Virus record (IMG/VR): IMGVR_UViG_3300045999_010033
Coordinates: 1-64,000 of that record
Length of the DNA: 64,000 nt
Strand: one strand, 5' to 3'
Part shown: positions 1 through 64,000 of the stretch, one piece after another
How the letters are laid out: every line of letters starts with the position of its first letter
How positions within the stretch are numbered: position 1 is the first letter of the stretch
Notes under the pieces: generated by a model
Told to the model about the DNA's origin: nothing
The model's input: the letters and a program-made list of their open reading frames with translations, nothing else
The model's database searches: none
Translations under genes and position numbers: made by a program

Positions 1-48
1 TATTGTTAACCATAAATTTATGGTTAACAATAAACCAATAAAACTTTA

Positions 49-513
49 CTATTGTTTTCTAAACAAACCCTCTAAAGATGAAACCTTATTTCCGTTATTA
101 TCATTTAACTGCCTTTCGTAATACAATTGTTTGAGAGTTTGTAAATCTCGCGAGTTTTGATTAACAAGCCTATTATTTTGATAAGTTGCGTTTTGTAAAA
201 TATCAATTTTCTGATTTAATAGTCTTATAGAATCAAGTGTAGAGCCCGTAAAATTATATTGATTTTCTATAATGACATCAACCTTTTCATGCAAAAGGTT
301 TTGTCCAGTTTTTACACTATCTATTTTTTGGTCAATCGTAGAAACATTTGTTCTTATTGTACTTACATCAGTAAGCCCTTTTACGAAATTAGGAAATAGC
401 AGGTAAACCATTCCCAAAGTGATAAGTAATGTTGTAGTATATAGGATAATGGTATCCATAAACTCCTTCTTACTCATTTTAATAAAATCAAAATTAAAAG
501 ATTTCCAATTCAT
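49..513 (-). CDS. membrane-anchored coiled-coil protein, unknown function
   Basis: One hydrophobic segment (IILYTTTLLITLGMVYLLF) followed by heptad-like helices. Confidence 0.6.
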   Translation of the reverse strand: MNWKSFNFDFIKMSKKEFMDTIILYTTTLLITLGMVYLLFPNFVKGLTDVSTIRTNVSTIDQKIDSVKTGQNLLHEKVDVIIENQYNFTGSTLDSIRLLNQKIDILQNATYQNNRLVNQNSRDLQTLKQLYYERQLNDNNGNKVSSLEGLFRKQ

Positions 514-546
514 AGAAGTGTGCGTTTTATATAAGTATTTAATTCT

Positions 547-1194
547 TTAAGAATTTTTCCATTGAGAATTTTCTTGTCTGCAAGACATGTGATCGGCCCA
601 ATGAATAATGTATGGCAATTCGGTTTTCAATCTAAAATCTTCGTTGTATACTATAAAATATTTTTCATTTGCTTTATTATAAAGTCCATCTGCCAAAAAG
701 ATTCCGAGCATTTCTTTTTCTGTGTAAGAGATACCATACTTGTTTAGTAACCAAACTGCGCGATGGGTAACATCAAGATAATGCAGTTCTGGATTGTGTA
801 TAAAATATTCATTTTTCTTTCTTTGTGCCCATTCATCAGTTTGAGGCAAATAATTTGGGTTAACACCATCTCCCAACTTTCCTAAATCGTGATGTAGTGC
901 GGCAAAAAATAATTCTTCATCTGTAAAATCCACAAATCCACCACCATCTTCAAATAATTTTTTCATCTTAAAGGCGTTTTTCGCAACATTCATCACATGG
1001 TCTACATATCCACCGATATATGCATTGTGAAAGTGTAATTTACCACTCGCAGGTGCAACCGCCAACTCTTTTCCCAATTCGGATTCACTGTACATGAACA
1101 GCAATCGTTCCAATCTCTCACCTTTAAATACTTTTTTTACGAATCCTATAAATCCTTCGTATGCCTCTAATAACTCTTTTTCTGTTTTTTTCAT
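547..1194 (-). CDS. HD-domain phosphohydrolase
   Basis: H...GGYVDH, LHHDLGK (HD) and downstream WADH motif. Confidence 0.85.
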   Translation of the reverse strand: MKKTEKELLEAYEGFIGFVKKVFKGERLERLLFMYSESELGKELAVAPASGKLHFHNAYIGGYVDHVMNVAKNAFKMKKLFEDGGGFVDFTDEELFFAALHHDLGKLGDGVNPNYLPQTDEWAQRKKNEYFIHNPELHYLDVTHRAVWLLNKYGISYTEKEMLGIFLADGLYNKANEKYFIVYNEDFRLKTELPYIIHWADHMSCRQENSQWKNS

Positions 1195-1244
1195 TTTATA
1201 ACTTTTTATAGTACAATATACAAAAAATTTTTGAAAAAACCAAA

Positions 1245-1568
1245 TTATTGATATAGCTCTTTTTTGGTAAGTATTTGGTAAATAATCTCCACTTCTTCTT
1301 CGGTAGTTAATGCTGGAAGATCATCATCAAACATAAAAATAGAATATACGTGATTTCCATCATCATCTATAAATTCACCATTTTCGGAAGACCACATATG
1401 TGGATAGTAATCATCTACCTTTAGAAAGTCCTCTTCGCTGGCATCGACTAATGGTATAATCCAATACCAATAGTTTTCGCCTGATTCATCATCCTTTACA
1501 TCTATTTTGAAGCACTTCCATTTTCTAAAACTTGCATCAGTTATTGGAGTTTGTGGGACGGTTATCAT
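1245..1568 (-). CDS. acidic hypothetical protein
   Basis: ORF fits the packed minus-strand run. Confidence 0.6.
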   Translation of the reverse strand: MITVPQTPITDASFRKWKCFKIDVKDDESGENYWYWIIPLVDASEEDFLKVDDYYPHMWSSENGEFIDDDGNHVYSIFMFDDDLPALTTEEEVEIIYQILTKKELYQ

Positions 1569-1571
1569 ACA

Positions 1572-1790
1572 TTACCATTTACCTAATGGACACCCCTTTT
1601 CTGCGGGAGTGAAAACTTTTGATTTTAAAACGCAGCCACATTCGGAACACACATACACGCCAACCGAATTTTTCTTTTTCTTTTCGCATTTATTACAAAT
1701 TTCTAAACGTTTGGCCGCCAATTCGTTTTGCTCATCATTTGGGCTTAATTGGATTGCCCATGATTTTAGTATTTCTTCTACTTTGTTCAT
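1572..1790 (-). CDS. small Cys-rich zinc-binding protein
   Basis: CNKC...CSECGC...CPLGKW. Confidence 0.7.
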   Translation of the reverse strand: MNKVEEILKSWAIQLSPNDEQNELAAKRLEICNKCEKKKKNSVGVYVCSECGCVLKSKVFTPAEKGCPLGKW

Positions 1791-2092
1791 ACAACTTTTT
1801 GTTTAATTGATTGAATACGTGCACATATTTCAAACATTTCTAATTCTATAAATTTTTCTTGCAACCAGCTCAATAGTTCTTTGTAATCATTGCGATGTAC
1901 AACTATGTAAGCCGGCAATCCATGTATTTTCATTAAAACTAATTCCTTTGCCGATTTATTTTTATAAAACCTTTCTATGATATCAACTATGGAAACCAAT
2001 ACACCGAATGGAATAGTTTGACGCTCTTTCAAGAAATCCCAATTATACTTTATCCACGCTCCTTCAATTTTTTCTAAGGCTTTTATATTCAT
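1787..2092 (-). CDS. hypothetical protein with UVR-like C-terminal helix
   Basis: ELEMFEICARIQ resembles EEYELCAKIRD of 22252..22635. Confidence 0.5.
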   Translation of the reverse strand: MNIKALEKIEGAWIKYNWDFLKERQTIPFGVLVSIVDIIERFYKNKSAKELVLMKIHGLPAYIVVHRNDYKELLSWLQEKFIELEMFEICARIQSIKQKVV

Positions 2093-2216
2093 AAATGACT
2101 TTTATACAATTCCAATATGGATTCGGACTAGACCAATTTGAATACCCTGTACTTGTTACATACCAATTCATAGTAACCTATTTTATATTAAATATTTGAA
2201 ATTAAAAATTATTTGT

Positions 2217-3044
2217 TTATCTTCTTATTCTACCCTTCATCACAAATACTCTGATATCGGAATCATCTTCGGCAATTGTAACTTTGCCGGACACCATTGA
2301 CTTTAATTTAGATTTTACGTTCTTAACGATATTTTTATCAATTATATTATTTCTATCCCGTTCCGCACCCCATATAACATCTATCAATTTTATATCATTT
2401 AATAATAGTTCATCCCAAGAATCAGGATTATCATCAAACCCAAAATTAAATGCATCTGCCAATTCACTTTTATTTTGTTCAGCAAACTTTTCAGCAAGCT
2501 GTATATACCTTTCTACATATTTTCTTAAAATTTCACCACGATTTTTAACATTCTTTTTAGATTTATCTGATGTGTAGTATTTAAATAGTTTAGCTCCGTT
2601 TATATCATCTAAAATAGATTTTAATTTACTATCCTGCTCAAGAAACTCCCACCAATCCAAAAAAACATTACCAATCAATGATGCCCAACGTCTACCCTGT
2701 TCATCTGGTTCGGACATTATATCATCATCGCCTTTAATTAATAAAGTACCCTCCAAATAAAACATAACGCCAGAGTTCCAAATACCGGGTATATCTACTC
2801 GCATAGATGCATTTGGTACGCGGGTCATACAACTTATAGACTTTTTAGTACCCTGAAGTGAGTCCAATTGGTCTAACTTTTTTATACTTGTAATGTGAAA
2901 CGCCCGAACACGTTTACCTTCATTCAATATTTTTGCAATCTTTGGTGTAAATGGAAATTTACGTGAATACGCAAATGTATATGCTTTCGATACCCACTTC
3001 ACATCGGTTACTGTCTCACTCAATAAATCTTTCAGTCTTATCAT
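2217..3044 (-). CDS. hypothetical protein with MIRLKDLLSE leader
   Basis: 275 aa ORF; upstream CCTTATATTTATTTG promoter-like motif. Confidence 0.7.
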   Translation of the reverse strand: MIRLKDLLSETVTDVKWVSKAYTFAYSRKFPFTPKIAKILNEGKRVRAFHITSIKKLDQLDSLQGTKKSISCMTRVPNASMRVDIPGIWNSGVMFYLEGTLLIKGDDDIMSEPDEQGRRWASLIGNVFLDWWEFLEQDSKLKSILDDINGAKLFKYYTSDKSKKNVKNRGEILRKYVERYIQLAEKFAEQNKSELADAFNFGFDDNPDSWDELLLNDIKLIDVIWGAERDRNNIIDKNIVKNVKSKLKSMVSGKVTIAEDDSDIRVFVMKGRIRR

Positions 3045-3200
3045 ACAAATAAATATAAGGGGGTTGGGGGAATTAATTCGTCGTTAGGATTACAACATTT
3101 TTTCAAACCGATATATATCGTCTAAACCAATCCATCGGCACAATCACTATCCATCCTCGCCAAAGCAACCATGCCAACACAAGGATACAAATTAAGGCTC

Positions 3201-4235
3201 TCATCGGCGAAACAATTTACGCAATCCGCGGAATATAAGCCCAACCGGAGTAGTGAGGCCCAGAAAACGAATTGCAGTATTTGCAACACCAACCGCACGG
3301 TCCACAATAGTACGACGACCTCCCTCATCAACCGGAGAGGCAGGAGCAGTATCTTCGGCAGCCGGTGGGGTCGTATCCGAAGTAGAATCGGCAGCCCCAA
3401 TGGCGGTCACCACATCGGCACCGGCATTGCCACGTTCGGTTGGTCCACTATCCACTCCCGCAAGACGAGTTTCCTTGCGTACCCTTTGGCGATTCGGGTC
3501 GGGGCCTTGCGCCGGCGGTACTTCCGTAATGGCGGAAACAATCAGGTCGGATTCCCCAACACCTTCGGGTAGTACACCATCAAAGTAGATATCGCCAATA
3601 CGATTAAAATCTACACGTAGGTCGGCAAGACGTTCCGACACACGCTTAACTATTTCGGCAATTCCATTGTAATCAATCCTGCCACCCTCGGCCGGTGGAG
3701 CAATCTTTAATGTGGCGTAGGAGTAATCCGCACCCAATCCCAAATCCGATAACCTCCACCTGTCAGCGGGCCTTTCGGCAGATGGGCTAATAGTCCAATT
3801 TATTTGCTCCAGAATCCCCTTTGGCACCGGACCAGGGTCATCATACGACCAATCCACTTCCGTCACCCCAGCGGTACGGAGAACGAATTCCTGTTGGGCC
3901 GCAAGCCCTTGTAGACCTGAAACATCTACCTTTATGATTGGTACGGCATCACCCATAGGGGCAGCCAGTCCGGATACTGTCTTTACTTCGCCATTGCGGG
4001 TGTACCAATAGTGTGGGTCACCGCCCTCTCGCGCAGCAGAAAGACTCGCGAGTGTTTTCGGGCTAACAAGCAGCCGCCCCGCGCACTCCACAATAATTCC
4101 ATCTGCCTCCAATAGGGGTAGGAGTTCACGTTCCGGCGAAAGACCGATGGCAAGTGGGGTTACTGCCGGAGGATTGGCAGCCACGAGCACTTCATCACCT
4201 ACCCGGCTATACCTTTGTGGATTTTGCCTTATCAT
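3201..4235 (-). CDS. GC-rich hypothetical protein
   Basis: 344 aa ORF, visibly GC-richer than flanks; acidic linker and basic amphipathic C-terminus. Confidence 0.65.
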   Translation of the reverse strand: MIRQNPQRYSRVGDEVLVAANPPAVTPLAIGLSPERELLPLLEADGIIVECAGRLLVSPKTLASLSAAREGGDPHYWYTRNGEVKTVSGLAAPMGDAVPIIKVDVSGLQGLAAQQEFVLRTAGVTEVDWSYDDPGPVPKGILEQINWTISPSAERPADRWRLSDLGLGADYSYATLKIAPPAEGGRIDYNGIAEIVKRVSERLADLRVDFNRIGDIYFDGVLPEGVGESDLIVSAITEVPPAQGPDPNRQRVRKETRLAGVDSGPTERGNAGADVVTAIGAADSTSDTTPPAAEDTAPASPVDEGGRRTIVDRAVGVANTAIRFLGLTTPVGLIFRGLRKLFRR

Positions 4236-4461
4236 TTCTTAACCATTTTAATGTTTCTCGGTAGCGTGCAGTTTCGCCCTTCCGCCCCCACTCACCTGTC
4301 AATACCCTCCTTTGCATGGCTGGATACACACCCATATCAATGGCTTGTAGTATGTATCGGGTTGGGTCTTCTTTTATACGTAATCCGGACGGAATGAACG
4401 TCGCGAGGCCGACCGTGCACCCAAAGCCGTTTGCTATCTTCTTATATTCTTCTTCTCTCAT
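4207..4461 (-). CDS. hypothetical protein
   Basis: Overlaps neighbours in operon-like fashion. Confidence 0.45.
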   Translation of the reverse strand: MREEEYKKIANGFGCTVGLATFIPSGLRIKEDPTRYILQAIDMGVYPAMQRRVLTGEWGRKGETARYRETLKWLRNDKAKSTKV

Positions 4462-4931
4462 CCTTTTAATTTCATTACCACTTCGTTACCACTAATCTTT
4501 GTTACGGCTTTGGGAAACGCCCTTTTGATATACTGTCCATATAGCCGGGTACGGCGGTCATCGGCAATCCACCGTATAGTATCCGGCGCCCCGTCCTTTC
4601 GAATTTCGTCACGTAGTATCGCAACTATCGTAGCCATTACCCGGTATAGTTCACCACGGTTTGTATCTCCATACCTACTCATCTTCGGGTCCCCTGCAGA
4701 AACCGTATCTATTCTGAAATCCACATACCACTCAACCGTATTCTTCACCTTCGATACGGTTTTACGTTTCAAGCTAATCGTCATCGTATATTGCACACCC
4801 GAATCGGTGGTAAACTCCCAATCCTTCATAGTGCCTCCCGAATACACCATATCGTACTCGTATGGTTTGGCCGAACCCTCTCCGGTCTCCCATAGTATTC
4901 TAATTGGTATCAATCCTTTAAGCCGTATCAT
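4458..4931 (-). CDS. hypothetical protein with MIRLK leader
   Basis: MIRLKGLIPIRILWE N-terminus; TNRGELYRVMATIV motif. Confidence 0.65.
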   Translation of the reverse strand: MIRLKGLIPIRILWETGEGSAKPYEYDMVYSGGTMKDWEFTTDSGVQYTMTISLKRKTVSKVKNTVEWYVDFRIDTVSAGDPKMSRYGDTNRGELYRVMATIVAILRDEIRKDGAPDTIRWIADDRRTRLYGQYIKRAFPKAVTKISGNEVVMKLKG

Positions 4932-5149
4932 CCCTTGCGTTTTCTATAAATATCTTCCTTATAGGTTTTTTACTCCCCAAAAAAATTTTAGCCCGGATGG
5001 GGTGTGAGCCGAAAGGGAATAGAAGCCAAAAACCTTTTGTTTCAAAAAGTGTTTCCATATGGGAAAAAATTACCCGAAATATTTTCACCGATTAGGCCCG
5101 GTTTATATTTATATTTATTTTTCCAGTTACATGAAATTCGGTTCAAGTA

Positions 5150-5253
5150 AATATAAGGGGTGCAAATGAATATAAGTGTTAGATTTATATAAATTAAATA
5201 TAAGGGGTGCAAATGAATATAAGCGGTGCAAATGAATATAAGGGGTGAAAATA
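5150..5253. repeat. four ~19-bp direct repeats AATATAAGGGGTGCAAATG
   Basis: Copies at 5150-5168, 5197-5215, 5216-5234 and a degenerate one at 5235-5253, in a non-coding gap. Confidence 0.9.
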
Positions 5254-5355
5254 AATATAAAAATCGCAAGTGAAAATCGTGGGCATAAGAATACCGCCAG
5301 CGTATTATGCCGGCGGTTCATCCCTATATGGGAGCATGTTATATGTAGTAGGATA

Positions 5356-5574
5356 TCACATATCCTTAATCATGTCCAGATACATTTGGTTAAGCTCTCC
5401 AGTATCGGTATAACTATATTGTCGCATCATATCCCTTGCCGTATCCAATGCTTCGGGTTTGGGTGCCGTCTTACCTATGTTATACTCCTTCATCCATTCT
5501 GCTTCGGAAAGGGTGATATCTGGCTCTATCGTTCGCATTATATTTAATTTCGCTTTATTTGTATCCGATTTCAA
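5356..5574 (-). CDS. hypothetical protein
   Basis: Last ORF of the leftward gene block. Confidence 0.55.
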   Translation of the reverse strand: MKSDTNKAKLNIMRTIEPDITLSEAEWMKEYNIGKTAPKPEALDTARDMMRQYSYTDTGELNQMYLDMIKDM

Positions 5575-6214
5575 TTGATTCGAAATTTATTTTGTTTATT
5601 AATATATTACTTCTGATTGCCTGCCTTTTGCATCTATTCCATTCGAAGAGAGAATATGAATAGCCTCTCTTACTTCGTCCAGTTCTTTTGAGGCCGTCCA
5701 TTTTGGCTTTCCGTCCTGCAATCTTTTTATCTTTCTCATTAGAACTACTTCTGCTTCCTTTAGCTTTTTTAGTGCGTAAGTCTCTGTTACCATCTGGCTT
5801 GCCATTTAGTTTATTCTTAATATAGTCCCAGCAAGCTGGTCCGTGCAATGATTCGTTTTGTCGTGCTTCTAATTCATAGGGATTACTTTCATAGTCCGCA
5901 TCAGGGTCGTATTTGGTCAATAGTGGTTGTAATTGGTGTGTCCATTCGTGAATACAAGTGCTTATTAGGTCTGCCACAGTATCGAATGTGTCCCAATAGA
6001 TGTAAATTTCATTATCTACTGGGTCATATTCACCGTGATAATGATAGTCCGAGTCCAAGTCTATGGACTTTTGTATGTACCATTTTGGTAAGTGTTTCTT
6101 TCTTTTGTTTGTTCCGAGTGTACGTCTGCACCAACGCAGGGCCATATTGGCAATACTTACTGCCTTTCGGCGGCCTATTTTATCTATTTTTGTGTTAAGA
6201 TAAATTTTAGGCAT
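5555..6214 (-). CDS. zincin-like metallopeptidase (HEXXH)
   Basis: GEYDP..NEIYI, CIHEWTHQLQ, NPYELEA; the C-terminal ~85 aa overlap another ORF. Confidence 0.7.
   Translation of the reverse strand: MPKIYLNTKIDKIGRRKAVSIANMALRWCRRTLGTNKRKKHLPKWYIQKSIDLDSDYHYHGEYDPVDNEIYIYWDTFDTVADLISTCIHEWTHQLQPLLTKYDPDADYESNPYELEARQNESLHGPACWDYIKNKLNGKPDGNRDLRTKKAKGSRSSSNEKDKKIAGRKAKMDGLKRTGRSKRGYSYSLFEWNRCKRQAIRSNILINKINFESIEIGYK
5599..5805 (-). CDS. small helical hypothetical protein
   Basis: Protein-like composition; nested in another frame of the 5555..6214 tail. Confidence 0.55.
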   Translation of the reverse strand: MASQMVTETYALKKLKEAEVVLMRKIKRLQDGKPKWTASKELDEVREAIHILSSNGIDAKGRQSEVIY

Positions 6215-6228
6215 AACAAATATAAATT

Positions 6229-6265
6229 AAAAAGCGGCCGAACTAATAATATAGTCCGACCGCTT
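6229..6265 (-). terminator. intrinsic terminator
   Basis: AAGCGGTCGG...TCGGCCGCTT hairpin followed by a T-tract on the minus strand. Confidence 0.65.
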
Positions 6266-6337
6266 GTAGTAAATTGGACTGCCGTTATCGGAAGTAACAG
6301 CGTGTCCGTTGCCGGTCGATTAACGAGCGGGCTTTCA

Positions 6338-6508
6338 TCATTGTGCAATAGCGCCGGCAGGTAGAATGGTGTCAACTACAACTGAGTCTGTACCAGTGGT
6401 GTCCATTACTACTACTGCCGTGTCGGTTGCGGTTACGGCTTCACTTGATTGACCACATGATACGAAGGTCATAGATGCTACTGCGAAGATTGCGAAGATT
6501 GTTTTCAT
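6338..6508 (-). CDS. 56-aa lipoprotein (missed by the ORF track)
   Basis: Manual translation: MKTIFAIFAVASMTFVSC-GQSSEAVTATDTAVVVMDTTGTDSVVVDTILPAGAIAQ; lipobox. Confidence 0.75.
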   Translation of the reverse strand: MKTIFAIFAVASMTFVSCGQSSEAVTATDTAVVVMDTTGTDSVVVDTILPAGAIAQ

Positions 6509-6574
6509 TTTCTTTCTTTTTTTTTTGTTTGTTAAATGTTTATAAATATACTAAAATTATTCCGATATTCCAAA

Positions 6575-6769
6575 TTAATGTTCTGCCCTATTATAGAATA
6601 GCCGTGGCTCATCGGGCGTAAGGGCCATTGCTTTGTTTCGTTGCATTTTATCGAGGAATGCTACCGCTTCATCCAGATCCATATCTACTGTCACCGGCTG
6701 ATTTGTATCTACTGCGGTGATTGTACAGCGTCCTTTTGAGTCTTGCTTAATATAAAATAGTGTATCCAT
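6575..6769 (-). CDS. hypothetical protein
   Basis: Packed ORF. Confidence 0.55.
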   Translation of the reverse strand: MDTLFYIKQDSKGRCTITAVDTNQPVTVDMDLDEAVAFLDKMQRNKAMALTPDEPRLFYNRAEH

Positions 6770-6772
6770 AGT

Positions 6773-7159
6773 TTAGGCTTTTGCGGGGTTTGCATTGTTA
6801 TCAATCCAATCTTCAACGTCAGCTCTTACTTGGTCAATAACATCATCAAACGAATAGTCGATACTATCTATTTCGATTTGCCTATCGTACCCCATACTCA
6901 ACTCAACTTCTGCCTCTCTTCTAAGGTCTATACGATTAAATTCATCATGCATAACACCAACCAATACATTCAAGAACGCTCCGCGTTTAAACGTTATCAG
7001 CCGATTGTCCTCATCATCTGGTGTTTCTTCTACTACATCTGCGATTTCATCTACCGCCGGCAGATCATCAATACCGTTGATAATCTTCACTACATCTTCC
7101 CGCGTAAAGATAGATGCGGGGCTTACATTTACTAATTCAATTGCGTTTTGCTTTGTCAT
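6773..7159 (-). CDS. acidic hypothetical protein
   Basis: Packed ORF. Confidence 0.6.
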   Translation of the reverse strand: MTKQNAIELVNVSPASIFTREDVVKIINGIDDLPAVDEIADVVEETPDDEDNRLITFKRGAFLNVLVGVMHDEFNRIDLRREAEVELSMGYDRQIEIDSIDYSFDDVIDQVRADVEDWIDNNANPAKA

Positions 7160-7237
7160 TGTTATATTTGTTTTATTTATTAAATTGGTTGCTCATTATA
7201 CCAATAATCATATTCATCATTCCACATTTATTCTAAT

Positions 7238-7483
7238 TTAGTCAGATTCGAACTGCATAGCAACGCCCGCCCAATACTGATGCCCTTCCGGTGTTTTGGC
7301 CCATGTGAACGATTCATTGATAAACGAATAGAACGAATTAAAATCACGATTTAAGTATTCCGATATGATATGGGGTTGGCCATAATCATCCGGCTTTGAC
7401 GATTCCGTTTCACTCAATCGTTTCAGAAACAATACTTGCAGTTTATATGGTATCATCTTCAACCATTCTAGTCCTTTCTTCAT
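7238..7483 (-). CDS. FxWxxTPEGHxYW family paralog 1
   Basis: GLEWL..IPYKLQVLFLKR...FTWAKTPEGHQYW. Confidence 0.85.
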   Translation of the reverse strand: MKKGLEWLKMIPYKLQVLFLKRLSETESSKPDDYGQPHIISEYLNRDFNSFYSFINESFTWAKTPEGHQYWAGVAMQFESD

Positions 7484-7492
7484 ATCTTATAT

Positions 7493-7720
7493 TTATTTAT
7501 ATCTTTCATTCGCGATAAGACTCCAATAATCATGCCCTTCAGCTGTATCTGACCATGTAAACCCTCCACATATAAAATCATGAAACTCTGTAAATTCATA
7601 ATTTAAATATCCAGCGATGCTTTCCAGTCCGATGTACTTCCCGCATTCGGACAATCGTTTCAGAAACAATACTTGCAGTTTATATGGCATTGTTGCCAAC
7701 CATTCTACTCCGGTTTTCAT
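7493..7720 (-). CDS. FxWxxTPEGHxYW family paralog 2
   Basis: FTWSDTAEGHDYW; 36-bp DNA identity with paralog 1. Confidence 0.85.
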   Translation of the reverse strand: MKTGVEWLATMPYKLQVLFLKRLSECGKYIGLESIAGYLNYEFTEFHDFICGGFTWSDTAEGHDYWSLIANERYK

Positions 7721-7941
7721 ATCAATTGCGCATTATATATCTTATTCCAATATTCGTGTCCTTCCGGTGTATCACGCCATACAAACCCGGCATCTATAAA
7801 AGATTCAAACGTGTCAAAATCATAAGATAGAAAGGTAGCTATAGTCCCTTTATCTTTTGGTCGTTTGTGATTAACCCGATTCTTACAAAATAGGATTTGG
7901 TCCTCTTTACTTAATTTACCCAGCCATTCTACCGCTTTCAT
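7717..7941 (-). CDS. FxWxxTPEGHxYW family paralog 3
   Basis: FVWRDTPEGHEYW. Confidence 0.85.
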   Translation of the reverse strand: MKAVEWLGKLSKEDQILFCKNRVNHKRPKDKGTIATFLSYDFDTFESFIDAGFVWRDTPEGHEYWNKIYNAQLI

Positions 7942-7950
7942 ATCTTATAT

Positions 7951-8190
7951 TTATTTATCTTTATGTGCAATCGTATCCCAATAATCGTGCCCTTCGGGGG
8001 TATCTTCCCACATAAATGCATGGTCAATAAACTGACTAAACGAATCATATTCAAGAATCAGATATTGCGCGATTGTCAATCCGCGCTTTGTAACCTCTCC
8101 ACGATTTCTGTGGTTTACTCTATTCTTACAAAATAGGATTTGGTCTTCTTTACTTAATTTACTCAGCCATTCTACTCCTAGCTTTCTCAT
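7951..8190 (-). CDS. FxWxxTPEGHxYW family paralog 4
   Basis: FMWEDTPEGHDYW; N-terminus nearly identical to paralog 3. Confidence 0.85.
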   Translation of the reverse strand: MRKLGVEWLSKLSKEDQILFCKNRVNHRNRGEVTKRGLTIAQYLILEYDSFSQFIDHAFMWEDTPEGHDYWDTIAHKDK

Positions 8191-8212
8191 AATATATGTT
8201 TTTATACTTTAA

Positions 8213-8413
8213 TTAATATCCACATTGTATTGTCAAAGTCCATTGCCGATTGAACCAACCGTAAGATAATATAATCGCTTTAGTATAAACACCAGTTTCC
8301 AAAAAATGGTCTGAATGATATACAAGCTGAATATACGGAAGGATGTGCCATTCATCTCGCTTCCACACCGGCCGGCGGTAACGGCTGAAGCTTATTATAA
8401 TACCATTTTTCAT
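8213..8413 (-). CDS. aromatic-rich hypothetical protein interrupting the array
   Basis: Packed ORF lacking the family motif. Confidence 0.55.
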   Translation of the reverse strand: MKNGIIISFSRYRRPVWKRDEWHILPYIQLVYHSDHFLETGVYTKAIILSYGWFNRQWTLTIQCGY

Positions 8414-8622
8414 ATTCTAAAGATTTCGGCAATATCAAACCAATAATCGCCTCCTTCCGGCGTTGACTCCCAAATGAAATTTCCACTAACAAATTCGCTT
8501 ACATTATCAAATTCGGATGAAAGAATATCGGATATAGTTTTTCCTTGTGAAGCACAGTTCTTCAAAAATTGAACTTGGACTTTATACGATAGCATCTTTA
8601 AACAATCTATACCTTTTATCAT
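8410..8622 (-). CDS. FxWxxTPEGHxYW family paralog 5
   Basis: FIWESTPEGGDYW. Confidence 0.85.
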   Translation of the reverse strand: MIKGIDCLKMLSYKVQVQFLKNCASQGKTISDILSSEFDNVSEFVSGNFIWESTPEGGDYWFDIAEIFRI

Positions 8623-8626
8623 TTTA

Positions 8627-8848
8627 TTAACTATTTAATTTTTGATATTTGCTATGCATTCTAACCCAATATAGATGTCCTTCCGGTGTATCATTCCATC
8701 CGAATCCAGCAATTATAAAATGCGCCACATCATCAAACCCATATAGCAATTTATCCGATATATTGATATCTTGATTGGCCATATTTTTTAATATCTGAAC
8801 TTGCATCTTATATGGTAACTGCAGCAAACAATCTATTCCCTTCATCAT
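8627..8848 (-). CDS. FxWxxTPEGHxYW family paralog 6
   Basis: FGWNDTPEGHLYW. Confidence 0.85.
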   Translation of the reverse strand: MMKGIDCLLQLPYKMQVQILKNMANQDINISDKLLYGFDDVAHFIIAGFGWNDTPEGHLYWVRMHSKYQKLNS

Positions 8849-9099
8849 TATATTCGGTATTTTGATAGTATATCACTCCAATATTGTCGGCCTTCGGGTG
8901 TGCTATTCCAAACGAATCCACGCTTCATAAAGACTTCAAAACTTCGACATTTACTTTGCAAAAAGAAAGAAATGGATCCGACATTATCAAGATTTTTTAA
9001 ATACTTAACCTGTACCGCATATGGTAATTTATTCAGATAATATAATCCGTTTTTCATTTTATATTCATTTTGCAGTCGGAGCGGGACTCGAACCCGCAA
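8848..9099 (-). CDS. FxWxxTPEGHxYW family paralog 7 (true start probably MKNGLYY)
   Basis: FVWNSTPEGRQYW; annotated start runs into the tRNA-like element. Confidence 0.8.
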   Translation of the reverse strand: MRVRVPLRLQNEYKMKNGLYYLNKLPYAVQVKYLKNLDNVGSISFFLQSKCRSFEVFMKRGFVWNSTPEGRQYWSDILSKYRI

Positions 9100-9152
9100 C
9101 GCTAAACCGTATAGGATGAGATGACCGTTTCCTCATTATAAGCTATCCGACC
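9073..9152 (-). ncRNA. tRNA-like RNA without a recognisable anticodon arm
   Basis: Acceptor GGTCGGA/TCCGACT, T-arm GCGGG-TTCGAGT-CCCGC; the middle does not fold as a D/anticodon cloverleaf. Confidence 0.6.
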
Positions 9153-9162
9153 GACCAGCCGA

Positions 9163-9606
9163 TTACTTCAGTAATCCGGCGATTGCTTTCACTTTATCCA
9201 ACTTACTCATTGAGCCGTTTTCGATTGTAGTGAGAGCCTGCCATACCTTAAATTCATTTTCATCGTATTCCGTTACACCGGCTTCATCCATCCAAGCGAT
9301 TACGGCGTTGGCCTCGTCGATTTGGGCTTGATGTTCGGCAATCTCCTTTTGGTAATCTTCCCTAGTGATACCTACTACTTTAGCGTCATATTCTTGGAGC
9401 CAATTACCCTGCCATAATCCATCAAGCGTCTCGGCCGTTAGTACCTTACCTTTAATGGTTTTAACACGATATTTTTCTCCGATGGTATAATTTGCAGATC
9501 CCTCATTTCCAGTTACTACGATAATATCTCCTACTTTTGGCTTCTTACTCATTTTTAATTTGATTTTTAAGTTGTATATAAATTGTTTAATCCGATTTCG
9601 TTTCAT
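9163..9606 (-). CDS. SH3-like + coiled-coil paralog A1
   Basis: KVGDIIVV..YTIGEKYRV...WMDEAGVTEYDENEFKVWQALT. Confidence 0.8.
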   Translation of the reverse strand: MKRNRIKQFIYNLKIKLKMSKKPKVGDIIVVTGNEGSANYTIGEKYRVKTIKGKVLTAETLDGLWQGNWLQEYDAKVVGITREDYQKEIAEHQAQIDEANAVIAWMDEAGVTEYDENEFKVWQALTTIENGSMSKLDKVKAIAGLLK

Positions 9607-9613
9607 AATTCGA

Positions 9614-10036
9614 TTATTTCAAGAGAGCGGCGATGGCCCTTACCTTGTCCATCTTACTCATTGATTCATTTTCAATTGTAGTAAGTGTCTGCCAAACCTT
9701 ATGTTCGTTTTCATCATACACATCCGTACCGGTCTCGTCCATCCAAGCAATAATGGATTGATTGTGCTCAATATCAGTTTTGAGTTTGCTAATCCTTCCG
9801 GTCAGCGTTTGGATTTCGGATTCGATTGCGGCTTTATCTACGGTGCCTGGATCACAATCTTTGTACTTCAGATTATTACCTTTCCATACTCCATCCAAGT
9901 CTCCGGCCATAAATGTGGTGGCGCCGGTATGGGCTAGGACTCGATACCTTTTACCAATAGTATAACTGTGTGAGTTTGAATTAGCCTTTACAAGTACAAT
10001 GTCTCCGACCTGAGGAAGTGCTTTTAACCTTGCCAT
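9614..10036 (-). CDS. SH3-like + coiled-coil paralog A2
   Basis: QVGDIVLV..YTIGKRYRV...WMDETGTDVYDENEHKVWQTLT. Confidence 0.8.
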   Translation of the reverse strand: MARLKALPQVGDIVLVKANSNSHSYTIGKRYRVLAHTGATTFMAGDLDGVWKGNNLKYKDCDPGTVDKAAIESEIQTLTGRISKLKTDIEHNQSIIAWMDETGTDVYDENEHKVWQTLTTIENESMSKMDKVRAIAALLK

Positions 10037-10088
10037 ATTTGTTTTGTTTTATTTATTTAAGTTTTTGTTTTTAATTATAAGAATAGAA

Positions 10089-10487
10089 TTAACCCTTAAT
10101 CATTTGAGCAATTCGTTTCACTTTGTCAATCTTGCTGATATTCTCATCTTCCATAGCCGTCAGCACCTGCCATACCTTAAATTCATCTTCATTGAACACA
10201 TCGGAGCCGGTCATCGACATCCACGCAAGCATACTATGCCTATCTTCAATGAGTGCCTGTGCTTCGGAAATATCCTTCAAAAGTTCATCTTTGGTCATCT
10301 CCCAAATCTCTACCTGCGAAAACTTCAACCATCCACTCTCTGTTCCCGGTACAGCTGCCAATTCAGCTTTCAGAGTATTATCCGACCTATCTATACGTGT
10401 AATACTATATTTTATATCTTTACGATATCCATCCACGGTTGCGATAACTCTAATACATGCTCCGATTTTAACTTGGTCTGCTTTCAT
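10089..10487 (-). CDS. SH3-like + coiled-coil paralog A3
   Basis: KIGACIRV...WMSMTGSDVFNEDEFKVWQVLT. Confidence 0.8.
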   Translation of the reverse strand: MKADQVKIGACIRVIATVDGYRKDIKYSITRIDRSDNTLKAELAAVPGTESGWLKFSQVEIWEMTKDELLKDISEAQALIEDRHSMLAWMSMTGSDVFNEDEFKVWQVLTAMEDENISKIDKVKRIAQMIKG

Positions 10488-10622
10488 TTTATTTGTTTTT
10501 TGTTTGTTTTTATTTATTAGTTTTGCTCCTTATTCTCTTACCCTTTTATTTCGGAGCTGGCCTGCTTATCCTCGCCCTTTCGGACTGATACGAGTTTCTC
10601 AAGGGCACAGGTAGTTTTATAT

Positions 10623-11210
10623 TTACTCACTATCCGAGTACATAACTTTAGATTCCTTACGGTCGGACTTCGGGCCCAATTCAACATCGGCCAATTCAGC
10701 GGATGCCATTATATCGGCAGTTCCCCGCACTACATCACGCATACCAACGGGAGCGTGTCCTTTGCCGGCGATTGCTTTCACTTCACTAACCAGCTTATCT
10801 GCTTTACGAATGAAGTCACGGGCGGTTTCATCTGAAATAAACATACGCGGTTTATCAACACCCGGTCCAGTCACTTCATACAATTCATAGAAGTCCTTAC
10901 CACCAATATCCGCCGGCAAGTTCAATTCACGAACTACCTTTGTGATTTTGTAACCACGCGGAAGGCGAGAACTTACTGCTTTGGCCGTCGGCTTCTTAAC
11001 CGCCGGCTTTTTAGTGGCCGGCTTTTTAGTAGCAGCCTTTTTAGTTGCCGGTTTCTTAGCCGTAGCATTTTTAGTGGCCGCCTTCTTAGCCGCCGGCTTG
11101 ACCGCCTTCTTCGTAGCAGCCTTTTTAGTGGCCGTCTTTTTGGCCGCAGGTTTGGTAGCCTTCTTTGTAGCGGGCTTTTTAGTAGTCGTTTTTTTCACTG
11201 CTTTACTCAT
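10623..11210 (-). CDS. histone H1-like Lys/Ala/Thr-rich protein with globular C-terminal domain
   Basis: ~80 aa of KKPAT/KKAAT repeats. Confidence 0.8.
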   Translation of the reverse strand: MSKAVKKTTTKKPATKKATKPAAKKTATKKAATKKAVKPAAKKAATKNATAKKPATKKAATKKPATKKPAVKKPTAKAVSSRLPRGYKITKVVRELNLPADIGGKDFYELYEVTGPGVDKPRMFISDETARDFIRKADKLVSEVKAIAGKGHAPVGMRDVVRGTADIMASAELADVELGPKSDRKESKVMYSDSE

Positions 11211-11227
11211 AGTAACTTTTTTATTTA

Positions 11228-11542
11228 TTAATCCATAGGAGATACCTTCGCTTCACCATCTAATGCTGCTTCATATCCTTCACGCCAAGAGATATCTTTT
11301 TCTTCCCAAATAGCATCAACCAATTCAATCATTTTCTCATCTTCAAGCTCCAATGAATAAAGCAAATCGGAAGTTTCTTTACTTACGTGCAGTATTCCAC
11401 CATCATCATCGGATTCGCCGGCACCATCGTTATATGCCTCATCCAATAGGGAATCAACGAGAATCATTACTTGTTCGGTTTCCTCACCAGTGAAACGTTG
11501 TCCAATAACCGTCTGCAATACATCGTACTTTTTACTATCCAT
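11228..11542 (-). CDS. acidic hypothetical protein with internal duplication
   Basis: LVDSLLDEAYNDG / LVDAIWEE..WREG. Confidence 0.6.
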   Translation of the reverse strand: MDSKKYDVLQTVIGQRFTGEETEQVMILVDSLLDEAYNDGAGESDDDGGILHVSKETSDLLYSLELEDEKMIELVDAIWEEKDISWREGYEAALDGEAKVSPMD

Positions 11543-12069
11543 TTTATTTGTTTTTATTTGTTTTCGTTTTTTCTGAAATCACCATACATTCCGACGAGTA
11601 TGATTGTCGGAATTATTATCACCCACCATTTCCAATTCATTACGGTGATGTTAGCAATGCTCATAGATGAGCCGAGCCATATGGACCATCCATACCTTTT
11701 AAGAAACTCTATCATTTATTTATTTTTTATTTCGTTATCAATATCTTCGAATGTAATGTCTTCATCCGCCGGCCGGAAGGTAGCAATCCATAACAGCCCC
11801 ATAAACACCGCTGGTAAAATTAGTTCACTCATTATTTTCTATTAATTCGGTTAGAGATAGCAATCAGTAAGAGGACGATTAGAAACAGAAGAAAGTTAGT
11901 CATATAGATTTATATTTGTTTTTATTAATCGGCCCAACCATCGTATTTGATGTGGGGAATTTCGGTAGCTTTCACTCTGCGAATCTTGCGGTTACGCATC
12001 TTTTTATACCACTTACCACTACGTTTAGTATTACCGTGTTTAGAAATTTGTTCAGCTTTTATTGCCATA

Positions 12070-12264
12070 TTATATTACGATTATTGTATCTTCAGCTTCA
12101 CTTTGTCCAAGCAGATAACCTGCTTTGAATCCTTTAACGAATGCCTCATAGGATATGATGCCATCATCTATTCGTTTGAATATCTCAAGCGCTTTCAGCT
12201 CTATGATATCATCACGCTTTGTGTTTCGTATGTACGTTTGTTTTTTTGATTTATCTTCACTCAT
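12070..12264 (-). CDS. hypothetical protein
   Basis: Packed ORF; AFVKGFKAGY motif. Confidence 0.55.
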   Translation of the reverse strand: MSEDKSKKQTYIRNTKRDDIIELKALEIFKRIDDGIISYEAFVKGFKAGYLLGQSEAEDTIIVI

Positions 12265-12283
12265 ATGTTTTTATTTTTATTTG

Positions 12284-12376
12284 TAGTCAGGACAGGATTC
12301 GAACCTGTACAAAGTTATTTACTATTACCTTTGCCAGCTCGGATGCTGGTGTGTCTACCTATTTCACCACCTGACC
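12284..12376 (-). ncRNA. tRNA-like RNA (Leu-type body, 6-nt non-anticodon loop)
   Basis: GGTCAGG/CCTGACT-A; D arm GTG..GGTAGA-CAC; CCAGC-ATCCGA-GCTGG; long variable arm; ACAGG-TTCGAAT-CCTGT. Confidence 0.8.
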
Positions 12377-12387
12377 GAACCATCCGA

Positions 12388-12765
12388 TTAGTTATCGGAG
12401 AAATCAATTCCACCGAGGATGCTATCCCCGTCGTTCATACGTGCAATCTTCTCTTTGGCATTCACACGCATTTGTTTCATAACTTCACGAAGTGACCCGC
12501 CATCTGTCATTTCATTAACACGTTCCCACGCGGCATCAATCTTCATTTGAAGAAACTCGCGAAGCGGTTTGTTTTGTGGTTCATCGTTGAGCTCCTCAAT
12601 GAAGTCCTCAAGTGATGCAACCGTTGCCATCCGAAGAGCGAGCGATTCCGTGCTATCCGGCGAATCGGCTGTAATAACGTTAGCGAGTACCATCGCCAGC
12701 TTTACACGTTGCTCATCCATTTCATTAATCAATCCCAGAATTCCACCAATGTTTTCGATATTCAT
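12388..12765 (-). CDS. helical hypothetical protein
   Basis: Packed ORF. Confidence 0.6.
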   Translation of the reverse strand: MNIENIGGILGLINEMDEQRVKLAMVLANVITADSPDSTESLALRMATVASLEDFIEELNDEPQNKPLREFLQMKIDAAWERVNEMTDGGSLREVMKQMRVNAKEKIARMNDGDSILGGIDFSDN

Positions 12766-12767
12766 AA

Positions 12768-13094
12768 TTAACCGTTTAATTTAGGTTTAAGTGTATTTAT
12801 TAATTCAGTTTCGATTCGGTGTGCTTCGGCTTTACCACGTACCACCTGAAGTACGTTCACTTCATATACTACATTCTCCTCGCCATCCCAACGTCTCATA
12901 TCACGATACAACGGCCAGTCCTTTTCCCATTCGATGCGGGCCCGGCTCACATGCTTATGGAAACGATTGATGGCTGACCATTTGAATGCCCTACCTTTAG
13001 CGACTGTAATACCAATGTATTGTTTGTTATTAATCGTATTGGTGATAAGGTATATCACGTGGTTTCTATCACTTCGTTTCTTCCTCATGCTCAT
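12768..13094 (-). CDS. stand-alone GIY-YIG nuclease domain protein
   Basis: HVIYLITN..NNKQYIGIT, conserved R and late E (RIETELI). Confidence 0.8.
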   Translation of the reverse strand: MSMRKKRSDRNHVIYLITNTINNKQYIGITVAKGRAFKWSAINRFHKHVSRARIEWEKDWPLYRDMRRWDGEENVVYEVNVLQVVRGKAEAHRIETELINTLKPKLNG

Positions 13095-13279
13095 CCTAAT
13101 TTGATTTGTTTAGCTATCCACATCTTCCGATGAATCTTTCCGAACTTTGAACGTTCCGGCATATGTTTCAATCGACGGAAGTAGTAGTGTTTTCTTTCGC
13201 CCGTGTCGTATCGGGCACCGTTCCAATATTTACTCATAGTTACCTCGCATAGAACGCTACCCATTCTGCTTGTTTCCAA
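13091..13279 (-). CDS. basic hypothetical protein
   Basis: Packed ORF. Confidence 0.5.
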   Translation of the reverse strand: METSRMGSVLCEVTMSKYWNGARYDTGERKHYYFRRLKHMPERSKFGKIHRKMWIAKQIKLG

Positions 13280-13482
13280 GGGATATCATTTTGAGTACCT
13301 GCTCTCCATCCTGCACCTAATACCGATTTACGATTGGAGTGCCTCCCACGGATTTGGACGGCGGTTACACCATGCTCACGCTTCAACATTTCGCGGAACT
13401 CATTGATACCCTTCACATCATACATCGGAAAGGAACACAAATACTTTGAGGAACGATTCGGAATGTTTTTTGGAATATTCAT
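13240..13482 (-). CDS. hypothetical protein
   Basis: Packed ORF. Confidence 0.55.
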   Translation of the reverse strand: MNIPKNIPNRSSKYLCSFPMYDVKGINEFREMLKREHGVTAVQIRGRHSNRKSVLGAGWRAGTQNDIPWKQAEWVAFYAR

Positions 13483-13499
13483 ATATTATTTTTATATTG

Positions 13500-13736
13500 T
13501 TATTGATTACCACCTAACCACACCATAACACCAGCGTACATCTCAGCCCTCTGAAGTTCTTTCAAAACAAGGCGAGGAAGCCGTTTACGTTTCCACTTCC
13601 ATCTGAATCGGAACGCTTTAGTCCTTCGGAGTGCTTCAGCGGGTTGTTCATTCTCCACACATTCCCATACGGCCATAAGCTCTAACCACATTTGTTCGTT
13701 GGTATTCATATTTACTTTTTTAAAGGTTATCTTCAC
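13500..13736 (-). CDS. hypothetical protein
   Basis: Packed ORF. Confidence 0.5.
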   Translation of the reverse strand: MKITFKKVNMNTNEQMWLELMAVWECVENEQPAEALRRTKAFRFRWKWKRKRLPRLVLKELQRAEMYAGVMVWLGGNQ

Positions 13737-13951
13737 GCAGTAGCGGCGAGTGCCCTTTTAGCGGCGAGGAACGTTTTGGCCAGAGCCGTTTGATTCTTTA
13801 CGAATGTTTTGGCATCTTTCATAGATACGAAACGTTTAACAACTCCCTTAGCCACTTTCACTTCGTACACCCAATAACGATCGGGTACAAAGTTATTATC
13901 TGCGAGGCGGAGAGTGCGGATGGCTTTCTTAATATTCATTTTCGTGCTCAT
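13733..13951 (-). CDS. small basic protein resembling the C-terminal domain of 10623..11210
   Basis: IRTLRL..RYWVYEV..RFVSMKDAKTFVK vs VRELNL..FYELYEV..MFISDETARDFIR. Confidence 0.6.
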   Translation of the reverse strand: MSTKMNIKKAIRTLRLADNNFVPDRYWVYEVKVAKGVVKRFVSMKDAKTFVKNQTALAKTFLAAKRALAATA

Positions 13952-14010
13952 AATCAGGAATTAATAATGTTATATAATAGTAATAGTAATAGAGAAAGAA
14001 AGGGAGTGGA

Positions 14011-14421
14011 TTAGATGTTAGCGATAATCCAATCGGCCTGAGCCTTATTCCGAACGTTGAAAAGTTCCTTCAAACCTTTACGAATTTCGGAATGGAATTT
14101 TTTCGGAATCACACCCATTTTAGTCGGGAACTCACGAATGAAGTCACGCATACCCAGTTCCTCATCACGGAACATATCAAAGAATTTGCGAGCCTTCACA
14201 ATCTCGCTCTTAGATTTACATTCGATTGTGGTTACACGGCCATTCCAATGTTTGAACGTAACCGTGGCGGATATCTTACCGCCCTTACGCTGCGGAATTT
14301 TTGAACCCGCGAAGTTTTTAACCGGATTAGCAGCGGCCCTCTCAAGGATAGAAGGCGAAGAAGTGGATAAGCGGAAATCTTGGAATTGTAACGTACCTTT
14401 CATATTAGAGTTTTTTATCAT
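14011..14421 (-). CDS. basic hypothetical protein, first gene after promoter P1
   Basis: Directly downstream of a consensus promoter. Confidence 0.65.
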   Translation of the reverse strand: MIKNSNMKGTLQFQDFRLSTSSPSILERAAANPVKNFAGSKIPQRKGGKISATVTFKHWNGRVTTIECKSKSEIVKARKFFDMFRDEELGMRDFIREFPTKMGVIPKKFHSEIRKGLKELFNVRNKAQADWIIANI

Positions 14422-14433
14422 ATCACCACCTCA

Positions 14434-14584
14434 TTTGGGGATACTCCCCAAAGTTAAGGCTTATTTTTCATACTACAATGGGCTTTTTGATAAAAGTTTT
14501 CGAAATTTTTCGGGGTTTTGTTAGAAATTATCTAATGCCCCTTGATAATCAACGGCTTATGCTTCCCTGAATATCAATGACTTA
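14434..14584 (-). promoter_or_regulatory. P1: Bacteroidota-type promoter + hairpin + two IHF-consensus sites
   Basis: -7 TAACTTTG (14449-56), ATTG 19 nt upstream; hairpin TTTGGGGA-GTA-TCCCCAAA; WATCAANNNNTTR at 14547 and 14572. Confidence 0.85.
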
Positions 14585-14791
14585 CAAGGTTTTTTATAAC
14601 CAATTGATCCTCAATCTCTTATGTATGGTATCCATATAGTATAGATAAAGTATTCAATATCAACGCTTTGCGATTTTTGTTAGATATTTTCTAACTCAAC
14701 ACGATGTTTCATTGAATATTTTCTAACATTATATCCAAATCATTAAATATTTTCTAAACGGCCCATCCATTCACTTCGGCCGGTATGTATT

Positions 14792-14860
14792 CCTTTATAT
14801 TCATTTTGTGGCATGGCCTTATATTCATTTTTCATGTGAGGCAATCCCTTATATTTATTT
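14792..14860 (+). repeat. three CC(T)TTATATT(C/T)ATTT motifs
   Basis: Starts at 14792, 14817 and 14847; the reverse complement matches the 5150-5253 repeats. Confidence 0.7.
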
Positions 14861-14988
14861 TTTTTCAGCGATGGCGACGTGGGTGGGATTTTGGCTACAT
14901 ATCCCCTATCCTTTGATACCATAATTGTTTTATCTACGATTATGGAATATCACATTCGTTTTGATAGAGATGATTCGTTTTAACATGG

Positions 14989-15282
14989 TTATAGGAGTCT
15001 ATCCAATATCCCCTTAATACCTTCAGGTGTTATTTCGGATAGTTTCAATATAAATGTACGCGAAGGTATCACGTATCCATCTTTACTTGCCACTTCCATT
15101 TCGTACATAGAACCCCCATCCGCGGAGATTCTGCTCATCGCTATGTTCAACCAAACCCCGCTACTACCATGATATGCTGATATCCATTGGTATCGGTTAG
15201 GAGTTATTGTAAGTGTGGGTAGGGGAATGCCGATGGTATCATGTAGTATTAACTTATGTGGGTTATTTATAGTTAGTCTCAT
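14989..15282 (-). CDS. LTIxNxxK family paralog
   Basis: MRLTINNPHKL. Confidence 0.75.
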   Translation of the reverse strand: MRLTINNPHKLILHDTIGIPLPTLTITPNRYQWISAYHGSSGVWLNIAMSRISADGGSMYEMEVASKDGYVIPSRTFILKLSEITPEGIKGILDRLL

Positions 15283-15392
15283 ATAATTGGGGGAGTATCT
15301 TGTATGTGTATTATATTATATGGGAGAGTATTCTTTTCTTATTACTACTACTATTACTATATAGATTGGAGGGGTTATTAATAGAATTATTA

Positions 15393-15950
15393 TTAGTGTA
15401 TTCCGAATCGCTGCTGCCAATAAGGTCGTAACACATTCAGCCCTATCGTATGTTCTAATGTATGCGTTGAGAATGCCGTCATTATATGCGATTTGAATGG
15501 AAGGGGTAGGGCATAGTTAGATGTTGGGTCCAGTTTCGGAATGTATCCATCATCGCTCATCAGTAGATACAGTTCCGATATCAGGGGTAACGGAGTGTCC
15601 AAATGGTGTAGCGGCATATTCCATTCCTTATAAACAGAAGTATGTGGTTGAGCCGCACCGTTGTGTATTCGGTGATGGGAAATGGATAGTCCTGCATAAC
15701 GTGTTCCATCGGAGTAGTAGAATGGTTCTCTGTTCATGTAAAGTTTATACATTACAACAGTTCCAGCTGCGGTTGGTTCGGATTCGAATATTATTATGTA
15801 ATATTGAGCGGCATCGGATTCGTATATCTTTAGATTGACTACCGGTCCTAATATTACATTTATTATGTGTCCTAGTTTATCTATATTATGTATTGTCAAT
15901 CTATTACTCATAAGTTTTTTTATTAGTGTATTCCGAATTGATTTTACCAA
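15393..15950 (-). CDS. LTIxNxxK family paralog (likely start MSNRL)
   Basis: RLTIHNIDKL..YYIIIF..LMSDDGYIP. Confidence 0.75.
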   Translation of the reverse strand: MVKSIRNTLIKKLMSNRLTIHNIDKLGHIINVILGPVVNLKIYESDAAQYYIIIFESEPTAAGTVVMYKLYMNREPFYYSDGTRYAGLSISHHRIHNGAAQPHTSVYKEWNMPLHHLDTPLPLISELYLLMSDDGYIPKLDPTSNYALPLPFKSHIMTAFSTHTLEHTIGLNVLRPYWQQRFGIH

Positions 15951-16351
15951 TAAGATGATAACATTTGTTTACTTATTCTATTTGGTAGGTAATCATCGTG
16001 CTTAACCAGTCTTGCAATCACTTCTGCTAATGGATTGGGTTTGGTTAAAGTAGTTAAGTACATTTTAAATTCTCTTATTTTAGGTAAGGGATTCAATTGG
16101 CCATCCTCAACATTATGTGTAGTGAATCGCATTCTAATATAAGGTTTGCCACTTGGGGATACCAATATGGTCCTTTCTATGTTTAAACTATGTTGCTTTG
16201 CGTATTTACCTTCTGCCGTATATTCGTTAAATGCTATCCAATATCTATCTTGGTCACTTCCGAAAAAAGGTGGTGATATCATGTCACCCATTTTAAAATA
16301 AATGGCACTTACCAATTTATCCATATTATATATGGTCAGCTTTTTACTCAT
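15944..16351 (-). CDS. LTIxNxxK family paralog
   Basis: KLTIYNMDKL..YWIAF..HDDYLP. Confidence 0.75.
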   Translation of the reverse strand: MSKKLTIYNMDKLVSAIYFKMGDMISPPFFGSDQDRYWIAFNEYTAEGKYAKQHSLNIERTILVSPSGKPYIRMRFTTHNVEDGQLNPLPKIREFKMYLTTLTKPNPLAEVIARLVKHDDYLPNRISKQMLSSYW

Positions 16352-16353
16352 AC

Positions 16354-16785
16354 TTATTTAATTACATTTATTAATATGGGATGTTTACGCAAAAAGGATT
16401 TCTTATCGTATTCGATTGATGTTTTGCATTGTGGATAGTAATCATCGTCTATTATCATACTCCATATATCATCAATCAAATCGTATGGATATTTTAGTTT
16501 CAATAAAGCCATAGGCCATCGGTAGTTCAGAATGGGGTTTTGTTCTTTGAATATAGATAAAGTAATATACACACATGGTATCCCATCTATATCGGTCGGT
16601 TCTCTATCAATAGAAAATATATAAACCCGTCCATTTACCTTTTCCATAATAAATGCGTATTCCAACTCAGTCGTTTTTGAACGAATATCTAAAAGTTTGT
16701 CATCATCTTCGAAATAATAGTGCGACATTCCACCTAATATGTTAATCAAATACATTTTATTGTATATGGTTATTTTCTTACTCAT
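16354..16785 (-). CDS. LTIxNxxK family paralog
   Basis: KITIYNKMYL..MIIDDDYYP. Confidence 0.75.
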   Translation of the reverse strand: MSKKITIYNKMYLINILGGMSHYYFEDDDKLLDIRSKTTELEYAFIMEKVNGRVYIFSIDREPTDIDGIPCVYITLSIFKEQNPILNYRWPMALLKLKYPYDLIDDIWSMIIDDDYYPQCKTSIEYDKKSFLRKHPILINVIK

Positions 16786-16789
16786 ATCT

Positions 16790-17227
16790 TTATATTGAAA
16801 AACTATGACTGATATTATTCATTATTGGATTAGTATTGCCCAAATTTACTCTCATCTTCGGAATGTGGTCCTCACGACGCACCATAGTTAGTAAGTTAGC
16901 CGTAATGGGCCAATGGTCTTTTAATGATGGTAAGGCTATAGGGTATGTTCTCCTATTACGAAGTTTTGATAATACATCGGTTGTAGCTAGCTTGATATTG
17001 ATATACTTTATCGGGTGGGATGCCGATGCTGTATCTATTTGTATATTCCGAAATATAAAAAGTTCGTGTTTTTTGATTACAGTTCCCATATCATCTGCCT
17101 CTTCAAAGTATAACCAATAATACGTATCGCATTCGAGGGTACAGGTGTTATTAAACGTTAAAGGAAGTAGTGTCTTACCTTCGTCAAGTATTTTACTTAC
17201 ATTTAATATCGTCAACTTTTTACTCAT
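16790..17227 (-). CDS. LTIxNxxK family paralog
   Basis: KLTILNVSKI..YWLYF..REDHIP. Confidence 0.75.
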   Translation of the reverse strand: MSKKLTILNVSKILDEGKTLLPLTFNNTCTLECDTYYWLYFEEADDMGTVIKKHELFIFRNIQIDTASASHPIKYINIKLATTDVLSKLRNRRTYPIALPSLKDHWPITANLLTMVRREDHIPKMRVNLGNTNPIMNNISHSFSI

Positions 17228-17769
17228 ATATTTTGTGTCAATGAACTATTGGGGTGTATATTTACACTACTCGTAACATTCATACTACCACTTATATTAC
17301 CATAATACGCGGGATTAACTATTTTTTTTGAATACCGCGAGGATACACTCTGTCTTGGTGTAAACGGTCCATTTAGTATTGTTGATATACTAGCAGATGT
17401 ACTCCCACTAAACATGGGTATGAAATTCTCATCATCAATCATTCCCTTTATTACATGTCCCAACACATCGGGGGCATACAATGATTCGATTGGCATTAAC
17501 CAAGTGCGTGGATTTTTAACGGTAAACGCCCGGTCTCTATATTCTAATCGAATTAGACAATTATCAGTATGATCAAATGGGTCTACACGAATTATCCTAT
17601 CTATTATAAGCCACCACTGTCCTAATACTTTATCATCATACGCACTCCAAAACAATTTATACTCATCCGGATAAACAATCACATTACGATTACGTCCATC
17701 TTCGACTGGAATAGTAGGGAATACTTTTTCTAGATTATTTATATTTAGTAACTTATTCATTGGTTTCAA
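17224..17769 (-). CDS. LTIxNxxK family paralog
   Basis: LLNINNLEKV..YKLFW..MIDDENFIP. Confidence 0.75.
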   Translation of the reverse strand: MKPMNKLLNINNLEKVFPTIPVEDGRNRNVIVYPDEYKLFWSAYDDKVLGQWWLIIDRIIRVDPFDHTDNCLIRLEYRDRAFTVKNPRTWLMPIESLYAPDVLGHVIKGMIDDENFIPMFSGSTSASISTILNGPFTPRQSVSSRYSKKIVNPAYYGNISGSMNVTSSVNIHPNSSLTQNI

Positions 17770-17771
17770 AA

Positions 17772-18155
17772 TTAAACTCCACGTGGAATGTAGTCCTCTA
17801 CTCCTGCCATATTTAAAATTTCAGATACCAATCGGACGTAATTCTTTAATTTGGATATGGGTATATTAAATCGACGTGTATGAGCAATCGGATTTGTACT
17901 TCCATCTACGATTTCATTTGTATTGAAACCTATCGTAACACATCGTATCGAATCTGGACTTATATGCTGTATATACCTGCTTATGTTTACTCTACACTCT
18001 TTTATTTTAATCCCATCATTTGTTCGACATTCAAAGTATATCCAATAGAAATCTCTATCTTCTCCGCAATGGAAATTGTAAAAGTTGTCATGTGCATATG
18101 TTCGACAGGCGTGACATGCCTTCTCTATATTATTTATAGTCAATATATTGCTCAT
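17772..18155 (-). CDS. LTIxNxxK family paralog
   Basis: ILTINNIEKA..YWIYF..VEDYIP. Confidence 0.75.
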   Translation of the reverse strand: MSNILTINNIEKACHACRTYAHDNFYNFHCGEDRDFYWIYFECRTNDGIKIKECRVNISRYIQHISPDSIRCVTIGFNTNEIVDGSTNPIAHTRRFNIPISKLKNYVRLVSEILNMAGVEDYIPRGV

Positions 18156-18160
18156 ATCCT

Positions 18161-18595
18161 TTAAAGTCTTTTTAATGTTTTTAAGGCTACCTTACGAGAG
18201 AGATTGAGGTGGTCGTATTCCGTTTTCACTTTGGATTTGGGATTGATATCGTATGACGTATCCATTTTAATTAAATCCATTACTAATTCAAATGGGTCAT
18301 TCAATAGGTGCAATCCTAGTTTCCATTCTCTCACAAATTGAGGTTGCATCTGCGGTTTAGTAAGTAACCGTAACCATATACATGGGTGGCCGGTATCAAC
18401 ATCCATTTCTATGAATCTATATATGCGCAATACATAATCAATGGTCTCCCTATTGTTATTAGACATGAATATCATTCTGTATGAATCGTGTTCATCAATG
18501 ATTGGCCCAACCGTTATACCGCCTCTCATGCTGTTCATCAGTGCCAACAGTTTATGTGGATTGTTTATAGTTATTAACTTTTTCATTGGTGTCAA
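18161..18595 (-). CDS. LTIxNxxK family paralog
   Basis: LITINNPHKL..YRMIF. Confidence 0.75.
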   Translation of the reverse strand: MTPMKKLITINNPHKLLALMNSMRGGITVGPIIDEHDSYRMIFMSNNNRETIDYVLRIYRFIEMDVDTGHPCIWLRLLTKPQMQPQFVREWKLGLHLLNDPFELVMDLIKMDTSYDINPKSKVKTEYDHLNLSRKVALKTLKRL

Positions 18596-18597
18596 AA

Positions 18598-18954
18598 TTA
18601 AAATGGCAGATCAACATTCCATTCCAAATATTCTTTTATAGCGATAACAAATGCATATGGGTTTAATATGTTTTTTGTTTGGATATCAAGTGCTGCTAAC
18701 TTTTTGGCATCATTTGCATTGTATCCATTGAATCTTATTTTTGCGGGCATTGTTGGTTCGAAGGTATGGGGCTCGATACACCATGGTCCTAACTTTGTTG
18801 AAAAGCGATTCATTCGTATAATGTAATGCTCATTTTTATACTCCACTTTAAACACATAATCTTTATCTTCTTCTATTAAGAATTGCACTATTACATTATC
18901 CGTCCAATATTGTCCTATCTTTCCTACACCATCTATAATCACTCGCGTTTTCAT
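18598..18954 (-). CDS. divergent LTIxNxxK family paralog
   Basis: RVIIDGVGKI..YVFKV. Confidence 0.6.
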   Translation of the reverse strand: MKTRVIIDGVGKIGQYWTDNVIVQFLIEEDKDYVFKVEYKNEHYIIRMNRFSTKLGPWCIEPHTFEPTMPAKIRFNGYNANDAKKLAALDIQTKNILNPYAFVIAIKEYLEWNVDLPF

Positions 18955-18970
18955 AAACTTTTGAATATTA

Positions 18971-19291
18971 CTATTTACTACAATCTTCCATAAACTTTTC
19001 CAAGCAAGTGATAAAACCTTCCGGCCGGTGCATTAATATCATATAATTTAGAACTATGGTCTTTCCTGCTATAAATGTACCCAATTTTATTTTGTATGGG
19101 TGACGGTGCAGAAAGAGAGCTGGTGCTATTTCTACATCACGCATTAACGATACATTGTATAGTGTGCCTTTCCATTTCAGAAAGATGTCATAGGAACGTT
19201 CCATTTCTACTACCTCAATTACAGATAAGTTTTCTGTCCAAAGTTCGGAATATTTAAGTTTACGTATTCCATTTATTGTTAGCTTCCCCAT
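18971..19291 (-). CDS. LTIxNxxK family paralog
   Basis: KLTINGIRKL..YDIFL. Confidence 0.7.
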   Translation of the reverse strand: MGKLTINGIRKLKYSELWTENLSVIEVVEMERSYDIFLKWKGTLYNVSLMRDVEIAPALFLHRHPYKIKLGTFIAGKTIVLNYMILMHRPEGFITCLEKFMEDCSK

Positions 19292-19294
19292 ATC

Positions 19295-19588
19295 TTATAT
19301 ATTCGGCATCATTTCAGCAATTGTGTTTACAACCCCTGCTAATTTATCCGGTGATAATAATTCTGATTTAGAAATTTTATCCTGCCATAGACCACAAGAT
19401 ACATTATACGTTTCATCTATGTTTGGCGCTCTACTCAATTTCAATTCATACCACTTATTCCTATGCCCTTTTAGATAAAAAAGAATAATATAACAATCAT
19501 CCTTTATTTGAACTGCGGAAGTTACTACATTACTATGATTAATCCTGTCGGTAATACTCCCGATGTTTTCTATTGTAAGCATAATCAA
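19295..19588 (-). CDS. LTIxNxxK family paralog
   Basis: MLTIENIGSI..YIILF. Confidence 0.7.
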   Translation of the reverse strand: MIMLTIENIGSITDRINHSNVVTSAVQIKDDCYIILFYLKGHRNKWYELKLSRAPNIDETYNVSCGLWQDKISKSELLSPDKLAGVVNTIAEMMPNI

Positions 19589-20910
19589 TATTTGAATCCA
19601 ATTCGTGTAGGTTCTTCACTCTTATACTCTGCTTCGTTTATATTATAAATTTCGGTAAGGGTCATTGGTGTAGTAGTCGTATGACTGATACCCAAATGAT
19701 TTATCAAATTTTGTGCATCATCAGCAGGAAGTGCATCAAATTTGTGTTCAGCAATCAAACGACCTTTACGAAGTAGTGCCGTATCAATTTTTCGTTTATC
19801 CATATTGAATGTTGCTACAATCTGAATGTTAAGAATGTCAGAAAGAATACCATCGGTTAGGTTTAGGATATTAGATACACCCGTCGAACCATTTGTGTTC
19901 CTATCGGTAATAACACGTTCCGCATCTTCGATAAACAGAACGGAGTCCGAGTTCTGAATAAGAAACGGAGTCATTTCCGGCGATGTAATGAAGTCCGCAA
20001 GGTATGGTGGAATAAATAGGACACGCTTACCTTCTATCTTAGAAGCAAGATATTTAAGGTAGTGAGTCTTTCCAGTGCCAGGTACACCATGCAGTAGAAC
20101 CAGCCCTTTACCTTTTGTTTTGTTTAACTGTGTAATAATCTTTGTATGGATTGGAACGAAGTCCTTCCCATAGTTCAATTGAATATCCAATGTAGTTTGG
20201 GGTAGTTCAAATGGTGCAGTAGTATAACCACGTTGGGTTGACATAACCAAATGTACATTGTTAATTTTAACCTTTAGCTTTCTGAAGGCTGATTTCATAA
20301 TATCAACTGCCTTTTGATATTCGGCAACATCTCCATTAGAATGTACATAACAATATCCATTATCTCTATCAACTCGATTAGTGTTTTTGTATTCAATTGG
20401 ACTGAGTGATATTACAATATAACCCGATTTTGTTTTCTTTTCTAAAATATACTCAGTTGTCCAGTGCTTTTTATCAATAGCACAATCCTTTGAAAATATA
20501 ACATTGTAACCATTAGCTATTAATCCATCGTATGCTTTTGCACTATCGAAGCCGGTATCCATATCCGATTCGGCTTCAAAGAAGTGTGTTATAACATTGC
20601 CGGTTTCAGTATAAATGTAATTGCTTATTGGGAACGACCCGGCCTCTACTGGTTTATAAAATGTACTATTAGTAACGGGCAATGTTGTCATTGAATGTAG
20701 TTTTTCTTCCAACCTAAATAATTTGCTTGACTCTTCTCCACTTTCTATCATTGATTCCATTTTACTCAAATTTTTTATAAACTCACGCGTATCGGTTCTA
20801 TCGAGATGTGGCTCGGTATGTATTTTCTCAGCTAAATTCATCGTATCCATAATGATTGATTTACTCAAAGATACGAAAATTTCCGTAAAAAACAAAATCC
20901 CTTTATTCAA
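19585..20910 (-). CDS. AAA+ ATPase (BCS1-like)
   Basis: Walker A HGVPGTGKT, Walker B FIEDAE, LLNLTDG, ATFN..IDTALLRKGR. Confidence 0.88.
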   Translation of the reverse strand: MNKGILFFTEIFVSLSKSIIMDTMNLAEKIHTEPHLDRTDTREFIKNLSKMESMIESGEESSKLFRLEEKLHSMTTLPVTNSTFYKPVEAGSFPISNYIYTETGNVITHFFEAESDMDTGFDSAKAYDGLIANGYNVIFSKDCAIDKKHWTTEYILEKKTKSGYIVISLSPIEYKNTNRVDRDNGYCYVHSNGDVAEYQKAVDIMKSAFRKLKVKINNVHLVMSTQRGYTTAPFELPQTTLDIQLNYGKDFVPIHTKIITQLNKTKGKGLVLLHGVPGTGKTHYLKYLASKIEGKRVLFIPPYLADFITSPEMTPFLIQNSDSVLFIEDAERVITDRNTNGSTGVSNILNLTDGILSDILNIQIVATFNMDKRKIDTALLRKGRLIAEHKFDALPADDAQNLINHLGISHTTTTPMTLTEIYNINEAEYKSEEPTRIGFKY

Positions 20911-21004
20911 AGGGATTCATTTTACTTTTTTCTATTTATACGTTTGGATATTTTTGCCATACGTTTTCTACTTTTAGCCTTTCGTTGGCGATGGGTAAGC
21001 GTTT

Positions 21005-21343
21005 TCATATCATGTATGGTTTAGCGTGTTTATTAACTATCATTTGCTCATTAACGTTTAACCCATCTTTGTATATAGTTGCTATCGGACGTTTATATTT
21101 ATCTAAATTTCTTGAGGATATTTTCACTTTATCGCCGGGTTTCAATATAGTTTCAAGATAAGCCTTAGCCTTTTGGGCCGATTCTTTTAAAATAGGGTCT
21201 TCCGACTTAAGTTCATCAGAATTTATACCATAGAAACGTATATTCGTTTCCCATGTCATATAAAATCCCAAATCAATTTTAGCTTTAATCGTATCGCCAT
21301 CTATTACTTTAATGATTTCTGCGTTGTAATTGTATAATTCCAT
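21005..21343 (-). CDS. thermonuclease (SNase-like)
   Basis: KVIDGDTI, IRFYGI, DKYKRPIA. Confidence 0.85.
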   Translation of the reverse strand: MELYNYNAEIIKVIDGDTIKAKIDLGFYMTWETNIRFYGINSDELKSEDPILKESAQKAKAYLETILKPGDKVKISSRNLDKYKRPIATIYKDGLNVNEQMIVNKHAKPYMI

Positions 21344-21364
21344 TTACGTTTTAGTATAAATATC

Positions 21365-21550
21365 TTATTCAACTACTTTTTGATATAGTTTTTGAATTAA
21401 TACCGTCGGAAGCATCATGGGCCATAAGAGCACCCATCCCAAAGGAAGAAGCCAATCGCCATCGGTATCAATCTTTCTGATTGCTCCATTTACAAAGGCG
21501 TATACAATACCACCTATAAACCAAATCATTGCTAATGTTTCTGTTGACAT
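21365..21550 (-). CDS. small membrane protein
   Basis: Two hydrophobic segments; LLWP motif. Confidence 0.6.
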   Translation of the reverse strand: MSTETLAMIWFIGGIVYAFVNGAIRKIDTDGDWLLPLGWVLLWPMMLPTVLIQKLYQKVVE

Positions 21551-21560
21551 AATTTTTATT

Positions 21561-21800
21561 TTAATCGTTTATCGTTTCTAATTCTTCTATCTTGTTTACA
21601 AATATATATTCGTTTGTTTGTGTATTCTTAAATATGTGTTCTGCATTGTAGCACTTTTTTAATAGTTCTATCCCATCACTATCTAATTCTTTTTTTAGTT
21701 TTTCTGCTTTCAATACGTGGACCACTTCGTAAAGTATATCGTTTATCTTTGTAAGATTTGGTTTTCTCATTTCCAAAATATTTGTATAAGAATAATACAC
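21561..21800 (-). CDS. hypothetical protein
   Basis: Packed ORF. Confidence 0.5.
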   Translation of the reverse strand: MYYSYTNILEMRKPNLTKINDILYEVVHVLKAEKLKKELDSDGIELLKKCYNAEHIFKNTQTNEYIFVNKIEELETIND

Positions 21801-22108
21801 ACTGCTAAAAACAAAGTAAGTAATGTTTTTATAGTGAACGGCTCTTTAAAAAATATCTCTGTCAGAATTGTAAAGACAAATATACCAATAGCGAAACCTA
21901 TAAGACGAGATGGCCACACCTGTCCATCAAATGATAGGACAAAGCATTCAACTGATTTGATGTATAAGAATGTAAGTGGCAGAGATAGTAAGTATACTGC
22001 TATCGGATAGCGTTCATACCAATTCCATTTGATATTCCCTTGTAATTGGAAATATGTTAGTATTTGGGCAAGTATTGCGTAGCAAATGCCCACTCCTAAT
22101 TTACTCAT
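21767..22108 (-). CDS. 4-TM small membrane protein (SMR/DMT-like)
   Basis: Four hydrophobic helices; FFKEPFT motif. Confidence 0.65.
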   Translation of the reverse strand: MSKLGVGICYAILAQILTYFQLQGNIKWNWYERYPIAVYLLSLPLTFLYIKSVECFVLSFDGQVWPSRLIGFAIGIFVFTILTEIFFKEPFTIKTLLTLFLAVCIILIQIFWK

Positions 22109-22124
22109 AACCTTTTTTATTTTA

Positions 22125-22310
22125 TTATTCGAAGTCTTCCTCTTCTTCTATGCCGTATCCACTATTAATGTCATCATTGTAAATGATATCTTCAATTTGT
22201 TCCGCATCTTCAAAAACACTATCTAACAATTTGTGATAAATGCCATCATCGTCAATGGACTTTAGATTTTCTTTTATTTTGCCCACTATCTTTAGTATTT
22301 CTTTTTTCAT
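22125..22310 (-). CDS. acidic hypothetical protein
   Basis: Packed ORF. Confidence 0.5.
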   Translation of the reverse strand: MKKEILKIVGKIKENLKSIDDDGIYHKLLDSVFEDAEQIEDIIYNDDINSGYGIEEEEDFE

Positions 22311-22635
22311 CCGTTTTAGATTTTTCTATAAGTATTTGCAAATCACGAATTTTCGCGCATAGTTCATATTCCTCTATCGAAAGAAAATAATTCATAGCTT
22401 TATCAAGTGTGATATCGGCGTTTTCTTTCCGAACAATAAGAACAATGTTTTCTACAAAATTTGTGATTAGAATAGCTTGTGTAAAATCTAAATTTTTGTT
22501 TATTAGTATTTCTATGTAACGAACTAACTCGGAATGTATAATATACCTATTGGCCTTCAACCAACTTGATATTGGTTGATTACCCAAATCAATGTGCAAC
22601 ACGGCCGGGTCATTTACTTCATCCGATTTTTTCAC
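22252..22635 (-). CDS. UVR-like domain protein
   Basis: AMNYFLSIEEYELCAKIRDL. Confidence 0.6.
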   Translation of the reverse strand: MKKSDEVNDPAVLHIDLGNQPISSWLKANRYIIHSELVRYIEILINKNLDFTQAILITNFVENIVLIVRKENADITLDKAMNYFLSIEEYELCAKIRDLQILIEKSKTDEKRNTKDSGQNKRKSKVH

Positions 22636-22930
22636 TACGTTTACTTTTTGAATTTAAGTATAAATAAGATAAAAAGAATAGAATTGAAATGGAATAAAAA
22701 ATTATATCGGTTTTCCAATATGACCCTGTCCAATCCAAAACAATTTTGAATAGTATATCGAACCCGAATGGATTGAAAAACATTGCTAACATCAGAAACG
22801 ATGTCTTTAACAATTCCATGTAATTTGTTTTTATTTGTTTTATTTTTACTCTCACCCTCGTCCATTTGATTTGCGTTTCGTGAATAATACTATAACTTTA
22901 GTATAAGTATAATACATTATACAATACTAT

Positions 22931-23167
22931 CTATATTCCATCGGACGAATCATCTTCTCGCATTTCTTCTTCGTAAAGATTTGCCATTTGTATAACACCA
23001 TCTCTCCAAGTTTCTTCGGAAAACTGACATCCAATTGCCAATCTACGAAATACCTCCAGCAATTCATTTATATCCATATCTGAATATGCTTTTGTAATTT
23101 TAATTTCTTCGCCATATACATTTGCTGAAAATTCAGCTGGTGGATTCGGAAATCTATTTAAAATCAT
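22931..23167 (-). CDS. hypothetical protein
   Basis: Packed ORF. Confidence 0.55.
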   Translation of the reverse strand: MILNRFPNPPAEFSANVYGEEIKITKAYSDMDINELLEVFRRLAIGCQFSEETWRDGVIQMANLYEEEMREDDSSDGI

Positions 23168-23218
23168 AGTTTTGTTTTTTGTGGGGTCGGCGATATTACC
23201 GACCCCATTGTTATTGTA

Positions 23219-24169
23219 TTACTTATTCAAGTTCAAAATAAACCCACCACCATTATCCGATGTTACAACGCTTGGTACATTACTACCGCCTGCCCTCCAA
23301 GCTTCAATCCATTGTTGTTGGATAAGCATCGGTGTAAGAGTTTGCTGCTTCAATCGGTTTGATTCCGCTTCGGCCTTTGCTCGGGTCAGCATAGATTGTG
23401 CTTCACCTTCTGCTTGCGCCACTTTAATTTTGGCTTCAGCCTCAGCGGTTTTCACATCGTTCTCTGCTTTGAGAGCGGCTTGTACTGCATTGTTTTTAGC
23501 ATTGATTGCGTTTTTGAAAGTTTCAGGATAAATAAGGTTAGATGTAAACTGATTAACAATAAATCCTTCATTCAATAATTGTGTTTCCAAAATACGTCTT
23601 ACTTCAACTTCATAGTTTTGACGGTTTCCAATAAGCTCATCCGCCGTATATTTGTTAGTAGCCAGTCGGAACGCATCAAATACTGCGGTTTTCAAAAAGC
23701 CTTCTTCGATTTGATCCAAGCTTCTACGATACTTTGAAAAGATTTGAGGAACTTTCTCACGTTTTACCGAATAGTTAATAATAGGTGATACGTGGAACTC
23801 CGAACCATCCTTTGAGTTTACGATAAATGAATTATCACCGGTATATTCTTTGTGTTGAATAAATGTAGGGAACTCATAGATATTATGCGTAATCGGATTA
23901 TAGAATACCATACCGGTTACTTCGGTGACATCACTTACGCCTTTGTTATCACCATACAAATTCACTTTAACACCAACATGCCCTGCATCAATTCGTTCAC
24001 ACGATGCAAAAAGCAAAATAGAAATCAAAATACCAAGTACTGCTGCGAAAATAACCTTTACCATTTTTTTAATTTTTAATTGTTGTTTTAATTTTTCTTG
24101 TTTTATTTCTTCTTCTTGCTCTTTTTGTCGGCGAGCATACCTTTGTTCGAAACTTTCATAATTAGCCAT
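23219..24169 (-). CDS. SPFH/band-7/prohibitin family membrane protein
   Basis: TM, IDAGHVGVKV..G, SKDG, AINAK..A coiled coil with EAEA repeats. Confidence 0.9.
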   Translation of the reverse strand: MANYESFEQRYARRQKEQEEEIKQEKLKQQLKIKKMVKVIFAAVLGILISILLFASCERIDAGHVGVKVNLYGDNKGVSDVTEVTGMVFYNPITHNIYEFPTFIQHKEYTGDNSFIVNSKDGSEFHVSPIINYSVKREKVPQIFSKYRRSLDQIEEGFLKTAVFDAFRLATNKYTADELIGNRQNYEVEVRRILETQLLNEGFIVNQFTSNLIYPETFKNAINAKNNAVQAALKAENDVKTAEAEAKIKVAQAEGEAQSMLTRAKAEAESNRLKQQTLTPMLIQQQWIEAWRAGGSNVPSVVTSDNGGGFILNLNK

Positions 24170-24171
24170 AA

Positions 24172-24453
24172 TTAACTTTCTTTAACGTTTTCTTCTTTTT
24201 TGTTTTTTATTTGGTTTAATTCTGCTTCAACTGTACTATGGATTCCATCCGAACTCCATATATCATATGCAAATAAGTAGACGGTATAGAATATCAGTAT
24301 AATGCCCAAAAAGGCACTGATGCTATTAAGTGCAGTATCACTTGCAGTTAGGCCGGGGAAAATCACAAACTCAAACATAATGAGTATTGCGAATATTTTC
24401 AATACCGTGCTAATAACTTTCTGCACTGCTTTTCTTTTTAAGAATTCTTTCAT
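24172..24453 (-). CDS. membrane protein
   Basis: Two TM segments. Confidence 0.6.
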   Translation of the reverse strand: MKEFLKRKAVQKVISTVLKIFAILIMFEFVIFPGLTASDTALNSISAFLGIILIFYTVYLFAYDIWSSDGIHSTVEAELNQIKNKKEENVKES

Positions 24454-24459
24454 TGTTTT

Positions 24460-24660
24460 TTATTTTCTTTTACGATTATCAATACTCATAGGAAAATATG
24501 GAATACCATCCAATACGATAGAGTGTACCACGTGACCAGTTTCTTCATTTTTGAATACGTTTGCCTTTTCAGGGTATGCTGTCCATATCAATCCATCCAA
24601 AGCCACTTTATCTTCGGACAATCTTTTGAATGTTTTTAGTTCAATAGTTTCTTGCGCCAT
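24460..24660 (-). CDS. hypothetical protein
   Basis: Packed ORF. Confidence 0.5.
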   Translation of the reverse strand: MAQETIELKTFKRLSEDKVALDGLIWTAYPEKANVFKNEETGHVVHSIVLDGIPYFPMSIDNRKRK

Positions 24661-24673
24661 TTTTTTTGTTTTG

Positions 24674-24883
24674 TTATATAAAAAGTTTAATTAATAAAAT
24701 AAAGTATATAAAGTTCGTTGGGCCAATAAACCAAAAGAACACATCCCTTCGGTTTTGGCGTTGTTCGGGTGTTTTAGAATCCAACATCCATTCTGCTATT
24801 TCACCAAAGTAAAATACTGAAATTATTGGAATCCACCAAATCCATTTTGTATTGTATAGTTCTTCATACATTTGATTTACCAT
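24674..24883 (-). CDS. small membrane protein (NTKW.WWIPI family)
   Basis: Paralog of 26464..26661. Confidence 0.65.
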   Translation of the reverse strand: MVNQMYEELYNTKWIWWIPIISVFYFGEIAEWMLDSKTPEQRQNRRDVFFWFIGPTNFIYFILLIKLFI

Positions 24884-25449
24884 TTAATTCGTGTCTTCAC
24901 TTCGGTAATATGTTTACAAGTCTTCGGAGTTTGTTTTGAGAACATATACCCCGGACAACTACATTCCCAATATTCGTCCGCAGTAAGTGTTACCGTATAA
25001 TAGTCCGTGCCATTTGAAGATTTGACTATATATGGTCTATTTTCCGAAACGACGAGTGGTATATTACTCAAATCCATCGTAGATTTATTTAGCTTTACAT
25101 AGTTTGGATAGTCGGTATTTCCTTTTAAGAAATTGATAAACATATTGTATAATCCACAAACTTCAGAATAAAACAGTCCTACCGACTGGACATTACTTTT
25201 ATAAAAGGGTAGATAAGTATCGTGCCATATACCGGAGTGCCCCGCCCCTCTAAGGCACACTCTAATATGAAGTTTTTCATTTTTCCAATCCATTGCACAT
25301 AAAAGCGCATCCACACGTTCATCTTCAGGAAAAATCCAAAATGAATCAGGAGCCGCATTCCGGTCTGCGATTACAATACGAAACCCATTTTGTGTCTTTT
25401 TTGGTTCGGCGTAATCTGCCAACTTTTGAAATCCTATCGGTTTGTTCAT
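24877..25449 (-). CDS. SWIM zinc-finger protein
   Basis: YTVTL..WECSCPG..CKHI. Confidence 0.8.
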   Translation of the reverse strand: MNKPIGFQKLADYAEPKKTQNGFRIVIADRNAAPDSFWIFPEDERVDALLCAMDWKNEKLHIRVCLRGAGHSGIWHDTYLPFYKSNVQSVGLFYSEVCGLYNMFINFLKGNTDYPNYVKLNKSTMDLSNIPLVVSENRPYIVKSSNGTDYYTVTLTADEYWECSCPGYMFSKQTPKTCKHITEVKTRIKW

Positions 25450-25691
25450 ACATTGTTATTTTTTACCGAGTTCATAAAACGTGCTTTCGGGTCGTCAAAC
25501 ATATTGGAAAATTCACTATCTAACTTTCCAGCTTCATATGCCGCATCGGCCAATTCCATACGTTGGTCTTCCTCCATTTGTTTGGCGTGTTCAAAGATGT
25601 TAGGCCTTTCTCCTTGTGGAGTACCGTACTCTACTTTGTAAAGATGTTCGAATAACCATTCAACTGCCGTTTGCTTTTTAATTTCTGACAT
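25446..25691 (-). CDS. KQTAVEWL-type small phage protein
   Basis: KQTAVEWL...AKQMEE...AYEAG. Confidence 0.65.
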   Translation of the reverse strand: MSEIKKQTAVEWLFEHLYKVEYGTPQGERPNIFEHAKQMEEDQRMELADAAYEAGKLDSEFSNMFDDPKARFMNSVKNNNV

Positions 25692-25705
25692 AAAAAATAT
25701 TTTAA

Positions 25706-26035
25706 TTATAAAAGTTTATTCCATACCAATCTTTCTGCTATGAATTTAAGGAAAGCGATAAATGTATCCGATGTCTTTATACTATCGAGATCAATAGATG
25801 CATCCTGAACAACATACGTTCCAACATTTCCGCTGCCTCTCTCACATTTTTTTACATTAAAAGAATTTACCTTCCAGTTAAACTCAAACCATAAAGCGTG
25901 TCCGTTAAATATATCATGCACATCTTCATATACCCATACATTATTATTCCATGTCTCTGCTTCAATACGGCATTCTACATTATCAATTCGGAATCTAGCA
26001 TCATGTATCTTGTTAAAGTTGTTAATAGTCACCAT
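25706..26035 (-). CDS. possible dispersed LTIxNxxK family member
   Basis: MVTINNFNKI. Confidence 0.55.
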   Translation of the reverse strand: MVTINNFNKIHDARFRIDNVECRIEAETWNNNVWVYEDVHDIFNGHALWFEFNWKVNSFNVKKCERGSGNVGTYVVQDASIDLDSIKTSDTFIAFLKFIAERLVWNKLL

Positions 26036-26119
26036 AGTGTTAATTTTTTAATATTAAATACGTTAACATAGTCACCAATGCAATTAATCCCCAAAACGAT
26101 TGGTCTTTTAGATATCGTT

Positions 26120-26464
26120 TCATTTACGTTTCTTTTTAGATTTTGCTTCTATAATATGTTTACAATCTCTGCCTCGTCCGAAAGCATGGGCGGGACAGTT
26201 ACAAGTCCAAAAATCATCATCGGATTTCACTTCATAGATTTCACCTTTACTACCAACATAATGCCATTCGCCATTTGGTTTACGTTTCGGTGTTTCTGGT
26301 TTCGGTTGGATAGTTTCTTTAATCCACAATTTTTCCAATTCATTCCAACTATACTGCCGACTAACCTCAATCCACTTTCCATTTGCGATGATGTACCATC
26401 TCCCACTTACGGGGCCCTGAACACAAGTGGGAGGATAAAAACTTTTGAACTTTTCCATAAACAC
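26120..26464 (-). CDS. SWIM zinc-finger protein
   Basis: YEV..WTCNCPA..CKHI. Confidence 0.8.
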   Translation of the reverse strand: MFMEKFKSFYPPTCVQGPVSGRWYIIANGKWIEVSRQYSWNELEKLWIKETIQPKPETPKRKPNGEWHYVGSKGEIYEVKSDDDFWTCNCPAHAFGRGRDCKHIIEAKSKKKRK

Positions 26465-26661
26465 TATTTAGATACTAAAAGAATTATTAGAACCAATCCC
26501 AATACGTGATATGCCATATTGAAATAAGCGATTAACATTCGTTTTACATAAACAGATGTTTCGATGGAATCAAATACCCATCCGGACATTTCCTCAATGA
26601 AGTATAGCCCGATTATGGGAATCCACCAATACCATTTAGTATTTAGTATTTCCGTTTTCAT
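26464..26661 (-). CDS. small membrane protein (NTKW.WWIPI family)
   Basis: Paralog of 24674..24883. Confidence 0.65.
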   Translation of the reverse strand: MKTEILNTKWYWWIPIIGLYFIEEMSGWVFDSIETSVYVKRMLIAYFNMAYHVLGLVLIILLVSK

Positions 26662-26824
26662 ATAATTTATTATTTAATCCTTTTAAGATATTCCTTTTTA
26701 ATATGGATTTGTTTGATTGATTCGGTTTGATTTGCTAATTGTGCCACCTTTGAAAAGGAGATACCCTTCAGTTGAAAGGTATCTCCGTTCATAGTGGTTA
26801 CTACGATATCAAATAGTGTTTTCA

Positions 26825-27073
26825 TTAGTTATGCTTCATTCCCTTCATAACTCCATACCCTTGCCGAGCGGCCAATCTATTGATATTGTCAGCAATGTCT
26901 TTTGGTACGACTTGAATTGTGTTACCGGTTTTGTGATTGGTGACCGGAATACCACCAACTTGTTCAACGGTAGAACAATTAACGCAGGATTTGTAGCCAT
27001 ACTTAACGAGTCGAAGTTTGGGCATCTTACCACCACATTTGATGCACGTAGTCATTTCAAGTTTTACTTTCAT
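26825..27073 (-). CDS. DksA/TraR-like C4 zinc finger protein
   Basis: CIKC..MP..RL......CVNC. Confidence 0.6.
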   Translation of the reverse strand: MKVKLEMTTCIKCGGKMPKLRLVKYGYKSCVNCSTVEQVGGIPVTNHKTGNTIQVVPKDIADNINRLAARQGYGVMKGMKHN

Positions 27074-27104
27074 ACAAAAAGATTTATAAGTTTTATAAAA
27101 TAAT

Positions 27105-28598
27105 TCACTTCAATTTAGAACGAATCTCATCGAAGGTAATCCGATTGTGGAATGTACCATCTTTGTAGATAGTATTCAACGCACCATGTCGTTCTTCTTC
27201 CCAAGATACTTTATCCTTCAGTTCATAGTTTTTATGATGAAGTTTACCCAATGAATCGGATTCCATTACTTCAACTACCTGCAACAAACCAGTAGCAGAT
27301 TTCTTTGTACCATCATCGGTGATAGGGTCTTTGAAGATTTCTCTACCTTCTTCGTTCACTTCAACATAAGTAGCCTTCATAGCGAAACCGAATGTATCGC
27401 GTGTGTTGTACTGATATGTGAATGAACCCACACCGAACACAATGTTAGTCGAAGCGAATCCCTTACTAGCGAGCCTTTGGCAAATTTCCTCAGCCCTCTC
27501 AAGCGTAATAGAGTCACCATAGATTGCTCCAATGTGAGGGTCTAATACTTTGTAACCCTGCTCATTGATTGTACCGCCAAACACATCCCAAAGCAATTCA
27601 ATCACACCTTTATATGAAGGATGTGTTGCTTGTTCCGCCGAGTACATATCAGGCTTTGTGTTTAAACCACACACAATATCGGTAGGATTACCACTATCAG
27701 GTCTGATTACCAATTTACCATCACGTGCCATAATCTTATCTTTCAGTACAACAACGTGCTCCGTACATACTTTCCACAAGTCCCAAGTATCGGATACAAC
27801 CGAAAGGATACCGGTGGGATATGTGTCCAACAATCTACTGAACGTTCCGATTTCATCATCTTTACTACCTGCACACATTACACTATGTTCGGTTGCATTT
27901 ACACTACCAACAACCATACCTTTTGCTCCATAGAATTTGCGAGCACCGTGAATTACTGGAAGACTATCCGACCCCAAGAACGATGTGGCATGTCCAAGAC
28001 CAGAACTGATTGTTACATCAATACTATCAAGACCACGCATTGAGAAGTCATGTGCCTGCCAATCAACAAACCACGCACGTTCCTTGTCCGTTTTATCCTG
28101 CCACTTCGTCAATACTTTACGATATTGATGTGCTATGGTAGCGGATGTCATAGGCTTCCAAAGCAAGTTAGAAATAATAGTTTCCAAATAGTTCGTAATC
28201 CAATAGAAATCGGGGTGAGTATTACGAATGGTCAGAACCGGCACCTTAATAGGAACGGTAGTACCTTCGGTGATTGCTTTCACTTCAATCGGAAGATAAC
28301 CCAAATCGTGCAACCTTTCAAAGTGCGAAACATCATAGTCAGTACCAAGGTAAAGACTCAGTTCCTCTTTGATTTCAGCGATAACTACATCCTTTGGCTG
28401 ACTGAAAAATTCCTTTTCAAAAGCCTCGTGGATTTCCATCATAACCATTTGCTGTCCAAACGATACGACTTCATCACATCCTTTAGGAGCGTGTTTGTTA
28501 CTACGCGGTGTGAAGTTTGAATATACCATAGTCGTACCTTTGGGATATTGTTGATGGTGTCCTGTCTTGTAACCGTCAGTAAGAAGAAGCGGATTCAT
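27105..28598 (-). CDS. nadV: nicotinamide phosphoribosyltransferase family (Nampt; Namat-like)
   Basis: LLTDGYKTGH, HDFSMRG, ATEHSVM, VSDTWD, VIRPDSG, IYGDSI. Confidence 0.93.
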   Translation of the reverse strand: MNPLLLTDGYKTGHHQQYPKGTTMVYSNFTPRSNKHAPKGCDEVVSFGQQMVMMEIHEAFEKEFFSQPKDVVIAEIKEELSLYLGTDYDVSHFERLHDLGYLPIEVKAITEGTTVPIKVPVLTIRNTHPDFYWITNYLETIISNLLWKPMTSATIAHQYRKVLTKWQDKTDKERAWFVDWQAHDFSMRGLDSIDVTISSGLGHATSFLGSDSLPVIHGARKFYGAKGMVVGSVNATEHSVMCAGSKDDEIGTFSRLLDTYPTGILSVVSDTWDLWKVCTEHVVVLKDKIMARDGKLVIRPDSGNPTDIVCGLNTKPDMYSAEQATHPSYKGVIELLWDVFGGTINEQGYKVLDPHIGAIYGDSITLERAEEICQRLASKGFASTNIVFGVGSFTYQYNTRDTFGFAMKATYVEVNEEGREIFKDPITDDGTKKSATGLLQVVEVMESDSLGKLHHKNYELKDKVSWEEERHGALNTIYKDGTFHNRITFDEIRSKLK

Positions 28599-28621
28599 AA
28601 TATATGTGTTTATTGTTTGAA

Positions 28622-29524
28622 TTAAATTAAGAAATTGGTAAATACATTGAACTGGTGTGTTATGATTTCATCAGCTTCAATATCTTTGTAAGAGTTTGTT
28701 GTTATAATTTTATTAAAATGTGGAGTAAGTACGTCCAAACCGGCGGAGAAGATACCGTGAGTAACTACCAAATAGATTTGAGCCGTAGGTAATTGTTCAC
28801 GTATTGCTTTAGCCAATTCAATAAAGGTACGTCCTCCATCACAAATATCATCAATGATAACATACTTTAATGGTACATCTGTCTTACTAATCGGTAGATT
28901 CGGTACTTCCGTTTTTATGATTTGCCCCGTCTTTATATCACGGATTTTATTCGCCGTAGCAATTGATTGAACTCCCAATGCTTTAGCTACATCAAATGTT
29001 TTTTTGTATGCGCCGGAATCGGGGCTTATCAAACATAATTCGTCTGGATTAAAGGTTGAGCCTGATATTTTGGATACAGCGAAGTTGATAAATTGATAGT
29101 ATGTATTGGTTGCTTTTTTAAGTCCATTCACACACGCTTCAATTACATCCGAATGTGGATCTAATACCTTAACCCTATCAAAGTCCAAAGAGTTGATAAC
29201 TGGAGAAATAACATCTTTTACATAATTGATTCCACCCTCAACAAATTTTCTATCGGAACGAGCTCCTATAAAGTAAGGAACTGATAAATCAATCTTCATT
29301 GTTTTGTTCAATCCTCTAATTGCTTTCACTCCACAAATAATCAATTCCAAATCGGAAAAGTTATTTAGACGAGATACTATCGTTACATTAGATGTACCAT
29401 GTCGGATTTTATCATGTTCGGAATTGGGAATTTCTAAACTTTGCTGCCCATCGGGGAATTTTGATACCTTATATAAAAGGTTTTCTATTCTATTTGCTGT
29501 GGGATTTGTAAGGTCTAATTTCAT
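28622..29524 (-). CDS. prs: ribose-phosphate pyrophosphokinase family (Prs; Adps-like)
   Basis: FPDGQ, PYFIGARSDR, LDPHS, SPDSGA, IIDDICDGGRTF, VTHGIFS. Confidence 0.92.
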   Translation of the reverse strand: MKLDLTNPTANRIENLLYKVSKFPDGQQSLEIPNSEHDKIRHGTSNVTIVSRLNNFSDLELIICGVKAIRGLNKTMKIDLSVPYFIGARSDRKFVEGGINYVKDVISPVINSLDFDRVKVLDPHSDVIEACVNGLKKATNTYYQFINFAVSKISGSTFNPDELCLISPDSGAYKKTFDVAKALGVQSIATANKIRDIKTGQIIKTEVPNLPISKTDVPLKYVIIDDICDGGRTFIELAKAIREQLPTAQIYLVVTHGIFSAGLDVLTPHFNKIITTNSYKDIEADEIITHQFNVFTNFLI

Positions 29525-29529
29525 AACTT

Positions 29530-29733
29530 TTATTTTTGTTTGTTTTTACCAAGTAATCGAACTCCTGTCACTTCATCGGTCCCAACACACGAAACCGGCA
29601 TGCCATCATCGTAGACAGTGCCTATATTGAACTGGACATTATCTATATCGTATTTGTCCGAAAAATGGTCTTTCAATATTTTTCTAACTTCGGTCGCTGT
29701 TAGTTCGATTGTTATATCTTCTCTGATTTTCAT
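29530..29733 (-). CDS. hypothetical protein
   Basis: Packed ORF. Confidence 0.5.
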   Translation of the reverse strand: MKIREDITIELTATEVRKILKDHFSDKYDIDNVQFNIGTVYDDGMPVSCVGTDEVTGVRLLGKNKQK

Positions 29734-29912
29734 AAACTATCTTTAATTGTATTTATAAGGAATGTAATTAATAACCATATTAAAAGAATAAGGAGTACAC
29801 CAAGAACTGCTATTATAACCATACCTAATACTCTCGGACTAGTTAATCCAAGTATTAAGAGTATTACCATTATAATTGCTGCTAATACGCCGGAGTTTTT
29901 GAGTAGTTTCAT
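29730..29912 (-). CDS. small membrane protein
   Basis: Two hydrophobic segments. Confidence 0.55.
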   Translation of the reverse strand: MKLLKNSGVLAAIIMVILLILGLTSPRVLGMVIIAVLGVLLILLIWLLITFLINTIKDSL

Positions 29913-29918
29913 AATTGT

Positions 29919-31145
29919 TTATTTTTCGTGTTTCAATAAAAAAGTATTTGATATTACTTTGAATGAGATAGTTCTATCTAAACTACGAATCACTACACCC
30001 TCCCTATCAAAGTTTGGATTAAGTACCGATTTAGCATCAGCGTAACTCAACAATTCACTCACATCATTCGGTAAGATAAAGTTTGTATCTAAAACCGGCA
30101 CAGTCTCCAACCCAAAGGTATGTTCCATCGTAGCCATAAACATCGGAAGGCCATAATAGGTTTGGTTATCAATATCAAAGATGTTAAAGAACCTTACGGT
30201 CTGACCTTTTATCTTATATGGATTACCCTGAATACCCTCACCGATTAACTCACCCTGAATGGAAAGGTTCTTACCATAACTCCTAAGTTTGTTTTCCAAG
30301 TCAAGCTCTCTAGCCACCTTCCAAAATGTGTTTTCCGTTTTAGGTCGTTCAATGCCATCATCACACATAACCATACCGGGTACGAATGGTTCAGGTTCAC
30401 TCAATTCCAAATTACGGCTACACACTCCAAACACACCATCTTTGTAATAGAACGTTGCTGAACTACCATCAAGCTTTTCCGTTACATAGAACTGATGCTT
30501 TGATTGTAATCTCCAGCCTTCATATTCTTTTGTTAAGTTTTGTACACGCTCTTCATCGGTCTTTCTAATGAATGATGGGAACAACCCTTTCACTTTGCCG
30601 GATAGTTCGGCCGGTATTGGTGGCTCATATTTAGTGATACCCAACCTTTCAGTTACATCTTCACCGTCTACTATGGTGATAAGTCCTTTATATAATGTAC
30701 TATCTAACATAGTAAGTGGTAACAACAAACCTTGTGAAACCTGTCCACGCAATCGAATCGTTTTCAATCTGAATCCCTCACTACCATCTTTCATTTTCTT
30801 ATATGAAGATTTACGAAGAAACTCAAACTCATCACAAATCGGTAAGAACGAATCAACTTCACAATAAACACAAAGGTCACCCGGCTTATACTCGCCCTTT
30901 TTAGTTACTACCTTCCATCCGCCAACAACGGCAACTTCGATAGCATCCGCACCATCAATCGGTTGGATATCGGTAATCGTTCTTATACTTGCTAACTTCC
31001 TATCGGTCATAATTACGGAATTTTGTTCGTTTACAAATCTATCATTTTCGGTGAATCCGGCTGAATCGTATTCCGGCACATCATCTTCACTCATTGCTTG
31101 TAAGGCCATATCTTGCCATTCTTTCATTTCATCTTTCATATCCAT
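29919..31145 (-). CDS. RNA ligase, DRB0094/Rnl5 family
   Basis: KLASI..IQPIDGADAIE, YCEVDSFLP, LRGQVSQGL, TEKLDGSS, QGELIG, REGVV, FKVISN. Confidence 0.9.
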   Translation of the reverse strand: MDMKDEMKEWQDMALQAMSEDDVPEYDSAGFTENDRFVNEQNSVIMTDRKLASIRTITDIQPIDGADAIEVAVVGGWKVVTKKGEYKPGDLCVYCEVDSFLPICDEFEFLRKSSYKKMKDGSEGFRLKTIRLRGQVSQGLLLPLTMLDSTLYKGLITIVDGEDVTERLGITKYEPPIPAELSGKVKGLFPSFIRKTDEERVQNLTKEYEGWRLQSKHQFYVTEKLDGSSATFYYKDGVFGVCSRNLELSEPEPFVPGMVMCDDGIERPKTENTFWKVARELDLENKLRSYGKNLSIQGELIGEGIQGNPYKIKGQTVRFFNIFDIDNQTYYGLPMFMATMEHTFGLETVPVLDTNFILPNDVSELLSYADAKSVLNPNFDREGVVIRSLDRTISFKVISNTFLLKHEK

Positions 31146-31330
31146 TATTTTATTTTTGAAGCGTTGTTATCTAATGGATGTATTGTGTTGCAATTTTGAC
31201 AACCTATATAAACAATCTGATATTTTTCATTGGTATCATCATCTACTTCGGTTGAAATTTTGTAATCAAACATATCGTTTTGACCACAATTACCACATAT
31301 GATGTGTAATTTAGAATGTGCCATAATAAT

Positions 31331-31681
31331 TTATTTTCCATAACCAACAAAACCAATTTCAAGTTCTTTTACATAACCTTTTTTCACTAGGTGCGGATAT
31401 ACATCATTCAACCAAAAGTTTTGAACTCTATCCAATTCCTTACTTATTTGGGCATGCATTTCATCCATTCCGAATCCAAATCCGAATCCATATCCAGATA
31501 CCGATTTACCGATTTCTTTCAGAGCCGTTTCATCATCATCGTTATACGCTTTATTGATAGCCTGAAATATATTCTCTTTCATTTCACTTGCTACCTTATC
31601 GTTATGTTCATACATTTTATCATTCCACGGCCTCGTAATCTCAATACCATACTGATTACCCAATACTTTTACCTTACTCAT
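31331..31681 (-). CDS. hypothetical protein
   Basis: Packed ORF. Confidence 0.55.
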   Translation of the reverse strand: MSKVKVLGNQYGIEITRPWNDKMYEHNDKVASEMKENIFQAINKAYNDDDETALKEIGKSVSGYGFGFGFGMDEMHAQISKELDRVQNFWLNDVYPHLVKKGYVKELEIGFVGYGK

Positions 31682-31692
31682 ATTTTTATATT

Positions 31693-32520
31693 TTATTTTT
31701 CGTAAACACTAAATGTACTATTCATAGGAATGATGAACGGATTGTTAGCCGTATCAATTTTGTTGCGAACCTTTTTGAATTTCAGTCCAACAATAACACC
31801 CGGCTCATCAATGTATCTCATATCGTATTCATCGCCATCAATTACTTTGTAACCCATAAATGTGGAAGGGAGTCGTTTACCTTCAAACACCATAGCTACA
31901 CGCCCTTTCCTTTCACTCAACAATCTTTCACAATCAATCATATTGTATCCGCTGAACGAATATGTGAGGTCATAGTTCGAATATTGATTTAACAAACGAA
32001 AACGTTTAGCCACCTTTGTATAATCATAAAAGGTAACGTTAGAAAACCACTCCAATATATTCTTACCATCCAATTTGAAAGATTGAGGGTCAATATCAGA
32101 TGTACCATTTATCCTTACCGAAAAACGATACCCAAGTGTATTGGCTTCCAAATGTGCTTTGGTGATTTCGGTAACCAACCATTTCATAAAAAACTCACGA
32201 TGTTCAAAGAACAATTTTGTTTTAGCGATACGAGATTTATTGATACGATTTTCTTTCACATCAATACGATTGTGACCAGATTCGGCCAAACACGCATCAC
32301 GACATTCTTTCGTACTCATTGGACACACATTGTATCCACTCACAGACGCGGGAGCAAGATACAGAATATAGGTACGTTCATTGTACTTTAATCCTTTAGC
32401 GATTTTAGATGAAGATGCTACTGAACCAAGATAGGAAAGGGCAGTCAGTTTTTTAGCTTGAGAAATGTTTGTAAATACCATATTCATAATGTGTGATTTT
32501 TTAGACATAGTGGGTCTCAT
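31693..32520 (-). CDS. phage GP88-like protein
   Basis: LYLAP..G.NVCP..CL..SG, VRINGTSDI, FYDYTK, DGDEYDMRY. Confidence 0.8.
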   Translation of the reverse strand: MRPTMSKKSHIMNMVFTNISQAKKLTALSYLGSVASSSKIAKGLKYNERTYILYLAPASVSGYNVCPMSTKECRDACLAESGHNRIDVKENRINKSRIAKTKLFFEHREFFMKWLVTEITKAHLEANTLGYRFSVRINGTSDIDPQSFKLDGKNILEWFSNVTFYDYTKVAKRFRLLNQYSNYDLTYSFSGYNMIDCERLLSERKGRVAMVFEGKRLPSTFMGYKVIDGDEYDMRYIDEPGVIVGLKFKKVRNKIDTANNPFIIPMNSTFSVYEK

Positions 32521-32549
32521 TGTGTGTTACCACACAAAGTTAGGGCATT
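32495..32549. repeat. 55-bp promoter/leader duplication, copy 1
   Basis: 53/55 identical to 48935-48989. Confidence 0.95.
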
Positions 32550-32645
32550 TTGGGGACATTTCAATGGGCGTTTTGTTAAAAGTTTTCGAAATTTTTGGGG
32601 ATTTTGTTAGAAATTATCAAATAGCCATTGATAATCAACGTGTTA
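32520..32645 (-). promoter_or_regulatory. P2: promoter + hairpin + IHF-consensus site
   Basis: TAACTTTG 32535-42, ATTG 19 nt upstream; TTGTGTG-GTAA-CACACAA; AATCAACGTGTTA at 32633. Confidence 0.85.
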
Positions 32646-32756
32646 TAACTGGTTGATTTTGGGGAAAATAGGATTTTTATTGAGAATCAATTGATTACAT
32701 ATGTAAAAATACTATAATAAAAAACGGATGAGCATTTACGCCCATCCGTCACATAG

Positions 32757-32990
32757 TTAGTTTTCGATCTGTTCATCTTTTGAGAATAATTCCTCATGGT
32801 ATTTTTTAAATGAATCTCTTTTATTCAAAGGATGATCATCGTGCCATTCACCAATTTCTCTATGTTCCATCTTTACAACATGGGGTGATATACAATAATT
32901 CGGATAACGTTGATTTTCTATCACTACGGGAATATCATCGCCCACTTCATCGAAATCCACAATCATAAGTTCAACCTTGTAAACTCTCAT
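32757..32990 (-). CDS. hypothetical protein
   Basis: Packed ORF; EWHDDHPLN motif. Confidence 0.6.
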   Translation of the reverse strand: MRVYKVELMIVDFDEVGDDIPVVIENQRYPNYCISPHVVKMEHREIGEWHDDHPLNKRDSFKKYHEELFSKDEQIEN

Positions 32991-33005
32991 AATTTATATT
33001 TTTAA

Positions 33006-33503
33006 TTAAACGTTTTGTTCTAGCTCATCAATGTAATTATCCCAACGTTTCAATTCAGCCACTTTTTTTATTCTACAATTTTTCAAATAATTGTTTATGT
33101 ATCCGATAATGTTACCAGCTCCAATCGGATTGGCGGAATGAACATAAATATCTGGGATGGGAATACCAGTATCCATACTATATTTAACCAACCACTTTGC
33201 GCAATCGTATCCGGTCTTTTCAATTATGTTATCGTAATCAATTTTGTAATTATCTTTCACGTTTCTATAATATTCCAAAATAGCGGATTCACCCAAATCG
33301 TGGTCAAAAGAAATCCTTTCAATATTTTCCAAACCATACTGATGTACTGCCATACAAAATTCATCATAACTACGAACAACAATCCAATTTTGATCCATTG
33401 GTGTTCTCATATCATCAAGATATAACCAAAATGTTTTTTTCATATAACTGTTTTTATTTTTACATATGAAACTCCAACTCCGCAGTATCAAAGTTGTAGT
33501 CAA
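33006..33503 (-). CDS. cyclic-phosphate-processing receiver-like domain protein
   Basis: LYLDDMR.P, ISFDHDLG, TGYDCAKW, VHSANPIG. Confidence 0.8.
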   Translation of the reverse strand: MTTTLILRSWSFICKNKNSYMKKTFWLYLDDMRTPMDQNWIVVRSYDEFCMAVHQYGLENIERISFDHDLGESAILEYYRNVKDNYKIDYDNIIEKTGYDCAKWLVKYSMDTGIPIPDIYVHSANPIGAGNIIGYINNYLKNCRIKKVAELKRWDNYIDELEQNV

Positions 33504-34245
33504 AATTTATCGGAGGATTAACACATTCGTATCTGATATTAAGATTACTTGAATTGAACGTTTGGCAATCGTACCAATCTTTCAGTCCGATTACTTTGTG
33601 CCCCATGCCCTCATGAATATGTCCACAAAAATGTAAATGGGGTTTCACTTCACGCACTCTATGATAAAGATCGGCGCATCCAACATTTTCATTCGTGTTC
33701 AATGTTCGGTCGTTGTATCCATACATCGGAGTATGTGTTATGAGTATGTGAGTATCCATAGGAATCAAATTCCAATGTTCATTCATATCATATCCTCTAT
33801 CCGAATTAAATCCCCATCCACTTCCGAAGCTTGGTGAGTATGGAGAGCCCCATATGTTTATTCCTTCAATACAAACTGAACTATTTTCTAAATAGTGTAC
33901 ACCATTTTTCAGATTACCGAGTAATGTTTTTAACCAATGCGGCTTATCATGTTGAGCAAGTTTAACCCATTCAGTATTGTATCCATTGAATATGTGTCTA
34001 TCAATCCATTCCGACTTAACACGAAACTTTCTTTCACTATCGAACACAATGTCGTGATTACCGGCTATGAATACTTTGTATTTGTATGGTTGGTCGGATA
34101 ACCAACCGATGAAATCTTCTACTTCATCTTTTCTACCGATACTAGTGAAGTCGCCGGAATGAATAAGTATATCGCCACCGGGCAACGTCAACTCACGATG
34201 ATATGTGTGAGTATCGGATATTGCTGTTATGCGAAACTTTTTCAT
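33460..34245 (-). CDS. calcineurin-like metallophosphoesterase
   Basis: SDTH, HSGD, AGNHD, ITHTP, GHIHE. Confidence 0.9.
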   Translation of the reverse strand: MKKFRITAISDTHTYHRELTLPGGDILIHSGDFTSIGRKDEVEDFIGWLSDQPYKYKVFIAGNHDIVFDSERKFRVKSEWIDRHIFNGYNTEWVKLAQHDKPHWLKTLLGNLKNGVHYLENSSVCIEGINIWGSPYSPSFGSGWGFNSDRGYDMNEHWNLIPMDTHILITHTPMYGYNDRTLNTNENVGCADLYHRVREVKPHLHFCGHIHEGMGHKVIGLKDWYDCQTFNSSNLNIRYECVNPPINFDYNFDTAELEFHM

Positions 34246-34371
34246 AATTTATAATTTCATTAAATGATTTCACTCATAAATATACATTTAATTTATAGTG
34301 TTACCAAACTTGTCTAAATAAAAAAAGCAGGGAAGCCGAAGCCTCCCTGCGTATATGAATCACCAAACCTA

Positions 34372-35667
34372 TTACCAAGTAATAACCGTATCATCGGCCT
34401 GCTCTTCGGTAAAGAGAGCCTCTTCTTTTTGTTCAGCCTCTTCCGTCTTGATGTACTTCTGAATGAGCTGTTTCATAAACACACGCTCACTATCGAGTCC
34501 ACCATCGTTACTGAAGTATGGAAGGATTGCGATTTCAGCCGCCTCCATAAGAGAGAAGCCATCGTAAATCAAACCAGCTGCCTCCACATTCACACGCGAA
34601 GAAACGATAGTCGATACTTTACTCATATCGGTCTTAATCATTTCACGAGTGGTGCTAGCGATTTCAGCGAGAGCGTTCAGAGAATACTCATCGGCTTCAG
34701 GGAATTTGAACTTCAAAAGAGCAAGTTCGTTTTCCTTATCCAACAGGTCCATCTCAATCGTAACGAAACGGTCCATAATGGCACGGTCCATAATACGAGT
34801 CGAGGTGTATTCGTTACCGATGTTAGCGGTAGCGATGAAGGTAACACCATTAGCAACTTTGATAACCGGTGAACCTTCTGCCTCATCAAGACGAAGATAA
34901 CGCTGACCGGAATCAAGAACCGTCATAAGGATGTTCCACGCTTCGGGGTGAGCACGGCTAATCTCGTCAAGCAGGATGATTGCGTTCGGAGTGCTGATAG
35001 CCTTCACAAAGGCGGATTCGCTGAAGAACGTTCCATTCTCTTTGTTGAAGTGCGTATTACCTACAAGTGTTGCGCGTGGGTCCTGCGTAGCACCAAGGTT
35101 GAAATAAAAATCGGGACGTTTCAGAGAACGAACCAATGATTGAGCTGCAAGTGTCTTACCACAACCGGTAGGTCCGACCATCATAATGTTCTTACCACGA
35201 ACGGCAGAACGAATAAGATACTTCCATTTCAATTCGGTAATGAAAAGACCGGCGGGTTTAAGTTCCTTACCGGCTTCATGGATGAACTGCTTCAACTGCT
35301 CATGCGTTTCAAACGCCTCACTCACGGAGTTAACTTCGTTTTCCTGAATAGAAACTGCGGCACGTTTGAACTCATCCATATCAACAAGTTTGTAAGCAAT
35401 CTTGCCACTCGCTGTAACGTACCCACGAAGTGCCTTGCCTTCATCATGTGCTTGCTTCATTTTGGCTTTGGAAATACCGGGCACTTTAGCGGCAGGTTTA
35501 CCATTGGTATTCATCAACGCAAACGATTCTCCGAACTCAACGACCTGATAGAAATCATTCGTGTACTCAATCGATTTTTTAGCAGTTACACGCTTAGTGG
35601 TTGAACGCTTAACACTCTTTGCTGCAGTTTTACGAGATGCAGTGCTACGATTTTTTCTGATTGCCAT
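34372..35667 (-). CDS. MoxR/CbbQ-NirQ-type AAA+ ATPase
   Basis: GPTGCGKT, LLDEISR, IATANIG, DRAIMDRF. Confidence 0.9.
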   Translation of the reverse strand: MAIRKNRSTASRKTAAKSVKRSTTKRVTAKKSIEYTNDFYQVVEFGESFALMNTNGKPAAKVPGISKAKMKQAHDEGKALRGYVTASGKIAYKLVDMDEFKRAAVSIQENEVNSVSEAFETHEQLKQFIHEAGKELKPAGLFITELKWKYLIRSAVRGKNIMMVGPTGCGKTLAAQSLVRSLKRPDFYFNLGATQDPRATLVGNTHFNKENGTFFSESAFVKAISTPNAIILLDEISRAHPEAWNILMTVLDSGQRYLRLDEAEGSPVIKVANGVTFIATANIGNEYTSTRIMDRAIMDRFVTIEMDLLDKENELALLKFKFPEADEYSLNALAEIASTTREMIKTDMSKVSTIVSSRVNVEAAGLIYDGFSLMEAAEIAILPYFSNDGGLDSERVFMKQLIQKYIKTEEAEQKEEALFTEEQADDTVITW

Positions 35668-35709
35668 AAAATAACTGTTTATTGGTTGGTGATTATAATT
35701 TTATTTATA

Positions 35710-37863
35710 TTATTTTTTAAGAAACATTTCATTCATTGTCTTTGCTACTTCAAACATATTTTCAACGTTCACAAATTTAGCACCATCGCTGTAGGAACGT
35801 TTGAATATATCCCAATCTTCACTTGATTCAAATCGAGATGAGCGAATATCAGTGATGAAGTAGGATAGTACTTGAATACCCATTTCCCCCATACGCTTTA
35901 CTTGCTCGCGAGTGTGTACTGCCGCAGTATTACCTCCATAGTTCAGTTGGTTTTCACCATTGGAAATACTAAAGCAAGGTTGTCCATCGGAGAAATTCAG
36001 AAAATAACTATCCATATCATTCGATTGTGGAATAAGATACTTTTGAATCGCCTCAAAACAAAGTCCTTCCGGCGTAGTTCCATGTGGACGAAGAATTGAC
36101 ATGTACTTACAAAGCTTTTTCAAGCTATCGTAACGGCTATTGTATACCATACATACCCACGGCAATTCGGGGCTACCCGATGTAGTACGAATGGATATTT
36201 GTACATCAATGTTTCTAGCCATAATACATGCTTTGGCAATGGCGACAACTGCGGTGACGGTACGACGCATTTTTTCTCCCTGCATTGAGCCGGAGTAGTC
36301 AATTGATATGTGTAAGTTCACTTTTTTGTATTGGTCAATATGATGATTGAAAAATACACTCTCATTATCATACCCCAATGATGCAATCATACGTTTATCA
36401 ATCCTACCACTTTTAAGGCGACTGAATATAGTCTCACGGCTTTCGGCACGAACTTGTAGTTTCTTACCGAGTAATGTACCGAGTTGAATACCACGTTGAA
36501 CTTCTGCTTCATACTTTTTGTGAATCGCACCATCATACCCACGTGTTGAACATGGGAAATCTGAAGATTCAATCATATTATCGGTAAGACGTTTCACTAC
36601 GATACAATCTACACCTTTACCAACAATACGACCATCTTCGGTCAACTTCATACCAACTTTGGTCAGTTCGGTATCCGATTCTTCGATGTTCTCAAGACTT
36701 TTCAGTTCGGTCTTGCTTACATATTTTTTCTTAATTTTCCCATTCAGAAATTCTTTTTGTTTTTGAATCTTCTTTTTGAGTTGTTCAAGTGCTTTGGGGC
36801 TCAGACGAACTTGCTTACCTTTGGTATCACCATCGGATTCAACTACATCATATCCATCCAAATCATCAATAGTTTCACCATCACCACCTTCACCATCACC
36901 TTCACCATCTTCATCTTCTCCTTTTACTTTTTGACCATCTGCTGGTTTTGTATATTTCAACATTTCTGCAGTAACATCAATGGCCAAGCTCAAAGAATCG
37001 GCGGATGATTTGAGTCTACTGATGTTTTTAAGGTCAAGCAGTTGTGCAATCGTGCGAAGACCTTTCAGTTTACTCAAACTCGTTTTCTCATTGAGAAGGT
37101 TTACGATGCGGAACAAATACGAATCAATCGTTTCGTCGGTGAACTCATCGGAATCGATGCCTTTCGTAACAATTTTATCGTTGAAATAATGTTCATACAT
37201 AGATACATAGTAATCACGATACCCCGGCGCAGTTTTGTAAATCCAACTATCAATACGTCGGTCTTCAATCCAATTACTAAGATTCATAATGAATTGATAC
37301 AATTCCTCCGTCAGTTTAGCACGGGTACGAATCTTACCATTCGGATGGAACATCGCGTATTTTTGTTTGGAATACGCTCCACCGTCAAATCTAGGATTTG
37401 ATTGAAACTTGGTCACATTATCTGCCTCACCTTTGTGATCGAGTACCGAATACGCCATTTTGCTATCCGAAAATTCTCTCAACATTTTGAAATCAGAAAG
37501 AACGATATGTGAACCTTCGTGCAGTGCCAAACCCACCGATACATCGAAGTTATCATCAACATCGGCAGAAAGAATAACCTGCTGGCCATCGGTTTTGCTA
37601 TCCGATTTGGTAGCGAACGTTACTGGGATTTTCTTTCCGGTTACAATCTGAACAAAGTTTGCGATTGCTCTACGAACCGAAGCGAGTTTGTAAAGGTTAG
37701 CAGATTTTTTCATAATCTGAACTTCATCCTTTTTGTACCCCCAATCGGTGTACCGGTCATAATAGTCAAATGACCTTTCATAATCATCATACCAATAAGA
37801 TGAAGCATAAGATTTACTCCACTTATCGGTTGCCTTTTGTTTCAGGCGCGTGTAATATCCCAT
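35710..37863 (-). CDS. vWA (CobT/NorD-like) protein with N-terminal HEXXH domain
   Basis: LHEGSH, IEDRRID, acidic linker, MIDAS DYSGSM, GTTPEG, FSDGQP. Confidence 0.87.
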   Translation of the reverse strand: MGYYTRLKQKATDKWSKSYASSYWYDDYERSFDYYDRYTDWGYKKDEVQIMKKSANLYKLASVRRAIANFVQIVTGKKIPVTFATKSDSKTDGQQVILSADVDDNFDVSVGLALHEGSHIVLSDFKMLREFSDSKMAYSVLDHKGEADNVTKFQSNPRFDGGAYSKQKYAMFHPNGKIRTRAKLTEELYQFIMNLSNWIEDRRIDSWIYKTAPGYRDYYVSMYEHYFNDKIVTKGIDSDEFTDETIDSYLFRIVNLLNEKTSLSKLKGLRTIAQLLDLKNISRLKSSADSLSLAIDVTAEMLKYTKPADGQKVKGEDEDGEGDGEGGDGETIDDLDGYDVVESDGDTKGKQVRLSPKALEQLKKKIQKQKEFLNGKIKKKYVSKTELKSLENIEESDTELTKVGMKLTEDGRIVGKGVDCIVVKRLTDNMIESSDFPCSTRGYDGAIHKKYEAEVQRGIQLGTLLGKKLQVRAESRETIFSRLKSGRIDKRMIASLGYDNESVFFNHHIDQYKKVNLHISIDYSGSMQGEKMRRTVTAVVAIAKACIMARNIDVQISIRTTSGSPELPWVCMVYNSRYDSLKKLCKYMSILRPHGTTPEGLCFEAIQKYLIPQSNDMDSYFLNFSDGQPCFSISNGENQLNYGGNTAAVHTREQVKRMGEMGIQVLSYFITDIRSSRFESSEDWDIFKRSYSDGAKFVNVENMFEVAKTMNEMFLKK

Positions 37864-37883
37864 AATTTAATAGATTTTTTTGG

Positions 37884-37975
37884 TTTGTGTGTCGATACAC
37901 AAATTTACGACAATTTTTTCAAATAACAATGGCTTTTTAAAAATATTTTTTAAGGCACTGAGAATCAATGAGTTA
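37884..37975 (-). promoter_or_regulatory. P3: promoter + hairpin + IHF-consensus site
   Basis: TAAATTTG 37900-07; TTTGTGT-ATCGAC-ACACAAA; AATCAATGAGTTA at 37963. Confidence 0.8.
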
Positions 37976-38025
37976 TGTATATAACCCTGATGTAATGTAT
38001 AACTCGTTGATTTCCAATAAGCGGG

Positions 38026-38214
38026 TTATAGTGTGAAGTCCTCGTCGGAATCCACACCTTTTACCTTCATAGTTTTTTGAGGACGATTTCCAATCACTGT
38101 AATTTTTGTTGTTGGTGTAGAATTTGTTTTGTTACGCGTGTTGATGATATCTTTCAATTCAAGAATTTCTTTTTTGATTTCATCTAACAATTCTAAAACT
38201 CTTTGTTCGTTCAT
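38026..38214 (-). CDS. hypothetical protein
   Basis: Packed ORF. Confidence 0.5.
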   Translation of the reverse strand: MNEQRVLELLDEIKKEILELKDIINTRNKTNSTPTTKITVIGNRPQKTMKVKGVDSDEDFTL

Positions 38215-38729
38215 TTTGTATCGTTTAATTCGTTTAAGATGGAAATGATAAATTCGTAACCTTTGTTCACTTCATCTGCCCAATCATCTTTAATATCATT
38301 CCGAATGATTTTAGCCAAATGTCTTACATTACTACTATCTCCAAAATCGTACATACGTCCAGATCCGATTACTTTGCTCTTCATCATCTGCCCTCCCATC
38401 AATATCGCCATATAGTTTAAGTATATGTGTGGTTGCGCAGATTTGTAGTCCAAGCCACGTAGATAATCACAATACAATCTTGCGTTCGGCCCCAGTGTAG
38501 TGATATCAATAACACCAAGTTCTGTCAAATCATCCAATATCAAATCCGCTCTGAATAAATCAGTACGTGGTAGTCCGAATTTAGACTCGATTGTATCAAA
38601 TATATTGTATTGTACCGTCAGATATCGACCATACTCTTCGTGAGTCAATTCACCTCGCATTAACCTTTGATTGAATGGAACGGATTCTGCCTCTTTATGT
38701 TTGGCCGTAGTTGCTTCTCTTAAATTCAT
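38211..38729 (-). CDS. heme oxygenase (biliverdin-producing family)
   Basis: LREAT..KHKEAE (proximal His), EY..YL..Y, R...I.DDL, YLNYMAILMGGQM distal helix. Confidence 0.82.
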   Translation of the reverse strand: MNLREATTAKHKEAESVPFNQRLMRGELTHEEYGRYLTVQYNIFDTIESKFGLPRTDLFRADLILDDLTELGVIDITTLGPNARLYCDYLRGLDYKSAQPHIYLNYMAILMGGQMMKSKVIGSGRMYDFGDSSNVRHLAKIIRNDIKDDWADEVNKGYEFIISILNELNDTK

Positions 38730-38730
38730 A

Positions 38731-39147
38731 TTATGTTGTCTGTTTTTTGTGATTAGTAACTAACTCTATTCTCACCGTTCCATCGGGATTAAACCATCCA
38801 CGTATTTGATACCGATGTTTATCTGCGTCAGATGCAGATTGTAGGTATCCTTTCAAATGTGGTGCTTCGTTTACGTCTACACTATGACCAGAATTGAATG
38901 TAAGAACATTGGTTATACGCTTGAATGGAGGAAATACGGCGATTCCATTAGGGTGTTCTTCTTCTTTGGTTTCCAAACCTTCGAATCCAATAACCCGCAT
39001 ATGGCCCGCTGCTTTGAGGTCACCCAATGCGAATTGTAAATATTCAGGCGTAACTCCTTCACGTTTAGGTTTAATCTTCTTTAAACGTTCTCTCATACCT
39101 TTAACGTGCTCTCGTGTGTAGTAGTTTCTTTTTGCTGCAAATTTCAT
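38731..39147 (-). CDS. hypothetical protein
   Basis: Packed ORF. Confidence 0.55.
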   Translation of the reverse strand: MKFAAKRNYYTREHVKGMRERLKKIKPKREGVTPEYLQFALGDLKAAGHMRVIGFEGLETKEEEHPNGIAVFPPFKRITNVLTFNSGHSVDVNEAPHLKGYLQSASDADKHRYQIRGWFNPDGTVRIELVTNHKKQTT

Positions 39148-39327
39148 ATTTAATTATTTAGTCCATTCTTCAATACCAAATGTAATTGCATCTTCAACGG
39201 ATAGACTCGGAGTGTCTTTCATATACTTCAATGCGTATAAAACTACTTCCGCTTGGACGCCCCATTCTTTTGCTTGCGATAGAACTTCATTTACATACTC
39301 TAATTGCTCATCCATTTTATTTATGTT

Positions 39328-39633
39328 TTAATATGATTTTTTACCAAATATATTATCGAGTCGCGTTTTAAATAACTTATACGCGTTATCAATATTGAAC
39401 CACTCCGCGGATACATAGCTGCTATCTTCATACTTATACATGAATTTTCCCAAATCATCATCCCAGTGGTGTGGAGTTCGTTCTAAATGTAATTTCAGTA
39501 CGGAATCACAAGTTTGCATGGAAATGAAATCAAACGTATAGACATCGGGTGTAGTTGTAATCCGACACATACACGCACCAAAGTCTTTTGTAGTAAAGGC
39601 TTCGATATTTTTGATTGTAAGTCTATGTTTCAT
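39328..39633 (-). CDS. dispersed LTIxNxxK family member
   Basis: RLTIKNIEAF..YTFDF..LHLER. Confidence 0.65.
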   Translation of the reverse strand: MKHRLTIKNIEAFTTKDFGACMCRITTTPDVYTFDFISMQTCDSVLKLHLERTPHHWDDDLGKFMYKYEDSSYVSAEWFNIDNAYKLFKTRLDNIFGKKSY

Positions 39634-39815
39634 CGGCTATATATTGTAAATTCTATGAATAATACCCCAATCATCCATTTGTTTCTAAATTTTTCTATAC
39701 GAAGCAGTGCTCTGACATTCAAAGGCGTTTCAATGGAAAAGATGGAAAGTCCACCCCATTCACCTAACATAATTTCGAATAAGCTGAATCTCATATTAAT
39801 CTTACCATTTATTGT

Positions 39816-40160
39816 TTATATTTTTATTAAATCAAAAACTCTATCAATGACATCTTTTGATTCTTTCAATCCTAATCCGGTCGCATCTTTCAATTCTTTA
39901 ACCGCTTGTAGCTTATGGCCAGATTTAGCATACGACATAATGGTGGTTATGGTAGAACGACTGATAACATCGTACCCCACAAACGAATGAAAATCAAATG
40001 CGGATTTCAATATAGCATCATCACTATTCGGTAGATTATCTTTTGTATCTATCAAAGTTTTCAAAATCCAAATGATTGCCGAATTATGCCCAATCTCCTT
40101 ATCGTTTGTAGGATGGGTGTATAGTGCATTAATCAAAGTTTCTTTTGTTATTTGCGCCAT
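39816..40160 (-). CDS. protein with ribosomal L7/L12 C-terminal-like domain
   Basis: KLQAVKELKDATGLGLKESKDVID. Confidence 0.8.
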   Translation of the reverse strand: MAQITKETLINALYTHPTNDKEIGHNSAIIWILKTLIDTKDNLPNSDDAILKSAFDFHSFVGYDVISRSTITTIMSYAKSGHKLQAVKELKDATGLGLKESKDVIDRVFDLIKI

Positions 40161-40161
40161 A

Positions 40162-40530
40162 TTATATTGTTTTTACTATTTCAATGAGTTTTTTGAGACA
40201 CGCTAACTCTGCTTCTTCGTATGTGTAAAAATCATACTCTCCACCTTCGTTGGGAATGTGATACCTCCAAGCGTTTCCAAGTTCGGAGTAACAAGTAATG
40301 ATTGGACTTGCTTTATACTTCTCACGAAAGAATCTGAATGCTTGTTGGTATAGCGGTGCTTCGATGTAATCGATAGAATCCCCATGGATTCTTGAATCCA
40401 ATTTCCACTCACCGCTATATTCAAACAAGTTCCAAAACCCAAAATAATCATCTGCATCAAACCCAAGTTGTTTGAGTTCATATGCTAATTCGTAAGGAAC
40501 AAAGTCTTTCATTACTTTATAATTTTTCAA
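40162..40530 (-). CDS. phage hypothetical (ELKQLGFD..YEEAELACL family)
   Basis: Paralog of 46883..47278. Confidence 0.7.
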   Translation of the reverse strand: MKNYKVMKDFVPYELAYELKQLGFDADDYFGFWNLFEYSGEWKLDSRIHGDSIDYIEAPLYQQAFRFFREKYKASPIITCYSELGNAWRYHIPNEGGEYDFYTYEEAELACLKKLIEIVKTI

Positions 40531-40765
40531 TTTCTTGTTTTACTTCTTGCCAATACTCTATATCAATAACATACGATTTGTCGGCAACATAAGGAACGGC
40601 AATACGTTTATATTCTTTGAGAATTGTATTAACTACAACCAATCCTTTTCTTTTCAATTCGAACTTCATCCATGCTGGCGCGCCATCCCACTCCGATAAT
40701 GTTATAGTCGCAGATGCATTGTTCATCTGTGAAATGATATCAATAGCTTGTTCTTTTGGTGTCAT
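40517..40765 (-). CDS. MTPKE..YWQEVKQEI family protein
   Basis: Paralog of the adjacent 40762..41064. Confidence 0.7.
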   Translation of the reverse strand: MTPKEQAIDIISQMNNASATITLSEWDGAPAWMKFELKRKGLVVVNTILKEYKRIAVPYVADKSYVIDIEYWQEVKQEIEKL

Positions 40766-41064
40766 TGTTTTTCTATTTCAATTTTTACTTTTTGCCAAGC
40801 TAATAAAGATCCTGCAATAAGACCTTTAGCATGGGGGTGAAAATCTCCTGCTATTTCAAGTGATTCCTTCAAATCGTTTAATATCTCATCCACCGCTATT
40901 AATGCACACTCCTTAGCGTATTTGTTCTTTGGTACAGAATATAATTCCATAAGTTCAAGACTACCATTGAACTCCTCTCCCATTGACATTTTTTCAACCA
41001 GCTCTTTCGCTTTTTCTTTTGGTGTCATAATTTGTTTATTTTTACTCGTATGAATTTCTATCAA
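40762..41064 (-). CDS. MTPKE..WQKVKIEI family protein
   Basis: MTPKEKAKEL..CALIAVDEI..WQKVK. Confidence 0.7.
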   Translation of the reverse strand: MIEIHTSKNKQIMTPKEKAKELVEKMSMGEEFNGSLELMELYSVPKNKYAKECALIAVDEILNDLKESLEIAGDFHPHAKGLIAGSLLAWQKVKIEIEKQ

Positions 41065-42154
41065 TGTTTACAACAAACGGAAAACGAGGTATGCCGTCCG
41101 GCGTTAAATTGAAATACTTTACAGTTGCCTGCTTACCTATGAGCTGTTTTCGGTTCTTCAACATTTCGGCAGTTTCTTCCCACGTTCCCTTTACATTTGA
41201 TTTGAAGCGTTTACCATCTTCCGTTTGGAATACAAAGTACCCAGCAGTTCCTGCTCTATTACCTTCACCCTCACAAATATCAATGATTTGGTATTCTTCA
41301 TCAATAAATGATTTGTGCTTCAATAGGTTCTTACTACGTTTGTTTTCATACTTACCATCCAAACGTAGCATCTGTCCTTCATATCCGGCTTCCACATATT
41401 GACCATACATAGCCATCAGCACTTCTTCGGTTAAGCATACGGTAGTTTCAACTCTAACACAATGCTTTTCAAAGGCATTTTTGAAATCATCAAACAAATC
41501 AACCAAAGTAATAGAACGATTCACAAACACGTCATTTACACTTGGTACATCGTAAATCCAATACTGAATGTTCTTCTCACTTTCTTCTAAATCTTCTTCG
41601 GTTGGTTTGGTTTTCTTCACTAACGAAACAATCTTATTGAAATCGTTGGCGAACTTATCGGCATACAACTCACCATCCAATATCAAATCGGGTTTGTTCT
41701 GAAATAGTTTATCCAATGATTGGCGGATATGTGGTGCGGATATAATCTCTTTACCATTACGGCTGAACATTCCATCCTTTGTAACTATACAGCGAATACC
41801 GTCCAGCTTCGGTTGAGAGTAGATAGGGTATTCGACCTTATCTTTGTAGTCCTCCCATTTTGCGGCCAACATCGGTTCAAAGTATTGCTTCTTATTTATA
41901 TGTTTGATGTTCTCAAAGTAACCACGTTCCAATTTCAATTTACGTTTAGCTTCAGCTTCTTTGAGTGCCTGCTCGTTATCCGTAGTGGCGTTTGCTCGCC
42001 CTTCATTCTTACCATACACTTCTGTCCACTCACTAATTACTTTTTTACCATCGGTTTGGCCTGATATGGTACGATACCGATTCTTTACTACTTCAATAGT
42101 CCACTCCTGCACCTTACCGCCCTTCGTGGATTTGTAAATTGTTTCTAACTTCAT
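41042..42154 (-). CDS. lig: ATP-dependent DNA ligase
   Basis: EPMLA, QPKLDGIRC (motif I), LDGELY, EGQMLR, LLKHK, C-terminal OB fold (PRFP). Confidence 0.92.
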   Translation of the reverse strand: MKLETIYKSTKGGKVQEWTIEVVKNRYRTISGQTDGKKVISEWTEVYGKNEGRANATTDNEQALKEAEAKRKLKLERGYFENIKHINKKQYFEPMLAAKWEDYKDKVEYPIYSQPKLDGIRCIVTKDGMFSRNGKEIISAPHIRQSLDKLFQNKPDLILDGELYADKFANDFNKIVSLVKKTKPTEEDLEESEKNIQYWIYDVPSVNDVFVNRSITLVDLFDDFKNAFEKHCVRVETTVCLTEEVLMAMYGQYVEAGYEGQMLRLDGKYENKRSKNLLKHKSFIDEEYQIIDICEGEGNRAGTAGYFVFQTEDGKRFKSNVKGTWEETAEMLKNRKQLIGKQATVKYFNLTPDGIPRFPFVVNIDRNSYE

Positions 42155-42190
42155 ATGTGTCTGTATTATTATAGGCAGAATTATCCCAAA

Positions 42191-42265
42191 CTTTGTTACA
42201 CAAAGATACGTAAAGTTGCCGATATAACCAAATAATTTTGTAACCCATTGAAAATCAATGAGTTA
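42191..42265 (-). promoter_or_regulatory. P4: promoter + hairpin + IHF-consensus site
   Basis: TATCTTTG 42201-08, TTTG 20 nt upstream; CTTTGT-GTA-ACAAAG; AATCAATGAGTTA at 42253. Confidence 0.85.
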
Positions 42266-42313
42266 CACTAAAAAGTAAAGTTATACCTTGACTTTTTGGG
42301 TATAAAAGTAAAG

Positions 42314-42769
42314 TTATACCTTTACCAAATGATCTGCTGCGTATGTGGCTATCGGACCAAGAGACTTGAATCTGCAGCGATATCCCATACCTTCCACAAG
42401 TCCAACGGCTTGACGGAATACTTCATTGGATTTGAATTTGGGATCTGGGTTGATGTCAATATCAATGAATTTCACTTTGGGCAAACCGGCCACTTTCAAT
42501 TCTTCGGCAGCTTCAATCGCATACCAAACTTCATTCAACAATCGAATGGAACGTGTAGGTTCTTTATCAGCTTTCCATCTACGAAAAATGACATGAGCAC
42601 CTTTACCTGGCGTATGCATCGCAACTACGATAGCATAGATTGTTCGGTCGGTAAAGTTTTGTGAGTCGCATCCAATTAGAATATCCACATCGGTATGTTC
42701 TTTAAGGTATTCTTTCATATATGGAACTAACTCGAATTCGTCTTTCTGATAAAGTTTTTTGAATTTCAT
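42314..42769 (-). CDS. RNase H-like YkuK family protein
   Basis: ILIGCDSQ, YAIVV, RLLNEV, DIDINPD, KSN, ADHL. Confidence 0.82.
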   Translation of the reverse strand: MKFKKLYQKDEFELVPYMKEYLKEHTDVDILIGCDSQNFTDRTIYAIVVAMHTPGKGAHVIFRRWKADKEPTRSIRLLNEVWYAIEAAEELKVAGLPKVKFIDIDINPDPKFKSNEVFRQAVGLVEGMGYRCRFKSLGPIATYAADHLVKV

Positions 42770-42828
42770 ACAACACGTTTTTACATTGTTACAAAGTTTT
42801 AAATTTTACATAATACAAATACTAATAG

Positions 42829-42910
42829 TACCCCGAATCGGACTCGAACCGATACGCCTTTCGGCACCGCATCCTAAGTGCGGCGTGACTGCCAATTCCA
42901 CCACCAGGGC
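42829..42910 (-). tRNA. tRNA-Leu(TAG)
   Basis: CCGCA-CTTAGGA-TGCGG, long variable arm, A73. Confidence 0.92.
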
Positions 42911-42917
42911 AATTAAG

Positions 42918-43002
42918 CGGAGAGTGATGGTAACGATCCATCTTGAGTTTTACCCCAGCCTCGGTTTAGCAAACCGGCCCCTTACCTTTCGGGCAACTCT
43001 CC
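42918..43002 (-). tRNA. tRNA-Ser(GCT), atypical T-loop ATCGTTA
   Basis: CCGGT-TTGCTAA-ACCGA; GGAGAGT/ACTCTCC-G. Confidence 0.85.
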
Positions 43003-43006
43003 ATTG

Positions 43007-43087
43007 TACCTCGAATCGGACTCGAACCGATACGTCTTTCGACACTTGATTTTGAGTCAAGCATGTCTACCATTCCATCACCAAGGC
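43007..43087 (-). tRNA. tRNA-Leu(CAA)
   Basis: CTTGA-CTCAAAA-TCAAG. Confidence 0.92.
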
Positions 43088-43197
43088 GAATCCTGCTCTT
43101 TTATCTACAACTTAATGTAGTCGAACATCCAACACTATAACATACGTTTTATAGTTGCTACCATTGGAGGCAGGCAGAATTGAATCTATGTTCACTG

Positions 43198-43357
43198 CTG
43201 ACAGGGTTGGATTCGAACCAACAAACCGAGATTCAGTAACGAGCACATAGTGCTGCAGCATTGTGGTCAACCCATACTCATTACCTATTTCTATATCGGC
43301 GACTGCGAGACGAGCAGCTGTGTTTGCCAAGATATTACATCGTTTCACCACCTGTCA
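43198..43357 (-). ncRNA. 160-nt expanded tRNA-like RNA
   Basis: TGACAGG/CCTGTCA-G; enlarged D loop; GCTGC-TCGTCTC-GCAGT arm; ~75-nt branched arm; GTTGG-TTCGAAT-CCAAC. Confidence 0.8.
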
Positions 43358-43364
43358 ATCTATG

Positions 43365-43447
43365 CGGAGAGGAAGGGAATCGAACCCCCAAGGCTTTTAC
43401 ACCCGACTGTTTTCAAGACAGCGTCCTCGTCCATTCGGACCCTCTCC
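43365..43447 (-). tRNA. tRNA-Ser(TGA)
   Basis: GCTGT-CTTGAAA-ACAGT. Confidence 0.92.
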
Positions 43448-43455
43448 ATTATAAG

Positions 43456-43528
43456 AGCGGAAGGCCGGGTACGATCCGGCAACCTCAGCCTTGGCAAGGC
43501 TGCGCTCTACCAATTGAGCTACTTCCGC
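43456..43528 (-). tRNA. tRNA-Gly(GCC), T-loop ATCGTAC
   Basis: CAGCC-TTGCCAA-GGCTG, U73. Confidence 0.9.
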
Positions 43529-43741
43529 AGTTTCCCCACCTTGAGATTACAGATGAGTAGTTATTTCGGTTTTCTATTTCTTAAAACCCGCGAGGCATCC
43601 CTCATTAAAACAGCCAACACTACTGGGAGAGATTGTGTCAGTCTCTTTATCCCACGATGTCTCACTCTAGCCGCAGACATTCTGCTAACCTATTGTTAAA
43701 TGAGTCTTAGGTCAAAGACTACTGAGTATCTCTTACTCATT
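43529..43741 (-). ncRNA. candidate ~210-nt structured RNA
   Basis: Serial hairpins (TGAGTA/TACTCA, AGTCTT/AAGACT, ATGTCT/AGACAT, TGGGA/TCCCA, GGTTTT/AAAACC) between two tRNAs. Confidence 0.55.
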
Positions 43742-43742
43742 G

Positions 43743-43814
43743 AGCGAGAAGTCGGAATCGAACCGACATATCCAGCTTGGAAGGCTGGAGTAATAACCGT
43801 TATACTATTCTCGC
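43743..43814 (-). tRNA. tRNA-Gly(TCC)
   Basis: CCAGC-CTTCCAA-GCTGG. Confidence 0.9.
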
Positions 43815-43820
43815 AGTTAG

Positions 43821-43894
43821 TGGAGATGGAGGGATTCGAACCCCCGACTTTTAGAATGCAAATCTAACGCTCTAGCCAACTGAGCTACATCCCC
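43821..43894 (-). tRNA. tRNA-Ala(TGC)
   Basis: TTAGA-TTTGCAT-TCTAA; G3-U70. Confidence 0.92.
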
Positions 43895-43933
43895 ATTGAT
43901 TATCGTTCTATGGACGTTTTTAATTTTTAATTA

Positions 43934-44404
43934 TTATAATACTTTTTCTGATTTTAGTTTTGTTTCAAATTTGTCAAATCGGGAATCAATATAAGAACGA
44001 TTTTCATCAATTCTTTTATGAATTTCCGGCTCAACCTGATCATGAACATTTTTCTGAAATTCATCAATACGTTTATGGATTTCACCCGAAACTGAATCAA
44101 TATCGCGATGTACATCAGGTAGTATGTGTTCATACACATCCCTTTTAAATTCATTGAGTTCTCTATTTGTATTTTCAAACATTGAATGCGTGTTTGAATA
44201 CACATCATCGAATCTCTTAACGTGCTTACTTACCATTATATTTGCCCTCACGATGCCGATAACCATACCAATTAGTATGACTGTAGCTATCCCAAGAACA
44301 TAGGCAATATACATTTGTTCCATAGTTTGTTTTCTCCTATATGTCAAAGAACGATAATCGTGCCCCAGGCGGGGGTCGAACCCGCACTCGCTTTCAGCGA
44401 ACAA
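43934..44404 (-). CDS. membrane-anchored coiled-coil protein (true start likely MEQMYIAY, ~44322)
   Basis: TM plus HKRIDE repeats; annotated start lies inside the tRNA-Leu. Confidence 0.65.
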   Translation of the reverse strand: MFAESECGFDPRLGHDYRSLTYRRKQTMEQMYIAYVLGIATVILIGMVIGIVRANIMVSKHVKRFDDVYSNTHSMFENTNRELNEFKRDVYEHILPDVHRDIDSVSGEIHKRIDEFQKNVHDQVEPEIHKRIDENRSYIDSRFDKFETKLKSEKVL

Positions 44405-44471
44405 GATTAACGCCGCGACGTGTTGAAGCTTGCGTTAAGTCTTGCATGTCTACCTATTCCATCACCAGGGC
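44361..44471 (-). tRNA. tRNA-Leu(TAA) with 26-nt anticodon-loop insertion (44409-44434)
   Basis: CAAGA-CT-TAA-[CGCAAGCTTCAACACGTCGCGGCGTT]-AA-TCTTG; Leu-type body. Confidence 0.85.
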
Positions 44472-44526
44472 CCATACCTACCTTAATAGGTATGTTTGTC
44501 TATAATGTAAATATAGTAAAAGTTTT

Positions 44527-45594
44527 TTAATTATCCAAATCTTTCCGAAAAGGTTTTGCGTATTTAGGGCGAATACATTTCCATATAATAGAATCGTAAT
44601 CCCTCCCATCTAACATAGAAAATAATATTGATGCATGATTATAACGGATTGCTTTGATTGCAAACTCTTTTCTGCTCAAATTTTCACTACGAATGATTGA
44701 GAATATTTCCAAATAATCACGTTTAATATTTTCAAATCTAACTACCAAGTCTTTTACGGTATCCTTTACCCACGTATCAAATTCGTCCGGCACTCTTTCC
44801 AATAACTCATTCAAATCACCACCGGTCCGCAACAATTCCCAGATATCTACATTCGAAACATTGGTGATTATCTTATGAAGTCTTACATACTCTTCACCTT
44901 TGATTTTCATTCTCTTCCCACCTTTGAAACGTATTACATAACCTTCGGCATCATTTGAAATCATATCCTTCAACTTAGTGAAGTCAGTAACACCATTGTA
45001 CTTTCTAACAACTCTTACATCGGTAAAAAGTGCTACTGATTTAGTCAAAGTTTCAAATTCAATTTCGTCCAAAGTATCTCTATCATATGCACCCAACAAT
45101 ACCAAACCCTCAAATGGGTAGCGGCAGACTATCCGATTCTCATCATATATGATTTCAAAAAGGTAAGTCCAATTTTTTCTCAATCCAGTTGTAGGATAGT
45201 TTTTCAATATAGATAATCCCTTCAACATTTCAGTTGCCTTAACGGCTTGCTCTGAAACGAATGAACCTCTCGTTGCTACTATCCAATCTCCGTTATAGTA
45301 AAATGCAATTCCTAAAGAACCGTCCATCTTTTCAAAGACTTCAAATGATTCGTTTGGAATTTCACTATTGGATAATTCTTCCATATTGAAAAATTTTGGA
45401 AATGGTTTGGCTACCACAGTGCCTTCATTATCCAAAACCAATCCACGGCAATCCAATGTAACTGCATCCCACAATCGGTCGTATTGGCACGTTCTGCTGT
45501 AATTGTAGATTGATAAAGGTAACGTTGGATGGTCTTGCTTAACTATCAATCCTCGTCCGATATAATCGTTCAATATGTTTAATGGATATTTCAT
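44527..45594 (-). CDS. T4 Rnl1 (RnlA)-family RNA ligase
   Basis: YNY, CRGLVL, PFPKFFN, FEKMDGSLGI, FEII, EGYVI, KIKGEEY. Confidence 0.9.
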   Translation of the reverse strand: MKYPLNILNDYIGRGLIVKQDHPTLPLSIYNYSRTCQYDRLWDAVTLDCRGLVLDNEGTVVAKPFPKFFNMEELSNSEIPNESFEVFEKMDGSLGIAFYYNGDWIVATRGSFVSEQAVKATEMLKGLSILKNYPTTGLRKNWTYLFEIIYDENRIVCRYPFEGLVLLGAYDRDTLDEIEFETLTKSVALFTDVRVVRKYNGVTDFTKLKDMISNDAEGYVIRFKGGKRMKIKGEEYVRLHKIITNVSNVDIWELLRTGGDLNELLERVPDEFDTWVKDTVKDLVVRFENIKRDYLEIFSIIRSENLSRKEFAIKAIRYNHASILFSMLDGRDYDSIIWKCIRPKYAKPFRKDLDN

Positions 45595-45995
45595 AATTTT
45601 ACACTAAAACGTTTCCGCATTTTTTCCAAAGTCTCATCCGGTACACCATGTACGGATTTATTACCATGTCTATTTTCTACAATCAATGATACAACGGTGT
45701 ATCCATAGCTCTTTGCTAACTTCAAATATGGTTCAAGTTCCCTTTCGGTAGTTGCCGTATTGGATACTACAATCTCTTGTCCATACTGAGTCGTTTCACT
45801 CATTTGCATCAATTCCTCAACACGCTTTTGACAATCCAAATGGGCTTCATGCAATTTCGAAGCGTCAAAATTGTAGTTACCGTTTGAATCGTAAAAGTAT
45901 TGGTCTGCCTCAAACACATTATTTGAAAACATATATTTAGCAAATGAGCTTTTACCACTACCGGGTAAACCACGTAATATGATTAATGTTTTCAT
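45591..45995 (-). CDS. P-loop polynucleotide kinase-like protein
   Basis: LRGLPGSGKS, EAD, VSNT, HGVP. Confidence 0.85.
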   Translation of the reverse strand: MKTLIILRGLPGSGKSSFAKYMFSNNVFEADQYFYDSNGNYNFDASKLHEAHLDCQKRVEELMQMSETTQYGQEIVVSNTATTERELEPYLKLAKSYGYTVVSLIVENRHGNKSVHGVPDETLEKMRKRFSVKL

Positions 45996-46009
45996 ATGCT
46001 CTTTTTATA

Positions 46010-46348
46010 TTATTGTATAGATAAAAGATAAGTTTTTAATTTTTTCAAAACAACTTCGATGTTAAATGCTATTCGATATGGTCGTTTTAAACGGTGTTCA
46101 TCTATATTAATGTAAGTCACACGATGCCATCCCATAGCAAATAGCTGATATGTTCCATCGGAAAGGGGAGTTTTATATAAGATAACTTCCACAATCGGTC
46201 CGAAGGAGTTATTCTGTGCGTATGGTATATTTCTAAACCTAAATGCATAGCTAGGTCTACCTGCTACAAGCACTTCACCTACACTTTCTATTACGTGCCC
46301 ATCGCACTCCATTCCAACTGCCCTATCAATATTTTTTATGATTAACAT
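46010..46348 (-). CDS. dispersed LTIxNxxK-like protein
   Basis: MLIIKNIDRA..YAFRF; close paralog of the next gene. Confidence 0.7.
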   Translation of the reverse strand: MLIIKNIDRAVGMECDGHVIESVGEVLVAGRPSYAFRFRNIPYAQNNSFGPIVEVILYKTPLSDGTYQLFAMGWHRVTYINIDEHRLKRPYRIAFNIEVVLKKLKTYLLSIQ

Positions 46349-46357
46349 TTGTGAAAT

Positions 46358-46687
46358 TTATTTGTGTGATTCAATCCAATGTTGTAACTTCTTCAATACA
46401 GTTTTAATTCTACCAGCCAAACAATGGGCATGACGTATGTCGGATTCATCAACGTAAATAAACGTTACTTTCTGCCATCCCATAGCAAATAGTTGATACT
46501 TTCCATCAGAATTAGGAACTCTCTCCAATACAACTTCAACGATTGGACCACGAAGGCTACTCTGAACCCAAGGTATATCAAATTTAAATGTGTATCTAGT
46601 TTTGGATGCGTTTTGTCCAGCATCCATTACATCAATCCCATTACAAAACATTCCGATAATCCTATCAATATTTTTTATAACTAGCAT
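46358..46687 (-). CDS. dispersed LTIxNxxK-like protein
   Basis: MLVIKNIDRI..YTFKF; shared GPIVEV..YQLFAMGW. Confidence 0.7.
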   Translation of the reverse strand: MLVIKNIDRIIGMFCNGIDVMDAGQNASKTRYTFKFDIPWVQSSLRGPIVEVVLERVPNSDGKYQLFAMGWQKVTFIYVDESDIRHAHCLAGRIKTVLKKLQHWIESHK

Positions 46688-46703
46688 TTTTGCAATTTAT
46701 TTA

Positions 46704-46886
46704 TCAGATGTACTTACTAATATCTTCTTTCTCAATCTCCACTATCGAGTCATCAAGGATTTCTTTGTTATCGTGTCCGACTACAATGGCGGTATAGAAC
46801 TTGCCATCCAGTTCATAGACTTGATAAGCTGAGTCTTTTACCCATTCCCCTTCTCCAATTAAGGTTGCTTTATCTAGGTTTATCAT
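46704..46886 (-). CDS. hypothetical protein
   Basis: Packed ORF. Confidence 0.5.
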   Translation of the reverse strand: MINLDKATLIGEGEWVKDSAYQVYELDGKFYTAIVVGHDNKEILDDSIVEIEKEDISKYI

Positions 46887-47278
46887 TGTTTTTGTTTTAC
46901 TATTTCAATGAGTTTACGGAGACAAGCAAGTTCTGCTTCTTCTTGTCCATCAAAACTCCCAACCCAAATAGATTCATCTTTATTTTCATCTTGAATCCAT
47001 ATTTCGTACACCTTAGAAAAGGTATCAGGCATTTCAATTACTACTGATTTTCTATACCTAACAAAACTAATAAATAGCCCATAGTTCTTACGAAAGAATC
47101 TGAATGACTGTGAAAATGTTGGACTGAGAGTTATACCATCGCCTTGTCTATCAAAAGACTTTGAATAAAACTTTTTGTTTAGGAAATGTGCAAAACACGG
47201 TTCATCAAACCCAAGTTGCTTCAACTCAAACGCATCTTTGAATGGGATAAAATCTTTCATTGTTTTTGTTTTAGTCAA
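46883..47278 (-). CDS. phage hypothetical (ELKQLGFD..EEAELACL family)
   Basis: Paralog of 40162..40530. Confidence 0.7.
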   Translation of the reverse strand: MTKTKTMKDFIPFKDAFELKQLGFDEPCFAHFLNKKFYSKSFDRQGDGITLSPTFSQSFRFFRKNYGLFISFVRYRKSVVIEMPDTFSKVYEIWIQDENKDESIWVGSFDGQEEAELACLRKLIEIVKQKQ

Positions 47279-47449
47279 TTAAATTTAAAATCGCTACATA
47301 AAGAGCGTAAACGATAACACATAAAACTAAAATCACAATAATCATCATCGTTTCATACGGATATGTTTTTTCACTAATAAGCAATAACCCAAACACTAAT
47401 AATACCAAAAATGTGTAAAATGCTGCTTTAAGTTTCTTTTTCATAACTT

Positions 47450-48112
47450 TTATTTATATTTTTCTACTGATTCATGATGGTCGAAACTCATTAGGCTTTT
47501 GATTGGTTGCCTTCTCATACGGGTAGCAATTTCACTTACCGAAATCGGCCTCAAACCATTACCGTCCACACCAACATCCATCATTTTACCTGGTCCAATT
47601 CTACTAGCCATAGGTAAATGAACGTGTCCATGCAAATGAATTGCACCATTGGCCATTTGGTCCCAACTGGCAATAGGAAAGTGCATCAGTACAAACAATT
47701 CACTACTAACAAGCGGAGTACCCACATTCCGTTTTACAGTTAAATGTAAGTATTTGTTTACGGAACTGAAATGTGATTGACATCCTTCTTTGTTTCTCTC
47801 AATATGATGGTCGTGGTTTCCGGTGATGATGTGAATGTTCTTACATACGATACGATTACGGAAGGCTTCGATTTGCTCAAACCCACCAAAACTCCAATCG
47901 CCCAAATGAAAAAGAATATCATCTTGTCCGACTTCGGCGTTGATGTTATTCACCAATGTATCGTTCATTTCATCCAATGATTTGAAATCTCTACACGTCA
48001 CCGGGTCTTTCCATTGTGTTGTAGTGGAACAGATGTTGGCGTGATTGTAGTGTGTATCAGATGTGAACCACAATTGTTGACCTTTATTTAAACTTATTTT
48101 CATTTGTTTCAT
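47450..48112 (-). CDS. calcineurin-like phosphoesterase
   Basis: TSDTHYNH, HLGD, GNHD, MHFP, HGHVH. Confidence 0.9.
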   Translation of the reverse strand: MKQMKISLNKGQQLWFTSDTHYNHANICSTTTQWKDPVTCRDFKSLDEMNDTLVNNINAEVGQDDILFHLGDWSFGGFEQIEAFRNRIVCKNIHIITGNHDHHIERNKEGCQSHFSSVNKYLHLTVKRNVGTPLVSSELFVLMHFPIASWDQMANGAIHLHGHVHLPMASRIGPGKMMDVGVDGNGLRPISVSEIATRMRRQPIKSLMSFDHHESVEKYK

Positions 48113-48296
48113 CTTTTAATACAATGATTTCTTTTACTTTCACCGGCCAAATAGGCATCCTATCAATCGTTACCTGCATATGCCCATGTAACGGATTCAC
48201 TCCGCACGATTGGCAGATACCAGTGATTCTTTGACCGGGCCACTTTGGATGGAGTACACTAATACGTTTACCAACCAAATTCAAATCGTTTCTCAT
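48084..48296 (-). CDS. hypothetical protein
   Basis: Packed ORF. Confidence 0.5.
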   Translation of the reverse strand: MRNDLNLVGKRISVLHPKWPGQRITGICQSCGVNPLHGHMQVTIDRMPIWPVKVKEIIVLKDETNENKFK

Positions 48297-48306
48297 AATA
48301 ATGTGT

Positions 48307-48960
48307 TTATCGCTCTTTAAGTTCTAATGAATCTAAGCTGAAGGGGCAGTACAGCAAAGTTGGATTCTTTTTCTGAATATCAACATTAGGATACTTCTTT
48401 TTGAACTCTATAACATCAAATCTATTAGTAATAAGATGAAATCCATTTTTAGTTGGAATTTCCGCAATACATTTATATCCTTCCGGTCTTAATACGTTGA
48501 TAAATGCCCGGATATCTTCTCTAACAATTTCATCCTTTGTATCAATATCGATAATCCAACGCTTCTCATAAGTTTTCAGTTGCCCAACAACCGAATCAAA
48601 TAAGTTGTTTTGAACGAACTGACCATCTTTGAGTCTTTGTGCCAAAGCCATCATCATATCCAATGAAACATCTTTATGATTTTGTTTCTGAATATGGATG
48701 TAGGCACGTGCTTTAAACATCTCACAAAGTTGGATTATTTCATCATAACGTTTTTCCAAATATTGAATACTGGAAACGCAATATGTTTTTATTGTACGAA
48801 CCGATTGGTGATTATCCCTTTCACCTTCGGGCTGGTCCTTCTTTCTTTTGAAGATATACAACATATAAAAGTCACCCTCGTTATCGAAGTTCAGCAAAGG
48901 TTTGATTAATTCGATATTGTTTATCATACTATACGATTTTTTAGACATAGTGGGTCTCAT
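48307..48960 (-). CDS. possible AEP/primase-like fold protein
   Basis: WIIDID and TKNGFH resemble AEP motifs I/II (inference). Confidence 0.5.
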   Translation of the reverse strand: MRPTMSKKSYSMINNIELIKPLLNFDNEGDFYMLYIFKRKKDQPEGERDNHQSVRTIKTYCVSSIQYLEKRYDEIIQLCEMFKARAYIHIQKQNHKDVSLDMMMALAQRLKDGQFVQNNLFDSVVGQLKTYEKRWIIDIDTKDEIVREDIRAFINVLRPEGYKCIAEIPTKNGFHLITNRFDVIEFKKKYPNVDIQKKNPTLLYCPFSLDSLELKER

Positions 48961-48989
48961 TGTGTATTACTACACAAAGTTAGGGCATT
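48935..48989. repeat. 55-bp promoter/leader duplication, copy 2
   Basis: 53/55 identical to 32495-32549. Confidence 0.95.
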
Positions 48990-49136
48990 CTGTGCTAATA
49001 AACAAACCTATTTGTTGAATTTTTTCTAAATTTTTGAGGACTTTGTTAGAAAAAATCTAATAGTCATTGATTATCAACGAGTTATAACTCATTGATATTC
49101 TATGAATTATAACGTCTATTGATAATCAATGACTTA
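48960..49136 (-). promoter_or_regulatory. P5: promoter + hairpin + two IHF-consensus sites
   Basis: TAACTTTG 48975-82, TTTG 20 nt upstream; TTGTGTA-GTAA-TACACAA; sites at 49072 and 49124. Confidence 0.85.
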
Positions 49137-49145
49137 CGTGGAGAA

Positions 49146-49604
49146 TTATCCCAAATAATCGAATTTTTTGATTATCTTTTTTAAGATTGCCGAATATCCA
49201 CTTGACTGGGAATATATTTTATCTAAATAGGATAGATACTCGGTTCGATTGGATATACTACGTTTTTGTATAAAACGGTCTTGCCACATTTTGTAATCCT
49301 TAACAGAATCTTTCCAACTGAAAAATGTAGCGTATCCACGATTAGATCCAGTGGCCAACGTCTCCCTCACTTTCGGATACTTCATTCCGAATAGATTGTT
49401 ATTTAATTTGAAGACTGTAGATTTAAAATGCCCACTTTCTAAAACAGCTTGTGCAAATACTACTTCGGGATATTTAATCCCATTTGCTATCAATTCACTC
49501 CACAATAATTCATAATTAGGAGGAGTATTCCGCGAGTTGTTCGCAGCGAAGCTCGTAAACAATAAAGGTAAGACGAGCAAACAAACAGTGATGATTTTTT
49601 TCAT
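49146..49604 (-). CDS. glucosaminidase (FlgJ/GH73-like) with signal peptide
   Basis: AQAVLESG, NNLFGMK, YATF..WKDSV.DY. Confidence 0.85.
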   Translation of the reverse strand: MKKIITVCLLVLPLLFTSFAANNSRNTPPNYELLWSELIANGIKYPEVVFAQAVLESGHFKSTVFKLNNNLFGMKYPKVRETLATGSNRGYATFFSWKDSVKDYKMWQDRFIQKRSISNRTEYLSYLDKIYSQSSGYSAILKKIIKKFDYLG

Positions 49605-49656
49605 GCGCTTTTTGTTTTGATTAAAAATATGCCATCATTGTGACATTTATATTGAG

Positions 49657-49731
49657 TTGGGTGTGCCAGATTCGAACTGGCGATTTCTTGCTCCCAAAGC
49701 AAGCGCGATAACCGGACTACGCTAACACCCA
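49657..49731 (-). tRNA. tRNA-Pro(TGG)
   Basis: CTTGC-TTTGGGA-GCAAG. Confidence 0.9.
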
Positions 49732-49780
49732 GTGTTTAAGTATTAAATATAAGTATTTTTTTGGATTAAACCAAAACTGA

Positions 49781-50515
49781 TTACCATTGTTTTTGAGATG
49801 TAACCAGGAATTGGTGAGCCGGTTGACCCGTGTTGGGGCTAACCCACGATAACCAAGATCCAGTTATTTGTTGAGGAGCCGGGCCTATTACTGATTTATA
49901 TGGAATACGTGCAATCAACGGCCCTTTAATTGTCAAACTACCCGTTGACCAAATGTATAATACAGAATTAGCAGGTAGTATATCTATTGGTGCTTTCCTT
50001 ATTAGGAATACACGCGTATCAGTTCCGGCAGTTGGGAAGCGGTTCATCTGTCCAATTCTTTCACCAACTGCGGTAGAGGCGGTTGCATTAGATGCCGTTG
50101 TATAATATAATGCGTAACTTTGTGTTACTGCACTTCTGGCTACAAGCGAATATCCAATAATATAATTGCCTTGTGGTATTACCGATGCTGTCATAGCAAA
50201 CGCAAATGGTGCACCCCAACTCGTACTACCAGTAGTAGGACCGGTTATTTGTGCATCGGTGTGACCATACTTCACCATACCATTCAATGCCGAAAATACT
50301 GCATTATACGATGCCGAGTTCACTTGAACAAAATCACCAACACTTGCCGAATCATAACTTGCGGTATTTGCCGACGAAAGTGCTGCACGAATTGCATCAG
50401 ATACTACCGATTGTGTTGCAGCCGCCCCTACGTTCATCACCATTCTGCCGATTCCGCTTTGATTATTCATTGATAATCCGCCGCCGGCTCCAGTATTTGA
50501 AAACTTTATGGGCAT
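49781..50515 (-). CDS. Ser/Thr/Ala-rich beta-type protein, possibly virion-associated
   Basis: Composition only. Confidence 0.55.
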   Translation of the reverse strand: MPIKFSNTGAGGGLSMNNQSGIGRMVMNVGAAATQSVVSDAIRAALSSANTASYDSASVGDFVQVNSASYNAVFSALNGMVKYGHTDAQITGPTTGSTSWGAPFAFAMTASVIPQGNYIIGYSLVARSAVTQSYALYYTTASNATASTAVGERIGQMNRFPTAGTDTRVFLIRKAPIDILPANSVLYIWSTGSLTIKGPLIARIPYKSVIGPAPQQITGSWLSWVSPNTGQPAHQFLVTSQKQW

Positions 50516-50556
50516 CTCTTTTCCTTTATAATAGGTATAATGGAATTGAGAAAAAA

Positions 50557-50634
50557 TGGTAGTCCCATCGTGATTCGAACACGAAACCTACGCTTTAGAA
50601 GAGCGTCGCTCTAATCCTGTTGAGCTATGGGACC
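50557..50634 (-). tRNA. tRNA-Arg(TCT)
   Basis: ACGCT-CTTCTAA-AGCGT; CCA encoded. Confidence 0.93.
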
Positions 50635-50653
50635 ATAAAAGATAATTATCTTT

Positions 50654-50727
50654 TGGCGGTTCGTAGGGGTTACGCTCCCCTGCCTTCGCAGTGACAGTGC
50701 GATATTCTACTATTATACTAACGAACC
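50654..50727 (-). tRNA. tRNA-Asp(GTC), T-loop AGCGTAA
   Basis: TCGCA-CTGTCAC-TGCGA; G73, CCA encoded. Confidence 0.87.
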
Positions 50728-50734
50728 AAAACTG

Positions 50735-50817
50735 AGCCGAGAGCCGGATTCGAACCGGCGTGTCCTTGCGGATCCTGATTACAAGTCAGGTGCAATCGGC
50801 CACTATGCGACCTCGGC
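50735..50817 (-). tRNA. tRNA-Thr(TGT) with long variable arm
   Basis: CCTGA-CTTGTAA-TCAGG; variable arm TCC-GCAA-GGA. Confidence 0.85.
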
Positions 50818-51021
50818 TTATATTATCTTACAATACTATATACAACCGTCAACATCCAACCATCTCCATTGCTGTTGGTATGTACTGATTCAATCTTTAT
50901 TGTGTTTGGTCCAAATTCTGCAACCCATGCATCAAATTGCCGATTCAATTCATCACCAGCAAAGGTGCCGCGTTTTCCACTTGTAAATACTTTAATCATA
51001 TACTTTTATTTTTATTTTCTG

Positions 51022-51153
51022 CGTCAGGGTGGGGAATCGAACCCCACACTCTCATACCAGGAGCTATGCCTAGAGTTACATCACGTATAGTGTTTTCACA
51101 CATCCCCTATATTATGCGACGGCCTTAACGTTTACCCATTACGTCACCTGACT
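51022..51153 (-). ncRNA. ~130-nt expanded tRNA-like RNA
   Basis: AGTCAGG/CCTGACG; D arm ACGT-AATGGGTAA-ACGT; ~80-nt insert; GTGGGG-TTCGATT-CCCCAC. Confidence 0.78.
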
Positions 51154-51343
51154 ACCACTTCTATTTAATTTTGAATAGCCTATCGAAGAATCGTTTTAGA
51201 GTCGGTTTTAGTTTTCGATTTCTTTTTAGCTCTTCTTGATACGCTATTACTTCCAATACCTCATCAAACCTAATTGGAGTTCCTCTACGGACATCATCGG
51301 ATAACTTTTCTAATCTTTCGTTTTTCATTTTTTTATTGTTCAG

Positions 51344-51439
51344 TAGTCAGGACACGAATCGAATCTGTATTTAGGATTGTTTAATCGGGCTTCATACCGT
51401 ACCTACCTTTCGGTGCGTCTACCGTTCCGCCACCTGACT
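51344..51439 (-). ncRNA. tRNA-like RNA with degraded T stem
   Basis: AGTCAGG/CCTGACT-A; GCG-GAACGGTAGA-CGC; ACCG-11 nt-CGGT arm. Confidence 0.72.
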
Positions 51440-51446
51440 ATTTTAT

Positions 51447-51701
51447 TTATATCCACTTAATACGATTTTCTGTGTCCATCCATTGTTGGAATTGATTTTT
51501 GTTAACCAAACACGTTCTCTTTTCTTCACCAAACATATTATTCATTGTAATTGATGTATCAGGGACAGAAATCAAACACTCAACAATCAAATGATCCCCT
51601 ATCTCACCATGTTCATCATCATAATCTTTTTCTTTCCATCCTAAAATTTCCAAAACGTATTTATTATCTATTCTAATGAATTTTAAAAGACTTTTTTCCA
51701 T
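51447..51701 (-). CDS. hypothetical protein
   Basis: Packed ORF. Confidence 0.55.
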   Translation of the reverse strand: MEKSLLKFIRIDNKYVLEILGWKEKDYDDEHGEIGDHLIVECLISVPDTSITMNNMFGEEKRTCLVNKNQFQQWMDTENRIKWI

Positions 51702-51702
51702 G

Positions 51703-52011
51703 TTATTTAGTTTTTGCGATTTCTACATTCAAAGCATTATTGAGCAATGAATACAATTTTGATGTAAAATCTCTCGAAAAGATTGACATCCAATTCATCT
51801 CTGTTTCCAACTCCTCAATAGATTCACGAATACTATCTTGATATCCTTTATGGTTAGTCACAATCCACAATGCAAGATTATTAATTCTTACTTTAAGTGA
51901 CTCGGATAAACATCCGTTATTTTGCATCATACAAAAAACTTGGTCTGCCCATTCATTACCACCAGTATCAAACAACTTGTTTTTGTCAGTGTATTTTTTC
52001 ATAATAATCAA
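51703..52011 (-). CDS. hypothetical protein
   Basis: Packed ORF. Confidence 0.5.
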   Translation of the reverse strand: MIIMKKYTDKNKLFDTGGNEWADQVFCMMQNNGCLSESLKVRINNLALWIVTNHKGYQDSIRESIEELETEMNWMSIFSRDFTSKLYSLLNNALNVEIAKTK

Positions 52012-52018
52012 TTTTTAG

Positions 52019-52096
52019 TAGTCAGGACAGGATTCGAACCTGCATGGTCACTCCTTTGTGTACACCGCGAGCTGCGTTACCATTCGCCACCTGACT
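52019..52096 (-). ncRNA. tRNA-like RNA without a canonical anticodon loop
   Basis: AGTCAGG/CCTGACT-A; GCG-AATGGTAA-CGC; GCAGG-TTCGAAT-CCTGT. Confidence 0.78.
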
Positions 52097-52240
52097 AACC
52101 ATAGGAAAGAAGAAGATGGTCGCGTGGACAACTTCTTTTACGATTGGCGTTACTTAGGTGAATACCTCCCAACTCCGATTATATCAGCCGGTATTCACTC
52201 TCGTGCTGTTGATATAATCATTCCCCAATCAACCTATTTG

Positions 52241-52313
52241 TACTCCCGACCGGAATCGAACCGGCATCTTCAGATCGAAAATCTGACGAACTCAACCATT
52301 ATTCGACGGGAGC
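52241..52313 (-). tRNA. tRNA-Glu(TTC)
   Basis: TCAGA-TTTTCGA-TCTGA. Confidence 0.88.
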
Positions 52314-52363
52314 AATTGTTATACAATGATAAGGAATTTATTTGTATATTCCAAATCTATGTG

Positions 52364-52439
52364 GGTAACTAATGGGGTACGATCCCATAATCTTCTGCTT
52401 CACAAACAGACGCTTTATTCCATTTAAGCGATAGCTACC
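52364..52439 (-). tRNA. tRNA-His(GTG), T-loop ATCGTAC
   Basis: TCTGT-TTGTGAA-GCAGA; G-1:C73. Confidence 0.88.
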
Positions 52440-52447
52440 ATATAAAG

Positions 52448-52519
52448 AGGCGGGAGTAGGAATCGAACCTACCTAAGAGGGGTTGCAGTCCTCCACCTGA
52501 GCCACTCGGCCATCCCGCC
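52448..52519 (-). tRNA. tRNA-Cys(GCA)
   Basis: GAGGA-CTGCAAC-CCCTC; U73. Confidence 0.88.
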
Positions 52520-52525
52520 AGCCTA

Positions 52526-53086
52526 TTACCTATCCATTATGATTTTAGCAAAATTCGTATCAACCTTCACTCTCTCTATCAATTGCTGCGATGTCATATT
52601 TTTAGCTTCTTCCAATATCTTGTCCTTTTGGCTTGCTATACCCAAATCCACCTGTGCTTCCTTTGCCATTGATTTCAATTCAGTAACTACAAAGGTAGAA
52701 AGTTCATGCGGTATTTGTTTAGCCGCCGAATCCGTAGTAAGGAATTGCATCGTACCACCGCCGGCTATGATTAGTAATGTTTCTTTCTTTGTAGGAGTAA
52801 ACATATAACCCGCCCAAGTAATCAAAGATAAAACCAAAGTAACATAAAATATACTTGAGATGTATCGTTTTAACATTTTTGCCGAACGAACCTCAGGATG
52901 TGTTTTTTCTTCTTCTTCGGTTTTACAATTACCATCAGAAATTTGACTCATTAAATGCATCGCCGCACCTATCATCGCAATAAATGCAAAAATAGCCATC
53001 CACGTAAAAATATCACTTGCTACATCGAAGAAAGTCCTAACAGAATCTGCACGAGTTACCCAATAAAAAATAGAATACCAATTCAT
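52526..53086 (-). CDS. multi-pass membrane protein
   Basis: Two to three TM segments; PTKKE motif. Confidence 0.7.
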   Translation of the reverse strand: MNWYSIFYWVTRADSVRTFFDVASDIFTWMAIFAFIAMIGAAMHLMSQISDGNCKTEEEEKTHPEVRSAKMLKRYISSIFYVTLVLSLITWAGYMFTPTKKETLLIIAGGGTMQFLTTDSAAKQIPHELSTFVVTELKSMAKEAQVDLGIASQKDKILEEAKNMTSQQLIERVKVDTNFAKIIMDR

Positions 53087-53105
53087 AACATTTGATTTTA
53101 AAAAA

Positions 53106-53348
53106 TTAAACTAATTTATTTGCGATTTTCAAAATTGTTTCCTCATCTTCTTTTGTTAGTTTCCACGCATTTCCAATGAGTTTGCTTACTTGCGCATCAA
53201 ATTCACTAACGGATACATCATCCGGATGAACTCCACCCATTTGCTTTGGAACATATCCATCTTCATACAATGCGTCTGCTAACTCTTGCTTTTCATATCG
53301 GGCTAAACCGAAAATAAGGTCATCAACATCAATTTCAATACTTGCCAT
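53106..53348 (-). CDS. hypothetical protein
   Basis: Packed ORF. Confidence 0.6.
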   Translation of the reverse strand: MASIEIDVDDLIFGLARYEKQELADALYEDGYVPKQMGGVHPDDVSVSEFDAQVSKLIGNAWKLTKEDEETILKIANKLV

Positions 53349-53358
53349 AACTTTTATT

Positions 53359-53880
53359 TTATTTATTTAGTTTACTAATACACTCATCAACTTTGTCACG
53401 CAACCTACCACCATTTCCGTGGTCACCATTCACCTGAACGTGTCTCCATTGTGGAACACGCATCCATTTGAATTGGCCGGCGAGATTCAAATCATCAATG
53501 GCAATCCAATTTTTCACTCCGTTATCCTTTACCCATTTACGAATTTCTGCCGCACGTTCCCATTCGATTGGTGGACGGCTCATTTTCTTCCATAGGTCTT
53601 GATGTGTGGTGATATCAATCAACAAGTGACCAGGTATTCCAAAGTGTTCAAATACTCGTTTCATTTGGATAAAACTGAAATGCTTTCTCCAATCCGAGCT
53701 CAATACAAGTCGTGCATCAGTCTCACGAAGAACTTTGTGTAGAGCCTGGCAATCTTCCTCTACCCATCTGTATGGGATTTTGAACAATTGTGAACCGGCG
53801 TGCAGTTCAACACGGCCCGTTCCCCATGTTCCCCATGCCAATGGGCCATCAACATCAATGAATATGATTTTATTGTTCAT
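53359..53880 (-). CDS. HAD-family phosphatase (Swiss-Army-Knife RNA-repair type)
   Basis: IIFIDVDGPL, LVLSSDWR, WIAIDD. Confidence 0.85.
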   Translation of the reverse strand: MNNKIIFIDVDGPLAWGTWGTGRVELHAGSQLFKIPYRWVEEDCQALHKVLRETDARLVLSSDWRKHFSFIQMKRVFEHFGIPGHLLIDITTHQDLWKKMSRPPIEWERAAEIRKWVKDNGVKNWIAIDDLNLAGQFKWMRVPQWRHVQVNGDHGNGGRLRDKVDECISKLNK

Positions 53881-54559
53881 CTTTTTTAGTTTTTAATCTC
53901 AAGTCACCAAACTTACTATTGGCGAGCAAGTCATCGTAATCTTTGTATCCTTGCTCTCTCGCCCATTCATCGCTTTTCTTTTGGCGATACTCTTTTACTT
54001 TCTCCGGGTCTTTCATTTGCTCAACACTCTCAAACCCTAAATCACGTGCACATTCCGATTCGCACCATCCATGTGAACCGATTTCTATATTGATTGGAAG
54101 GTCGGTTTCCAATGATTCGATGAAATTTTCAAATTGATTTGCAGCTACAAATGGCATTGAGTAACTACCTTCGGAAACAGCGTATCCGCTTTCATCTTCA
54201 CTATCGAATATCTCAATCCTACCCATACGATACCTTTCACCGAATAATGAAAATACACCATAGCCAACGGTAGAGTAACTGAACCGACCCGGATGACTTA
54301 CCCCTTCGTTATCAATACAACCGGGGTTCACTTCCATCCAATTGGCCAATTCATTAATCAATTCTTCATCGGATAATTCTGGCGATTTACGCCTGATGTT
54401 TTTGAGAAACCATCCTAACTTACTTCTATCCACTTTCATAACAATTCGTTTTAATGTAGCCTCTGAGCGAATCGAACGCCCACCAATTGATCCGTAGTCA
54501 ATCATTCTATCCGTTAAACTAAAAGGCCGGTTAGCACGGGTTGTAAGAATCGAACTCAC
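53870..54559 (-). CDS. hypothetical protein (true start downstream of tRNA-Trp, probably MKVDRSK)
   Basis: Annotated start overlaps a tRNA. Confidence 0.6.
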   Translation of the reverse strand: MSSILTTRANRPFSLTDRMIDYGSIGGRSIRSEATLKRIVMKVDRSKLGWFLKNIRRKSPELSDEELINELANWMEVNPGCIDNEGVSHPGRFSYSTVGYGVFSLFGERYRMGRIEIFDSEDESGYAVSEGSYSMPFVAANQFENFIESLETDLPINIEIGSHGWCESECARDLGFESVEQMKDPEKVKEYRQKKSDEWAREQGYKDYDDLLANSKFGDLRLKTKKDEQ

Positions 54560-54603
54560 TCCTAGGGATTTGGAGTCCCATTGGCTACCATAGCCTAACC
54601 CGT
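54535..54603 (-). tRNA. tRNA-Trp(CCA)
   Basis: GGGA-CTCCAAA-TCCC; short D arm; G73. Confidence 0.85.
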
Positions 54604-54608
54604 GTATG

Positions 54609-54682
54609 TGTTTGGAGTGAGACTCGAACTCACATCCTCTTCGGTATCAGCGAAGTGCTCCAACCAATTGAGCTATCCAAAC
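54609..54682 (-). tRNA. tRNA-Ile(GAT)
   Basis: CTTCG-CTGATAC-CGAAG. Confidence 0.9.
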
Positions 54683-54686
54683 ATTG

Positions 54687-54760
54687 TGACCCCGCTGCGA
54701 CTCGAACGCAGGACTCCTAAATTAAAAGTTTAGTGCTCTAACCAACTGAGCTACGAGGTC
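54687..54760 (-). tRNA. tRNA-Lys(TTT)
   Basis: CTAAA-CTTTTAA-TTTAG. Confidence 0.92.
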
Positions 54761-54766
54761 AACTAT

Positions 54767-55291
54767 TCATTCTATATCAGAATTAGAATTGTACTGAAAC
54801 GTTATAAACGTATGTTCCAAGTACATATCATGTTCTATCTTTATATTTTCCGGAGAGATATCATAAGAACACATATCACAATTCCACAATGCTTCCCACA
54901 ATCCGGCTTTGAATTGGGCCTCATCGTTGTATTTGGTCAAACCCAATATACATCCCAACGTCGGCGGTAAATACTTTCTTTCCAATTCTTTACAATGTTC
55001 TCTATACGCTTTCCAATTCTCCGGATTTTCCATATCACTCGTCCATGCATCATGCAGTTTTTTATTCATATCCGTATCCTCTTCGCTTACCTGAATCAGG
55101 TTATTAGAGTGTAGGTATTCGGTGGACAGTGTAGGCAAATTGTTTGTTACAATGTATTCACCTACATACATTCCGAGCATATAATCAACACTAACGGAAT
55201 CAAACCACTTTTGAGTTTGGGCGATTTGCTCTTCCCTATATTCGGGCGTCTTCACTCTACGAAACAATTCATCCAATGATATTTTACGCAT
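54767..55291 (-). CDS. hypothetical protein
   Basis: ORF between tRNAs; LWNCDMCSY motif. Confidence 0.65.
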   Translation of the reverse strand: MRKISLDELFRRVKTPEYREEQIAQTQKWFDSVSVDYMLGMYVGEYIVTNNLPTLSTEYLHSNNLIQVSEEDTDMNKKLHDAWTSDMENPENWKAYREHCKELERKYLPPTLGCILGLTKYNDEAQFKAGLWEALWNCDMCSYDISPENIKIEHDMYLEHTFITFQYNSNSDIE

Positions 55292-55306
55292 ATTATTATT
55301 TTTTAG

Positions 55307-55382
55307 TGGTGGAGCCTCAGGGAATCGAACCCCATCCTCCCGCTCTTCAGGCGGGCGTACGCACCAGCTATACGAAAGCTCC
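55307..55382 (-). tRNA. tRNA-Phe(GAA)
   Basis: CCCGC-CTGAAGA-GCGGG; CCA encoded. Confidence 0.92.
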
Positions 55383-55438
55383 TGGCGGCCGCCTCTTACT
55401 ATTTCATAAGATATTTACTCAGGCATTTGGCCATGTTG

Positions 55439-55520
55439 TTGGGGTAGACGGACTCGAACCGCCGGACTCCGAAGAGAGAGCATTTACAGTGCCCCGCAAT
55501 TGCCGCTATGCGATACCCCA
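55439..55520 (-). tRNA. tRNA-Tyr(GTA)
   Basis: GGGCA-CTGTAAA-TGCTC; long variable arm. Confidence 0.9.
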
Positions 55521-55526
55521 TTGTAG

Positions 55527-55598
55527 TAGAAGGTGGGAATTACGATATCCCGACCTCTTGGATGTAAACCAAGTGCTCTGCCTCTGAGCTAACCTTCT
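55527..55598 (-). tRNA. tRNA-Val(TAC), T-loop ATCGTAA
   Basis: CTTGG-TTTACAT-CCAAG. Confidence 0.88.
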
Positions 55599-55628
55599 CC
55601 GTTTTCCATATGTCAAAGAACATACCTG

Positions 55629-55700
55629 CGCTGATGGAGAATTACGATATCCCGACCTGAGTCTTAACAGGACCCTGCTCTACCTCTGAGCTACATCAGC
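55629..55700 (-). tRNA. tRNA-Asn(GTT), T-loop ATCGTAA
   Basis: GGGTC-CTGTTAA-GACTC; G73. Confidence 0.88.
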
Positions 55701-55914
55701 AAATGACAATAACGAAAATACCCCCGAAACAATCAGGGGTATTTTACGCTATCACAGTCTACTTATATGTTCACTATGCCCCTGCTATACATTTGTATCG
55801 AACACGCAGACTCCTTCCCACTTAATGATGGGATACGTGCGATTGATATGTTTATTAAACAGGTTCATAATTGTTTTGTTATAAGTATAAAGTATTTTCA
55901 AAAAAAGTTACCAG

Positions 55915-55985
55915 AGCGAAGCCAGAGAGTCGAACTCCATCCTGCGACCTGGAGGGCCGCCGTGCTACCGTTACACTAACTCCAC
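55915..55985 (-). tRNA. second, degenerate tRNA-Gly(TCC)
   Basis: GCGGC-CCTCCAG-GTCGC; many G-U pairs in acceptor and T stems; C33. Confidence 0.6.
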
Positions 55986-55989
55986 TTAT

Positions 55990-56800
55990 AAAGGTGAGAT
56001 TACCCTTTGTTGAGAACAGCCTTTAGAAAGATTATTAGTTCCTCTCTTATCCACCACCTTTTGAGCGGTATCCGTTCAGTGTCGGTTAGTAATGCTAACC
56101 ACTCATTAAGTTACTGACTACTCTCTTATTACTCCCCTTCTTCTACCCTGCCGAGCAGATTCACACTTGCGGTGTTAGAAGCTTTTCGTAAGAATCACAG
56201 ACCTCTTGCGGAGGTATCGTGGCTGGGAACAACTCCCAACTATGTAGACACCTTTCATCCGTAACTGATGGGCACTTATGCTTCATTTTGATTTTATAGT
56301 TTTGCTACCAAATGCAAGTATAAAGTTGGTTTGTAGATTGATTCAGGTAGTGGCCCATCTGCCAGCTCCCTCACCTTTTGAGTGAGGAAATACTAAACTA
56401 CCCGATGTGATATCCCTATCACCATATTTTAAGTCTGCTTCATAACTCATGCTTTGGTAAGCGAAGGTTAAGGGCAACAACGACACCACTCGTACTTTAC
56501 CATACCTTTCGGTTTTAAGTGAACTCTAATATTGGATAACGAAATGATACGAAGGGATTAAGTTCGTACTTCTCACATATACCCTATGGGTTATTCCTAT
56601 TATCCTTCCGGATTCAAATGAACTATCTACTTAGCCCATTCACCCAGACACCTCACCTACAGCCTTGCCGTCAGTTACTAAGTCCGAGTGGTATCCCACT
56701 TGCCTACTCAACCTCTTTTGGGAGGCGCATCGGTGCTTAACCAAACACCAACACTTTATCCTACTTTCGTAGTTTATTTAACGACCATAGGCGGCCGATT
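55990..56800 (-). ncRNA. probable GOLLD RNA (~810 nt)
   Basis: ORF-free, hairpin-dense region in a tRNA cluster; segments (CGCCTATGGTCGTTAAATAAACTACGAAAGTAGG; AAAGGTGTCTACATAGT; ACCGCAAGTGT; CTCGGCAGGGT) match my recollection of GOLLD; ends approximate; not confirmed by a covariance-model search. Confidence 0.72.
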
Positions 56801-57079
56801 TGTACTATGTAACGCGAGGTTACTATGTACTCATTTCGTAATGTAAAAGAACTTTAATGTGAACCAAACTTACGCCCTATTAAGGATACTCCGTTTATAC
56901 TACTTTCACATCTGAATCGGTAGTGCGATTTTACTAAAGATAAGTAAAGTTTTTCAAATTACCAAATCTTTATTCGTTGAACATTTTCGGTTATGTTTAT
57001 TTACACCATATAATACTTCCTACTTCTGAACAAGTTTATAAAGTTAAGTAAAGTTTTTCAACTTTCCAAATCTTTATAG

Positions 57080-57151
57080 TTGCGGGGGGTGGAATCGAAC
57101 CACCGTAGGCGAGGCTTATGAGACCTGCGGATAACCAACAATCTCCCCACA
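57080..57151 (-). tRNA. tRNA-Met(CAT), initiator-like but atypical
   Basis: AGGT-CTCATAA-GCCT; TGTGGGG/CCCCGCA. Confidence 0.75.
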
Positions 57152-57185
57152 ATGTATAAATATATATAAAGAACTATTTTTTTAG

Positions 57186-57257
57186 ATGCCCTTTTAGGAT
57201 TCGAACCTAAACTAACAGAATCAAAATCTGTTGTGCTAACCGTTACACTAAAGAGCA
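57186..57257 (-). tRNA. tRNA-Gln(TTG)
   Basis: ACAGA-TTTTGAT-TCTGT. Confidence 0.9.
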
Positions 57258-57277
57258 ATTTTCAAATCTCATTTTCG

Positions 57278-57352
57278 TTTGATAACTCAAAGTTAAGGAA
57301 AATTTTCCAATCTACCAAATTTTTTTGTTATCCATTGAAAATCAACGAATTG
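57278..57352 (-). promoter_or_regulatory. P6: promoter + hairpin + IHF-consensus site
   Basis: TAACTTTG 57288-95, TTTG 20 nt upstream; TTTGA-GTTA-TCAAA; AATCAACGAATTG at 57340. Confidence 0.85.
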
Positions 57353-57359
57353 ATTATAA

Positions 57360-57450
57360 TAACACATCCATCTCTTATTGACTACCATAAACACATTCTG
57401 TATGGTTTACCACATCTATAATCTATGACACATAGGAGATGGATGTGTTA
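57360..57450. other. perfect 15-bp stem closing a three-way junction
   Basis: TAACACATCCATCTC / GAGATGGATGTGTTA with two internal hairpins. Confidence 0.75.
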
Positions 57451-57583
57451 AAATTTGCTCGTCTATTCCGAGCCGCCAATCAGTATCGAGTAACTAATAC
57501 GTAGCATACCACTACACTATCTGTCGAGGGAGGTGATTCCCCACAGACCTTGTGGCTTCTTTATCACCCATACCACAATAGTG

Positions 57584-57657
57584 TGGACTCTCACGGGCTC
57601 GAACCGTGGACCTAATGATTATGAGTCATTTGCTCTAACCAACTGAGCTAAGAGTCC
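57584..57657 (-). tRNA. tRNA-Ile2/Met(CAT)
   Basis: AATGA-CTCATAA-TCATT; body resembles lysidine-type Ile2. Confidence 0.88.
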
Positions 57658-57661
57658 AAAG

Positions 57662-57994
57662 TGGACGTGGTGGGAGTCGAACCCACGTCTTGATAAGAAA
57701 TCCTACCACCAACGTATCACAAGTTTATTCCTACATTCGGGTTGGACACCTATCTAACATTCTCACACCGTGTTAGCCGACGGTGATAGTGGTTCGATTC
57801 GGCCACTATGCCACATAGAGAATCACATTCTATTTTAATCCCACGATGTGTGCGGGAGCGGTTACGCAGCTACTGCGTACTCAGCGTTGGCGTATGTGTT
57901 GCCAGTTATTCTTCGATACAATATTAAGGGATAGTATCATTTCCCTACTTGTGATGGTAACACTCACATACCAATCAATTACCAATACACGCCC
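57662..57994 (-). ncRNA. ssrA: tmRNA, tag (A)GNTYANAEYAVAA*
   Basis: GGGCGTG/CACGTCC-A with G3-U70; T arm GTGGG-TTCGACT-CCCAC; ATAACT-GGC resume context; tag ORF 57903..57862. Confidence 0.93.
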
Positions 57995-58023
57995 ATATTT
58001 ATAAGAACTATATATCTCCCATT

Positions 58024-58112
58024 TTTGGTCGATAACCAAAGTTACTACTTTTTTTTGGATTTACCAAACATTTCGGAAAATATTTTTTAAATCGTTGAAA
58101 ATCAACCGATTA
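58024..58112 (-). promoter_or_regulatory. P7: promoter + hairpin + IHF-consensus site (drives the tmRNA)
   Basis: TAACTTTG 58037-44, TTTG 20 nt upstream; TTTGGT-TATCG-ACCAAA; AATCAACCGATTA at 58100. Confidence 0.85.
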
Positions 58113-58132
58113 CGTATTAAAAAAAGAAATAT

Positions 58133-58873
58133 CTATCGGTTTTTCCTCAAAATTAGGGCCGTTTCCATCCACTTTTTTCCTATCGGATTGACCACCGGGG
58201 CATCAACAAATCGGCGAACGACTCGTTTTACATCTGAATCCGGATTAGAAGACTCTGAGTTTTCAACAATATACAATCGGTTTCCAAATATCGTGCGATA
58301 TTCACCCAATGCAGACTGGCATTTATTCCATAACCCTTCAACAAGCTCGTTTGATATGGAACGTTCCCGCTCACTATTACGTTTCAATGCAACTTCTAAT
58401 GTAGTATTAACGAACACCATTGCCGCATCATAACCGGCGGCTTCCATTTCAGATTTACGGCCGGCAATGTAAGCCGGATTGGCACCGGTACTATCCATTA
58501 TCATTCCCAGTCGCCCTTCCATATACATCTTACGTGTCGCAGATACCATACGAAATGCCTTTTGTCGTATACCGGAGCCAGTTTTATCTCGGCCGGTATC
58601 TATTACTGATGAATAAAACTCCGGGTCTTCATCTCGTATCTTACCCAACTCCTTTGGATTGATACCATTTTTTTGTAGAAACGCCTCAAAAGCATGATCC
58701 GAATTTATTACCTTCAATCCCATGCCGGTAAGGCTTGAACGCTTCGGCAATCCAAATATCTGGTCTATGATATACGATTTACCCGAACCGGGTCCACCTG
58801 CAGTAAACACACATTTGAGTACACCACGATTGAATACTCCTTCGTTTAATAAGGGTTTTAATAGGATAGCCAT
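58133..58873 (-). CDS. P-loop kinase (zeta-toxin/AAA_33-like)
   Basis: TAGGPGSGKS, INSD, IMDSTG, MVFVNT.LEVALKRN..RER. Confidence 0.85.
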   Translation of the reverse strand: MAILLKPLLNEGVFNRGVLKCVFTAGGPGSGKSYIIDQIFGLPKRSSLTGMGLKVINSDHAFEAFLQKNGINPKELGKIRDEDPEFYSSVIDTGRDKTGSGIRQKAFRMVSATRKMYMEGRLGMIMDSTGANPAYIAGRKSEMEAAGYDAAMVFVNTTLEVALKRNSERERSISNELVEGLWNKCQSALGEYRTIFGNRLYIVENSESSNPDSDVKRVVRRFVDAPVVNPIGKKWMETALILRKNR

Positions 58874-59094
58874 ATCTTTTACATAACTATTCTACATCTC
58901 GTCTTTTTTGCTTTCCTTTCGGCTTAGATTTCGGGACATATCCATCATCCCATTCCTTTTTCGGTTTAGCCGGTTTAATCTTCTTTACCTTTACACGAAT
59001 TGGGGTTTCATCATCCATCCAATCCTCATAATTCCTAATTTTCATTTCTTTTCTTTGTTAAACAAATCTAATAAACTTTAATGGTATTTCAAAC

Positions 59095-59733
59095 CTATTC
59101 ATTCTCTGTAACTTGGTAATTAAAGCGGTCATCATCAGACAGACGCCATTTCGCCGTATCTTCCACAGTCCATACATGGGTGTTTATACTACGTTTGGCG
59201 GCACTTCCATATGGTTTTGTCGTAAAAAATGGAGTGAAAACCCGACAACGATTGTTCGGTTGTATCGCATAGTTACCGGAATCCAATTCAATAATGTGCC
59301 CGCATTTATGTTGGTCGGGCGTTTCGCTAAATCCATAATCGCCCGCATTGGGGTCCGCGGCTGCCCAATCAAGTGTCATTAGGTATCTCCCCCATTCCCA
59401 TTCCCCATCCCTACGACGGTATCCCATACGGCTTCCTGCCAATAGGGTGAACACCGTAACTGCCGGGTGGTATGAGAATGAATCCCAAAGCACCAGCTCA
59501 TGCAATGGGGATTGTGGGGTGTCAGGACGGCTCGCAAACGCGTGTATGGGCATCCTCCACCATAGACCTTCATCTTCCATCATGAAGTGAAATAGTGGGA
59601 CACGACCGGGTATGGATGCCATTCCAAAGACCACACACGGTAGAAGTTCGTGAGGACCATCGGGCCGGTTATCCAAAAACCCACTTCGAATCCAACATTG
59701 AATGGGCGGAATGTTTATATTAAGATATGCCAT
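59095..59733 (-). CDS. conserved phage protein of unknown function (MAYLNINIPP...QPNNR)
   Basis: Long ORF with W/H/C-rich motifs; GC-richer than flanks. Confidence 0.7.
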   Translation of the reverse strand: MAYLNINIPPIQCWIRSGFLDNRPDGPHELLPCVVFGMASIPGRVPLFHFMMEDEGLWWRMPIHAFASRPDTPQSPLHELVLWDSFSYHPAVTVFTLLAGSRMGYRRRDGEWEWGRYLMTLDWAAADPNAGDYGFSETPDQHKCGHIIELDSGNYAIQPNNRCRVFTPFFTTKPYGSAAKRSINTHVWTVEDTAKWRLSDDDRFNYQVTENE

Positions 59734-59753
59734 AATCCGATATAAATATAAGA

Positions 59754-60131
59754 TTAATCGGAATCTTCATCAATAAATGTCTTGGCATATGGGTCTGCTT
59801 TATATGGAAGTGGCTCCATGCGTTGGGGTGCAGGTGTGCCGGTGAATGGGCAGTAATTCACACGTGTTTCATATTCGCCATTGCCAATCCACATCTTTCC
59901 ATCCTCTCCCACTCGTACATATTCTACGGCCGGGCCCCATAGCCCTTTTGGTGCATGGTATGTAATGTTTTGTTGCATAGTTTCGTATTCGTTTATATTT
60001 TCGTTTGATTGTTCCCCTTGTCGAAGCCGCCTTAATTGGCCTTGGCGTTGGCTTTGTTGATTTAGTATATATTGTGTTAATAAAAAATTTTGGTTCGTTA
60101 CGACGTTGAGTATCCCCGGGCCCCTTCCCAA
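59754..60131 (-). CDS. hypothetical protein (start uncertain)
   Basis: C-terminal half YCPFTG looks protein-like. Confidence 0.5.
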   Translation of the reverse strand: MGRGPGILNVVTNQNFLLTQYILNQQSQRQGQLRRLRQGEQSNENINEYETMQQNITYHAPKGLWGPAVEYVRVGEDGKMWIGNGEYETRVNYCPFTGTPAPQRMEPLPYKADPYAKTFIDEDSD

Positions 60132-60146
60132 TTTCTGAAAATCATA

Positions 60147-60404
60147 TTAATGATGTTTTTTAATTTTAAGGAGTGTTGTCAAAATTTCTTGTAATTCTTT
60201 TTCTTCAATCGAATCTAATGCGTTTCCGAGTTTACTTCCTTTTGCTAACCAAGCATATGGTTCATATTGTTCACCATCTAAATCGAAATGATATTGAAGT
60301 ATTAAATGCCATTTATCTACATCATAGTAGAATGCATCGTTATCCCGATTTGCGAACCTTTGCATCCACGCTTGTATTGCGTTTACCAGTTGTTGTTTTT
60401 GCAT
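60147..60404 (-). CDS. hypothetical protein (start uncertain)
   Basis: Packed ORF. Confidence 0.45.
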   Translation of the reverse strand: MQKQQLVNAIQAWMQRFANRDNDAFYYDVDKWHLILQYHFDLDGEQYEPYAWLAKGSKLGNALDSIEEKELQEILTTLLKIKKHH

Positions 60405-60609
60405 CTTTTTTATGTGTTTTTACTCTTACCGATTTTAATGATTTACCTTCTTTCCATTCTTTTATGATATGTGGTTTCCAATTTGTTTCAACTGATATTG
60501 GGCCATTTGGAAATTTTATCAAATCATATTTCCAAATCTGCTGACAATCATCATCTGAATAAATTACTTCCCATTTGGAAGGTTGCTTGATTTGTTTCTC
60601 CGTGCTCAT
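60340..60609 (-). CDS. hypothetical protein
   Basis: WKYDL..NGPISVE motif. Confidence 0.55.
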   Translation of the reverse strand: MSTEKQIKQPSKWEVIYSDDDCQQIWKYDLIKFPNGPISVETNWKPHIIKEWKEGKSLKSVRVKTHKKDAKTTTGKRNTSVDAKVRKSG

Positions 60610-61408
60610 GATTAGGTGATGGTAATTCTATTTTATCTAATATACTTAAATTATCTGCCGCAGATTGCCTCCACTTTAACGCTACCCATATCAATATTAT
60701 TATGGTTGCCGAAACTACTCCTGCTACAACTCCCTTTTTAAGGGTATTTTTCCAAGAAAATGATTCTTCAGTATCTGAATTTTCCCAATGTAAAATTGTT
60801 TCTTGTTTTTGCTCTTCGTGGTTAGCCCTTTGCTCAATTTCATCAAGTTTTTTAACAATACGTTCAAGTATTTCAGTACTCTTATCTATCGATTCTTTTG
60901 TGGATTGTCCACTTTGGAATTTCGGCTCTTCTTTTTTTATTTCAGAACGAACATCCATATTTTTTAGGGTATCATTTTCTTGCGTTGCTTTTAGCATTGC
61001 TTTATTCATAAGTGGAGTAAAGTAGACATCATCGCTATAAACTCCACATATGGCTTCGTAGATGGTTTCGGGCATGTCTCCCTTTGTTAGGTATGAATTC
61101 GCTCCCAACGCAAGCATTTTTGAAATCATCGATGCGTTATTGTGCATTGAAACGATTACTATTTTAATATCAGGATACTCTTGTTTTAATTTTGGTAGAG
61201 TTTCTATACCATCCATTATGGGCATGTTAATATCCAATAGGATAACATTGGGTGTCATATGTTTTAGTAAATGCATAAGTTGCACACCATCTCCTGCTTC
61301 TCCTATCACATCTATATTTTGATAGAACGATAATGTTGATTTTATACCCTGTCTAAATAATACATGGTCATCACATATAATAACCTTAATTTTTGATGCC
61401 GATTCCAT
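60551..61408 (-). CDS. NarL-type receiver domain fused to a C-terminal TM segment, no HTH
   Basis: ICDDHVLFRQG, LLDINMPIMDG, SMH, GANSYLTK; C-terminal GVVAGVVSATIIILIWVAL. Confidence 0.88.
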   Translation of the reverse strand: MESASKIKVIICDDHVLFRQGIKSTLSFYQNIDVIGEAGDGVQLMHLLKHMTPNVILLDINMPIMDGIETLPKLKQEYPDIKIVIVSMHNNASMISKMLALGANSYLTKGDMPETIYEAICGVYSDDVYFTPLMNKAMLKATQENDTLKNMDVRSEIKKEEPKFQSGQSTKESIDKSTEILERIVKKLDEIEQRANHEEQKQETILHWENSDTEESFSWKNTLKKGVVAGVVSATIIILIWVALKWRQSAADNLSILDKIELPSPNHEHGETNQATFQMGSNLFR

Positions 61409-61440
61409 TTTATAACTTCATTTTAATAAATGTACTCAAA

Positions 61441-61800
61441 TTAATTGGAATTTCCAAATTTTCTTATTGGAGCACGGTTATCTCCGGGAATTTGCTTTGG
61501 ATTAGATTCTTTTGGTTGATATATTTTGCGTGGTCCATCTGAATAATTTGGTCGGTTTGGTTGTACCGGAACTACGATGACGGGTGATCTATTCCAATAC
61601 CAGCTATTATTCCAATTCGGATATGGTTGGTTGTAATAGTAATTCGATAGTGTATTCCATCTACGATTTTTGTATATCGGTGATGAATAATATACATCAT
61701 CGGGAAAAGTATATTGACCACATCCTATGAGTCCGATTAAGATAATAAATAATATAATTTTTTTCATCTTACCTTTACATATAAATATTTCGGAATCCAA
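61441..61800 (-). CDS. Tyr/Pro/Asn-rich lipoprotein (likely start MKKII)
   Basis: MKKIILFIILIGLIGC lipobox. Confidence 0.7.
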   Translation of the reverse strand: MDSEIFICKGKMKKIILFIILIGLIGCGQYTFPDDVYYSSPIYKNRRWNTLSNYYYNQPYPNWNNSWYWNRSPVIVVPVQPNRPNYSDGPRKIYQPKESNPKQIPGDNRAPIRKFGNSN

Positions 61801-62033
61801 ATATCAATAATAATATTGCCGTCCACAACCGATACATCATATGTGTTGTAACGATTATCATTTATCCAACCATATTCCTTAAAATAAAATATAATTATTT
61901 GTTGCTGTGTATGTTCATGCACGGCATAAAGAGCATTATCTGCATAATCAATTGTTGGATTCCAAATTAATCCTGCTTTCCAATCATTTATAAATTCCGG
62001 TAATAGTTCTTCCGGATGAATAATGATTTTCAT
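61764..62033 (-). CDS. hypothetical protein
   Basis: Packed ORF. Confidence 0.55.
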   Translation of the reverse strand: MKIIIHPEELLPEFINDWKAGLIWNPTIDYADNALYAVHEHTQQQIIIFYFKEYGWINDNRYNTYDVSVVDGNIIIDIWIPKYLYVKVR

Positions 62034-62169
62034 ACCAATAGTTATTTTTTACTATCATTCTCGTTTTTAGTATGGATATAATCCATTCCACCATATTTCA
62101 ACCACAATACCGATAGGGCCATTGCGGAGATTAGTATTACAATTCCTAACATAGTTATTAATATTTTAT

Positions 62170-62739
62170 CTATTTTATAATTTCATCAATGATACCAAGT
62201 TTCAAAGCTTCATCTGAACTAATAAACCAGTCCTTTTTATCTTTGTAGTTTTTATCCAACATTTCTCTTGTCATCTTTGTGTATTCCAATGTATGCTCCT
62301 CAATCATTGATTGTAGCCTCTTTGCTTCCTCCACATCTTCTTCTATATCTTTCAACTTTCCCCATACGGCGCTGCTTACTTGATGATACATATGGGTTGC
62401 TTTTTCATATGAATAACGTCTATGTCCAGTTATTGCTATCATAAATCCGCAACTCATAGCTGCACCGGTTACGACCGTATGTACTGGAACTTTTGATTTA
62501 TCCATAACACTTAATAGTCCAAAGCACTGATATACTGCACCGCCATATGAATCTATATAAAGCATAATCGGTTTGGGTTTGTAAGTCATACCATATAATT
62601 CTGCTAACTTAGCCAAGTCAGCATCTTCATCATTAATATCAATAATTGCCTTTGTGATTTCGTTAATCGAATCTTGGTCTACTTGTTTGGCCAAGTATAA
62701 GTTTCTTTCTTTTGGGATTGGTAATTGTGGTAATGCCAT
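62170..62739 (-). CDS. clpP: ClpP-like serine protease subunit
   Basis: IMLYIDSYGG, GAAMSCG (Ser), MYHQ (His), WFISSDEALKLGIIDEI. Confidence 0.9.
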   Translation of the reverse strand: MALPQLPIPKERNLYLAKQVDQDSINEITKAIIDINDEDADLAKLAELYGMTYKPKPIMLYIDSYGGAVYQCFGLLSVMDKSKVPVHTVVTGAAMSCGFMIAITGHRRYSYEKATHMYHQVSSAVWGKLKDIEEDVEEAKRLQSMIEEHTLEYTKMTREMLDKNYKDKKDWFISSDEALKLGIIDEIIK

Positions 62740-63095
62740 AACTTTTGTTTTAATTTATTTCGTAAGCTTTTGGTGAAGGTAATCCGCTATATTCACAGAA
62801 TAGTTCTTCTCTTTGTTTTTCCAGCTCAGTTTTGATGTGTTCAGGAAAATACACACCATCGCTTTCCATATCTGATAATGCTAGGTTGTTCGTATTTTGA
62901 TTTTTCATTTTAGTTTTTATTTATTAGCGAATCCGTAAATACCCATCCGAAAAATAAAATTCCGATGGGCAGATTTACCGAATAACCTAATGCTACGGAT
63001 AATCCCAGCCCAATGACAAGTTTACAAGATTTTAATCCATCTTTAATAATTCGTTTGTACCAATACTCGTAATGGTTTTGCATAACTTTTGTTTT

Positions 63096-64000
63096 TTAAT
63101 TTGAAAGGGGAAGTTTAATTGCCGGATGTGATTGGTAATTTAATATCTTAATATCGTTTGGTTTATAACACTCCCAATTATCTTTCTTGCAAAGGTAATC
63201 AGGTAATTTATCCAATTTAGGCAAATCATACGGCGTTCTTGTCAATTGCTCTTTCAATCCATCTATGTGATTGAGATAGATGTGACAATCTCCCAAATTA
63301 CCAATCACTTCTTCGGGAATCATATTGACTTCTTTGGCGATAATTTCTAATAGAAGTGCGTAGGATGCGATGTTGAATGGGAGCCCCAATCCCACGTCCA
63401 CTGACCTCTGTGACCAAATTAAAGAGATTGCTCTGGTTGGTATATTATGTTCTGATAATTGTTTTTCTGTGTAATAGAACCTGTAATCTTGAGGTAGCTT
63501 ATCTTTATCAATTACTCCTAAATGCTTATCCATCAACTTCACTCTCTCTGTCTCGTCTAACTCTCTCGTATAAAATTGAAACGAGTAGTGACACGGTGGC
63601 AAGACCATCTGGTCGAGTTCTCCAACATTCCAAGCACTCACAAGTATCCTCCTACTATCAGGGTCTGTCTTCAGTAGGTGAATCGCGTTTGCGATTTGGT
63701 CTGTATATTCGCCCGAACCATTATAATAATCTGCCCAGCTTCTCCATTGGTTACCGTAGATTGGTCCTAATTCTCCCCACATCTTTGCAAACTCATCATC
63801 GGTTTTGATTTTGTTGATGAATTGTTCTTTTGTAAAATGGACATAATTAGGATACCCACTATTAAACTCTAATCCATCAACTTTAAAGTGTTTCTCTCTA
63901 TCATAGAAGGTAATTGATGATATTTGAGTATTTTTATACCGTTTATAAGCATCCCCATCCCAAATATGGCATCCATTATCCACAAGATACTTAATGTTTG
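63096..64000 (-). CDS. thyA: thymidylate synthase, 5'-truncated by the window edge
   Basis: LGPIYG.QWR, SRRILVSAWN, LPPCH, QRSVD..LGLPFNIASY, GDCHIY.NH. Confidence 0.95.
   Translation of the reverse strand, partial: NIKYLVDNGCHIWDGDAYKRYKNTQISSITFYDREKHFKVDGLEFNSGYPNYVHFTKEQFINKIKTDDEFAKMWGELGPIYGNQWRSWADYYNGSGEYTDQIANAIHLLKTDPDSRRILVSAWNVGELDQMVLPPCHYSFQFYTRELDETERVKLMDKHLGVIDKDKLPQDYRFYYTEKQLSEHNIPTRAISLIWSQRSVDVGLGLPFNIASYALLLEIIAKEVNMIPEEVIGNLGDCHIYLNHIDGLKEQLTRTPYDLPKLDKLPDYLCKKDNWECYKPNDIKILNYQSHPAIKLPLSN

What the first reader, a model, noticed from the sequence alone, without database searches (positions are those of the whole stretch)
14989..19588. Eleven-gene tandem array (plus four dispersed copies) of divergent LTIxNxxK proteins
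Seen: 11 consecutive ORFs start with (K/R)L(T/N)I.N..K(L/I) or a variant, followed by a Y-x-(I/L)-x-F strand. Many end L..P..L...I..M..DDY.P. Related starts occur at 25706, 39328, 46010 and 46358. Internal identity is very low, so this looks like an old, strongly diversified expansion covering 4.6 kb. Inference: one fold used as a modular binder library against different host targets.
Basis: partly seen in the sequence, partly recalled or inferred. Interest (0 to 1): 0.62.

Follow-up and report, generated by a model that had tools for sequence, protein, structure and literature searches.

The report
Diverged small-protein gene array in lake phage
Eleven neighbouring genes, plus four scattered ones, in an uncultured 221-kb T4-like lake phage encode very diverged copies of one small, previously undescribed protein fold; the array is old and still gains and loses genes, and what the proteins do is unknown, with binding of host proteins the best guess.

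Summary
On the minus strand, 14989-19582, eleven back-to-back ORFs share the N-terminal motif and the same order of motifs after it. The array falls into two size classes.

- **Long class (a02-a08, 127-178 aa):** an unambiguous family, with full-length BLASTP at 21-31% identity.
- **Short class (a01, a09-a11 and the dispersed d1-d4, 95-118 aa):** tied to the long class and to each other by profile-profile comparison. Probabilities are 90-96% for the main links and about 50% for a01, d1 and d2, against about 5% for the best unrelated ORF in the genome.

Two AlphaFold models built from separate alignments (a03 and d4, pLDDT 88-89) give the same helix, five-strand sheet, helix layout. They also share about 20 of their 50 best PDB neighbours. 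All neighbours are weak (Z 8.2 or less), so the fold is generic and names no known family.

Pfam, PHROGs, NCBIfam, PADLOC and GenBank phages give nothing. Relatives occur only in lake metagenome phages, where they form tandem arrays of 5-17 copies.

In the tree, each window paralogue pairs with an orthologue from another phage, so the duplications are old. Whole genes are gained and lost between close relatives, and dN/dS is higher than in the flanking genes.

The function (a set of binders for host takeover or counter-defence) is still inference.

The parts
14989..15282 (-). a01, short-class member (97 aa); the weakest link in the array
   Evidence: The N-terminal motif RLTINNPHKL is 8/10 identical to that of a08, and 22 nt of its 5' end are 91% identical to a08's. 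hhalign to the long-class profile gives 50.7% over 80 columns, against about 5% noise. All family motifs are present in order by eye. It is absent from relative L001. The Atlas model has low confidence.
15393..15911 (-). a02, long-class member (172 aa)
   Evidence: BLASTP to a03 gives E 9e-12 over the full length. The orthologue in L001 is 88% identical. It is deleted exactly in a lake-metagenome contig.
15944..16351 (-). a03, long-class member (135 aa); modelled
   Evidence: The AlphaFold2 model has pLDDT 88.8 and pTM 0.81, with helix 10-24, five strands and helices 99-117. BLASTP to a07 gives E 1e-15.
16354..16785 (-). a04, long-class member (143 aa)
   Evidence: The L001 orthologue is 85% identical, dN/dS 0.83.
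16790..17227 (-). a05, long-class member (145 aa)
   Evidence: The L001 orthologue is 92% identical. Its tail ends SHSFSI, like the distant orthologue P0020.
17224..17760 (-). a06, long-class member (178 aa) with a conserved C-terminal tail
   Evidence: It forms a supported clade with P0018-P0020, P0022 and P0023. The tail NGPF..P..G...RYS is kept in distant orthologues.
17772..18155 (-). a07, long-class member (127 aa)
   Evidence: Absent from L001.
18161..18586 (-). a08, long-class member (141 aa)
   Evidence: Orthologues P0002, P0003, P0006 and P0008 come from metagenomes. Absent from L001.
18598..18954 (-). a09, short-class member (118 aa)
   Evidence: BLASTP to a10 gives E 1e-4. The a09/a10 group against the long-class profile gives hhalign 95.8% over 99 columns. 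Its L023 orthologue carries the canonical motif KRLTINGIEKI.
18971..19291 (-). a10, short-class member (106 aa)
19295..19582 (-). a11, short-class member (95 aa)
   Evidence: The long-class HMM gives E 4e-4 to 2e-5. hhalign of the a11 group gives 89.9% to the long class and 93.9% to d3/d4.
19585..20910 (-). AAA+ ATPase directly upstream, same strand, 2 nt from a11
   Evidence: Matches PF00004-type AAA and jumbo-phage ATPases. The order SNase, AAA, array is kept in L001 and L023.
21005..21343 (-). Staphylococcal-nuclease-like gene upstream of the ATPase
   Evidence: phrog_452 at E 2e-24. PF00565 in the relatives.
25706..26035 (-). d1, dispersed short-class member (109 aa); weak link
   Evidence: hhalign to the a11 group gives 47.7% over 86 columns, against about 5% noise. 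It aligns with the short class.
39328..39633 (-). d2, dispersed short-class member (101 aa); weak link
   Evidence: hhalign to the long class gives 56%. The long-class HMM gives E 0.0015.
46010..46348 (-). d3, dispersed short-class member (112 aa)
   Evidence: 47% identical to d4. The d3/d4 pair against the a11 group gives 93.9%.
46358..46687 (-). d4, dispersed short-class member (109 aa); modelled
   Evidence: The AlphaFold2 model from short-class sequences only has pLDDT 88.3 and pTM 0.80, with the same order of elements as a03. Its best Atlas neighbour is an unnamed viral cluster, TM 0.68/0.72.
15387..15433 (.). Direct repeat, copy 1 (3' end of a02)
   Evidence: A 47-nt repeat, 81% identical with 19 nt exact, spaced 530 bp from copy 2. 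The 530-bp deletion in run X7 joins the two copies.
15917..15963 (.). Direct repeat, copy 2 (3' end of a03 plus the spacer)

Best explanation
The array is a lineage-specific multigene family of small soluble proteins. It has no signal peptide, no membrane segment and no catalytic motif.

All members share one compact fold: an N-terminal extended segment (the LTIxN motif) leading into a helix, then a five-stranded antiparallel sheet, then a short and a long C-terminal helix.

The family sits in the accessory part of an uncultured freshwater T4-like jumbo phage. There it is probably co-transcribed with an AAA+ ATPase and a nuclease.

Shown: the family arose by ancient tandem duplications and still gains and lose whole genes. 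At least one such event went through recombination between short repeats at gene ends.

Inferred, not shown: each paralogue is a non-enzymatic binding module with its own surface, aimed at a different host or competing-phage protein during takeover or counter-defence. The conserved N-terminal segment and hydrophobic core hold the scaffold together.

My confidence is about 0.9 for 'one family, one fold, old and dynamic' and about 0.4 for the binder or counter-defence role. The figure given is for the whole statement.
For: Family:
- The long class is linked by full-length BLASTP at E down to 1e-16.
- hhalign gives long class to a09/a10 group 95.8%, long class to a11 group 89.9%, and a11 group to d3/d4 93.9%.
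a09 and a10 are linked only as a group profile: as single sequences they score 2.7% and 8.6%.

Fold:
- The two models (a03 and d4) came from disjoint alignments and have pLDDT 88.8 and 88.3.
- Both show the same order of secondary-structure elements.
- About 20 of the 50 best PDB entries are shared between them.

No known family: Pfam, PHROGs, PADLOC, NCBIfam, PDB sequences and GenBank phages all give nothing.

Distribution:
- The long-class profile finds only 18 proteins among 1.84 billion.
- The short-class profile finds 174, all unnamed metagenome proteins.
- Related lake phages hold tandem arrays of 5-17 copies, and some hold none.

Age: none of the 7 long-class paralogues pairs with another, and each pairs with an orthologue elsewhere.

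Turnover:
- L001 lacks a01, a03, a07 and a08.
- a02 is deleted exactly between 47-nt repeats in a lake contig.

Selection: dN/dS is 0.36-0.83 for the six array genes compared (a02, a04, a05, a06, a09, a10), against 0.12-0.27 for the flanking genes.

Physical properties: soluble, pI 5.5-9.5, no hydrophobic span.

Context: the neighbours include NAD salvage genes, two RNA ligases, a DNA ligase and tRNAs.
Against: - There is no direct evidence for any binding partner, for expression or for timing. No RNA run holds the locus.
- The structural neighbours are within the range expected for a common arrangement (best Z 8.2), so they say nothing about function.
- dN/dS comes from one pairwise comparison per gene and stays below 1.
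- a01, d1 and d2 are joined to the family at only about 50% hhalign probability.
- The strongest conservation lies in the first 13 residues. That would also fit a shared signal or docking peptide rather than pure scaffold.
- Related phages that lack the family (G006, G008; 74-84% complete) show it is dispensable.
Confidence: 0.5

Rival explanations
1. Packaged, ejected internal proteins of the T4 IP type. The conserved N-terminus would be a capsid-targeting sequence that loads diverse small proteins into the prohead. They would then be injected with the DNA to block host nucleases.
For: - The phage has T4-type head genes: the major capsid protein hits phrog_138 and T4-like phages, and there is a gp21-type prohead protease at 102 bits.
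[quoted passage not shown] IPI* is a small fold with sheets flanked by N- and C-terminal helices (PMC3012670).
- The sizes here (95-178 aa) and the pattern of a conserved N-terminus with a diverged remainder resemble that.
Against: - Here the rest of the protein is homologous too, unlike the T4 IPs.
- The N-terminal segment is modelled with pLDDT about 85, which would fit a segment that packs on the domain. No contacts were examined.
- An (L/I)xE protease site occurs in the first 40 residues of only 4 of 15 members, at unaligned positions and below the chance rate.
- IPI* is not among the structural neighbours.
- The array lies about 150 kb from the head genes.
Confidence: 0.15
2. Adaptor set for the upstream AAA+ ATPase. 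The shared N-terminal peptide would dock on the ATPase, and the variable surfaces would bring different host proteins to it for unfolding or removal.
For: - a11 starts 2 nt after the ATPase stop, on the same strand.
- The order SNase, AAA, array is kept in L001 and L023.
- Every phage found with the family also has this ATPase, although the loci were found through the ATPase.
Against: - In L002, L003 and G001 the arrays lie several kb to tens of kb from the ATPase.
- G006 and G008 have the ATPase but no family member.
- Four copies in the window are dispersed.
- No interaction was tested.
Confidence: 0.1
3. Assembly or secretion-chaperone-like helpers for the phage's own proteins, or minor virion parts, rather than host-directed factors.
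For: About 13 of the 50 best neighbours of the d4 model are type III secretion class I chaperones, at Z 5.1-6.6. YbjN-like DR_1245 appears for both models.
Against: - The Z values are in the noise band.
- The fold lacks the helix between strands 3 and 4 that, from my own knowledge, those chaperones have.
- High turnover and dispensability do not suit core assembly factors.
- The homodimer test gave no answer.
Confidence: 0.08
4. An array of immunity-type proteins that neutralise toxins of competing phages or bacteria, or that give superinfection exclusion.
For: Immunity proteins TriTu (7zhm_D) and a CdiI (6cp9_B), and anti-CRISPR proteins, appear among the neighbours at Z 4.7-6.0. From my own knowledge, tandem arrays of diverged immunity genes are known in bacteria.
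Against: No toxin genes lie adjacent. The matches are weak, and there are no sequence-family hits.
Confidence: 0.07
5. No real family: only a start-of-gene sequence bias is shared.
For: Lys-rich second to fourth codons are common genome-wide. In 3 of the 11 genes the motif's codons spell TATAAATA.
Against: - Full-length homology is detected.
- Codons at the motif vary synonymously.
- The two models share a topology.
Confidence: 0.02

Closest known systems
T-even phage internal proteins (IPI, IPII, IPIII and the variable IP locus)
   Same: Small proteins (about 95-190 aa) of a T4-type phage. The locus varies between relatives, the N-terminus is conserved and the rest diverges. The known role is inhibition of host defence nucleases (PMC3012670).
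   Different: Here the whole domain is homologous, not only the leader. There is no (L/I)xE processing site. The N-terminus is modelled with pLDDT about 85, which would fit a segment packed on the fold rather than a free leader. No sequence or structural match to IPI* was found.
Plastic or hyperplastic regions of T4-superfamily genomes, with shuffled small accessory ORFs (own knowledge)
   Same: Accessory small genes in a T4-like genome, with gene gain and loss between close relatives and recombination at short repeats.
   Different: This is a single paralogous family in a tight operon-like array with 0-16 nt spacers. It is not a set of unrelated ORFs each flanked by a promoter and stem-loop cassette.
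Capping protein CapZ alpha/beta C-terminal half; UBC/RWD-like domains; type III secretion class I chaperones and YbjN-like proteins
   Same: The general layout: a helix, an antiparallel five-strand sheet, and a C-terminal helix packed on one face. The best Z is 8.2 (7a0h_B, rmsd 3.4, 109 aligned) for a03 and 8.0 (4akr_D) for d4.
   Different: Sequence identity is 1-17%. The Z values are within the range the tool gives for models with no true relative. There is no actin, ubiquitin or secretion context. This is a resemblance of arrangement, not membership.
Gene accordion expansions of host-range factors in large DNA viruses, and anti-defence gene clusters of phages (own knowledge)
   Same: Tandem copy-number change in a family of small accessory proteins, faster protein evolution than in the flanks, and neighbouring genes that counter host defences.
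   Different: The duplications here are old, about one substitution per site between paralogues, not recent amplifications. No target is known.

Membership tests
T4-type internal proteins with a capsid-targeting sequence | An N-terminal leader of about 10 residues ending in an (L/I)-x-E site cut by the gp21-type prohead protease | tested here: not met
   Only 4 of 15 members have (L/I)xE in the first 40 residues, at unaligned positions. The chance expectation is 0.47 per protein. The protease itself is present.
T4-type internal proteins with a capsid-targeting sequence | Members share only the leader; the mature parts are unrelated | tested here: not met
   The mature parts are homologous over their full length.
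T4-type internal proteins with a capsid-targeting sequence | Presence in the mature virion and ejection with the DNA | not testable with these tools
   There is no cultured phage and no proteome. The family is absent from the nearest cultured phages.
Any curated protein family (Pfam, PHROGs, NCBIfam, PADLOC) | A profile match at or near the curated threshold | tested here: not met
   The best hits have E 0.003-0.1, are far below the cut-offs, and differ from one paralogue to the next.
Type III secretion class I chaperone / YbjN-like fold | An alpha-beta3-alpha-beta2-alpha topology that forms homodimers | tested here: inconclusive
   Z is 4.6-6.6 to many such chaperones. The models show five consecutive strands with no helix between them. 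The homodimer prediction gave no answer.
CapZ (actin capping protein) fold | A structural match clearly above background and covering the subunit | tested here: not met
   Z is 8.0-8.2 to the C-terminal half only. Foldseek gives E 0.01 and TM 0.26-0.41. This is within the tool's stated noise band.
   Twelve members are joined at hhalign 90% or more, or by significant BLASTP. a01, d1 and d2 reach about 50% over 55-86 columns, against a null maximum of about 5%. The evidence for those three is suggestive, not conclusive.
   a03 (long class) and d4 (short class, dispersed) were modelled from disjoint alignments. They show the same element order and share about 20 of their 50 best PDB neighbours.

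The most novel reading that the evidence does not exclude
The family is a programmable adaptor or inhibitor set. A conserved N-terminal handle (MxKKLTIxNxxKL) docks every paralogue onto one phage machine, plausibly the co-transcribed AAA+ ATPase. The diversified sheet and helix surfaces each capture a different host defence protein. Unequal recombination at the conserved gene ends then lets lake phage populations swap and resize this repertoire as hosts change.
Probability: 0.1. Interest if true: 0.75.

Novelty: new member of a known kind. Interest (0 to 1): 0.42.

Why it matters
Large phages carry many fast-evolving small genes of unknown role, and multigene families among them are good candidates for host-takeover and counter-defence factors. 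This family is undescribed: no curated model matches it, only 18 relatives of the long class exist among 1.84 billion representatives, and the roughly 174 short-class relatives are all unnamed.

It takes up 15 genes in this genome and up to 17 or more in related lake phages. It also shows gene gain and loss in natural populations.

If the paralogues do bind distinct host proteins, the family would offer a compact natural scaffold with many specificities. It would also give a way to find defence systems of freshwater bacteria. If not, it is one more orphan phage family.

Tried and rejected
- **DNA similarity to GenBank phages.** Megablast found nothing. tblastn with d4 and a09 found nothing at E up to 1.
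- **The 21 IMG/VR loci found through the ATPase.** None has the long class downstream of the ATPase. The short class was found upstream only after a short-class profile had been built.
- **Cultured relatives by capsid similarity.** Flavobacterium phage immuto has no member. Microcystis phage Mel-JY01 gives only a spurious hit inside its capsid gene, with stop codons.
- **Structure searches.** Foldseek against PDB and BFVD gave nothing at E up to 0.001. The ESM Atlas gave only unnamed viral clusters. The Atlas model of a01 was too poor to use.
- **Homodimer prediction for a03.** The verdict was 'no answer', which is not evidence either way.
- **Promoter and terminator scan of the array.** Fewer promoter-like sites than in shuffled sequence; uninformative.
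- **A DNA-level explanation of the motif.** The late-promoter-like TATAAATA appears inside the Thr-Ile-Asn-Asn codons of only 3 of the 11 genes. Rejected.
- **A capsid-targeting leader with a protease site.** Not met.
- **Expression.** No RNA run holds the locus.
- **First null-control scripts.** They failed or timed out and were rerun successfully.

No alternative genetic code was used.

Full report
**What the window is**

The window is the first 64 kb of a single 221,095-bp contig.
- It is a tailed phage, with a major head protein, portal and large terminase and a T4 gp21-type prohead protease.
- Its capsid protein is closest to those of Microcystis phage Mel-JY01 (54%) and Flavobacterium phage immuto (53%), and more distantly to T4-like phages.
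- ORFs of 120 aa or more lie overwhelmingly on the minus strand, roughly nine tenths by summed length.
- Genes lack Shine-Dalgarno sequences upstream.
- The array DNA occurs in lake and freshwater metagenomes from 18 studies.
- The window also carries about 25 tRNAs, a tmRNA and a GOLLD RNA. It further holds NAMPT plus a PRPP-synthetase-like gene, two RNA ligases, a DNA ligase and two other AAA ATPases.
- The array therefore lies in the accessory part of the genome, about 150 kb from the head genes.

**The observation**

Eleven ORFs lie back to back on the minus strand from 14989 to 19582. Spacers between a02 and a11 are 0-32 nt, with 110 nt between a01 and a02. The last one, a11, starts 2 nt after the stop of a 441-aa AAA+ ATPase, which is itself preceded by a staphylococcal-nuclease-like gene.

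All eleven begin with a form of M-x-K-K-L-T-I-x-N-x-x-K-L. The strict pattern occurs 19 times in all 108,495 ORF residues of the genome.

Codons at the motif vary synonymously: four codons for Thr and three for Leu. The constraint is therefore on the protein.

**Is it one family?**

All-against-all BLASTP shows that a02-a08 align over their full length at 21-31% identity, with E down to 1e-16. It also links a09 to a10 (E 1e-4) and a11 to d4 (E 0.004), and d3 to d4 at 47% identity.

Using relatives from metagenomes, I built profiles for each subgroup. hhalign gave:

| Comparison | Probability | Columns |
|---|---|---|
| long class vs a09/a10 group | 95.8% | 99 |
| long class vs a11 group | 89.9% | 86 |
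| a11 group vs d3/d4 | 93.9% | 89 |
| long class vs d2 | 56% | 55 |
| long class vs a01 | 50.7% | 80 |
| a11 group vs d1 | 47.7% | 86 |

As a null, I compared the long-class and a11-group profiles with all 227 genome ORFs of 85-190 aa. The best unrelated ORF reached about 5%. a09 and a10 reach the family only as a group profile.

By eye, a01 also carries the later motifs in order: Y-x-W-I, then phi-x-phi-x-phi-x-R, then R-x-F-x-L...L..P..I...I.

The family splits into a long class (a02-a08, 127-178 aa) and a short class (a01, a09-a11, d1-d4, 95-118 aa). The short class has shorter loops and a shorter first helix.

**Fold**

- a03, modelled with 26 long-class sequences, gave pLDDT 88.8 and pTM 0.81. 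Its elements are helix 10-24, strands 29-32, 36-44, 50-59, 70-82 and 91-98, then helices 99-103 and 105-117.
- d4, modelled with 23 short-class sequences only, gave pLDDT 88.3 and pTM 0.80. Its elements are helix 7-10, strands 18-25, 31-39, 46-55, 64-70 and 73-79, then helices 81-84 and 87-107.

The order of elements is the same. The exhaustive structural searches of the two models share about 20 of their 50 listed PDB entries. Shared entries include CapZ subunits, Med17, a BRISC subunit, DR_1245, SycH, Spa15, Atg10, FANCL, TriTu and AcrIF24.

The best scores are Z 8.2 (7a0h_B, rmsd 3.4, 109 aligned) for a03 and Z 8.0 (4akr_D) for d4. The tool states that such values are typical for models with no true relative. 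Foldseek finds nothing at E up to 0.001 in PDB or BFVD. The Atlas returns only unnamed viral clusters, the best at TM 0.68/0.72.

The fold is thus a common helix, five-strand meander, helix arrangement. Many small protein-protein interaction modules have it, but no membership can be claimed.

The N-terminal motif is modelled with pLDDT about 85 as an extended segment leading into the first helix, which begins at residue 10 just after the motif's Asn at position 9. That would fit a structural role and suggests it is not a free leader (inference; no contacts were examined).

**Distribution**

No curated family matches, no PDB sequence matches and no GenBank phage matches.
- The long-class profile found 10 proteins in the word-indexed search of 5.8 billion. 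It found 18 in the exhaustive search of 1.84 billion representatives.
- The short-class profile found 174, all unnamed metagenome proteins, some on contigs of 152-293 kb.

Context of the relatives:
- L001, a freshwater metagenome contig, keeps the order SNase, AAA, a11', a10', a09', a06', a05', a04', a02'. It lacks a08, a07, a03 and a01.
- L023 keeps SNase and AAA, followed by an a11-like gene, a 4HBT thioesterase, two a10-like genes, an a09-like gene, an a06-like gene and one more.
- L024 holds six long-class genes in tandem.
- More distant lake phages, whose ATPase is 50-57% identical, have no array downstream of the ATPase. Several do hold tandem arrays of the short class elsewhere in the genome.

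Copy numbers of the short class in those records:

| Record | Copies | Note |
|---|---|---|
| G001 | about 17 | 274 kb, complete, two arrays |
| G009, G010 | 11 each | |
| G004 | 10 | |
| G002, G003 | 9 each | |
| G005 | 5 | |
| G006, G007, G008, G011 | 0 | 14-84% complete |

The nearest cultured phages have none.

**Age and dynamics**

In a maximum-likelihood tree of 26 long-class proteins, none of the seven window paralogues pairs with another. Each of a02, a03, a04, a05, a06 and a08 pairs with an orthologue from another phage with high support. Branches between paralogue lineages are about one substitution per site. The duplications therefore predate the split of these phages.

Turnover continues.
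- Gene content differs between the window and L001.
- A contig from an independent lake study (run X7) carries an exact 530-bp deletion, 15389 to 15920, that removes a02.
- The deletion end points lie in a 47-nt direct repeat, 81% identical with 19 nt exact, formed by the homologous 3' ends of a02 and a03.
- The 5' ends of several genes are also alike at the DNA level. For example, a06 and a08 are 82% identical over 57 nt including the spacer, and a01 and a08 are 91% identical over 22 nt. These stretches could serve as recombination substrates (inference).

Against the L001 orthologues, dN/dS is 0.36-0.83 for the six array genes compared (a02, a04, a05, a06, a09, a10) and 0.12-0.27 for the ATPase, the nuclease and the downstream gene. 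This rests on one comparison per gene, so it is indicative only.

**Mechanism**

Shown:
- one family and one predicted fold;
- soluble proteins with no hydrophobic span and pI from 5.5 to 9.5;
- no enzyme signature;
- an operon-like arrangement behind an AAA+ ATPase;
- old paralogue lineages, with ongoing gene gain and loss.

Inferred: the proteins act as non-enzymatic binders with different surfaces, most likely in host takeover or counter-defence. This rests on the neighbouring genes (NAD salvage, RNA repair and tRNAs, which I know from my own knowledge to counter host defences), on the turnover and on the faster protein evolution. I put about 0.4 on this.

Rivals:
- **T4 internal-protein-like packaged inhibitors.** This is attractive because the phage has T4-type head genes and the protease, and because T-even internal proteins share only a capsid-targeting leader (PMC3012670). 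However, the defining leader-plus-cleavage-site feature is not met, and the mature parts are homologous.
- **Adaptors for the adjacent AAA+ ATPase.** The synteny is kept in three relatives but not in the more distant ones.
- **Chaperone-like helpers.**
- **Immunity-type proteins.**

**Limits**

- The homodimer test gave no answer.
- There are no RNA data, the host is unknown and no relative is cultured.
- The membership of a01, d1 and d2 rests on hhalign probabilities of about 50% plus motif order.

**Verdict**

This is a new, undescribed protein family of a known general kind: accessory multigene families of large phages.

Noticed in passing
window 55991-56405 (-): A full-length GOLLD RNA (RF02032, 296.6 bits, E 8e-84) sits inside the tRNA cluster.
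   Followed up: no
window 42829-57994 (-) and 12284-12376 (-): About 25 tRNA genes and a tmRNA (tag GNTYANAEYAVAA) lie here. A separate, unusually long 93-nt tRNA-like gene has an anticodon that ARAGORN could not read.
   Followed up: no
window 27105-29524 (-): NAMPT-type nicotinamide phosphoribosyltransferase lies next to a PRPP-synthetase-like gene. From my own knowledge, this NAD-salvage pair is known in phages to counter NAD-depleting defences.
   Followed up: no
window 29919-31145, 41042-42154, 44527-45594 (-): Two RNA ligases (an Rnl2/PHA02142 type and a T4 Rnl1 type) and an ATP-dependent DNA ligase. d3 and d4 lie close upstream of the Rnl1-type gene, separated by one 134-aa ORF.
   Followed up: no
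window 14516-14757: Four or five copies of an 18-21-nt repeat (TTAGAAAATATCTAACAAAA-like on the coding strand) lie in the 570-nt gap downstream of a01. They are kept in relative L001 and may be a regulatory or terminator element.
   Followed up: partly
window 15387-15433 and 15917-15963: A 47-nt direct repeat flanks a02. A lake-metagenome contig (run X7) has the exact 530-bp deletion between the copies. Loose ends at 15018, 16066 and 17742 in runs X2 and X4 suggest further variant junctions.
   Followed up: partly
window 17224-17430 (C-terminal tail of a06); a05 tail 16790-16830: The a06 lineage keeps a C-terminal extension (NGPF.P..G...RYS....N..YG.ISGS...SHS(F/I).I) in orthologues that are otherwise about 20-25% identical. 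a05 ends SHSFSI, like the distant P0020. This may be a short linear motif.
   Followed up: no
L002:11562-15406 and L003:11561-16075: Related lake phages carry, just downstream of the ATPase, a different tandem set of 110-350-aa ORFs that all begin MI(K/R)L(K/T)(D/E)IL.E. This may be a second N-terminally marked multigene family.
   Followed up: no
whole genome G000, 1-221095: ORFs of 120 aa or more lie overwhelmingly on the minus strand, roughly nine tenths by summed length; the few plus-strand ones are not known to be genes. No terminal repeat was found.
   Followed up: no
window 60551-61408 (-) and 23219-24169 (-): A response-regulator receiver-domain protein and an SPFH/Band 7 protein are encoded by the phage.
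   Followed up: no
L023:2661-3023: A 4HBT thioesterase gene is inserted inside the array of a relative. The same gene lies near the ATPase in L004, L013 and L018.
   Followed up: no

What the first reader, a model, noticed from the sequence alone, without database searches (positions are those of the whole stretch)
32495..48989. Two unrelated genes share a 55-bp promoter-leader-start cassette whose only two differences are one compensatory base pair
Seen: 32495-32549 and 48935-48989 are 53/55 identical. The two differences (32526/32531 G-C versus 48966/48971 A-T) form one pair of the GTAA-capped hairpin. The cassette gives both proteins (GP88-like and AEP-like) the same N-terminus, MRPTMSKKS. 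Upstream similarity extends ~150 bp and also matches 14500-14560. Inference: direct evidence of selection on the hairpin and of promoter-cassette transplantation onto new ORFs.
Basis: seen in the sequence. Interest (0 to 1): 0.62.

Follow-up and report, generated by a model that had tools for sequence, protein, structure and literature searches.

The report
Mobile early-promoter cassette with start-site hairpin
A giant T4-like phage of a Bacteroidota host carries three copies of a roughly 210-bp promoter-plus-leader module in front of unrelated genes; a small hairpin on the predicted transcription start is kept by selection, while the "shared N-terminus" is most likely untranslated leader.

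Summary
32495-32549 and 48935-48989 are 53/55 identical, and the two differences convert the loop-closing G-C pair of a 7-bp hairpin into A-T. Similarity runs about 200 bp upstream, and a third copy lies at 14403-14620.

All genes are on the minus strand. Read there, each copy is a Bacteroidota-type promoter: TTG, 19-20 nt, TAACTTTG. Upstream lie phased A-tracts and 2-3 dyad boxes. Downstream lies a 41-43-nt leader.

The hairpin's 5' arm is the TTTG of the -7 box through -1. The predicted start site is therefore in the loop, and RNA made from this promoter would lack the hairpin.

Seven promoters of this phage carry such start-centred hairpins with different stem sequences. So do several promoters upstream of orthologous GP88-family genes in related phages.

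MRPTMSKKS is probably not protein. Orthologues and the genome's own start-codon context point to the third ATG (32487, 48927, 14403).

The cassette is absent upstream of all 42 distinct orthologues of the second gene. The 32-kb copy is a recombinant mosaic, and a relative has its own cassette pair.

The closest known system is the PeSL cassette of T4-like phages. This is a new variant. The hairpin's function is inferred, and reads could not be obtained.

The parts
32487..32720 (-). Cassette copy 1 (promoter plus leader) upstream of the GP88-family gene, running to its likely true start codon at 32487
32723..32750 (-). Intrinsic terminator of the upstream gene (12-bp stem plus T-run), immediately 5' of cassette copy 1
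32628..32690 (-). Two dyad boxes (TTGATTATCAA at 32628-32638, TTGATTCTCAA at 32680-32690), degenerate copies of the palindrome GTAACTCGTTGA-NNN-TCAACGAGTTAC
32565..32612 (-). Conserved block with A-tracts about 10 bp apart (TTCTAACAAAATCCCCAAAAATTTCGAAAACTTTTAACAAAA); 44/48 identical to the 14-kb copy
   Evidence: no match in other viral contigs
32535..32564 (-). Core promoter: -33 TTG (32564-32562), 19-nt spacer, -7 box TAACTTTG (32542-32535); predicted start site at 32530
   Evidence: box position -12 to -5 from PMC9723704
32520..32537 (-). Hairpin TTGTGTG-GTAA-CACACAA; 5' arm at -7 to -1, loop at +1 to +4, 3' arm at +5 to +11
31693..32487 (-). GP88-family gene read from the conserved start (MNMVFTNISQ...)
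   Evidence: Pfam PF17338 E=1e-35; orthologue starts; start-context score +4.9 bits
48927..49140 (-). Cassette copy 2 upstream of the phrog_14949 gene. Dyad boxes at 49067-49077 and 49119-49129; -33 TTTG at 49006-49003; -7 box at 48982-48975; hairpin at 48977-48960; predicted start site at 48970
48307..48927 (-). phrog_14949 gene of unknown function read from the conserved start (MINNIELIKP...)
14403..14620 (-). Cassette copy 3. Dyad boxes at 14542-14552 and 14604-14614; -33 TTG at 14478-14476; -7 box at 14456-14449; different hairpin TTTGGGGA-GTA-TCCCCAAA at 14452-14434; predicted start site at 14444; likely start codon at 14403
37884..37975 (-). Same promoter class: dyad box, TAAATTTG (37907-37900), hairpin TTTGTGT-ATCGAC-ACACAAA
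   Evidence: (D13)
42187..42265 (-). Same promoter class: dyad box ATTGATTTTCAAT, TATCTTTG (42208-42201), hairpin CTTTGT-GTA-ACAAAG
   Evidence: (D19)
57266..57352 (-). Same promoter class, upstream of tRNA-Gln: dyad box, TAACTTTG (57295-57288), hairpin TTTGA-GTTA-TCAAA, ATGAGA at +12
58014..58112 (-). Same promoter class, upstream of the tmRNA gene: dyad box, TAACTTTG (58044-58037), hairpin TTTGGT-TATCG-ACCAAA, ATGGGAG at +11

Best explanation
The repeat is a roughly 210-bp early-promoter-plus-leader cassette of a T4-like jumbo myovirus that infects a Bacteroidota host. It is the counterpart of the PeSL (promoter-early stem-loop) cassettes of T4-like coliphages and vibriophages. On the coding strand each copy reads: 2-3 dyad boxes; a block of phased A-tracts; a host sigma-A promoter (TTG, 19-20 nt, TAACTTTG); a 7-8-bp hairpin whose 5' arm is the TTTG of the -7 box through -1 and whose loop holds the predicted start site; and a 41-43-nt leader whose A-run sits at -15 to -10 (-13 to -8 in the 14-kb copy) of the real start codon, the third ATG. 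Homologous exchange between copies has placed the cassette in front of unrelated genes in a hyperplastic early region. MRPTMSKKS is leader sequence read as protein by a longest-ORF rule. The hairpin is kept by selection as a structure, not as a sequence, and defines a class of seven promoters that also share the upstream dyad box. Shown here: the anatomy, the repetition, the mosaicism, the structural conservation and the start-codon assignment. Inferred: that these are active promoters with the start site in the loop, and what the hairpin does. My preferred mechanism (about 40%) is a sense-strand DNA hairpin or cruciform centred on the start site that modulates initiation or promoter escape by competing with sigma for the TTTG.
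For: Host and phage type. All genes lie on one strand. There is no Shine-Dalgarno signal (7% of genes versus 10.5% background), and an A-rich peak sits at -14 to -10. The phage carries SusC-like receptor genes and a T4-type sheath. TTTG-N19-TAnnTTTG sites lie upstream of genes and tRNAs. Start site. The sigma-A box sits at -12 to -5 in F. psychrophilum (PMC9723704). Hairpin. 8 of 12 promoter-like sites have a perfect stem of at least 5 bp anchored on the TTTG, against 28 of 405 control TAnnTTTG sites (p=5e-7). An unanchored search puts the stems at -9/-7 to +12 in all 7 dyad-box promoters. Ordinary promoters in related contigs show no enrichment (6/36 versus 11% of shuffles). Promoters upstream of orthologous GP88-family genes carry different stems, such as CTTTAC-GAA-GTAAAG, TTGGG-TATAT-CCCAA and GACCT-GTA-AGGTC. 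Loops are G-N(1-2)-A in 5 of 7 (p=4e-5). z-scores are better with DNA parameters than with RNA parameters. Start codon. All 42 distinct orthologues of gene 2 start MI(D/N/E)N at the ATG3 equivalent. GP88 orthologues lack ATG1 and ATG2 or have them out of frame. The start-context PWM gives ATG3 +3.8 to +4.9 bits and ATG1/ATG2 -4.3 to -0.9 bits. The ATGAG motif of ATG1 also sits at +11/+12 in the tRNA-Gln and tmRNA promoters. Mobility. No orthologue of gene 2 has the cassette. The 32-kb copy is a mosaic (15:7 versus 1:17 informative sites, p=6e-5). Relative G001 has two cassettes, 80% identical, whose homology ends at the start codon. Neighbouring genes are not conserved in relatives. The PeSL definition is in PMC4122927.
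Against: There are no transcript data. The start sites, the promoter activity and the early timing are predictions from consensus. The three cassette copies are paralogues, so the hairpin statistics rest on about 5-6 independent promoters in this genome. Four of the seven hairpins are thermodynamically weak (-2 to -5 kcal/mol), and one is no better than shuffles. The G..A loop bias may simply reflect a preference at the start site, because the loop and +1 coincide. Some orthologous promoters (L004, L013, L017) have weak stems or none. In this phage ATG2 is in frame in all three copies and would have a typical 22-nt leader, so an 11-residue extension cannot be excluded. Unlike classical PeSLs, the stem-loop is not an upstream terminator. 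No close sister genome was available to show a cassette-bounded indel directly.
Confidence: 0.7

Rival explanations
1. Reading as in T4 genes e, soc, 49 and I-TevI. The hairpin works only in RNA. Transcripts that read through from upstream contain both arms and fold, which hinders ribosome access or processing. Transcripts that start at the embedded promoter lack the 5' arm and are fully active.
For: The architecture matches T4, where the promoter lies in the 5' strand of the inhibitory helix (PMC3014915). All genes are co-directional, so read-through is expected. Only copy 1 has an upstream terminator. GUAA is a GNRA tetraloop. In relative G001 the two copies differ by a T-A to T-G change that only a sense-strand hairpin tolerates.
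Against: The 3' arm ends 32-34 nt before the conserved start codon in the cassettes, and 20-36 nt before it at 37907 and 42208. The same hairpins sit at the tRNA-Gln and tmRNA promoters, where nothing is translated. Both the embedded promoter and the read-through would be host-sigma (early) transcription, so the temporal logic of T4 gene e is missing. Several stems are not stable as RNA (z = -0.5, +0.1, -0.9).
Confidence: 0.25
2. The hairpin is part of the 5' leader RNA of both genes, and the cassette supplies a common translated N-terminus, MRPTMSKKS.
For: The longest ORFs do start at ATG1. ATG2 is in frame in all three copies and would have a 22-nt leader, the modal length in Bacteroidota (PMC7366714). 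A GAG(G) lies 4-7 nt upstream of ATG2.
Against: The 5' arm lies at -7 to -1 of the promoter. ATG1 is followed by a stop in copy 3 and in L012. ATG1 and ATG2 are missing in L004, and ATG2 is out of frame in L011. Of 51 orthologue contexts, 48 have no in-frame upstream ATG. The start-context score of ATG1 and ATG2 falls in the 2nd-10th percentile. The genome does not use Shine-Dalgarno sequences.
Confidence: 0.1
3. The inverted repeat is a double-stranded operator for a dimeric repressor that sits on the start site. It is not a hairpin. The 'compensatory' change is a symmetric change in the spacer of TGTGT-N6-ACACA.
For: Three promoters (32542, 48982, 37907) share TGTGT-N6-ACACA, which resembles CRP-type sites (own knowledge). 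The variable pair falls in the N6 spacer. The cassette clearly holds other protein-type dyads.
Against: The other four class promoters, and those in relatives, have unrelated arms (TTTGGGGA, CTTTGT, TTTGA, TTTGGT, CTTTAC, GACCT). Arm spacing ranges from 3 to 6 nt and the dyad axis shifts. Loops are strand-asymmetric (G..A on the sense strand), which a double-stranded site does not predict.
Confidence: 0.1
4. Assembly artefact: one cassette copy, or the junction at the 55-bp near-identical core, is a chimera or a collapsed repeat of a metagenomic assembly.
For: The record is a metagenome-assembled virus. No reads could be examined.
Against: The three copies differ by 20-40% outside the core and have unique flanks. 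A 55-bp repeat is shorter than normal reads. An independently assembled relative shows the same architecture, with two copies ending at start codons. Related GP88 loci carry the same kind of promoter and leader upstream.
Confidence: 0.03

Closest known systems
PeSL (promoter-early stem-loop) cassettes of T4-like phages (RB49/phi1, T4/PST, KVP40/nt-1; PMC2839356, PMC4122927)
   Same: Both are short repeated regulatory cassettes in the hyperplastic, ORFan-rich early regions of T4-like myoviruses. Both hold an AT-rich upstream part, a host-sigma early promoter and a leader that ends at the start codon of the downstream gene. Copies sit in front of unrelated genes and show signs of recombination between copies.
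   Different: The promoter is of the Bacteroidota type (-33 TTG, -7 TAnnTTTG), with an A-tract in place of a Shine-Dalgarno sequence. The conserved stem-loop is not a terminator just upstream of the promoter; it overlaps the -7 box and is centred on the start site. The cassettes carry upstream dyad boxes. There are only three copies of this sequence family. Mini-circles and indels between sister genomes were not tested.
Promoter-embedded inhibitory helices of T4 genes e, soc, 49 and I-TevI (PMC3014915)
   Same: A promoter lies in the 5' strand of a helix, so transcripts from it lack the helix while longer transcripts form it.
   Different: In T4 the 3' strand sequesters the Shine-Dalgarno sequence or the AUG, and the internal promoter is late. 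Here the conserved start codon lies 20-36 nt beyond the helix, the promoter is of the host-sigma type, and the same helix occurs at tRNA and tmRNA promoters.
Hairpin promoters of coliphage N4 virion RNA polymerase, and DNA mini-hairpins (PMC4496689, PMC13037366)
   Same: Both are small 5-8-bp stems with 3-4-nt G..A loops at early promoters. In N4 such hairpins extrude from supercoiled DNA at physiological superhelical density, and an N4 hairpin placed inside a sigma-70 promoter silences it in a gyrase-dependent way.
   Different: No virion-type RNA polymerase was seen here among the large ORFs that were tested. The N4 hairpin is centred at -11 and is read on the template strand. Here the hairpin is centred at about +2 of an ordinary host-type promoter, the G..A loop is on the non-template strand, and the closing pairs are mostly not C-G.
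Bacteroidota sigma-A promoters and Shine-Dalgarno-independent translation starts (PMC9723704, PMC7366714)
   Same: The -7 box, the -33 TTG and the 19-20-nt spacer match, as does an A-rich leader without a Shine-Dalgarno sequence.
   Different: Start-centred hairpins are not a described feature of these promoters, and ordinary promoters in related phage contigs do not show them.

Membership tests
PeSL cassettes of T4-like phages | Host is a T4-like myovirus with hyperplastic regions rich in small early genes | tested here: met
   The sheath protein matches T4-like phages, including RB49. PolB, an Mre11/Rad50-like fusion and RNR are present. The window is packed with small co-directional ORFs. 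Neighbours of both genes are not conserved in relatives.
PeSL cassettes of T4-like phages | Repeated composite element holding an AT-rich region and a host-sigma early promoter | tested here: met
   There are three copies, 61-79% identical over 131-208 nt, with a 96% identical core. They contain TTG-N19/20-TAACTTTG. Promoter activity itself was not tested.
PeSL cassettes of T4-like phages | 3' end of the element is the translation signal and the start codon of the downstream gene | tested here: met
   Homology between copies fades at ATG3. In relative G001 it ends right after the start codon. The cassette's A-run lies at -15 to -10 of ATG3 (-13 to -8 in the 14-kb copy), where the genome-wide A peak is.
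PeSL cassettes of T4-like phages | Stem-loop just upstream of the promoter that acts as a terminator | tested here: not met
   Only copy 1 has an upstream terminator, and it lies outside the repeated part. The conserved stem-loop overlaps the -7 box and has no T-run.
PeSL cassettes of T4-like phages | Recombination between cassettes: gene swaps, deletions and mini-circles | tested here: inconclusive
   Copy 1 is a mosaic (p=6e-5), and the cassette is absent from all gene-2 orthologue contexts. No sister genome was available and there were no reads, so indels and circles were not seen.
T4 gene e-type promoter-embedded inhibitory helix | Promoter lies in the 5' strand, with the start site inside the helix | tested here: met
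   This is by prediction only: the box sits at -12 to -5 and the stems run from -9/-7 to +12.
T4 gene e-type promoter-embedded inhibitory helix | 3' strand sequesters the ribosome-binding site or the start codon | tested here: not met
   The conserved start lies 20-36 nt downstream of the helix. The helix is also present at the tRNA-Gln and tmRNA promoters.
N4-type hairpin promoter | Phage encodes a virion RNA polymerase that reads the hairpin | tested here: not met
   No RNA polymerase domain appeared in the 18 ORFs of 431 to 2,301 residues that were scanned. Three ORFs above 550 residues (1,780, 1,431 and 582 residues) and the smaller ORFs were not scanned.
N4-type hairpin promoter | 5-7-bp stem and 3-nt G..A loop centred at -11 | tested here: not met
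   Stem and loop sizes are similar and the loops are G..A, but the centre is at about +2 of a host-type promoter.
Bacteroidota sigma-A promoter | -7 TAnnTTTG with a -33 TTG about 19 nt upstream, in an intergenic position | tested here: met
Bacteroidota sigma-A promoter | Mapped transcription start 5 nt downstream of the box | not testable with these tools
Pfam GP88 (PF17338) | Profile match above the gathering score | tested here: met
   124 bits against a cut-off of 24.4, E=1e-35, residues 44-250.
Archaeo-eukaryotic primase (AEP) superfamily, for gene 48307-48927 | Sequence or fold match to an AEP catalytic domain | tested here: inconclusive
   There is no Pfam hit. The only PHROG hit is phrog_14949, of unknown function. 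There is no PDB profile hit. The model has mean pLDDT 67. Fold searches find only generic ferredoxin-like folds with Z no higher than 7.1. A conserved WI(V/I)DID ... GYH ... RFD pattern is compatible with AEP motifs I-III; that comparison is from my own knowledge and was not tested.

The most novel reading that the evidence does not exclude
A class of host-sigma-A-dependent phage early promoters carries an obligatory small hairpin on the non-template DNA strand, with GNA/GNNA loops. The hairpin is built from the TTTG of the -7 box and the first 5-12 transcribed bases. It forms on supercoiling or during initial scrunching and acts as a switch for initiation or promoter escape. That would be a promoter architecture not described for any cellular RNA polymerase. 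It is coupled to a 27-bp palindrome (GTAACTCGTTGA-NNN-TCAACGAGTTAC) that marks promoter cassettes in many unrelated phages.
Probability: 0.2. Interest if true: 0.8.

Novelty: new variant of a known kind. Interest (0 to 1): 0.5.

Why it matters
If this is right, PeSL-type mobile promoter cassettes are not confined to T4-like phages of Proteobacteria. They would also shape the hyperplastic regions of large Bacteroidota phages, rebuilt from that phylum's own promoter and translation signals.

It also has a practical consequence for annotation. Longest-ORF gene calls in such phages will add false shared N-termini wherever a cassette carries in-frame ATGs.

The start-centred hairpin is conserved as a structure across promoters and across phages. 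It is a compact, easily testable candidate for a new way of tuning Bacteroidota promoters, where few regulatory parts are known.

Tried and rejected
- **Reads:** There is no check of assembly, excision products or 5' ends.
- **Near-identical phage DNA:** megablast of 31000-37900 against the phage collection found nothing.
- **Cassette A-tract block in IMG/VR:** an exact-pattern scan found nothing. BLAST of the cassette against four related records found only the dyad box. The cassette sequence is therefore private to this genome.
- **Relatives of the 14-kb gene:** none found.
- **Sigma-70-type promoter scan:** no enrichment, as expected for this host.
- **Is the hairpin general to Bacteroidota-type promoters?** Rejected. 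36 promoters in related contigs show no enrichment.
- **Dyad-box scan of IMG/VR as a route to more hairpin promoters:** 97 of 102 sites had no TAnnTTTG box within 220 nt. It revealed the widespread 27-bp palindrome instead.
- **Literature search for that palindrome:** only chance primer matches. BLAST against isolate phages gave only weak, short hits.
- **Rfam:** no family at the cassettes.
- **AEP assignment of gene 2:** not supported.
- **A covariance model of the hairpin:** not built, because the stems differ in length and register and cannot be aligned column by column.

Full report
**1. Observation**

The two 55-nt stretches are as described. They differ only at + strand positions 32526/32531 (G, C) versus 48966/48971 (A, T).

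Nearly all genes of this record lie on the minus strand: 278 of 292 ORF calls. Read on that strand, the stretch is GCCCTAACTTTGTGTGGTAACACACAATGAGACCCACTATGTCTAAAAAATC. The two differences are the loop-closing pair of TTGTGTG-GTAA-CACACAA, and they change G-C to A-T.

Similarity continues upstream at 78% over 208 nt. A third copy at 14430-14560 is 79% identical to the 32-kb copy. The genome holds exactly these three copies.

**2. Context**

The window is the first 64 kb of a 221,095-bp IMG/VR virus record with 35% G+C.

- It encodes a contractile-tail sheath whose relatives are T4-like phages. The closest are a Microcystis phage and Flavobacterium phage immuto.
- It also encodes family B DNA polymerase, an Mre11/Rad50-like fusion, RNR, collagen-like fibres and two SusC/TonB-type outer-membrane proteins with CarboxypepD_reg domains.
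- The window holds 24 tRNA genes, a tmRNA gene and a GOLLD RNA.

Gene starts lack Shine-Dalgarno motifs: 7% of genes have one, against 10.5% background. They show the A-rich peak at -14 to -10, with A at -3, that is typical of Bacteroidota. Intergenic regions carry TTTG-N19-TAnnTTTG, the Bacteroidota sigma-A promoter consensus (PMC7366714, PMC9723704). The host is therefore most likely a member of the Bacteroidota. The region is the early, small-gene part of a T4-like genome.

**3. Anatomy of the cassette (minus strand, copy 1)**

| Element | Coordinates | Source |
|---|---|---|
| Intrinsic terminator of the upstream gene | 32750-32723 | |
| Dyad boxes TTGATTCTCAA and TTGATTATCAA | 32690-32680, 32638-32628 | |
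| 48-nt block with A-tracts about 10 bp apart | 32612-32565 | |
| -33 TTG, then a 19-nt spacer | 32564-32562 | |
| -7 box TAACTTTG | 32542-32535 | |
| Hairpin | 32537-32520 | |
| ATG1, ATG2, ATG3 | 32520, 32508, 32487 | |

In Flavobacterium psychrophilum the TAnnTTTG box occupies -12 to -5 (PMC9723704). By that rule +1 is 32530, the G that opens the GTAA loop. The 5' arm is then -7 to -1 and the 3' arm is +5 to +11. The hairpin therefore straddles the predicted start site, and RNA made from this promoter would contain only its loop and 3' arm.

**4. The shared N-terminus is probably not protein**

- All 42 distinct orthologues of the second gene recovered from IMG/VR start MI(D/N/E)N(I/L)(E/D). 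That is the equivalent of ATG3 at 48927. Only 2 of the 42 contexts have any in-frame upstream ATG.
- Orthologues of the GP88-family gene start MN(T/I)MKFTT or MSKLKFTT, again at the ATG3 equivalent. L004 has neither ATG1 nor ATG2. In L012 the ATG1 frame runs into TAA. In L011 the ATG2 frame runs into TAA.
- In copy 3 of this genome, ATG1 is followed by a stop after three codons.
- The ATGAG motif that contains ATG1 recurs at +11/+12 in the promoters upstream of tRNA-Gln and the tmRNA gene, where it cannot be a start codon.
- A position weight matrix built from 274 other gene starts of this genome scores ATG3 at +4.9, +4.4 and +3.8 bits (46th-59th percentile of annotated starts). ATG1 and ATG2 score -4.3 to -0.9 bits, which is like random ATGs. 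The AAAAAA inside 'SKK' is the A-run at -15 to -10 of ATG3 (-13 to -8 in the 14-kb copy).

The likely true starts are therefore 32487, 48927 and 14403, with 41-43-nt leaders. An 11-residue extension from ATG2 cannot be strictly excluded. ATG2 is in frame in all three copies and would have a 22-nt leader.

**5. The hairpin is a conserved structure**

Twelve intergenic sites in the genome combine a -33 TTG with TAnnTTTG. Eight of them have a perfect stem of at least 5 bp whose 5' arm includes the TTTG of the box. Among other TAnnTTTG occurrences the figure is 28 of 405 (Fisher p=5e-7). An unanchored search gives the same stems.

The seven sites with the best stems are exactly those that also carry the upstream dyad box:

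| Site | Stem and loop |
|---|---|
| 14456 | TTTGGGGA-GTA-TCCCCAAA |
| 32542 | TTGTGTG-GTAA-CACACAA |
| 48982 | TTGTGTA-GTAA-TACACAA |
| 37907 | TTTGTGT-ATCGAC-ACACAAA |
| 42208 | CTTTGT-GTA-ACAAAG |
| 57295 | TTTGA-GTTA-TCAAA |
| 58044 | TTTGGT-TATCG-ACCAAA |

Stem sequence, stem length (5-8 bp), loop length (3-6 nt) and register all differ between sites. The position relative to the box does not.

Promoters upstream of the GP88-family gene in related contigs carry other stems at the same place: CTTTAC-GAA-GTAAAG, TTGGG-TATAT-CCCAA, GACCT-GTA-AGGTC, TTTGT-ATC-ACAAA and ATTTG-TATA-CAAAT. Some relatives have weak stems or none.

As a negative control, 36 ordinary promoter-like sites in 106 related loci show no enrichment. 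Six of the 36 have stems of at least 5 bp, against 11% after shuffling. The signal is therefore not a by-product of A-rich leaders.

Two caveats apply. The three cassette copies are paralogues. Four of the seven stems are weak, at -2 to -5 kcal/mol.

**6. Is the hairpin DNA or RNA?**

Three things favour a sense-strand DNA hairpin or cruciform.

- The geometry is fixed to the promoter and not to the start codon, which lies 20-36 nt beyond the stem.
- The hairpin is also present at the tRNA and tmRNA promoters.
- Five of the seven loops are G-N(1-2)-A on the sense strand, where 7% is expected (p=4e-5). GNA and GNNA loops, including GTTA, are the loops of unusually stable DNA mini-hairpins (PMC13037366).

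In addition, N4 promoter hairpins of similar size extrude at physiological supercoiling, and one of them silences a sigma-70 promoter when placed inside it (PMC4496689). z-scores are better with DNA parameters than with RNA parameters.

There is a confound: the loop coincides with +1, so the G..A bias could be a preference at the start site.

The alternative is the T4 gene e, soc, 49 and I-TevI arrangement. There, a promoter lies in the 5' strand of a helix that forms only in longer transcripts (PMC3014915). That model fits the geometry. It does not fit the distance to the start codon, the RNA-gene promoters or the timing.

A double-stranded operator is unlikely because the arms are unrelated between promoters.

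I put the DNA-level model at about 40%, the read-through-RNA model at about 25%, an operator at about 10%, and the rest on no separate function or on something not considered.

**7. Mobility**

None of the 42 distinct upstream contexts of gene-2 orthologues carries this cassette. Many have no promoter at all, and others have unrelated TAnnTTTG promoters.

Copy 1 is a mosaic. In the dyad/A-tract block it agrees with copy 3 at 15 informative sites and with copy 2 at 7. In the core and leader it agrees with copy 3 at 1 site and with copy 2 at 17 (Fisher p=6e-5). That is the signature of exchange or gene conversion between copies.

In the related record G001, whose GP88 protein is 79-80% identical, the GP88 promoter and leader have a second copy 23 kb away. 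It is 80% identical over 183 nt and lies in front of a different gene. The homology stops just after the start codon.

The neighbours of both genes are not conserved in relatives. None of the 26 GP88 loci has the upstream neighbour, and none of the 80 gene-2 loci has either immediate neighbour.

This matches the description of PeSLs: an AT-rich region, an early promoter, a translation signal and a start codon, repeated in hyperplastic regions and acting as points of exchange (PMC4122927).

It differs in four ways. The promoter type is different. The stem-loop sits on the start site instead of upstream as a terminator. Dyad boxes are present. The copy number is small.

**8. The dyad box**

The cassette's TTGATnATCAA boxes, with their flanks (gttataaCTCGTTGATAATCAATGAc), are degenerate copies of a 27-bp palindrome, GTAACTCGTTGA-NNN-TCAACGAGTTAC.

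Many contigs carry 2-7 copies within a few kb. These contigs have very different G+C contents. The copies sit in intergenic positions upstream of sigma-70-like or Bacteroidota-like promoters.

I found no description of this palindrome in the literature. It is probably the site of a conserved phage-encoded DNA-binding protein, but this was not tested.

**9. Gene identities**

- 31693-32487 is a member of Pfam GP88.
- 48307-48927 belongs to phrog_14949, of unknown function. A conserved DxD ... GYH ... FD pattern leaves it open.
- 14011-14403 has no family and no relatives were found.

**10. What could not be done**

The assembly check, the search for excision products and any transcript evidence are therefore missing. 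All statements about promoter activity, start sites and timing are inferences from consensus and comparative data.

**Verdict**

The feature is real. The closest known kind is the PeSL cassette, and this is a Bacteroidota-phage variant of it. It has an unusual start-centred hairpin that is conserved as a structure and whose mechanism remains open.

Noticed in passing
window 55991-56405 (-): A full-length GOLLD RNA (Rfam RF02032, 296.6 bits, model positions 1-416) lies inside the tRNA cluster, next to a tRNA-Gly gene.
   Followed up: no
window 42828-57994 (-): There are 24 tRNA genes and a tmRNA gene with tag peptide GNTYANAEYAVAA. A 94-nt tRNA-like gene at 12283-12376 has an unassignable anticodon.
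   Followed up: no
IMG/VR loci L133, L138, L157, L160-L163, L168, L172, L173, L186, L195; own copies at window 14542, 14604, 32628, 32680, 42248, 49067, 49119, 57335, 58095: A 27-bp palindrome, GTAACTCGTTGA-NNN-TCAACGAGTTAC, occurs in 2-7 copies per few kb in intergenic regions of many phage contigs. These contigs differ widely in G+C content and promoter type, and the copies lie upstream of promoters. No description was found in the literature.
   Followed up: partly
L008:1470-1510 and L011:1455-1500 (leaders of the GP88 orthologues): In two relatives a terminator-like hairpin with a T-run (GGGGTGAATATTGCCCCATTTTTT) lies between the promoter hairpin and the start codon. This may be an attenuator.
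   Followed up: no
window 10985-11212: Eight or more copies of a 15-nt period lie inside ORF 10623-11210 (-). They encode a lysine/alanine/proline-rich repeat (...KKPAATKKAA...), resembling a histone H1- or AlgP-type basic protein.
   Followed up: no
window 5140-5276: Four to five direct 19-nt repeats (GGTGCAAATGAATATAAGG) lie in an intergenic stretch. They look like iterons and may mark an origin or a regulator array.
   Followed up: no
window 7415-8932 and 9160-10196: There are tandem families of paralogous small genes: repeat families D3 and D5 with 4-5 copies, and D4 with 3 copies. This is typical of a hyperplastic region.
   Followed up: no
G000:C1:69124-75749 (L030:5124-11749, -): The phage encodes two TonB-dependent, SusC-like outer-membrane beta-barrel proteins of 750 and 1091 residues. 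One has a CarboxypepD_reg domain. This is unusual auxiliary cargo and a marker of a Bacteroidota host.
   Followed up: partly
window 27105-28598 (-): A nicotinamide/nicotinate phosphoribosyltransferase gene (NAMPT_N plus NAPRTase domains), suggesting phage-encoded NAD salvage.
   Followed up: no
window 20873-20930 (-): A classical PeSL-like arrangement: the intrinsic terminator AATCCCTTT-GAAT-AAAGGGATT plus a T-run lies directly upstream of a TTTG-N19-TATCTTTG promoter.
   Followed up: partly
L048, L062, L097 (upstream of gene-2 orthologues): In several relatives the TATCTTTG box ends only 4-5 nt before the ATG. That predicts leaderless or near-leaderless mRNAs for this gene.
   Followed up: no

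What the first reader, a model, noticed from the sequence alone, without database searches (positions are those of the whole stretch)
44361..44471. tRNA-Leu(UAA) with a 26-nt insert that base-pairs with and hides its own anticodon, next to an RNA ligase/kinase pair
Seen: the insert (44409-44434) lies between positions 36 and 37. TTAACGC (anticodon plus insert start) pairs with GCGTTAA (insert end plus positions 37-38), burying UAA in an extended stem. Removing the insert restores the canonical loop CTTAAAA. It is far too short to be a self-splicing group I intron and has no bulge-helix-bulge. It is the only UAA-Leu in the window, and the Rnl1 ligase and P-loop kinase genes lie immediately upstream on the same strand. 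Inference: protein-dependent tRNA splicing in a phage, or a conditionally activated or nuclease-proof tRNA; it could also be an evolutionary intermediate toward the cargo-tRNA family.
Basis: partly seen in the sequence, partly recalled or inferred. Interest (0 to 1): 0.78.

Follow-up and report, generated by a model that had tools for sequence, protein, structure and literature searches.

The report
Phage leucine tRNA with anticodon-hiding insert
A lake-water jumbo phage carries a genuine leucine tRNA gene interrupted by a 26-base hairpin that buries its anticodon; the insert is real and stable in this one phage lineage, but all relatives lack it, the neighbouring RNA ligase is a coincidental neighbour, and whether the insert is ever removed is still unknown.

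Summary
Window 44361-44471 (-) is a type II tRNA-Leu(UAA) carrying an exact 26-nt insert (44409-44434) between positions 36 and 37. The insert extends the anticodon stem by 7 pairs and buries UAA. Default ARAGORN and Rfam scans miss the gene. Twenty-seven tRNA-Leu(UAA) genes of other phages lack the insert, including the syntenic orthologue (L269). Pattern scans of IMG/VR, JGI metagenomes and 185,579 genomes found no second case. Strains about 98% identical from other samples keep the insert unchanged.

The ligase argument is weak. Rnl1, the kinase and a phosphoesterase form a standard jumbo-phage repair set. The closest syntenic relative (L257) has that set without this tRNA, and in one insert-bearing strain (L275) two ORFs separate ligase and tRNA. 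The phage encodes no RNase III or splicing endonuclease. The one RNA-library contig found is unspliced.

One new point is that exact excision needs two cuts in one helix, offset by 2 bp, leaving 2-nt 3' overhangs. That is RNase III geometry, and its ends are directly sealable by Rnl1.

Function is unresolved. My estimates are: excision by an RNase III-type cut plus ligase sealing, 0.35; neutral or inactivating insertion, 0.30; non-decoding tRNA-shaped RNA, 0.25. A hypervariable tRNA-like family seen in passing may be more interesting.

The parts
44435..44471 (-). 5' exon of tRNA-Leu(UAA): acceptor 5' strand, D arm, anticodon stem 5' strand and loop bases C32-A36 (anticodon UAA)
   Evidence: Rfam tRNA 38.4 bits; alignment with intronless orthologues
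44409..44434 (-). 26-nt insert between positions 36 and 37. Its first 3 nt pair with nt 22-24, and its last 2 nt (UU) pair with anticodon bases A35 and A36. The apical part is 18 nt with a further 2-bp GC helix.
   Evidence: Exact and unique in the 221-kb genome. Clean indel against 10 orthologues. Pair probabilities >= 0.95. No donor sequence found in 2 Mb.
44361..44408 (-). 3' exon: A37, A38, anticodon stem 3' strand, long variable arm, T arm, acceptor 3' strand and discriminator A73. CCA is not encoded.
44473..44494 (-). 8-bp leader hairpin ending 1 nt before the tRNA 5' end. A homologous hairpin precedes the intronless orthologue in L269.
43934..44323 (-). 129-aa ORF (N-terminal membrane helix plus coiled coil) with a conserved leader. 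It belongs to the cassette 'tRNA-shaped gene / ORF / tRNA-Ala' that moves as a unit among related phages.
43820..43894 (-). tRNA-Ala(UGC), the last element of the cassette
44527..45594 (-). T4 Rnl1-type RNA ligase. It is the neighbour in this strain but is not linked to the tRNA in relatives.
   Evidence: PF09511 70.9 bits; phrog_562 E 1.7e-73; synteny
45591..45995 (-). 134-aa P-loop polynucleotide-kinase-like protein (AAA_33)
47450..48112 (-). Metallophosphoesterase. With the kinase and the ligase it matches the three modules of the fused kinase-phosphoesterase-ligase profile phrog_8238, making a complete heal-and-seal set.

Best explanation
What it is (high confidence, about 0.9): a bona fide phage tRNA-Leu(UAA) gene that acquired, in one recent lineage of a freshwater jumbo phage, a 26-nt insert between positions 36 and 37. 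As transcribed, the RNA folds into a normal cloverleaf. Its anticodon arm, however, is a hairpin of about 14 bp (the anticodon stem, the 7 added pairs and a 2-bp GC helix) in which the anticodon is base-paired, so the primary transcript cannot decode.

How it most likely works (inferred; the confidence given applies to this part): the insert behaves like the intervening sequences of bacterial 23S rRNA. A double-strand-specific endonuclease of the RNase III type, supplied by the host, would cut both strands of the extended helix at the two insert junctions. These junctions lie 2 bp apart and leave 2-nt 3' overhangs. The cut would release the insert as a small hairpin and leave a tRNA nicked between A36 (3'-OH) and A37 (5'-phosphate). 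The phage Rnl1 ligase is an enzyme type specialised for sealing nicks in tRNA anticodon loops. It would reseal the loop to the canonical CUUAAAA and give a working tRNA for UUA, the phage's most used leucine codon. If the cutting enzyme instead left cyclic-phosphate and 5'-OH ends, the phage kinase and phosphoesterase could prepare them for sealing.

Shown: gene identity, insert boundaries, the fold, the cut geometry required for exact excision, the presence of the ligase, kinase and phosphoesterase, and stability of the insert across strains. Inferred: that any cutting or resealing takes place.
For: - Identity and boundaries.
- The helix is robust (p >= 0.95 per pair) and non-random (about 1% of shuffled or random inserts are as stable).
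- Both junctions lie inside one continuous helix. A36 pairs with the insert's penultimate U, and the last insert U pairs with A35. So exact excision is a staggered cut with 2-nt 3' overhangs on both products. Of the possible insertion sites in the loop, only this one gives that stagger (inference).
- The tRNA body is intact, with canonical G18G19, T loop and A73, and compensatory differences from the orthologues in the T stem and acceptor stem.
- The phage is 35% G+C and UUA is its commonest Leu codon at 27.9 per 1000. No other Leu(UAA) gene exists in the genome, and the other phage Leu tRNAs (CAA, UAG) cannot read UUA.
- The phage carries tRNAs for all 20 amino acids, and tRNA arrays of related phages carry an uninterrupted Leu(UAA).
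- A complete set of kinase, phosphoesterase and Rnl1 is present.
- The insert is kept unchanged in strains about 98% identical from other samples. In a variant about 5% divergent, the only two changes listed inside the insert lie in its apical part, and one turns a G-C pair into G-U.
- The insert is not a dispersed repeat and has no donor sequence.
Against: - No spliced product was seen. The only RNA-library contig covering the gene (run X21, 171 nt, depth 3.4) contains the insert and flanking sequence. No joint skipping 44409-44434 appeared in two metatranscriptomes. These are ordinary libraries that capture mature tRNA poorly, and DNA carry-over cannot be excluded.
- The phage encodes no RNase III (PF14622, PF00636) and no splicing endonuclease (PF01974).
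- The helix (12 bp with a bulge, plus 2 bp) is short for classical RNase III substrates (general knowledge).
- No precedent turned up in five literature searches.
- The insert is private to one shallow lineage, so there is no deep conservation or covariation to show selection.
- The ligase module exists without this tRNA in relatives and is not always adjacent even in insert-bearing strains.
- L257, the closest syntenic relative, has no Leu(UAA) in the 9 kb seen, so the tRNA may be dispensable.
Confidence: 0.35

Rival explanations
1. Neutral or inactivating insertion. A recent insertion disabled the phage's tRNA-Leu(UAA) gene. The RNA is made but never decodes, the host's own tRNA-Leu(UAA) covers UUA codons, and the hairpin is a by-product of how the insertion arose (for example a strand-switch or filler-DNA event at the naturally hairpin-forming anticodon arm).
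For: - The insert is private to one shallow lineage. All 27 tRNA-Leu(UAA) genes of other phages lack it, and three large collections hold no second case.
- Only an unspliced RNA contig was seen.
- The phage has no dedicated endonuclease.
- The closest syntenic relative L257 has no Leu(UAA) at this locus, so loss may be tolerated.
- Zero differences over 111 nt in L274 and L275, against about 2% in the flanks, is not statistically distinguishable from neutrality.
- This region is a hotspot of cassette shuffling.
Against: - A random 26-mer gives so stable an anticodon-burying helix only about 1% of the time.
- The insertion keeps all seven loop bases and leaves the rest of the tRNA flawless.
- No donor or repeat explains the sequence, and a simple strand-switch model does not reproduce it (it would copy a G opposite C32; read directly from the sequence).
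- The allele has persisted across several lakes, years and about 2-5% divergence.
- UUA is the phage's top Leu codon, and the phage otherwise keeps a complete tRNA set.
Confidence: 0.3
2. Non-decoding tRNA-shaped RNA. The insert is never removed. The molecule is used as a tRNA look-alike whose anticodon is deliberately masked. It could serve as a decoy or sponge for host tRNA-targeting defence nucleases or tRNA-binding proteins that read the tRNA body. It could also be a leucine-chargeable RNA kept out of the ribosome, since bacterial LeuRS does not read the anticodon (established knowledge for E. coli LeuRS). This includes the first reader's 'nuclease-proof tRNA'.
For: - This phage group demonstrably maintains many tRNA-shaped RNAs without a normal anticodon arm: the variable-core family has 153 copies in at least 120 viral contigs, with arms 95-100% conserved.
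- In sister phages a member of that family occupies exactly the slot that our gene occupies, directly before the conserved leader of the 129-aa ORF.
- The Leu identity elements outside the anticodon are intact (A73, G18G19, U8-A14; read).
- Phage tRNAs are known to change their anticodon loops to escape anticodon nucleases (PMC10264068).
Against: - Our gene is not homologous to the variable-core family in its acceptor, D or T arms.
- A decoy for an anticodon nuclease should display the anticodon loop and not hide it.
- This reading does not explain why the junctions fall in the one register that allows exact restoration of the loop by a staggered double-strand cut.
- It would leave the phage with no tRNA for its commonest Leu codon.
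Confidence: 0.25
3. Canonical intron of a known class: a group I self-splicing intron, or an archaeal/eukaryal bulge-helix-bulge intron spliced by an EndA/Sen-type endonuclease.
For: tRNA-Leu(UAA) is the classic host of bacterial group I introns (10.1101/2020.01.27.920355). Short introns of 24-26 nt occur in the viral tRNAs of L213.
Against: - At 26 nt it cannot hold a group I core, and no ribozyme or intron family matches (only three chance-level Rfam matches at E 2-6).
- The junction bases are A(-1) and U(omega), not U and G, and the site is 36/37, not 34/35.
- The fold has no 3-nt bulges, and the site is not 37/38.
- The phage has no EndA homologue. It is a bacteriophage, with tmRNA, GOLLD RNA and Shine-Dalgarno sites.
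- L213 appears to be a giant virus of eukaryotes.
Confidence: 0.02

Closest known systems
RNase III-excised intervening sequences (IVS) of bacterial 23S rRNA (Salmonella, Leptospira, Rhodobacter and others; general knowledge)
   Same: A short extra stem-loop replaces the tip of a native hairpin in a stable RNA. Its distribution is patchy and lineage-specific, and it has no coding capacity. Removal would be by a staggered double-strand cut in the extended helix.
   Different: The host RNA is a tRNA and not an rRNA. rRNA fragments work without being rejoined, whereas a tRNA cut in its anticodon loop must be religated. The helix here is much shorter. Excision has not been shown.
Phage T4 Pnkp + Rnl1 repair of tRNA-Lys cut by the PrrC anticodon nuclease, and the equivalent jumbo-phage repair sets (PMC7824862)
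   Same: The same enzyme families are present (Rnl1 ligase, P-loop 5' kinase, a phosphoesterase). The proposed substrate is the same kind: a tRNA nicked in its anticodon loop.
   Different: In T4 the break is an attack by the host on a host tRNA, and nothing is removed. Here the break would be part of maturing a phage tRNA and would release 26 nt. The ligase module is not evolutionarily linked to this tRNA.
Protein-spliced tRNA introns of archaea and eukaryotes, including those of giant viruses (L213 here), sealed in fungi and plants by Trl1, an Rnl1-family ligase with kinase and phosphodiesterase domains
   Same: Short (about 12-60 nt) non-catalytic inserts in the anticodon loop that pair with the anticodon region. 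Ligation chemistry is available from the same ligase family.
   Different: The position is 36/37 and not 37/38. There is no bulge-helix-bulge, no EndA/Sen endonuclease, and the setting is a bacteriophage. The splice sites lie in a fully paired helix and not in bulges.
[quoted passage not shown]
   Same: The same tRNA species, interrupted in the anticodon loop.
   Different: Those are ribozymes far longer than 26 nt (the survey screened introns >= 50 bp), sit at 34/35 and have U(-1) and G(omega). This insert is 26 nt, sits at 36/37 and has no catalytic core.
Phage tRNAs with altered anticodon loops that evade host anticodon nucleases (PMC10264068)
   Same: A phage tRNA whose anticodon region differs from the host form in a way that would block nuclease recognition.
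   Different: Those are point changes that keep the tRNA functional as transcribed. Here the anticodon is unusable unless the insert is removed.
Variable-core tRNA-like family of this freshwater phage group
   Same: A type II-like tRNA body with a non-canonical centre. It occupies the same genomic slot before the conserved ORF leader in sister phages.
   Different: The acceptor and T-arm sequences are different and highly conserved. The cores are 14-130 nt, unrelated to each other and weakly structured, with no recognisable anticodon stem or restorable loop.

Membership tests
tRNA (Rfam RF00005) | Cloverleaf with acceptor, D, anticodon and T arms, scoring above the curated threshold | tested here: met
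   38.4 bits against a gathering score of 29, model positions 1-71, in the local search. The cloverleaf is the MFE fold.
tRNA-Leu(UAA), bacterial type II | Long variable arm, A73 discriminator, anticodon UAA with A37, and orthology to annotated Leu(UAA) genes | tested here: met
   The alignment with 10 intronless Leu(UAA) genes is collinear apart from the 26-nt indel. The variable arm is identical to that of L199.
Group I intron | Catalytic core (P3-P9) far longer than 26 nt, U at -1 and G at the 3' end | tested here: not met
   The insert is 26 nt. No ribozyme or intron family matches in 44250-44600 (only three chance-level Rfam matches at E 2-6). The junction bases are A and U.
Archaeal/eukaryal BHB tRNA intron | Two 3-nt bulges separated by a 4-bp helix, usually at 37/38 | tested here: not met
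   The fold has a single 1-nt bulge (C32), both junctions are base-paired, and the site is 36/37.
Archaeal/eukaryal BHB tRNA intron | EndA/Sen-family splicing endonuclease available | tested here: not met
   PF01974 is absent from the 221-kb phage genome, while the controls matched. The host is unknown but bacterial (the phage carries a tmRNA).
RNase III-processed intervening sequence | The insert forms an extended helix replacing the tip of a native hairpin, with patchy phylogenetic distribution | tested here: met
RNase III-processed intervening sequence | Cuts on both strands staggered by 2 bp with 2-nt 3' overhangs | tested here: met
   This geometry is what exact excision would require. 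Actual cleavage was not tested.
RNase III-processed intervening sequence | Actual cleavage by RNase III, whose classical substrates have about 20 bp of helix | not testable with these tools
   The helix is 12 bp with a bulge plus 2 bp. The phage has no RNase III gene. A host enzyme would be needed.
T4 Rnl1-type RNA ligase (neighbouring gene) | Match to the Rnl1 nucleotidyltransferase domain | tested here: met
   PF09511 70.9 bits (cut-off 28.3); phrog_562 E 1.7e-73
Conserved ligase-tRNA functional unit | The adjacency is kept in relatives | tested here: not met
   Adjacency is absent in 80 loci, in L257 and L259-L262 and in L253. It is interrupted by two ORFs in L275.
Variable-core tRNA-like family ('cargo-tRNA') | Conserved acceptor AGUCAGG/CCUGACUA and T arm ACAGGUUCGAAUCCUGU | tested here: not met
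   Our gene has acceptor GCCCUGG and T arm GCGGGUUCGACCCCCGC. Only the genomic slot is shared.

The most novel reading that the evidence does not exclude
This is the first protein-dependent tRNA splicing event in the bacterial world. A phage tRNA would carry an rRNA-IVS-like hairpin that host RNase III excises and the phage's own Rnl1 ligase reseals. The supply of the phage's most needed leucine tRNA would then depend on phage-encoded repair enzymes, and T4-type RNA ligase would gain a maturation role beyond damage repair.
Probability: 0.3. Interest if true: 0.9.

Novelty: new variant of a known kind. Interest (0 to 1): 0.55.

Why it matters
All tRNA introns known in bacteria and their phages are self-splicing ribozymes. 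Protein-dependent tRNA splicing is regarded as a trait of archaea and eukaryotes. A short, non-catalytic insert that hides the anticodon of a phage tRNA is therefore unusual.

If it is removed, that would show bacteria and phages can splice a tRNA with ordinary processing and repair enzymes (RNase III plus Rnl1). It would link three topics usually treated separately: rRNA intervening sequences, phage RNA repair and eukaryotic Trl1-type splicing. If it is not removed, it is a clean natural example of a phage tRNA being turned into a non-decoding tRNA-shaped RNA.

There is also a practical point. Default tRNA finders and Rfam filters missed this gene, so similar cases may be under-reported.

The claim should be kept in proportion. 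The insert is private to one lineage, and nothing yet shows that it is processed.

Tried and rejected
- Megablast and blastn of the region against GenBank phages found nothing. The ligase is at most 39% identical to those of cultured phages.
- The pattern for the exact insert ends in IMG/VR gave one hit, which lies in coding DNA.
- A tighter pattern (13 + 8 fixed bases, gap 14-42) was run on IMG/VR, JGI metagenome contigs and 185,579 species genomes. All 31 hits were coding-sequence coincidences.
- The ligase-anchored search for synteny found no tRNA near 80 relatives.
- The insert was tested as a dispersed repeat or as a copy of another tRNA. Only chance 9-11-mers turned up. The 10-mer shared with the L209 tRNA-like RNA has E = 11.
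- The junction motif TTGGAYAATTAAAA was tested as a phage promoter. It occurs once in the genome.
- Three unannotated ORFs in the repair operon were probed for a nuclease. There are no Pfam or PHROG hits.
  - Two of them gave only chance-level Atlas matches.
  - ORF 46883-47260 gave a good model (pLDDT 87.5) whose best PDB matches are dsRNA-binding domains, but at E >= 0.06 and TM 0.30-0.41. That is inconclusive. The family is widespread and has a paralogue in the window, so it is not tied to this tRNA.
- PF04308 (YkuK-like) at 42314-42769 was considered as a nuclease. It is conserved in relatives without the insert and nothing useful is published on it.
- ARAGORN forced-intron screening of 395 loci (3.1 Mb) mostly produced artefacts. 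The L364 and L276 'Leu(UAA)+intron' calls are variable-core family members. The L213 set is real but appears to belong to a giant virus, with canonical 37/38 introns.
- TROVE/Ro, RNase III and EndA are absent from the phage genome.
- Searching the records behind L257, L253 and L213 was not possible because they are not held.
Full report
CONTEXT. The window is the first 64 kb of a 221,095-bp IMG/VR virus record rated complete. The record comes from lake water and recurs in many freshwater metagenomes from 2022-2025. It is a bacteriophage. It has a tmRNA, a GOLLD RNA and tRNAs for all 20 amino acids on the minus strand, Shine-Dalgarno sites and PHROG-type phage genes. The genome is 35% G+C.

Default ARAGORN and the whole-window Rfam scan both miss the gene. 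A local Rfam search gives tRNA at 38.4 bits (threshold 29) for 44361-44471 (-), with 29 nt where the model expects 3 loop positions. ARAGORN with introns allowed reports a 26-nt intron but labels the gene Lys(UUU), because it places the junction two bases earlier.

The ambiguity is resolved by comparison. Seventeen phage tRNA-Leu(UAA) genes share the 5' half and all have the plain loop CUUAAAA. L199, from a related phage (71% nucleotide identity over 3.1 kb), has the same variable arm and acceptor. A 12-sequence alignment shows a clean 26-nt indel between A36 and A37 with all seven loop bases kept. The insert is window 44409-44434 and occurs once in the genome.

The fold is a cloverleaf whose anticodon arm is lengthened by UUAACGC/GCGUUAA (7 pairs, each with p >= 0.95), with C32 bulged and a further 2-bp GC helix. 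About 1% of shuffled or random 26-mers placed at this site give an arm as stable. About 10-18% would pair all three anticodon bases. No other RNA family matches at E <= 1; the only other matches are three at E 2-6, none a ribozyme or intron family. There are no 3-nt bulges. This is the only Leu(UAA) in the genome.

Rnl1 (44527-45594) and an AAA_33 kinase (45591-45995) lie upstream on the same strand. With the metallophosphoesterase at 47450-48112, the three proteins each match one module of a fused kinase-phosphoesterase-ligase profile.

THE INSERT IS REAL BUT PRIVATE TO ONE LINEAGE.
- Contigs from other samples that are about 98% identical (L274, L275) carry the 111-nt gene unchanged. L258 ends on the first insert base.
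- Logan DNA contigs of runs X3 and X18 cover the gene without change.
- A variant about 5% divergent, seen in an RNA-library contig of X21, keeps the insert. It has substitutions at 44415 and 44421, both in the apical part; the first turns a G-C pair into G-U. The 44421 change is also seen in DNA run X3.
- Outside this lineage the insert is absent. Twenty-seven tRNA-Leu(UAA) genes of other phages lack it: the 17 sharing the 5' half, and 10 more in L254, L266, L268, L269, L271 and L272 and in further contigs of the family census.
- Pattern scans allowing any 14-42-nt insert at this site in IMG/VR, JGI metagenomes and 185,579 prokaryote genomes returned only coding-sequence coincidences.
- The insert has no donor sequence in 2 Mb of this genome and related DNA.

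THE LIGASE ADJACENCY IS INCIDENTAL.
- Eighty phages with ligases 44-57% identical have no tRNA within 3 kb.
- L257 has a ligase 81% identical and the same order: glucosaminidase ... kinase - ligase ... Gly, Gly, Ser, Leu(CAA), Ser, Leu(UAG) - RNaseH-like - DNA ligase. It has an unrelated 163-aa ORF where our tRNA sits.
- In L275, which does carry the insert-bearing tRNA, that same ORF and a 92-aa ORF lie between ligase and tRNA.
- The tRNA belongs to a different, mobile cassette: leader hairpin, tRNA-shaped gene, a 129-aa membrane/coiled-coil ORF with a strongly conserved leader, then tRNA-Ala. In L269 this cassette has a plain Leu(UAA) and follows the glucosaminidase gene directly.
- Kinase, phosphoesterase and Rnl1 sets are common repair equipment of tRNA-rich jumbo phages (PMC7824862).

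WHAT THE ANATOMY ALLOWS. Known bacterial tRNA introns are group I ribozymes, and this insert is not one. It is not a BHB intron either, and the phage has no EndA.

Both junctions lie inside one continuous helix. A36 pairs with the insert's penultimate U, and the last insert U pairs with A35. Exact excision is therefore a double-strand cut staggered by 2 bp, leaving 2-nt 3' overhangs on both the tRNA and the released hairpin. That is the product geometry of RNase III, whose 3'-OH and 5'-phosphate ends are what an Rnl1 ligase seals (established enzymology). Among the possible insertion sites in this loop, only 36/37 gives that stagger (my inference).

The closest analogy is the RNase III-excised intervening sequences of 23S rRNA, with a religation step added.

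Points against this reading:
- The phage has no RNase III, so a host enzyme would be needed.
- The helix is short for that enzyme.
- No literature precedent was found.
- The only RNA-library contig over the gene is unspliced and includes flanking sequence, so it is a precursor or DNA carry-over. No joint removing the insert was seen in two metatranscriptomes. These libraries are poor at capturing mature tRNA.

WEIGHING THE READINGS.
- For a processed, functional tRNA: the helix is non-random, the +2 register is the one that allows restoration, the tRNA body is flawless, UUA is the phage's top Leu codon (27.9 per 1000), no other tRNA can read UUA, the tRNA set is otherwise complete, and all the sealing enzymes are present.
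- For a dead gene: the lineage is shallow, no endonuclease or spliced product was found, and L257 seems to do without this tRNA.
- For a non-decoding tRNA-shaped RNA: this phage group keeps many such RNAs, and one of them occupies the same slot in sister phages.
- My estimates are 0.35, 0.30 and 0.25, with 0.10 left for other explanations. None is established.

SIDE FINDINGS.
- A large family of tRNA-like genes has near-invariant acceptor, D and T arms and hypervariable centres. It includes window 12283-12376 and 52019-52096. There are 153 copies in at least 120 viral contigs, 138 of them unique, 65-182 nt long. ARAGORN calls only 28 of them tRNAs.
- A second, smaller tRNA-like family is represented by L208 and L209.
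- L213, L215 and L221 carry four tRNAs with 24-26-nt introns at 37/38. The virus has sugar-nucleotide enzymes and a borderline TBP-like match, so it is probably a giant virus of eukaryotes, which is known biology.
- ORF 46883-47260 has a dsRBD-like topology, but the structural matches are not significant.

VERDICT. This is a real and unusual but lineage-restricted feature. It does not belong to any known tRNA intron class, and its link to the ligase is not supported by comparison. A concrete and cheaply testable mechanism is available. The decisive experiments are simple: RNase III and ligase on a 111-nt transcript, and a junction-spanning RNA assay.

Noticed in passing
window 12283-12376 (-), 52019-52096 (-); L203 1831-1920 and about 2084-2180; L254 8114-8261, about 9430-9519, 9991-10092; L264-L273 directly upstream of the ORF homologous to window 43934-44323; L276-L395: A large family of tRNA-like genes. 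The acceptor (AGUCAGG/CCUGACUA), a type II-like D arm and the T arm (ACAGGUUCGAAUCCUGU) are nearly invariant. The centre is hypervariable (about 14-130 nt), unrelated between copies and weakly structured. ARAGORN calls only 28 of them tRNAs, with scattered anticodons. Conserved arms with diversifying cores suggest a scaffolded small RNA or a decoy. It may be more novel than the assigned finding.
   Followed up: partly
L208 7292-7391 (-); L209 10947-11048 (+): A second tRNA-like type. The acceptor, D and T arms are normal (Rfam tRNA 42.3 bits), but a hairpin region of about 39 nt, or a 9-nt loop, stands in place of the 17-nt anticodon arm. The two copies are homologous in their arms and differ in the centre.
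   Followed up: partly
L203 2410-2511 (+): A 102-nt tRNA-like RNA (Rfam tRNA 37.8 bits) whose anticodon region is an 11-bp hairpin. ARAGORN reads it as a CUA-anticodon tRNA with a 23-nt insert pairing with the loop. No clean canonical tRNA could be restored by excision.
   Followed up: partly
L213 6968-8096 (also L215, L221): Four adjacent tRNAs (Thr-UGU, Arg-UCU, Tyr-GUA, Asn-GUU), each with a 24-26-nt insert at the canonical 37/38 site containing a G-rich hairpin. The contig encodes sugar-nucleotide enzymes and an 833-aa protein with a borderline TATA-binding-protein match, so it is probably a giant virus of eukaryotes whose tRNA introns are spliced by the host.
   Followed up: partly
window 55991-56405 (-), 57661-57994 (-): A GOLLD RNA (296.6 bits) and a phage-encoded tmRNA (tag GNTYANAEYAVAA) are embedded in the tRNA array. 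GOLLD plus tmRNA plus tRNA arrays recur in the related freshwater phage contigs L197, L205, L207, L208 and L211.
   Followed up: partly
window 50657-50727 (-), 55629-55700 (-): Two tRNAs are found by Rfam but missed by ARAGORN. By manual reading of the loops they are Asp(GUC) and Asn(GUU), both with unusual T arms. With them the phage has tRNAs for all 20 amino acids.
   Followed up: partly
window 46883-47260 (-), paralogue 40162-40530 (-): A member of a widespread phage-only protein family (more than 1000 homologues, no Pfam match). The model is confident (pLDDT 87.5) and its C-terminal alpha-beta-beta-beta-alpha part gives dsRNA-binding domains as best PDB matches, but without significance (E >= 0.06, TM 0.30-0.41).
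   Followed up: yes
window 43927-44540; L275 1890-2830; L257 5044-5730: The stretch between the ligase and the tRNA-Gly genes is a hotspot of cassette exchange. ORFs and tRNA-shaped genes are swapped between strains, and in L275 each junction repeats a TTGGAYAATTAAAA-like motif. A Logan contig in X18 replaces 43928-44218 with 255 unrelated bases.
   Followed up: partly
window 44361-44471; 52019-52096: An annotation blind spot. Both tRNA-shaped genes score above Rfam's tRNA threshold (38.4 and 39.8 bits) but are dropped by the default speed filters on a 64-kb input and by default ARAGORN. They appear only in short-range or intron-permissive searches.
   Followed up: yes
window 42314-42769 (-): A PF04308 (YkuK-type RNase H-like) protein is encoded at the edge of the tRNA array. 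It is conserved at the same place in L257 and L205. Its function is unknown.
   Followed up: no
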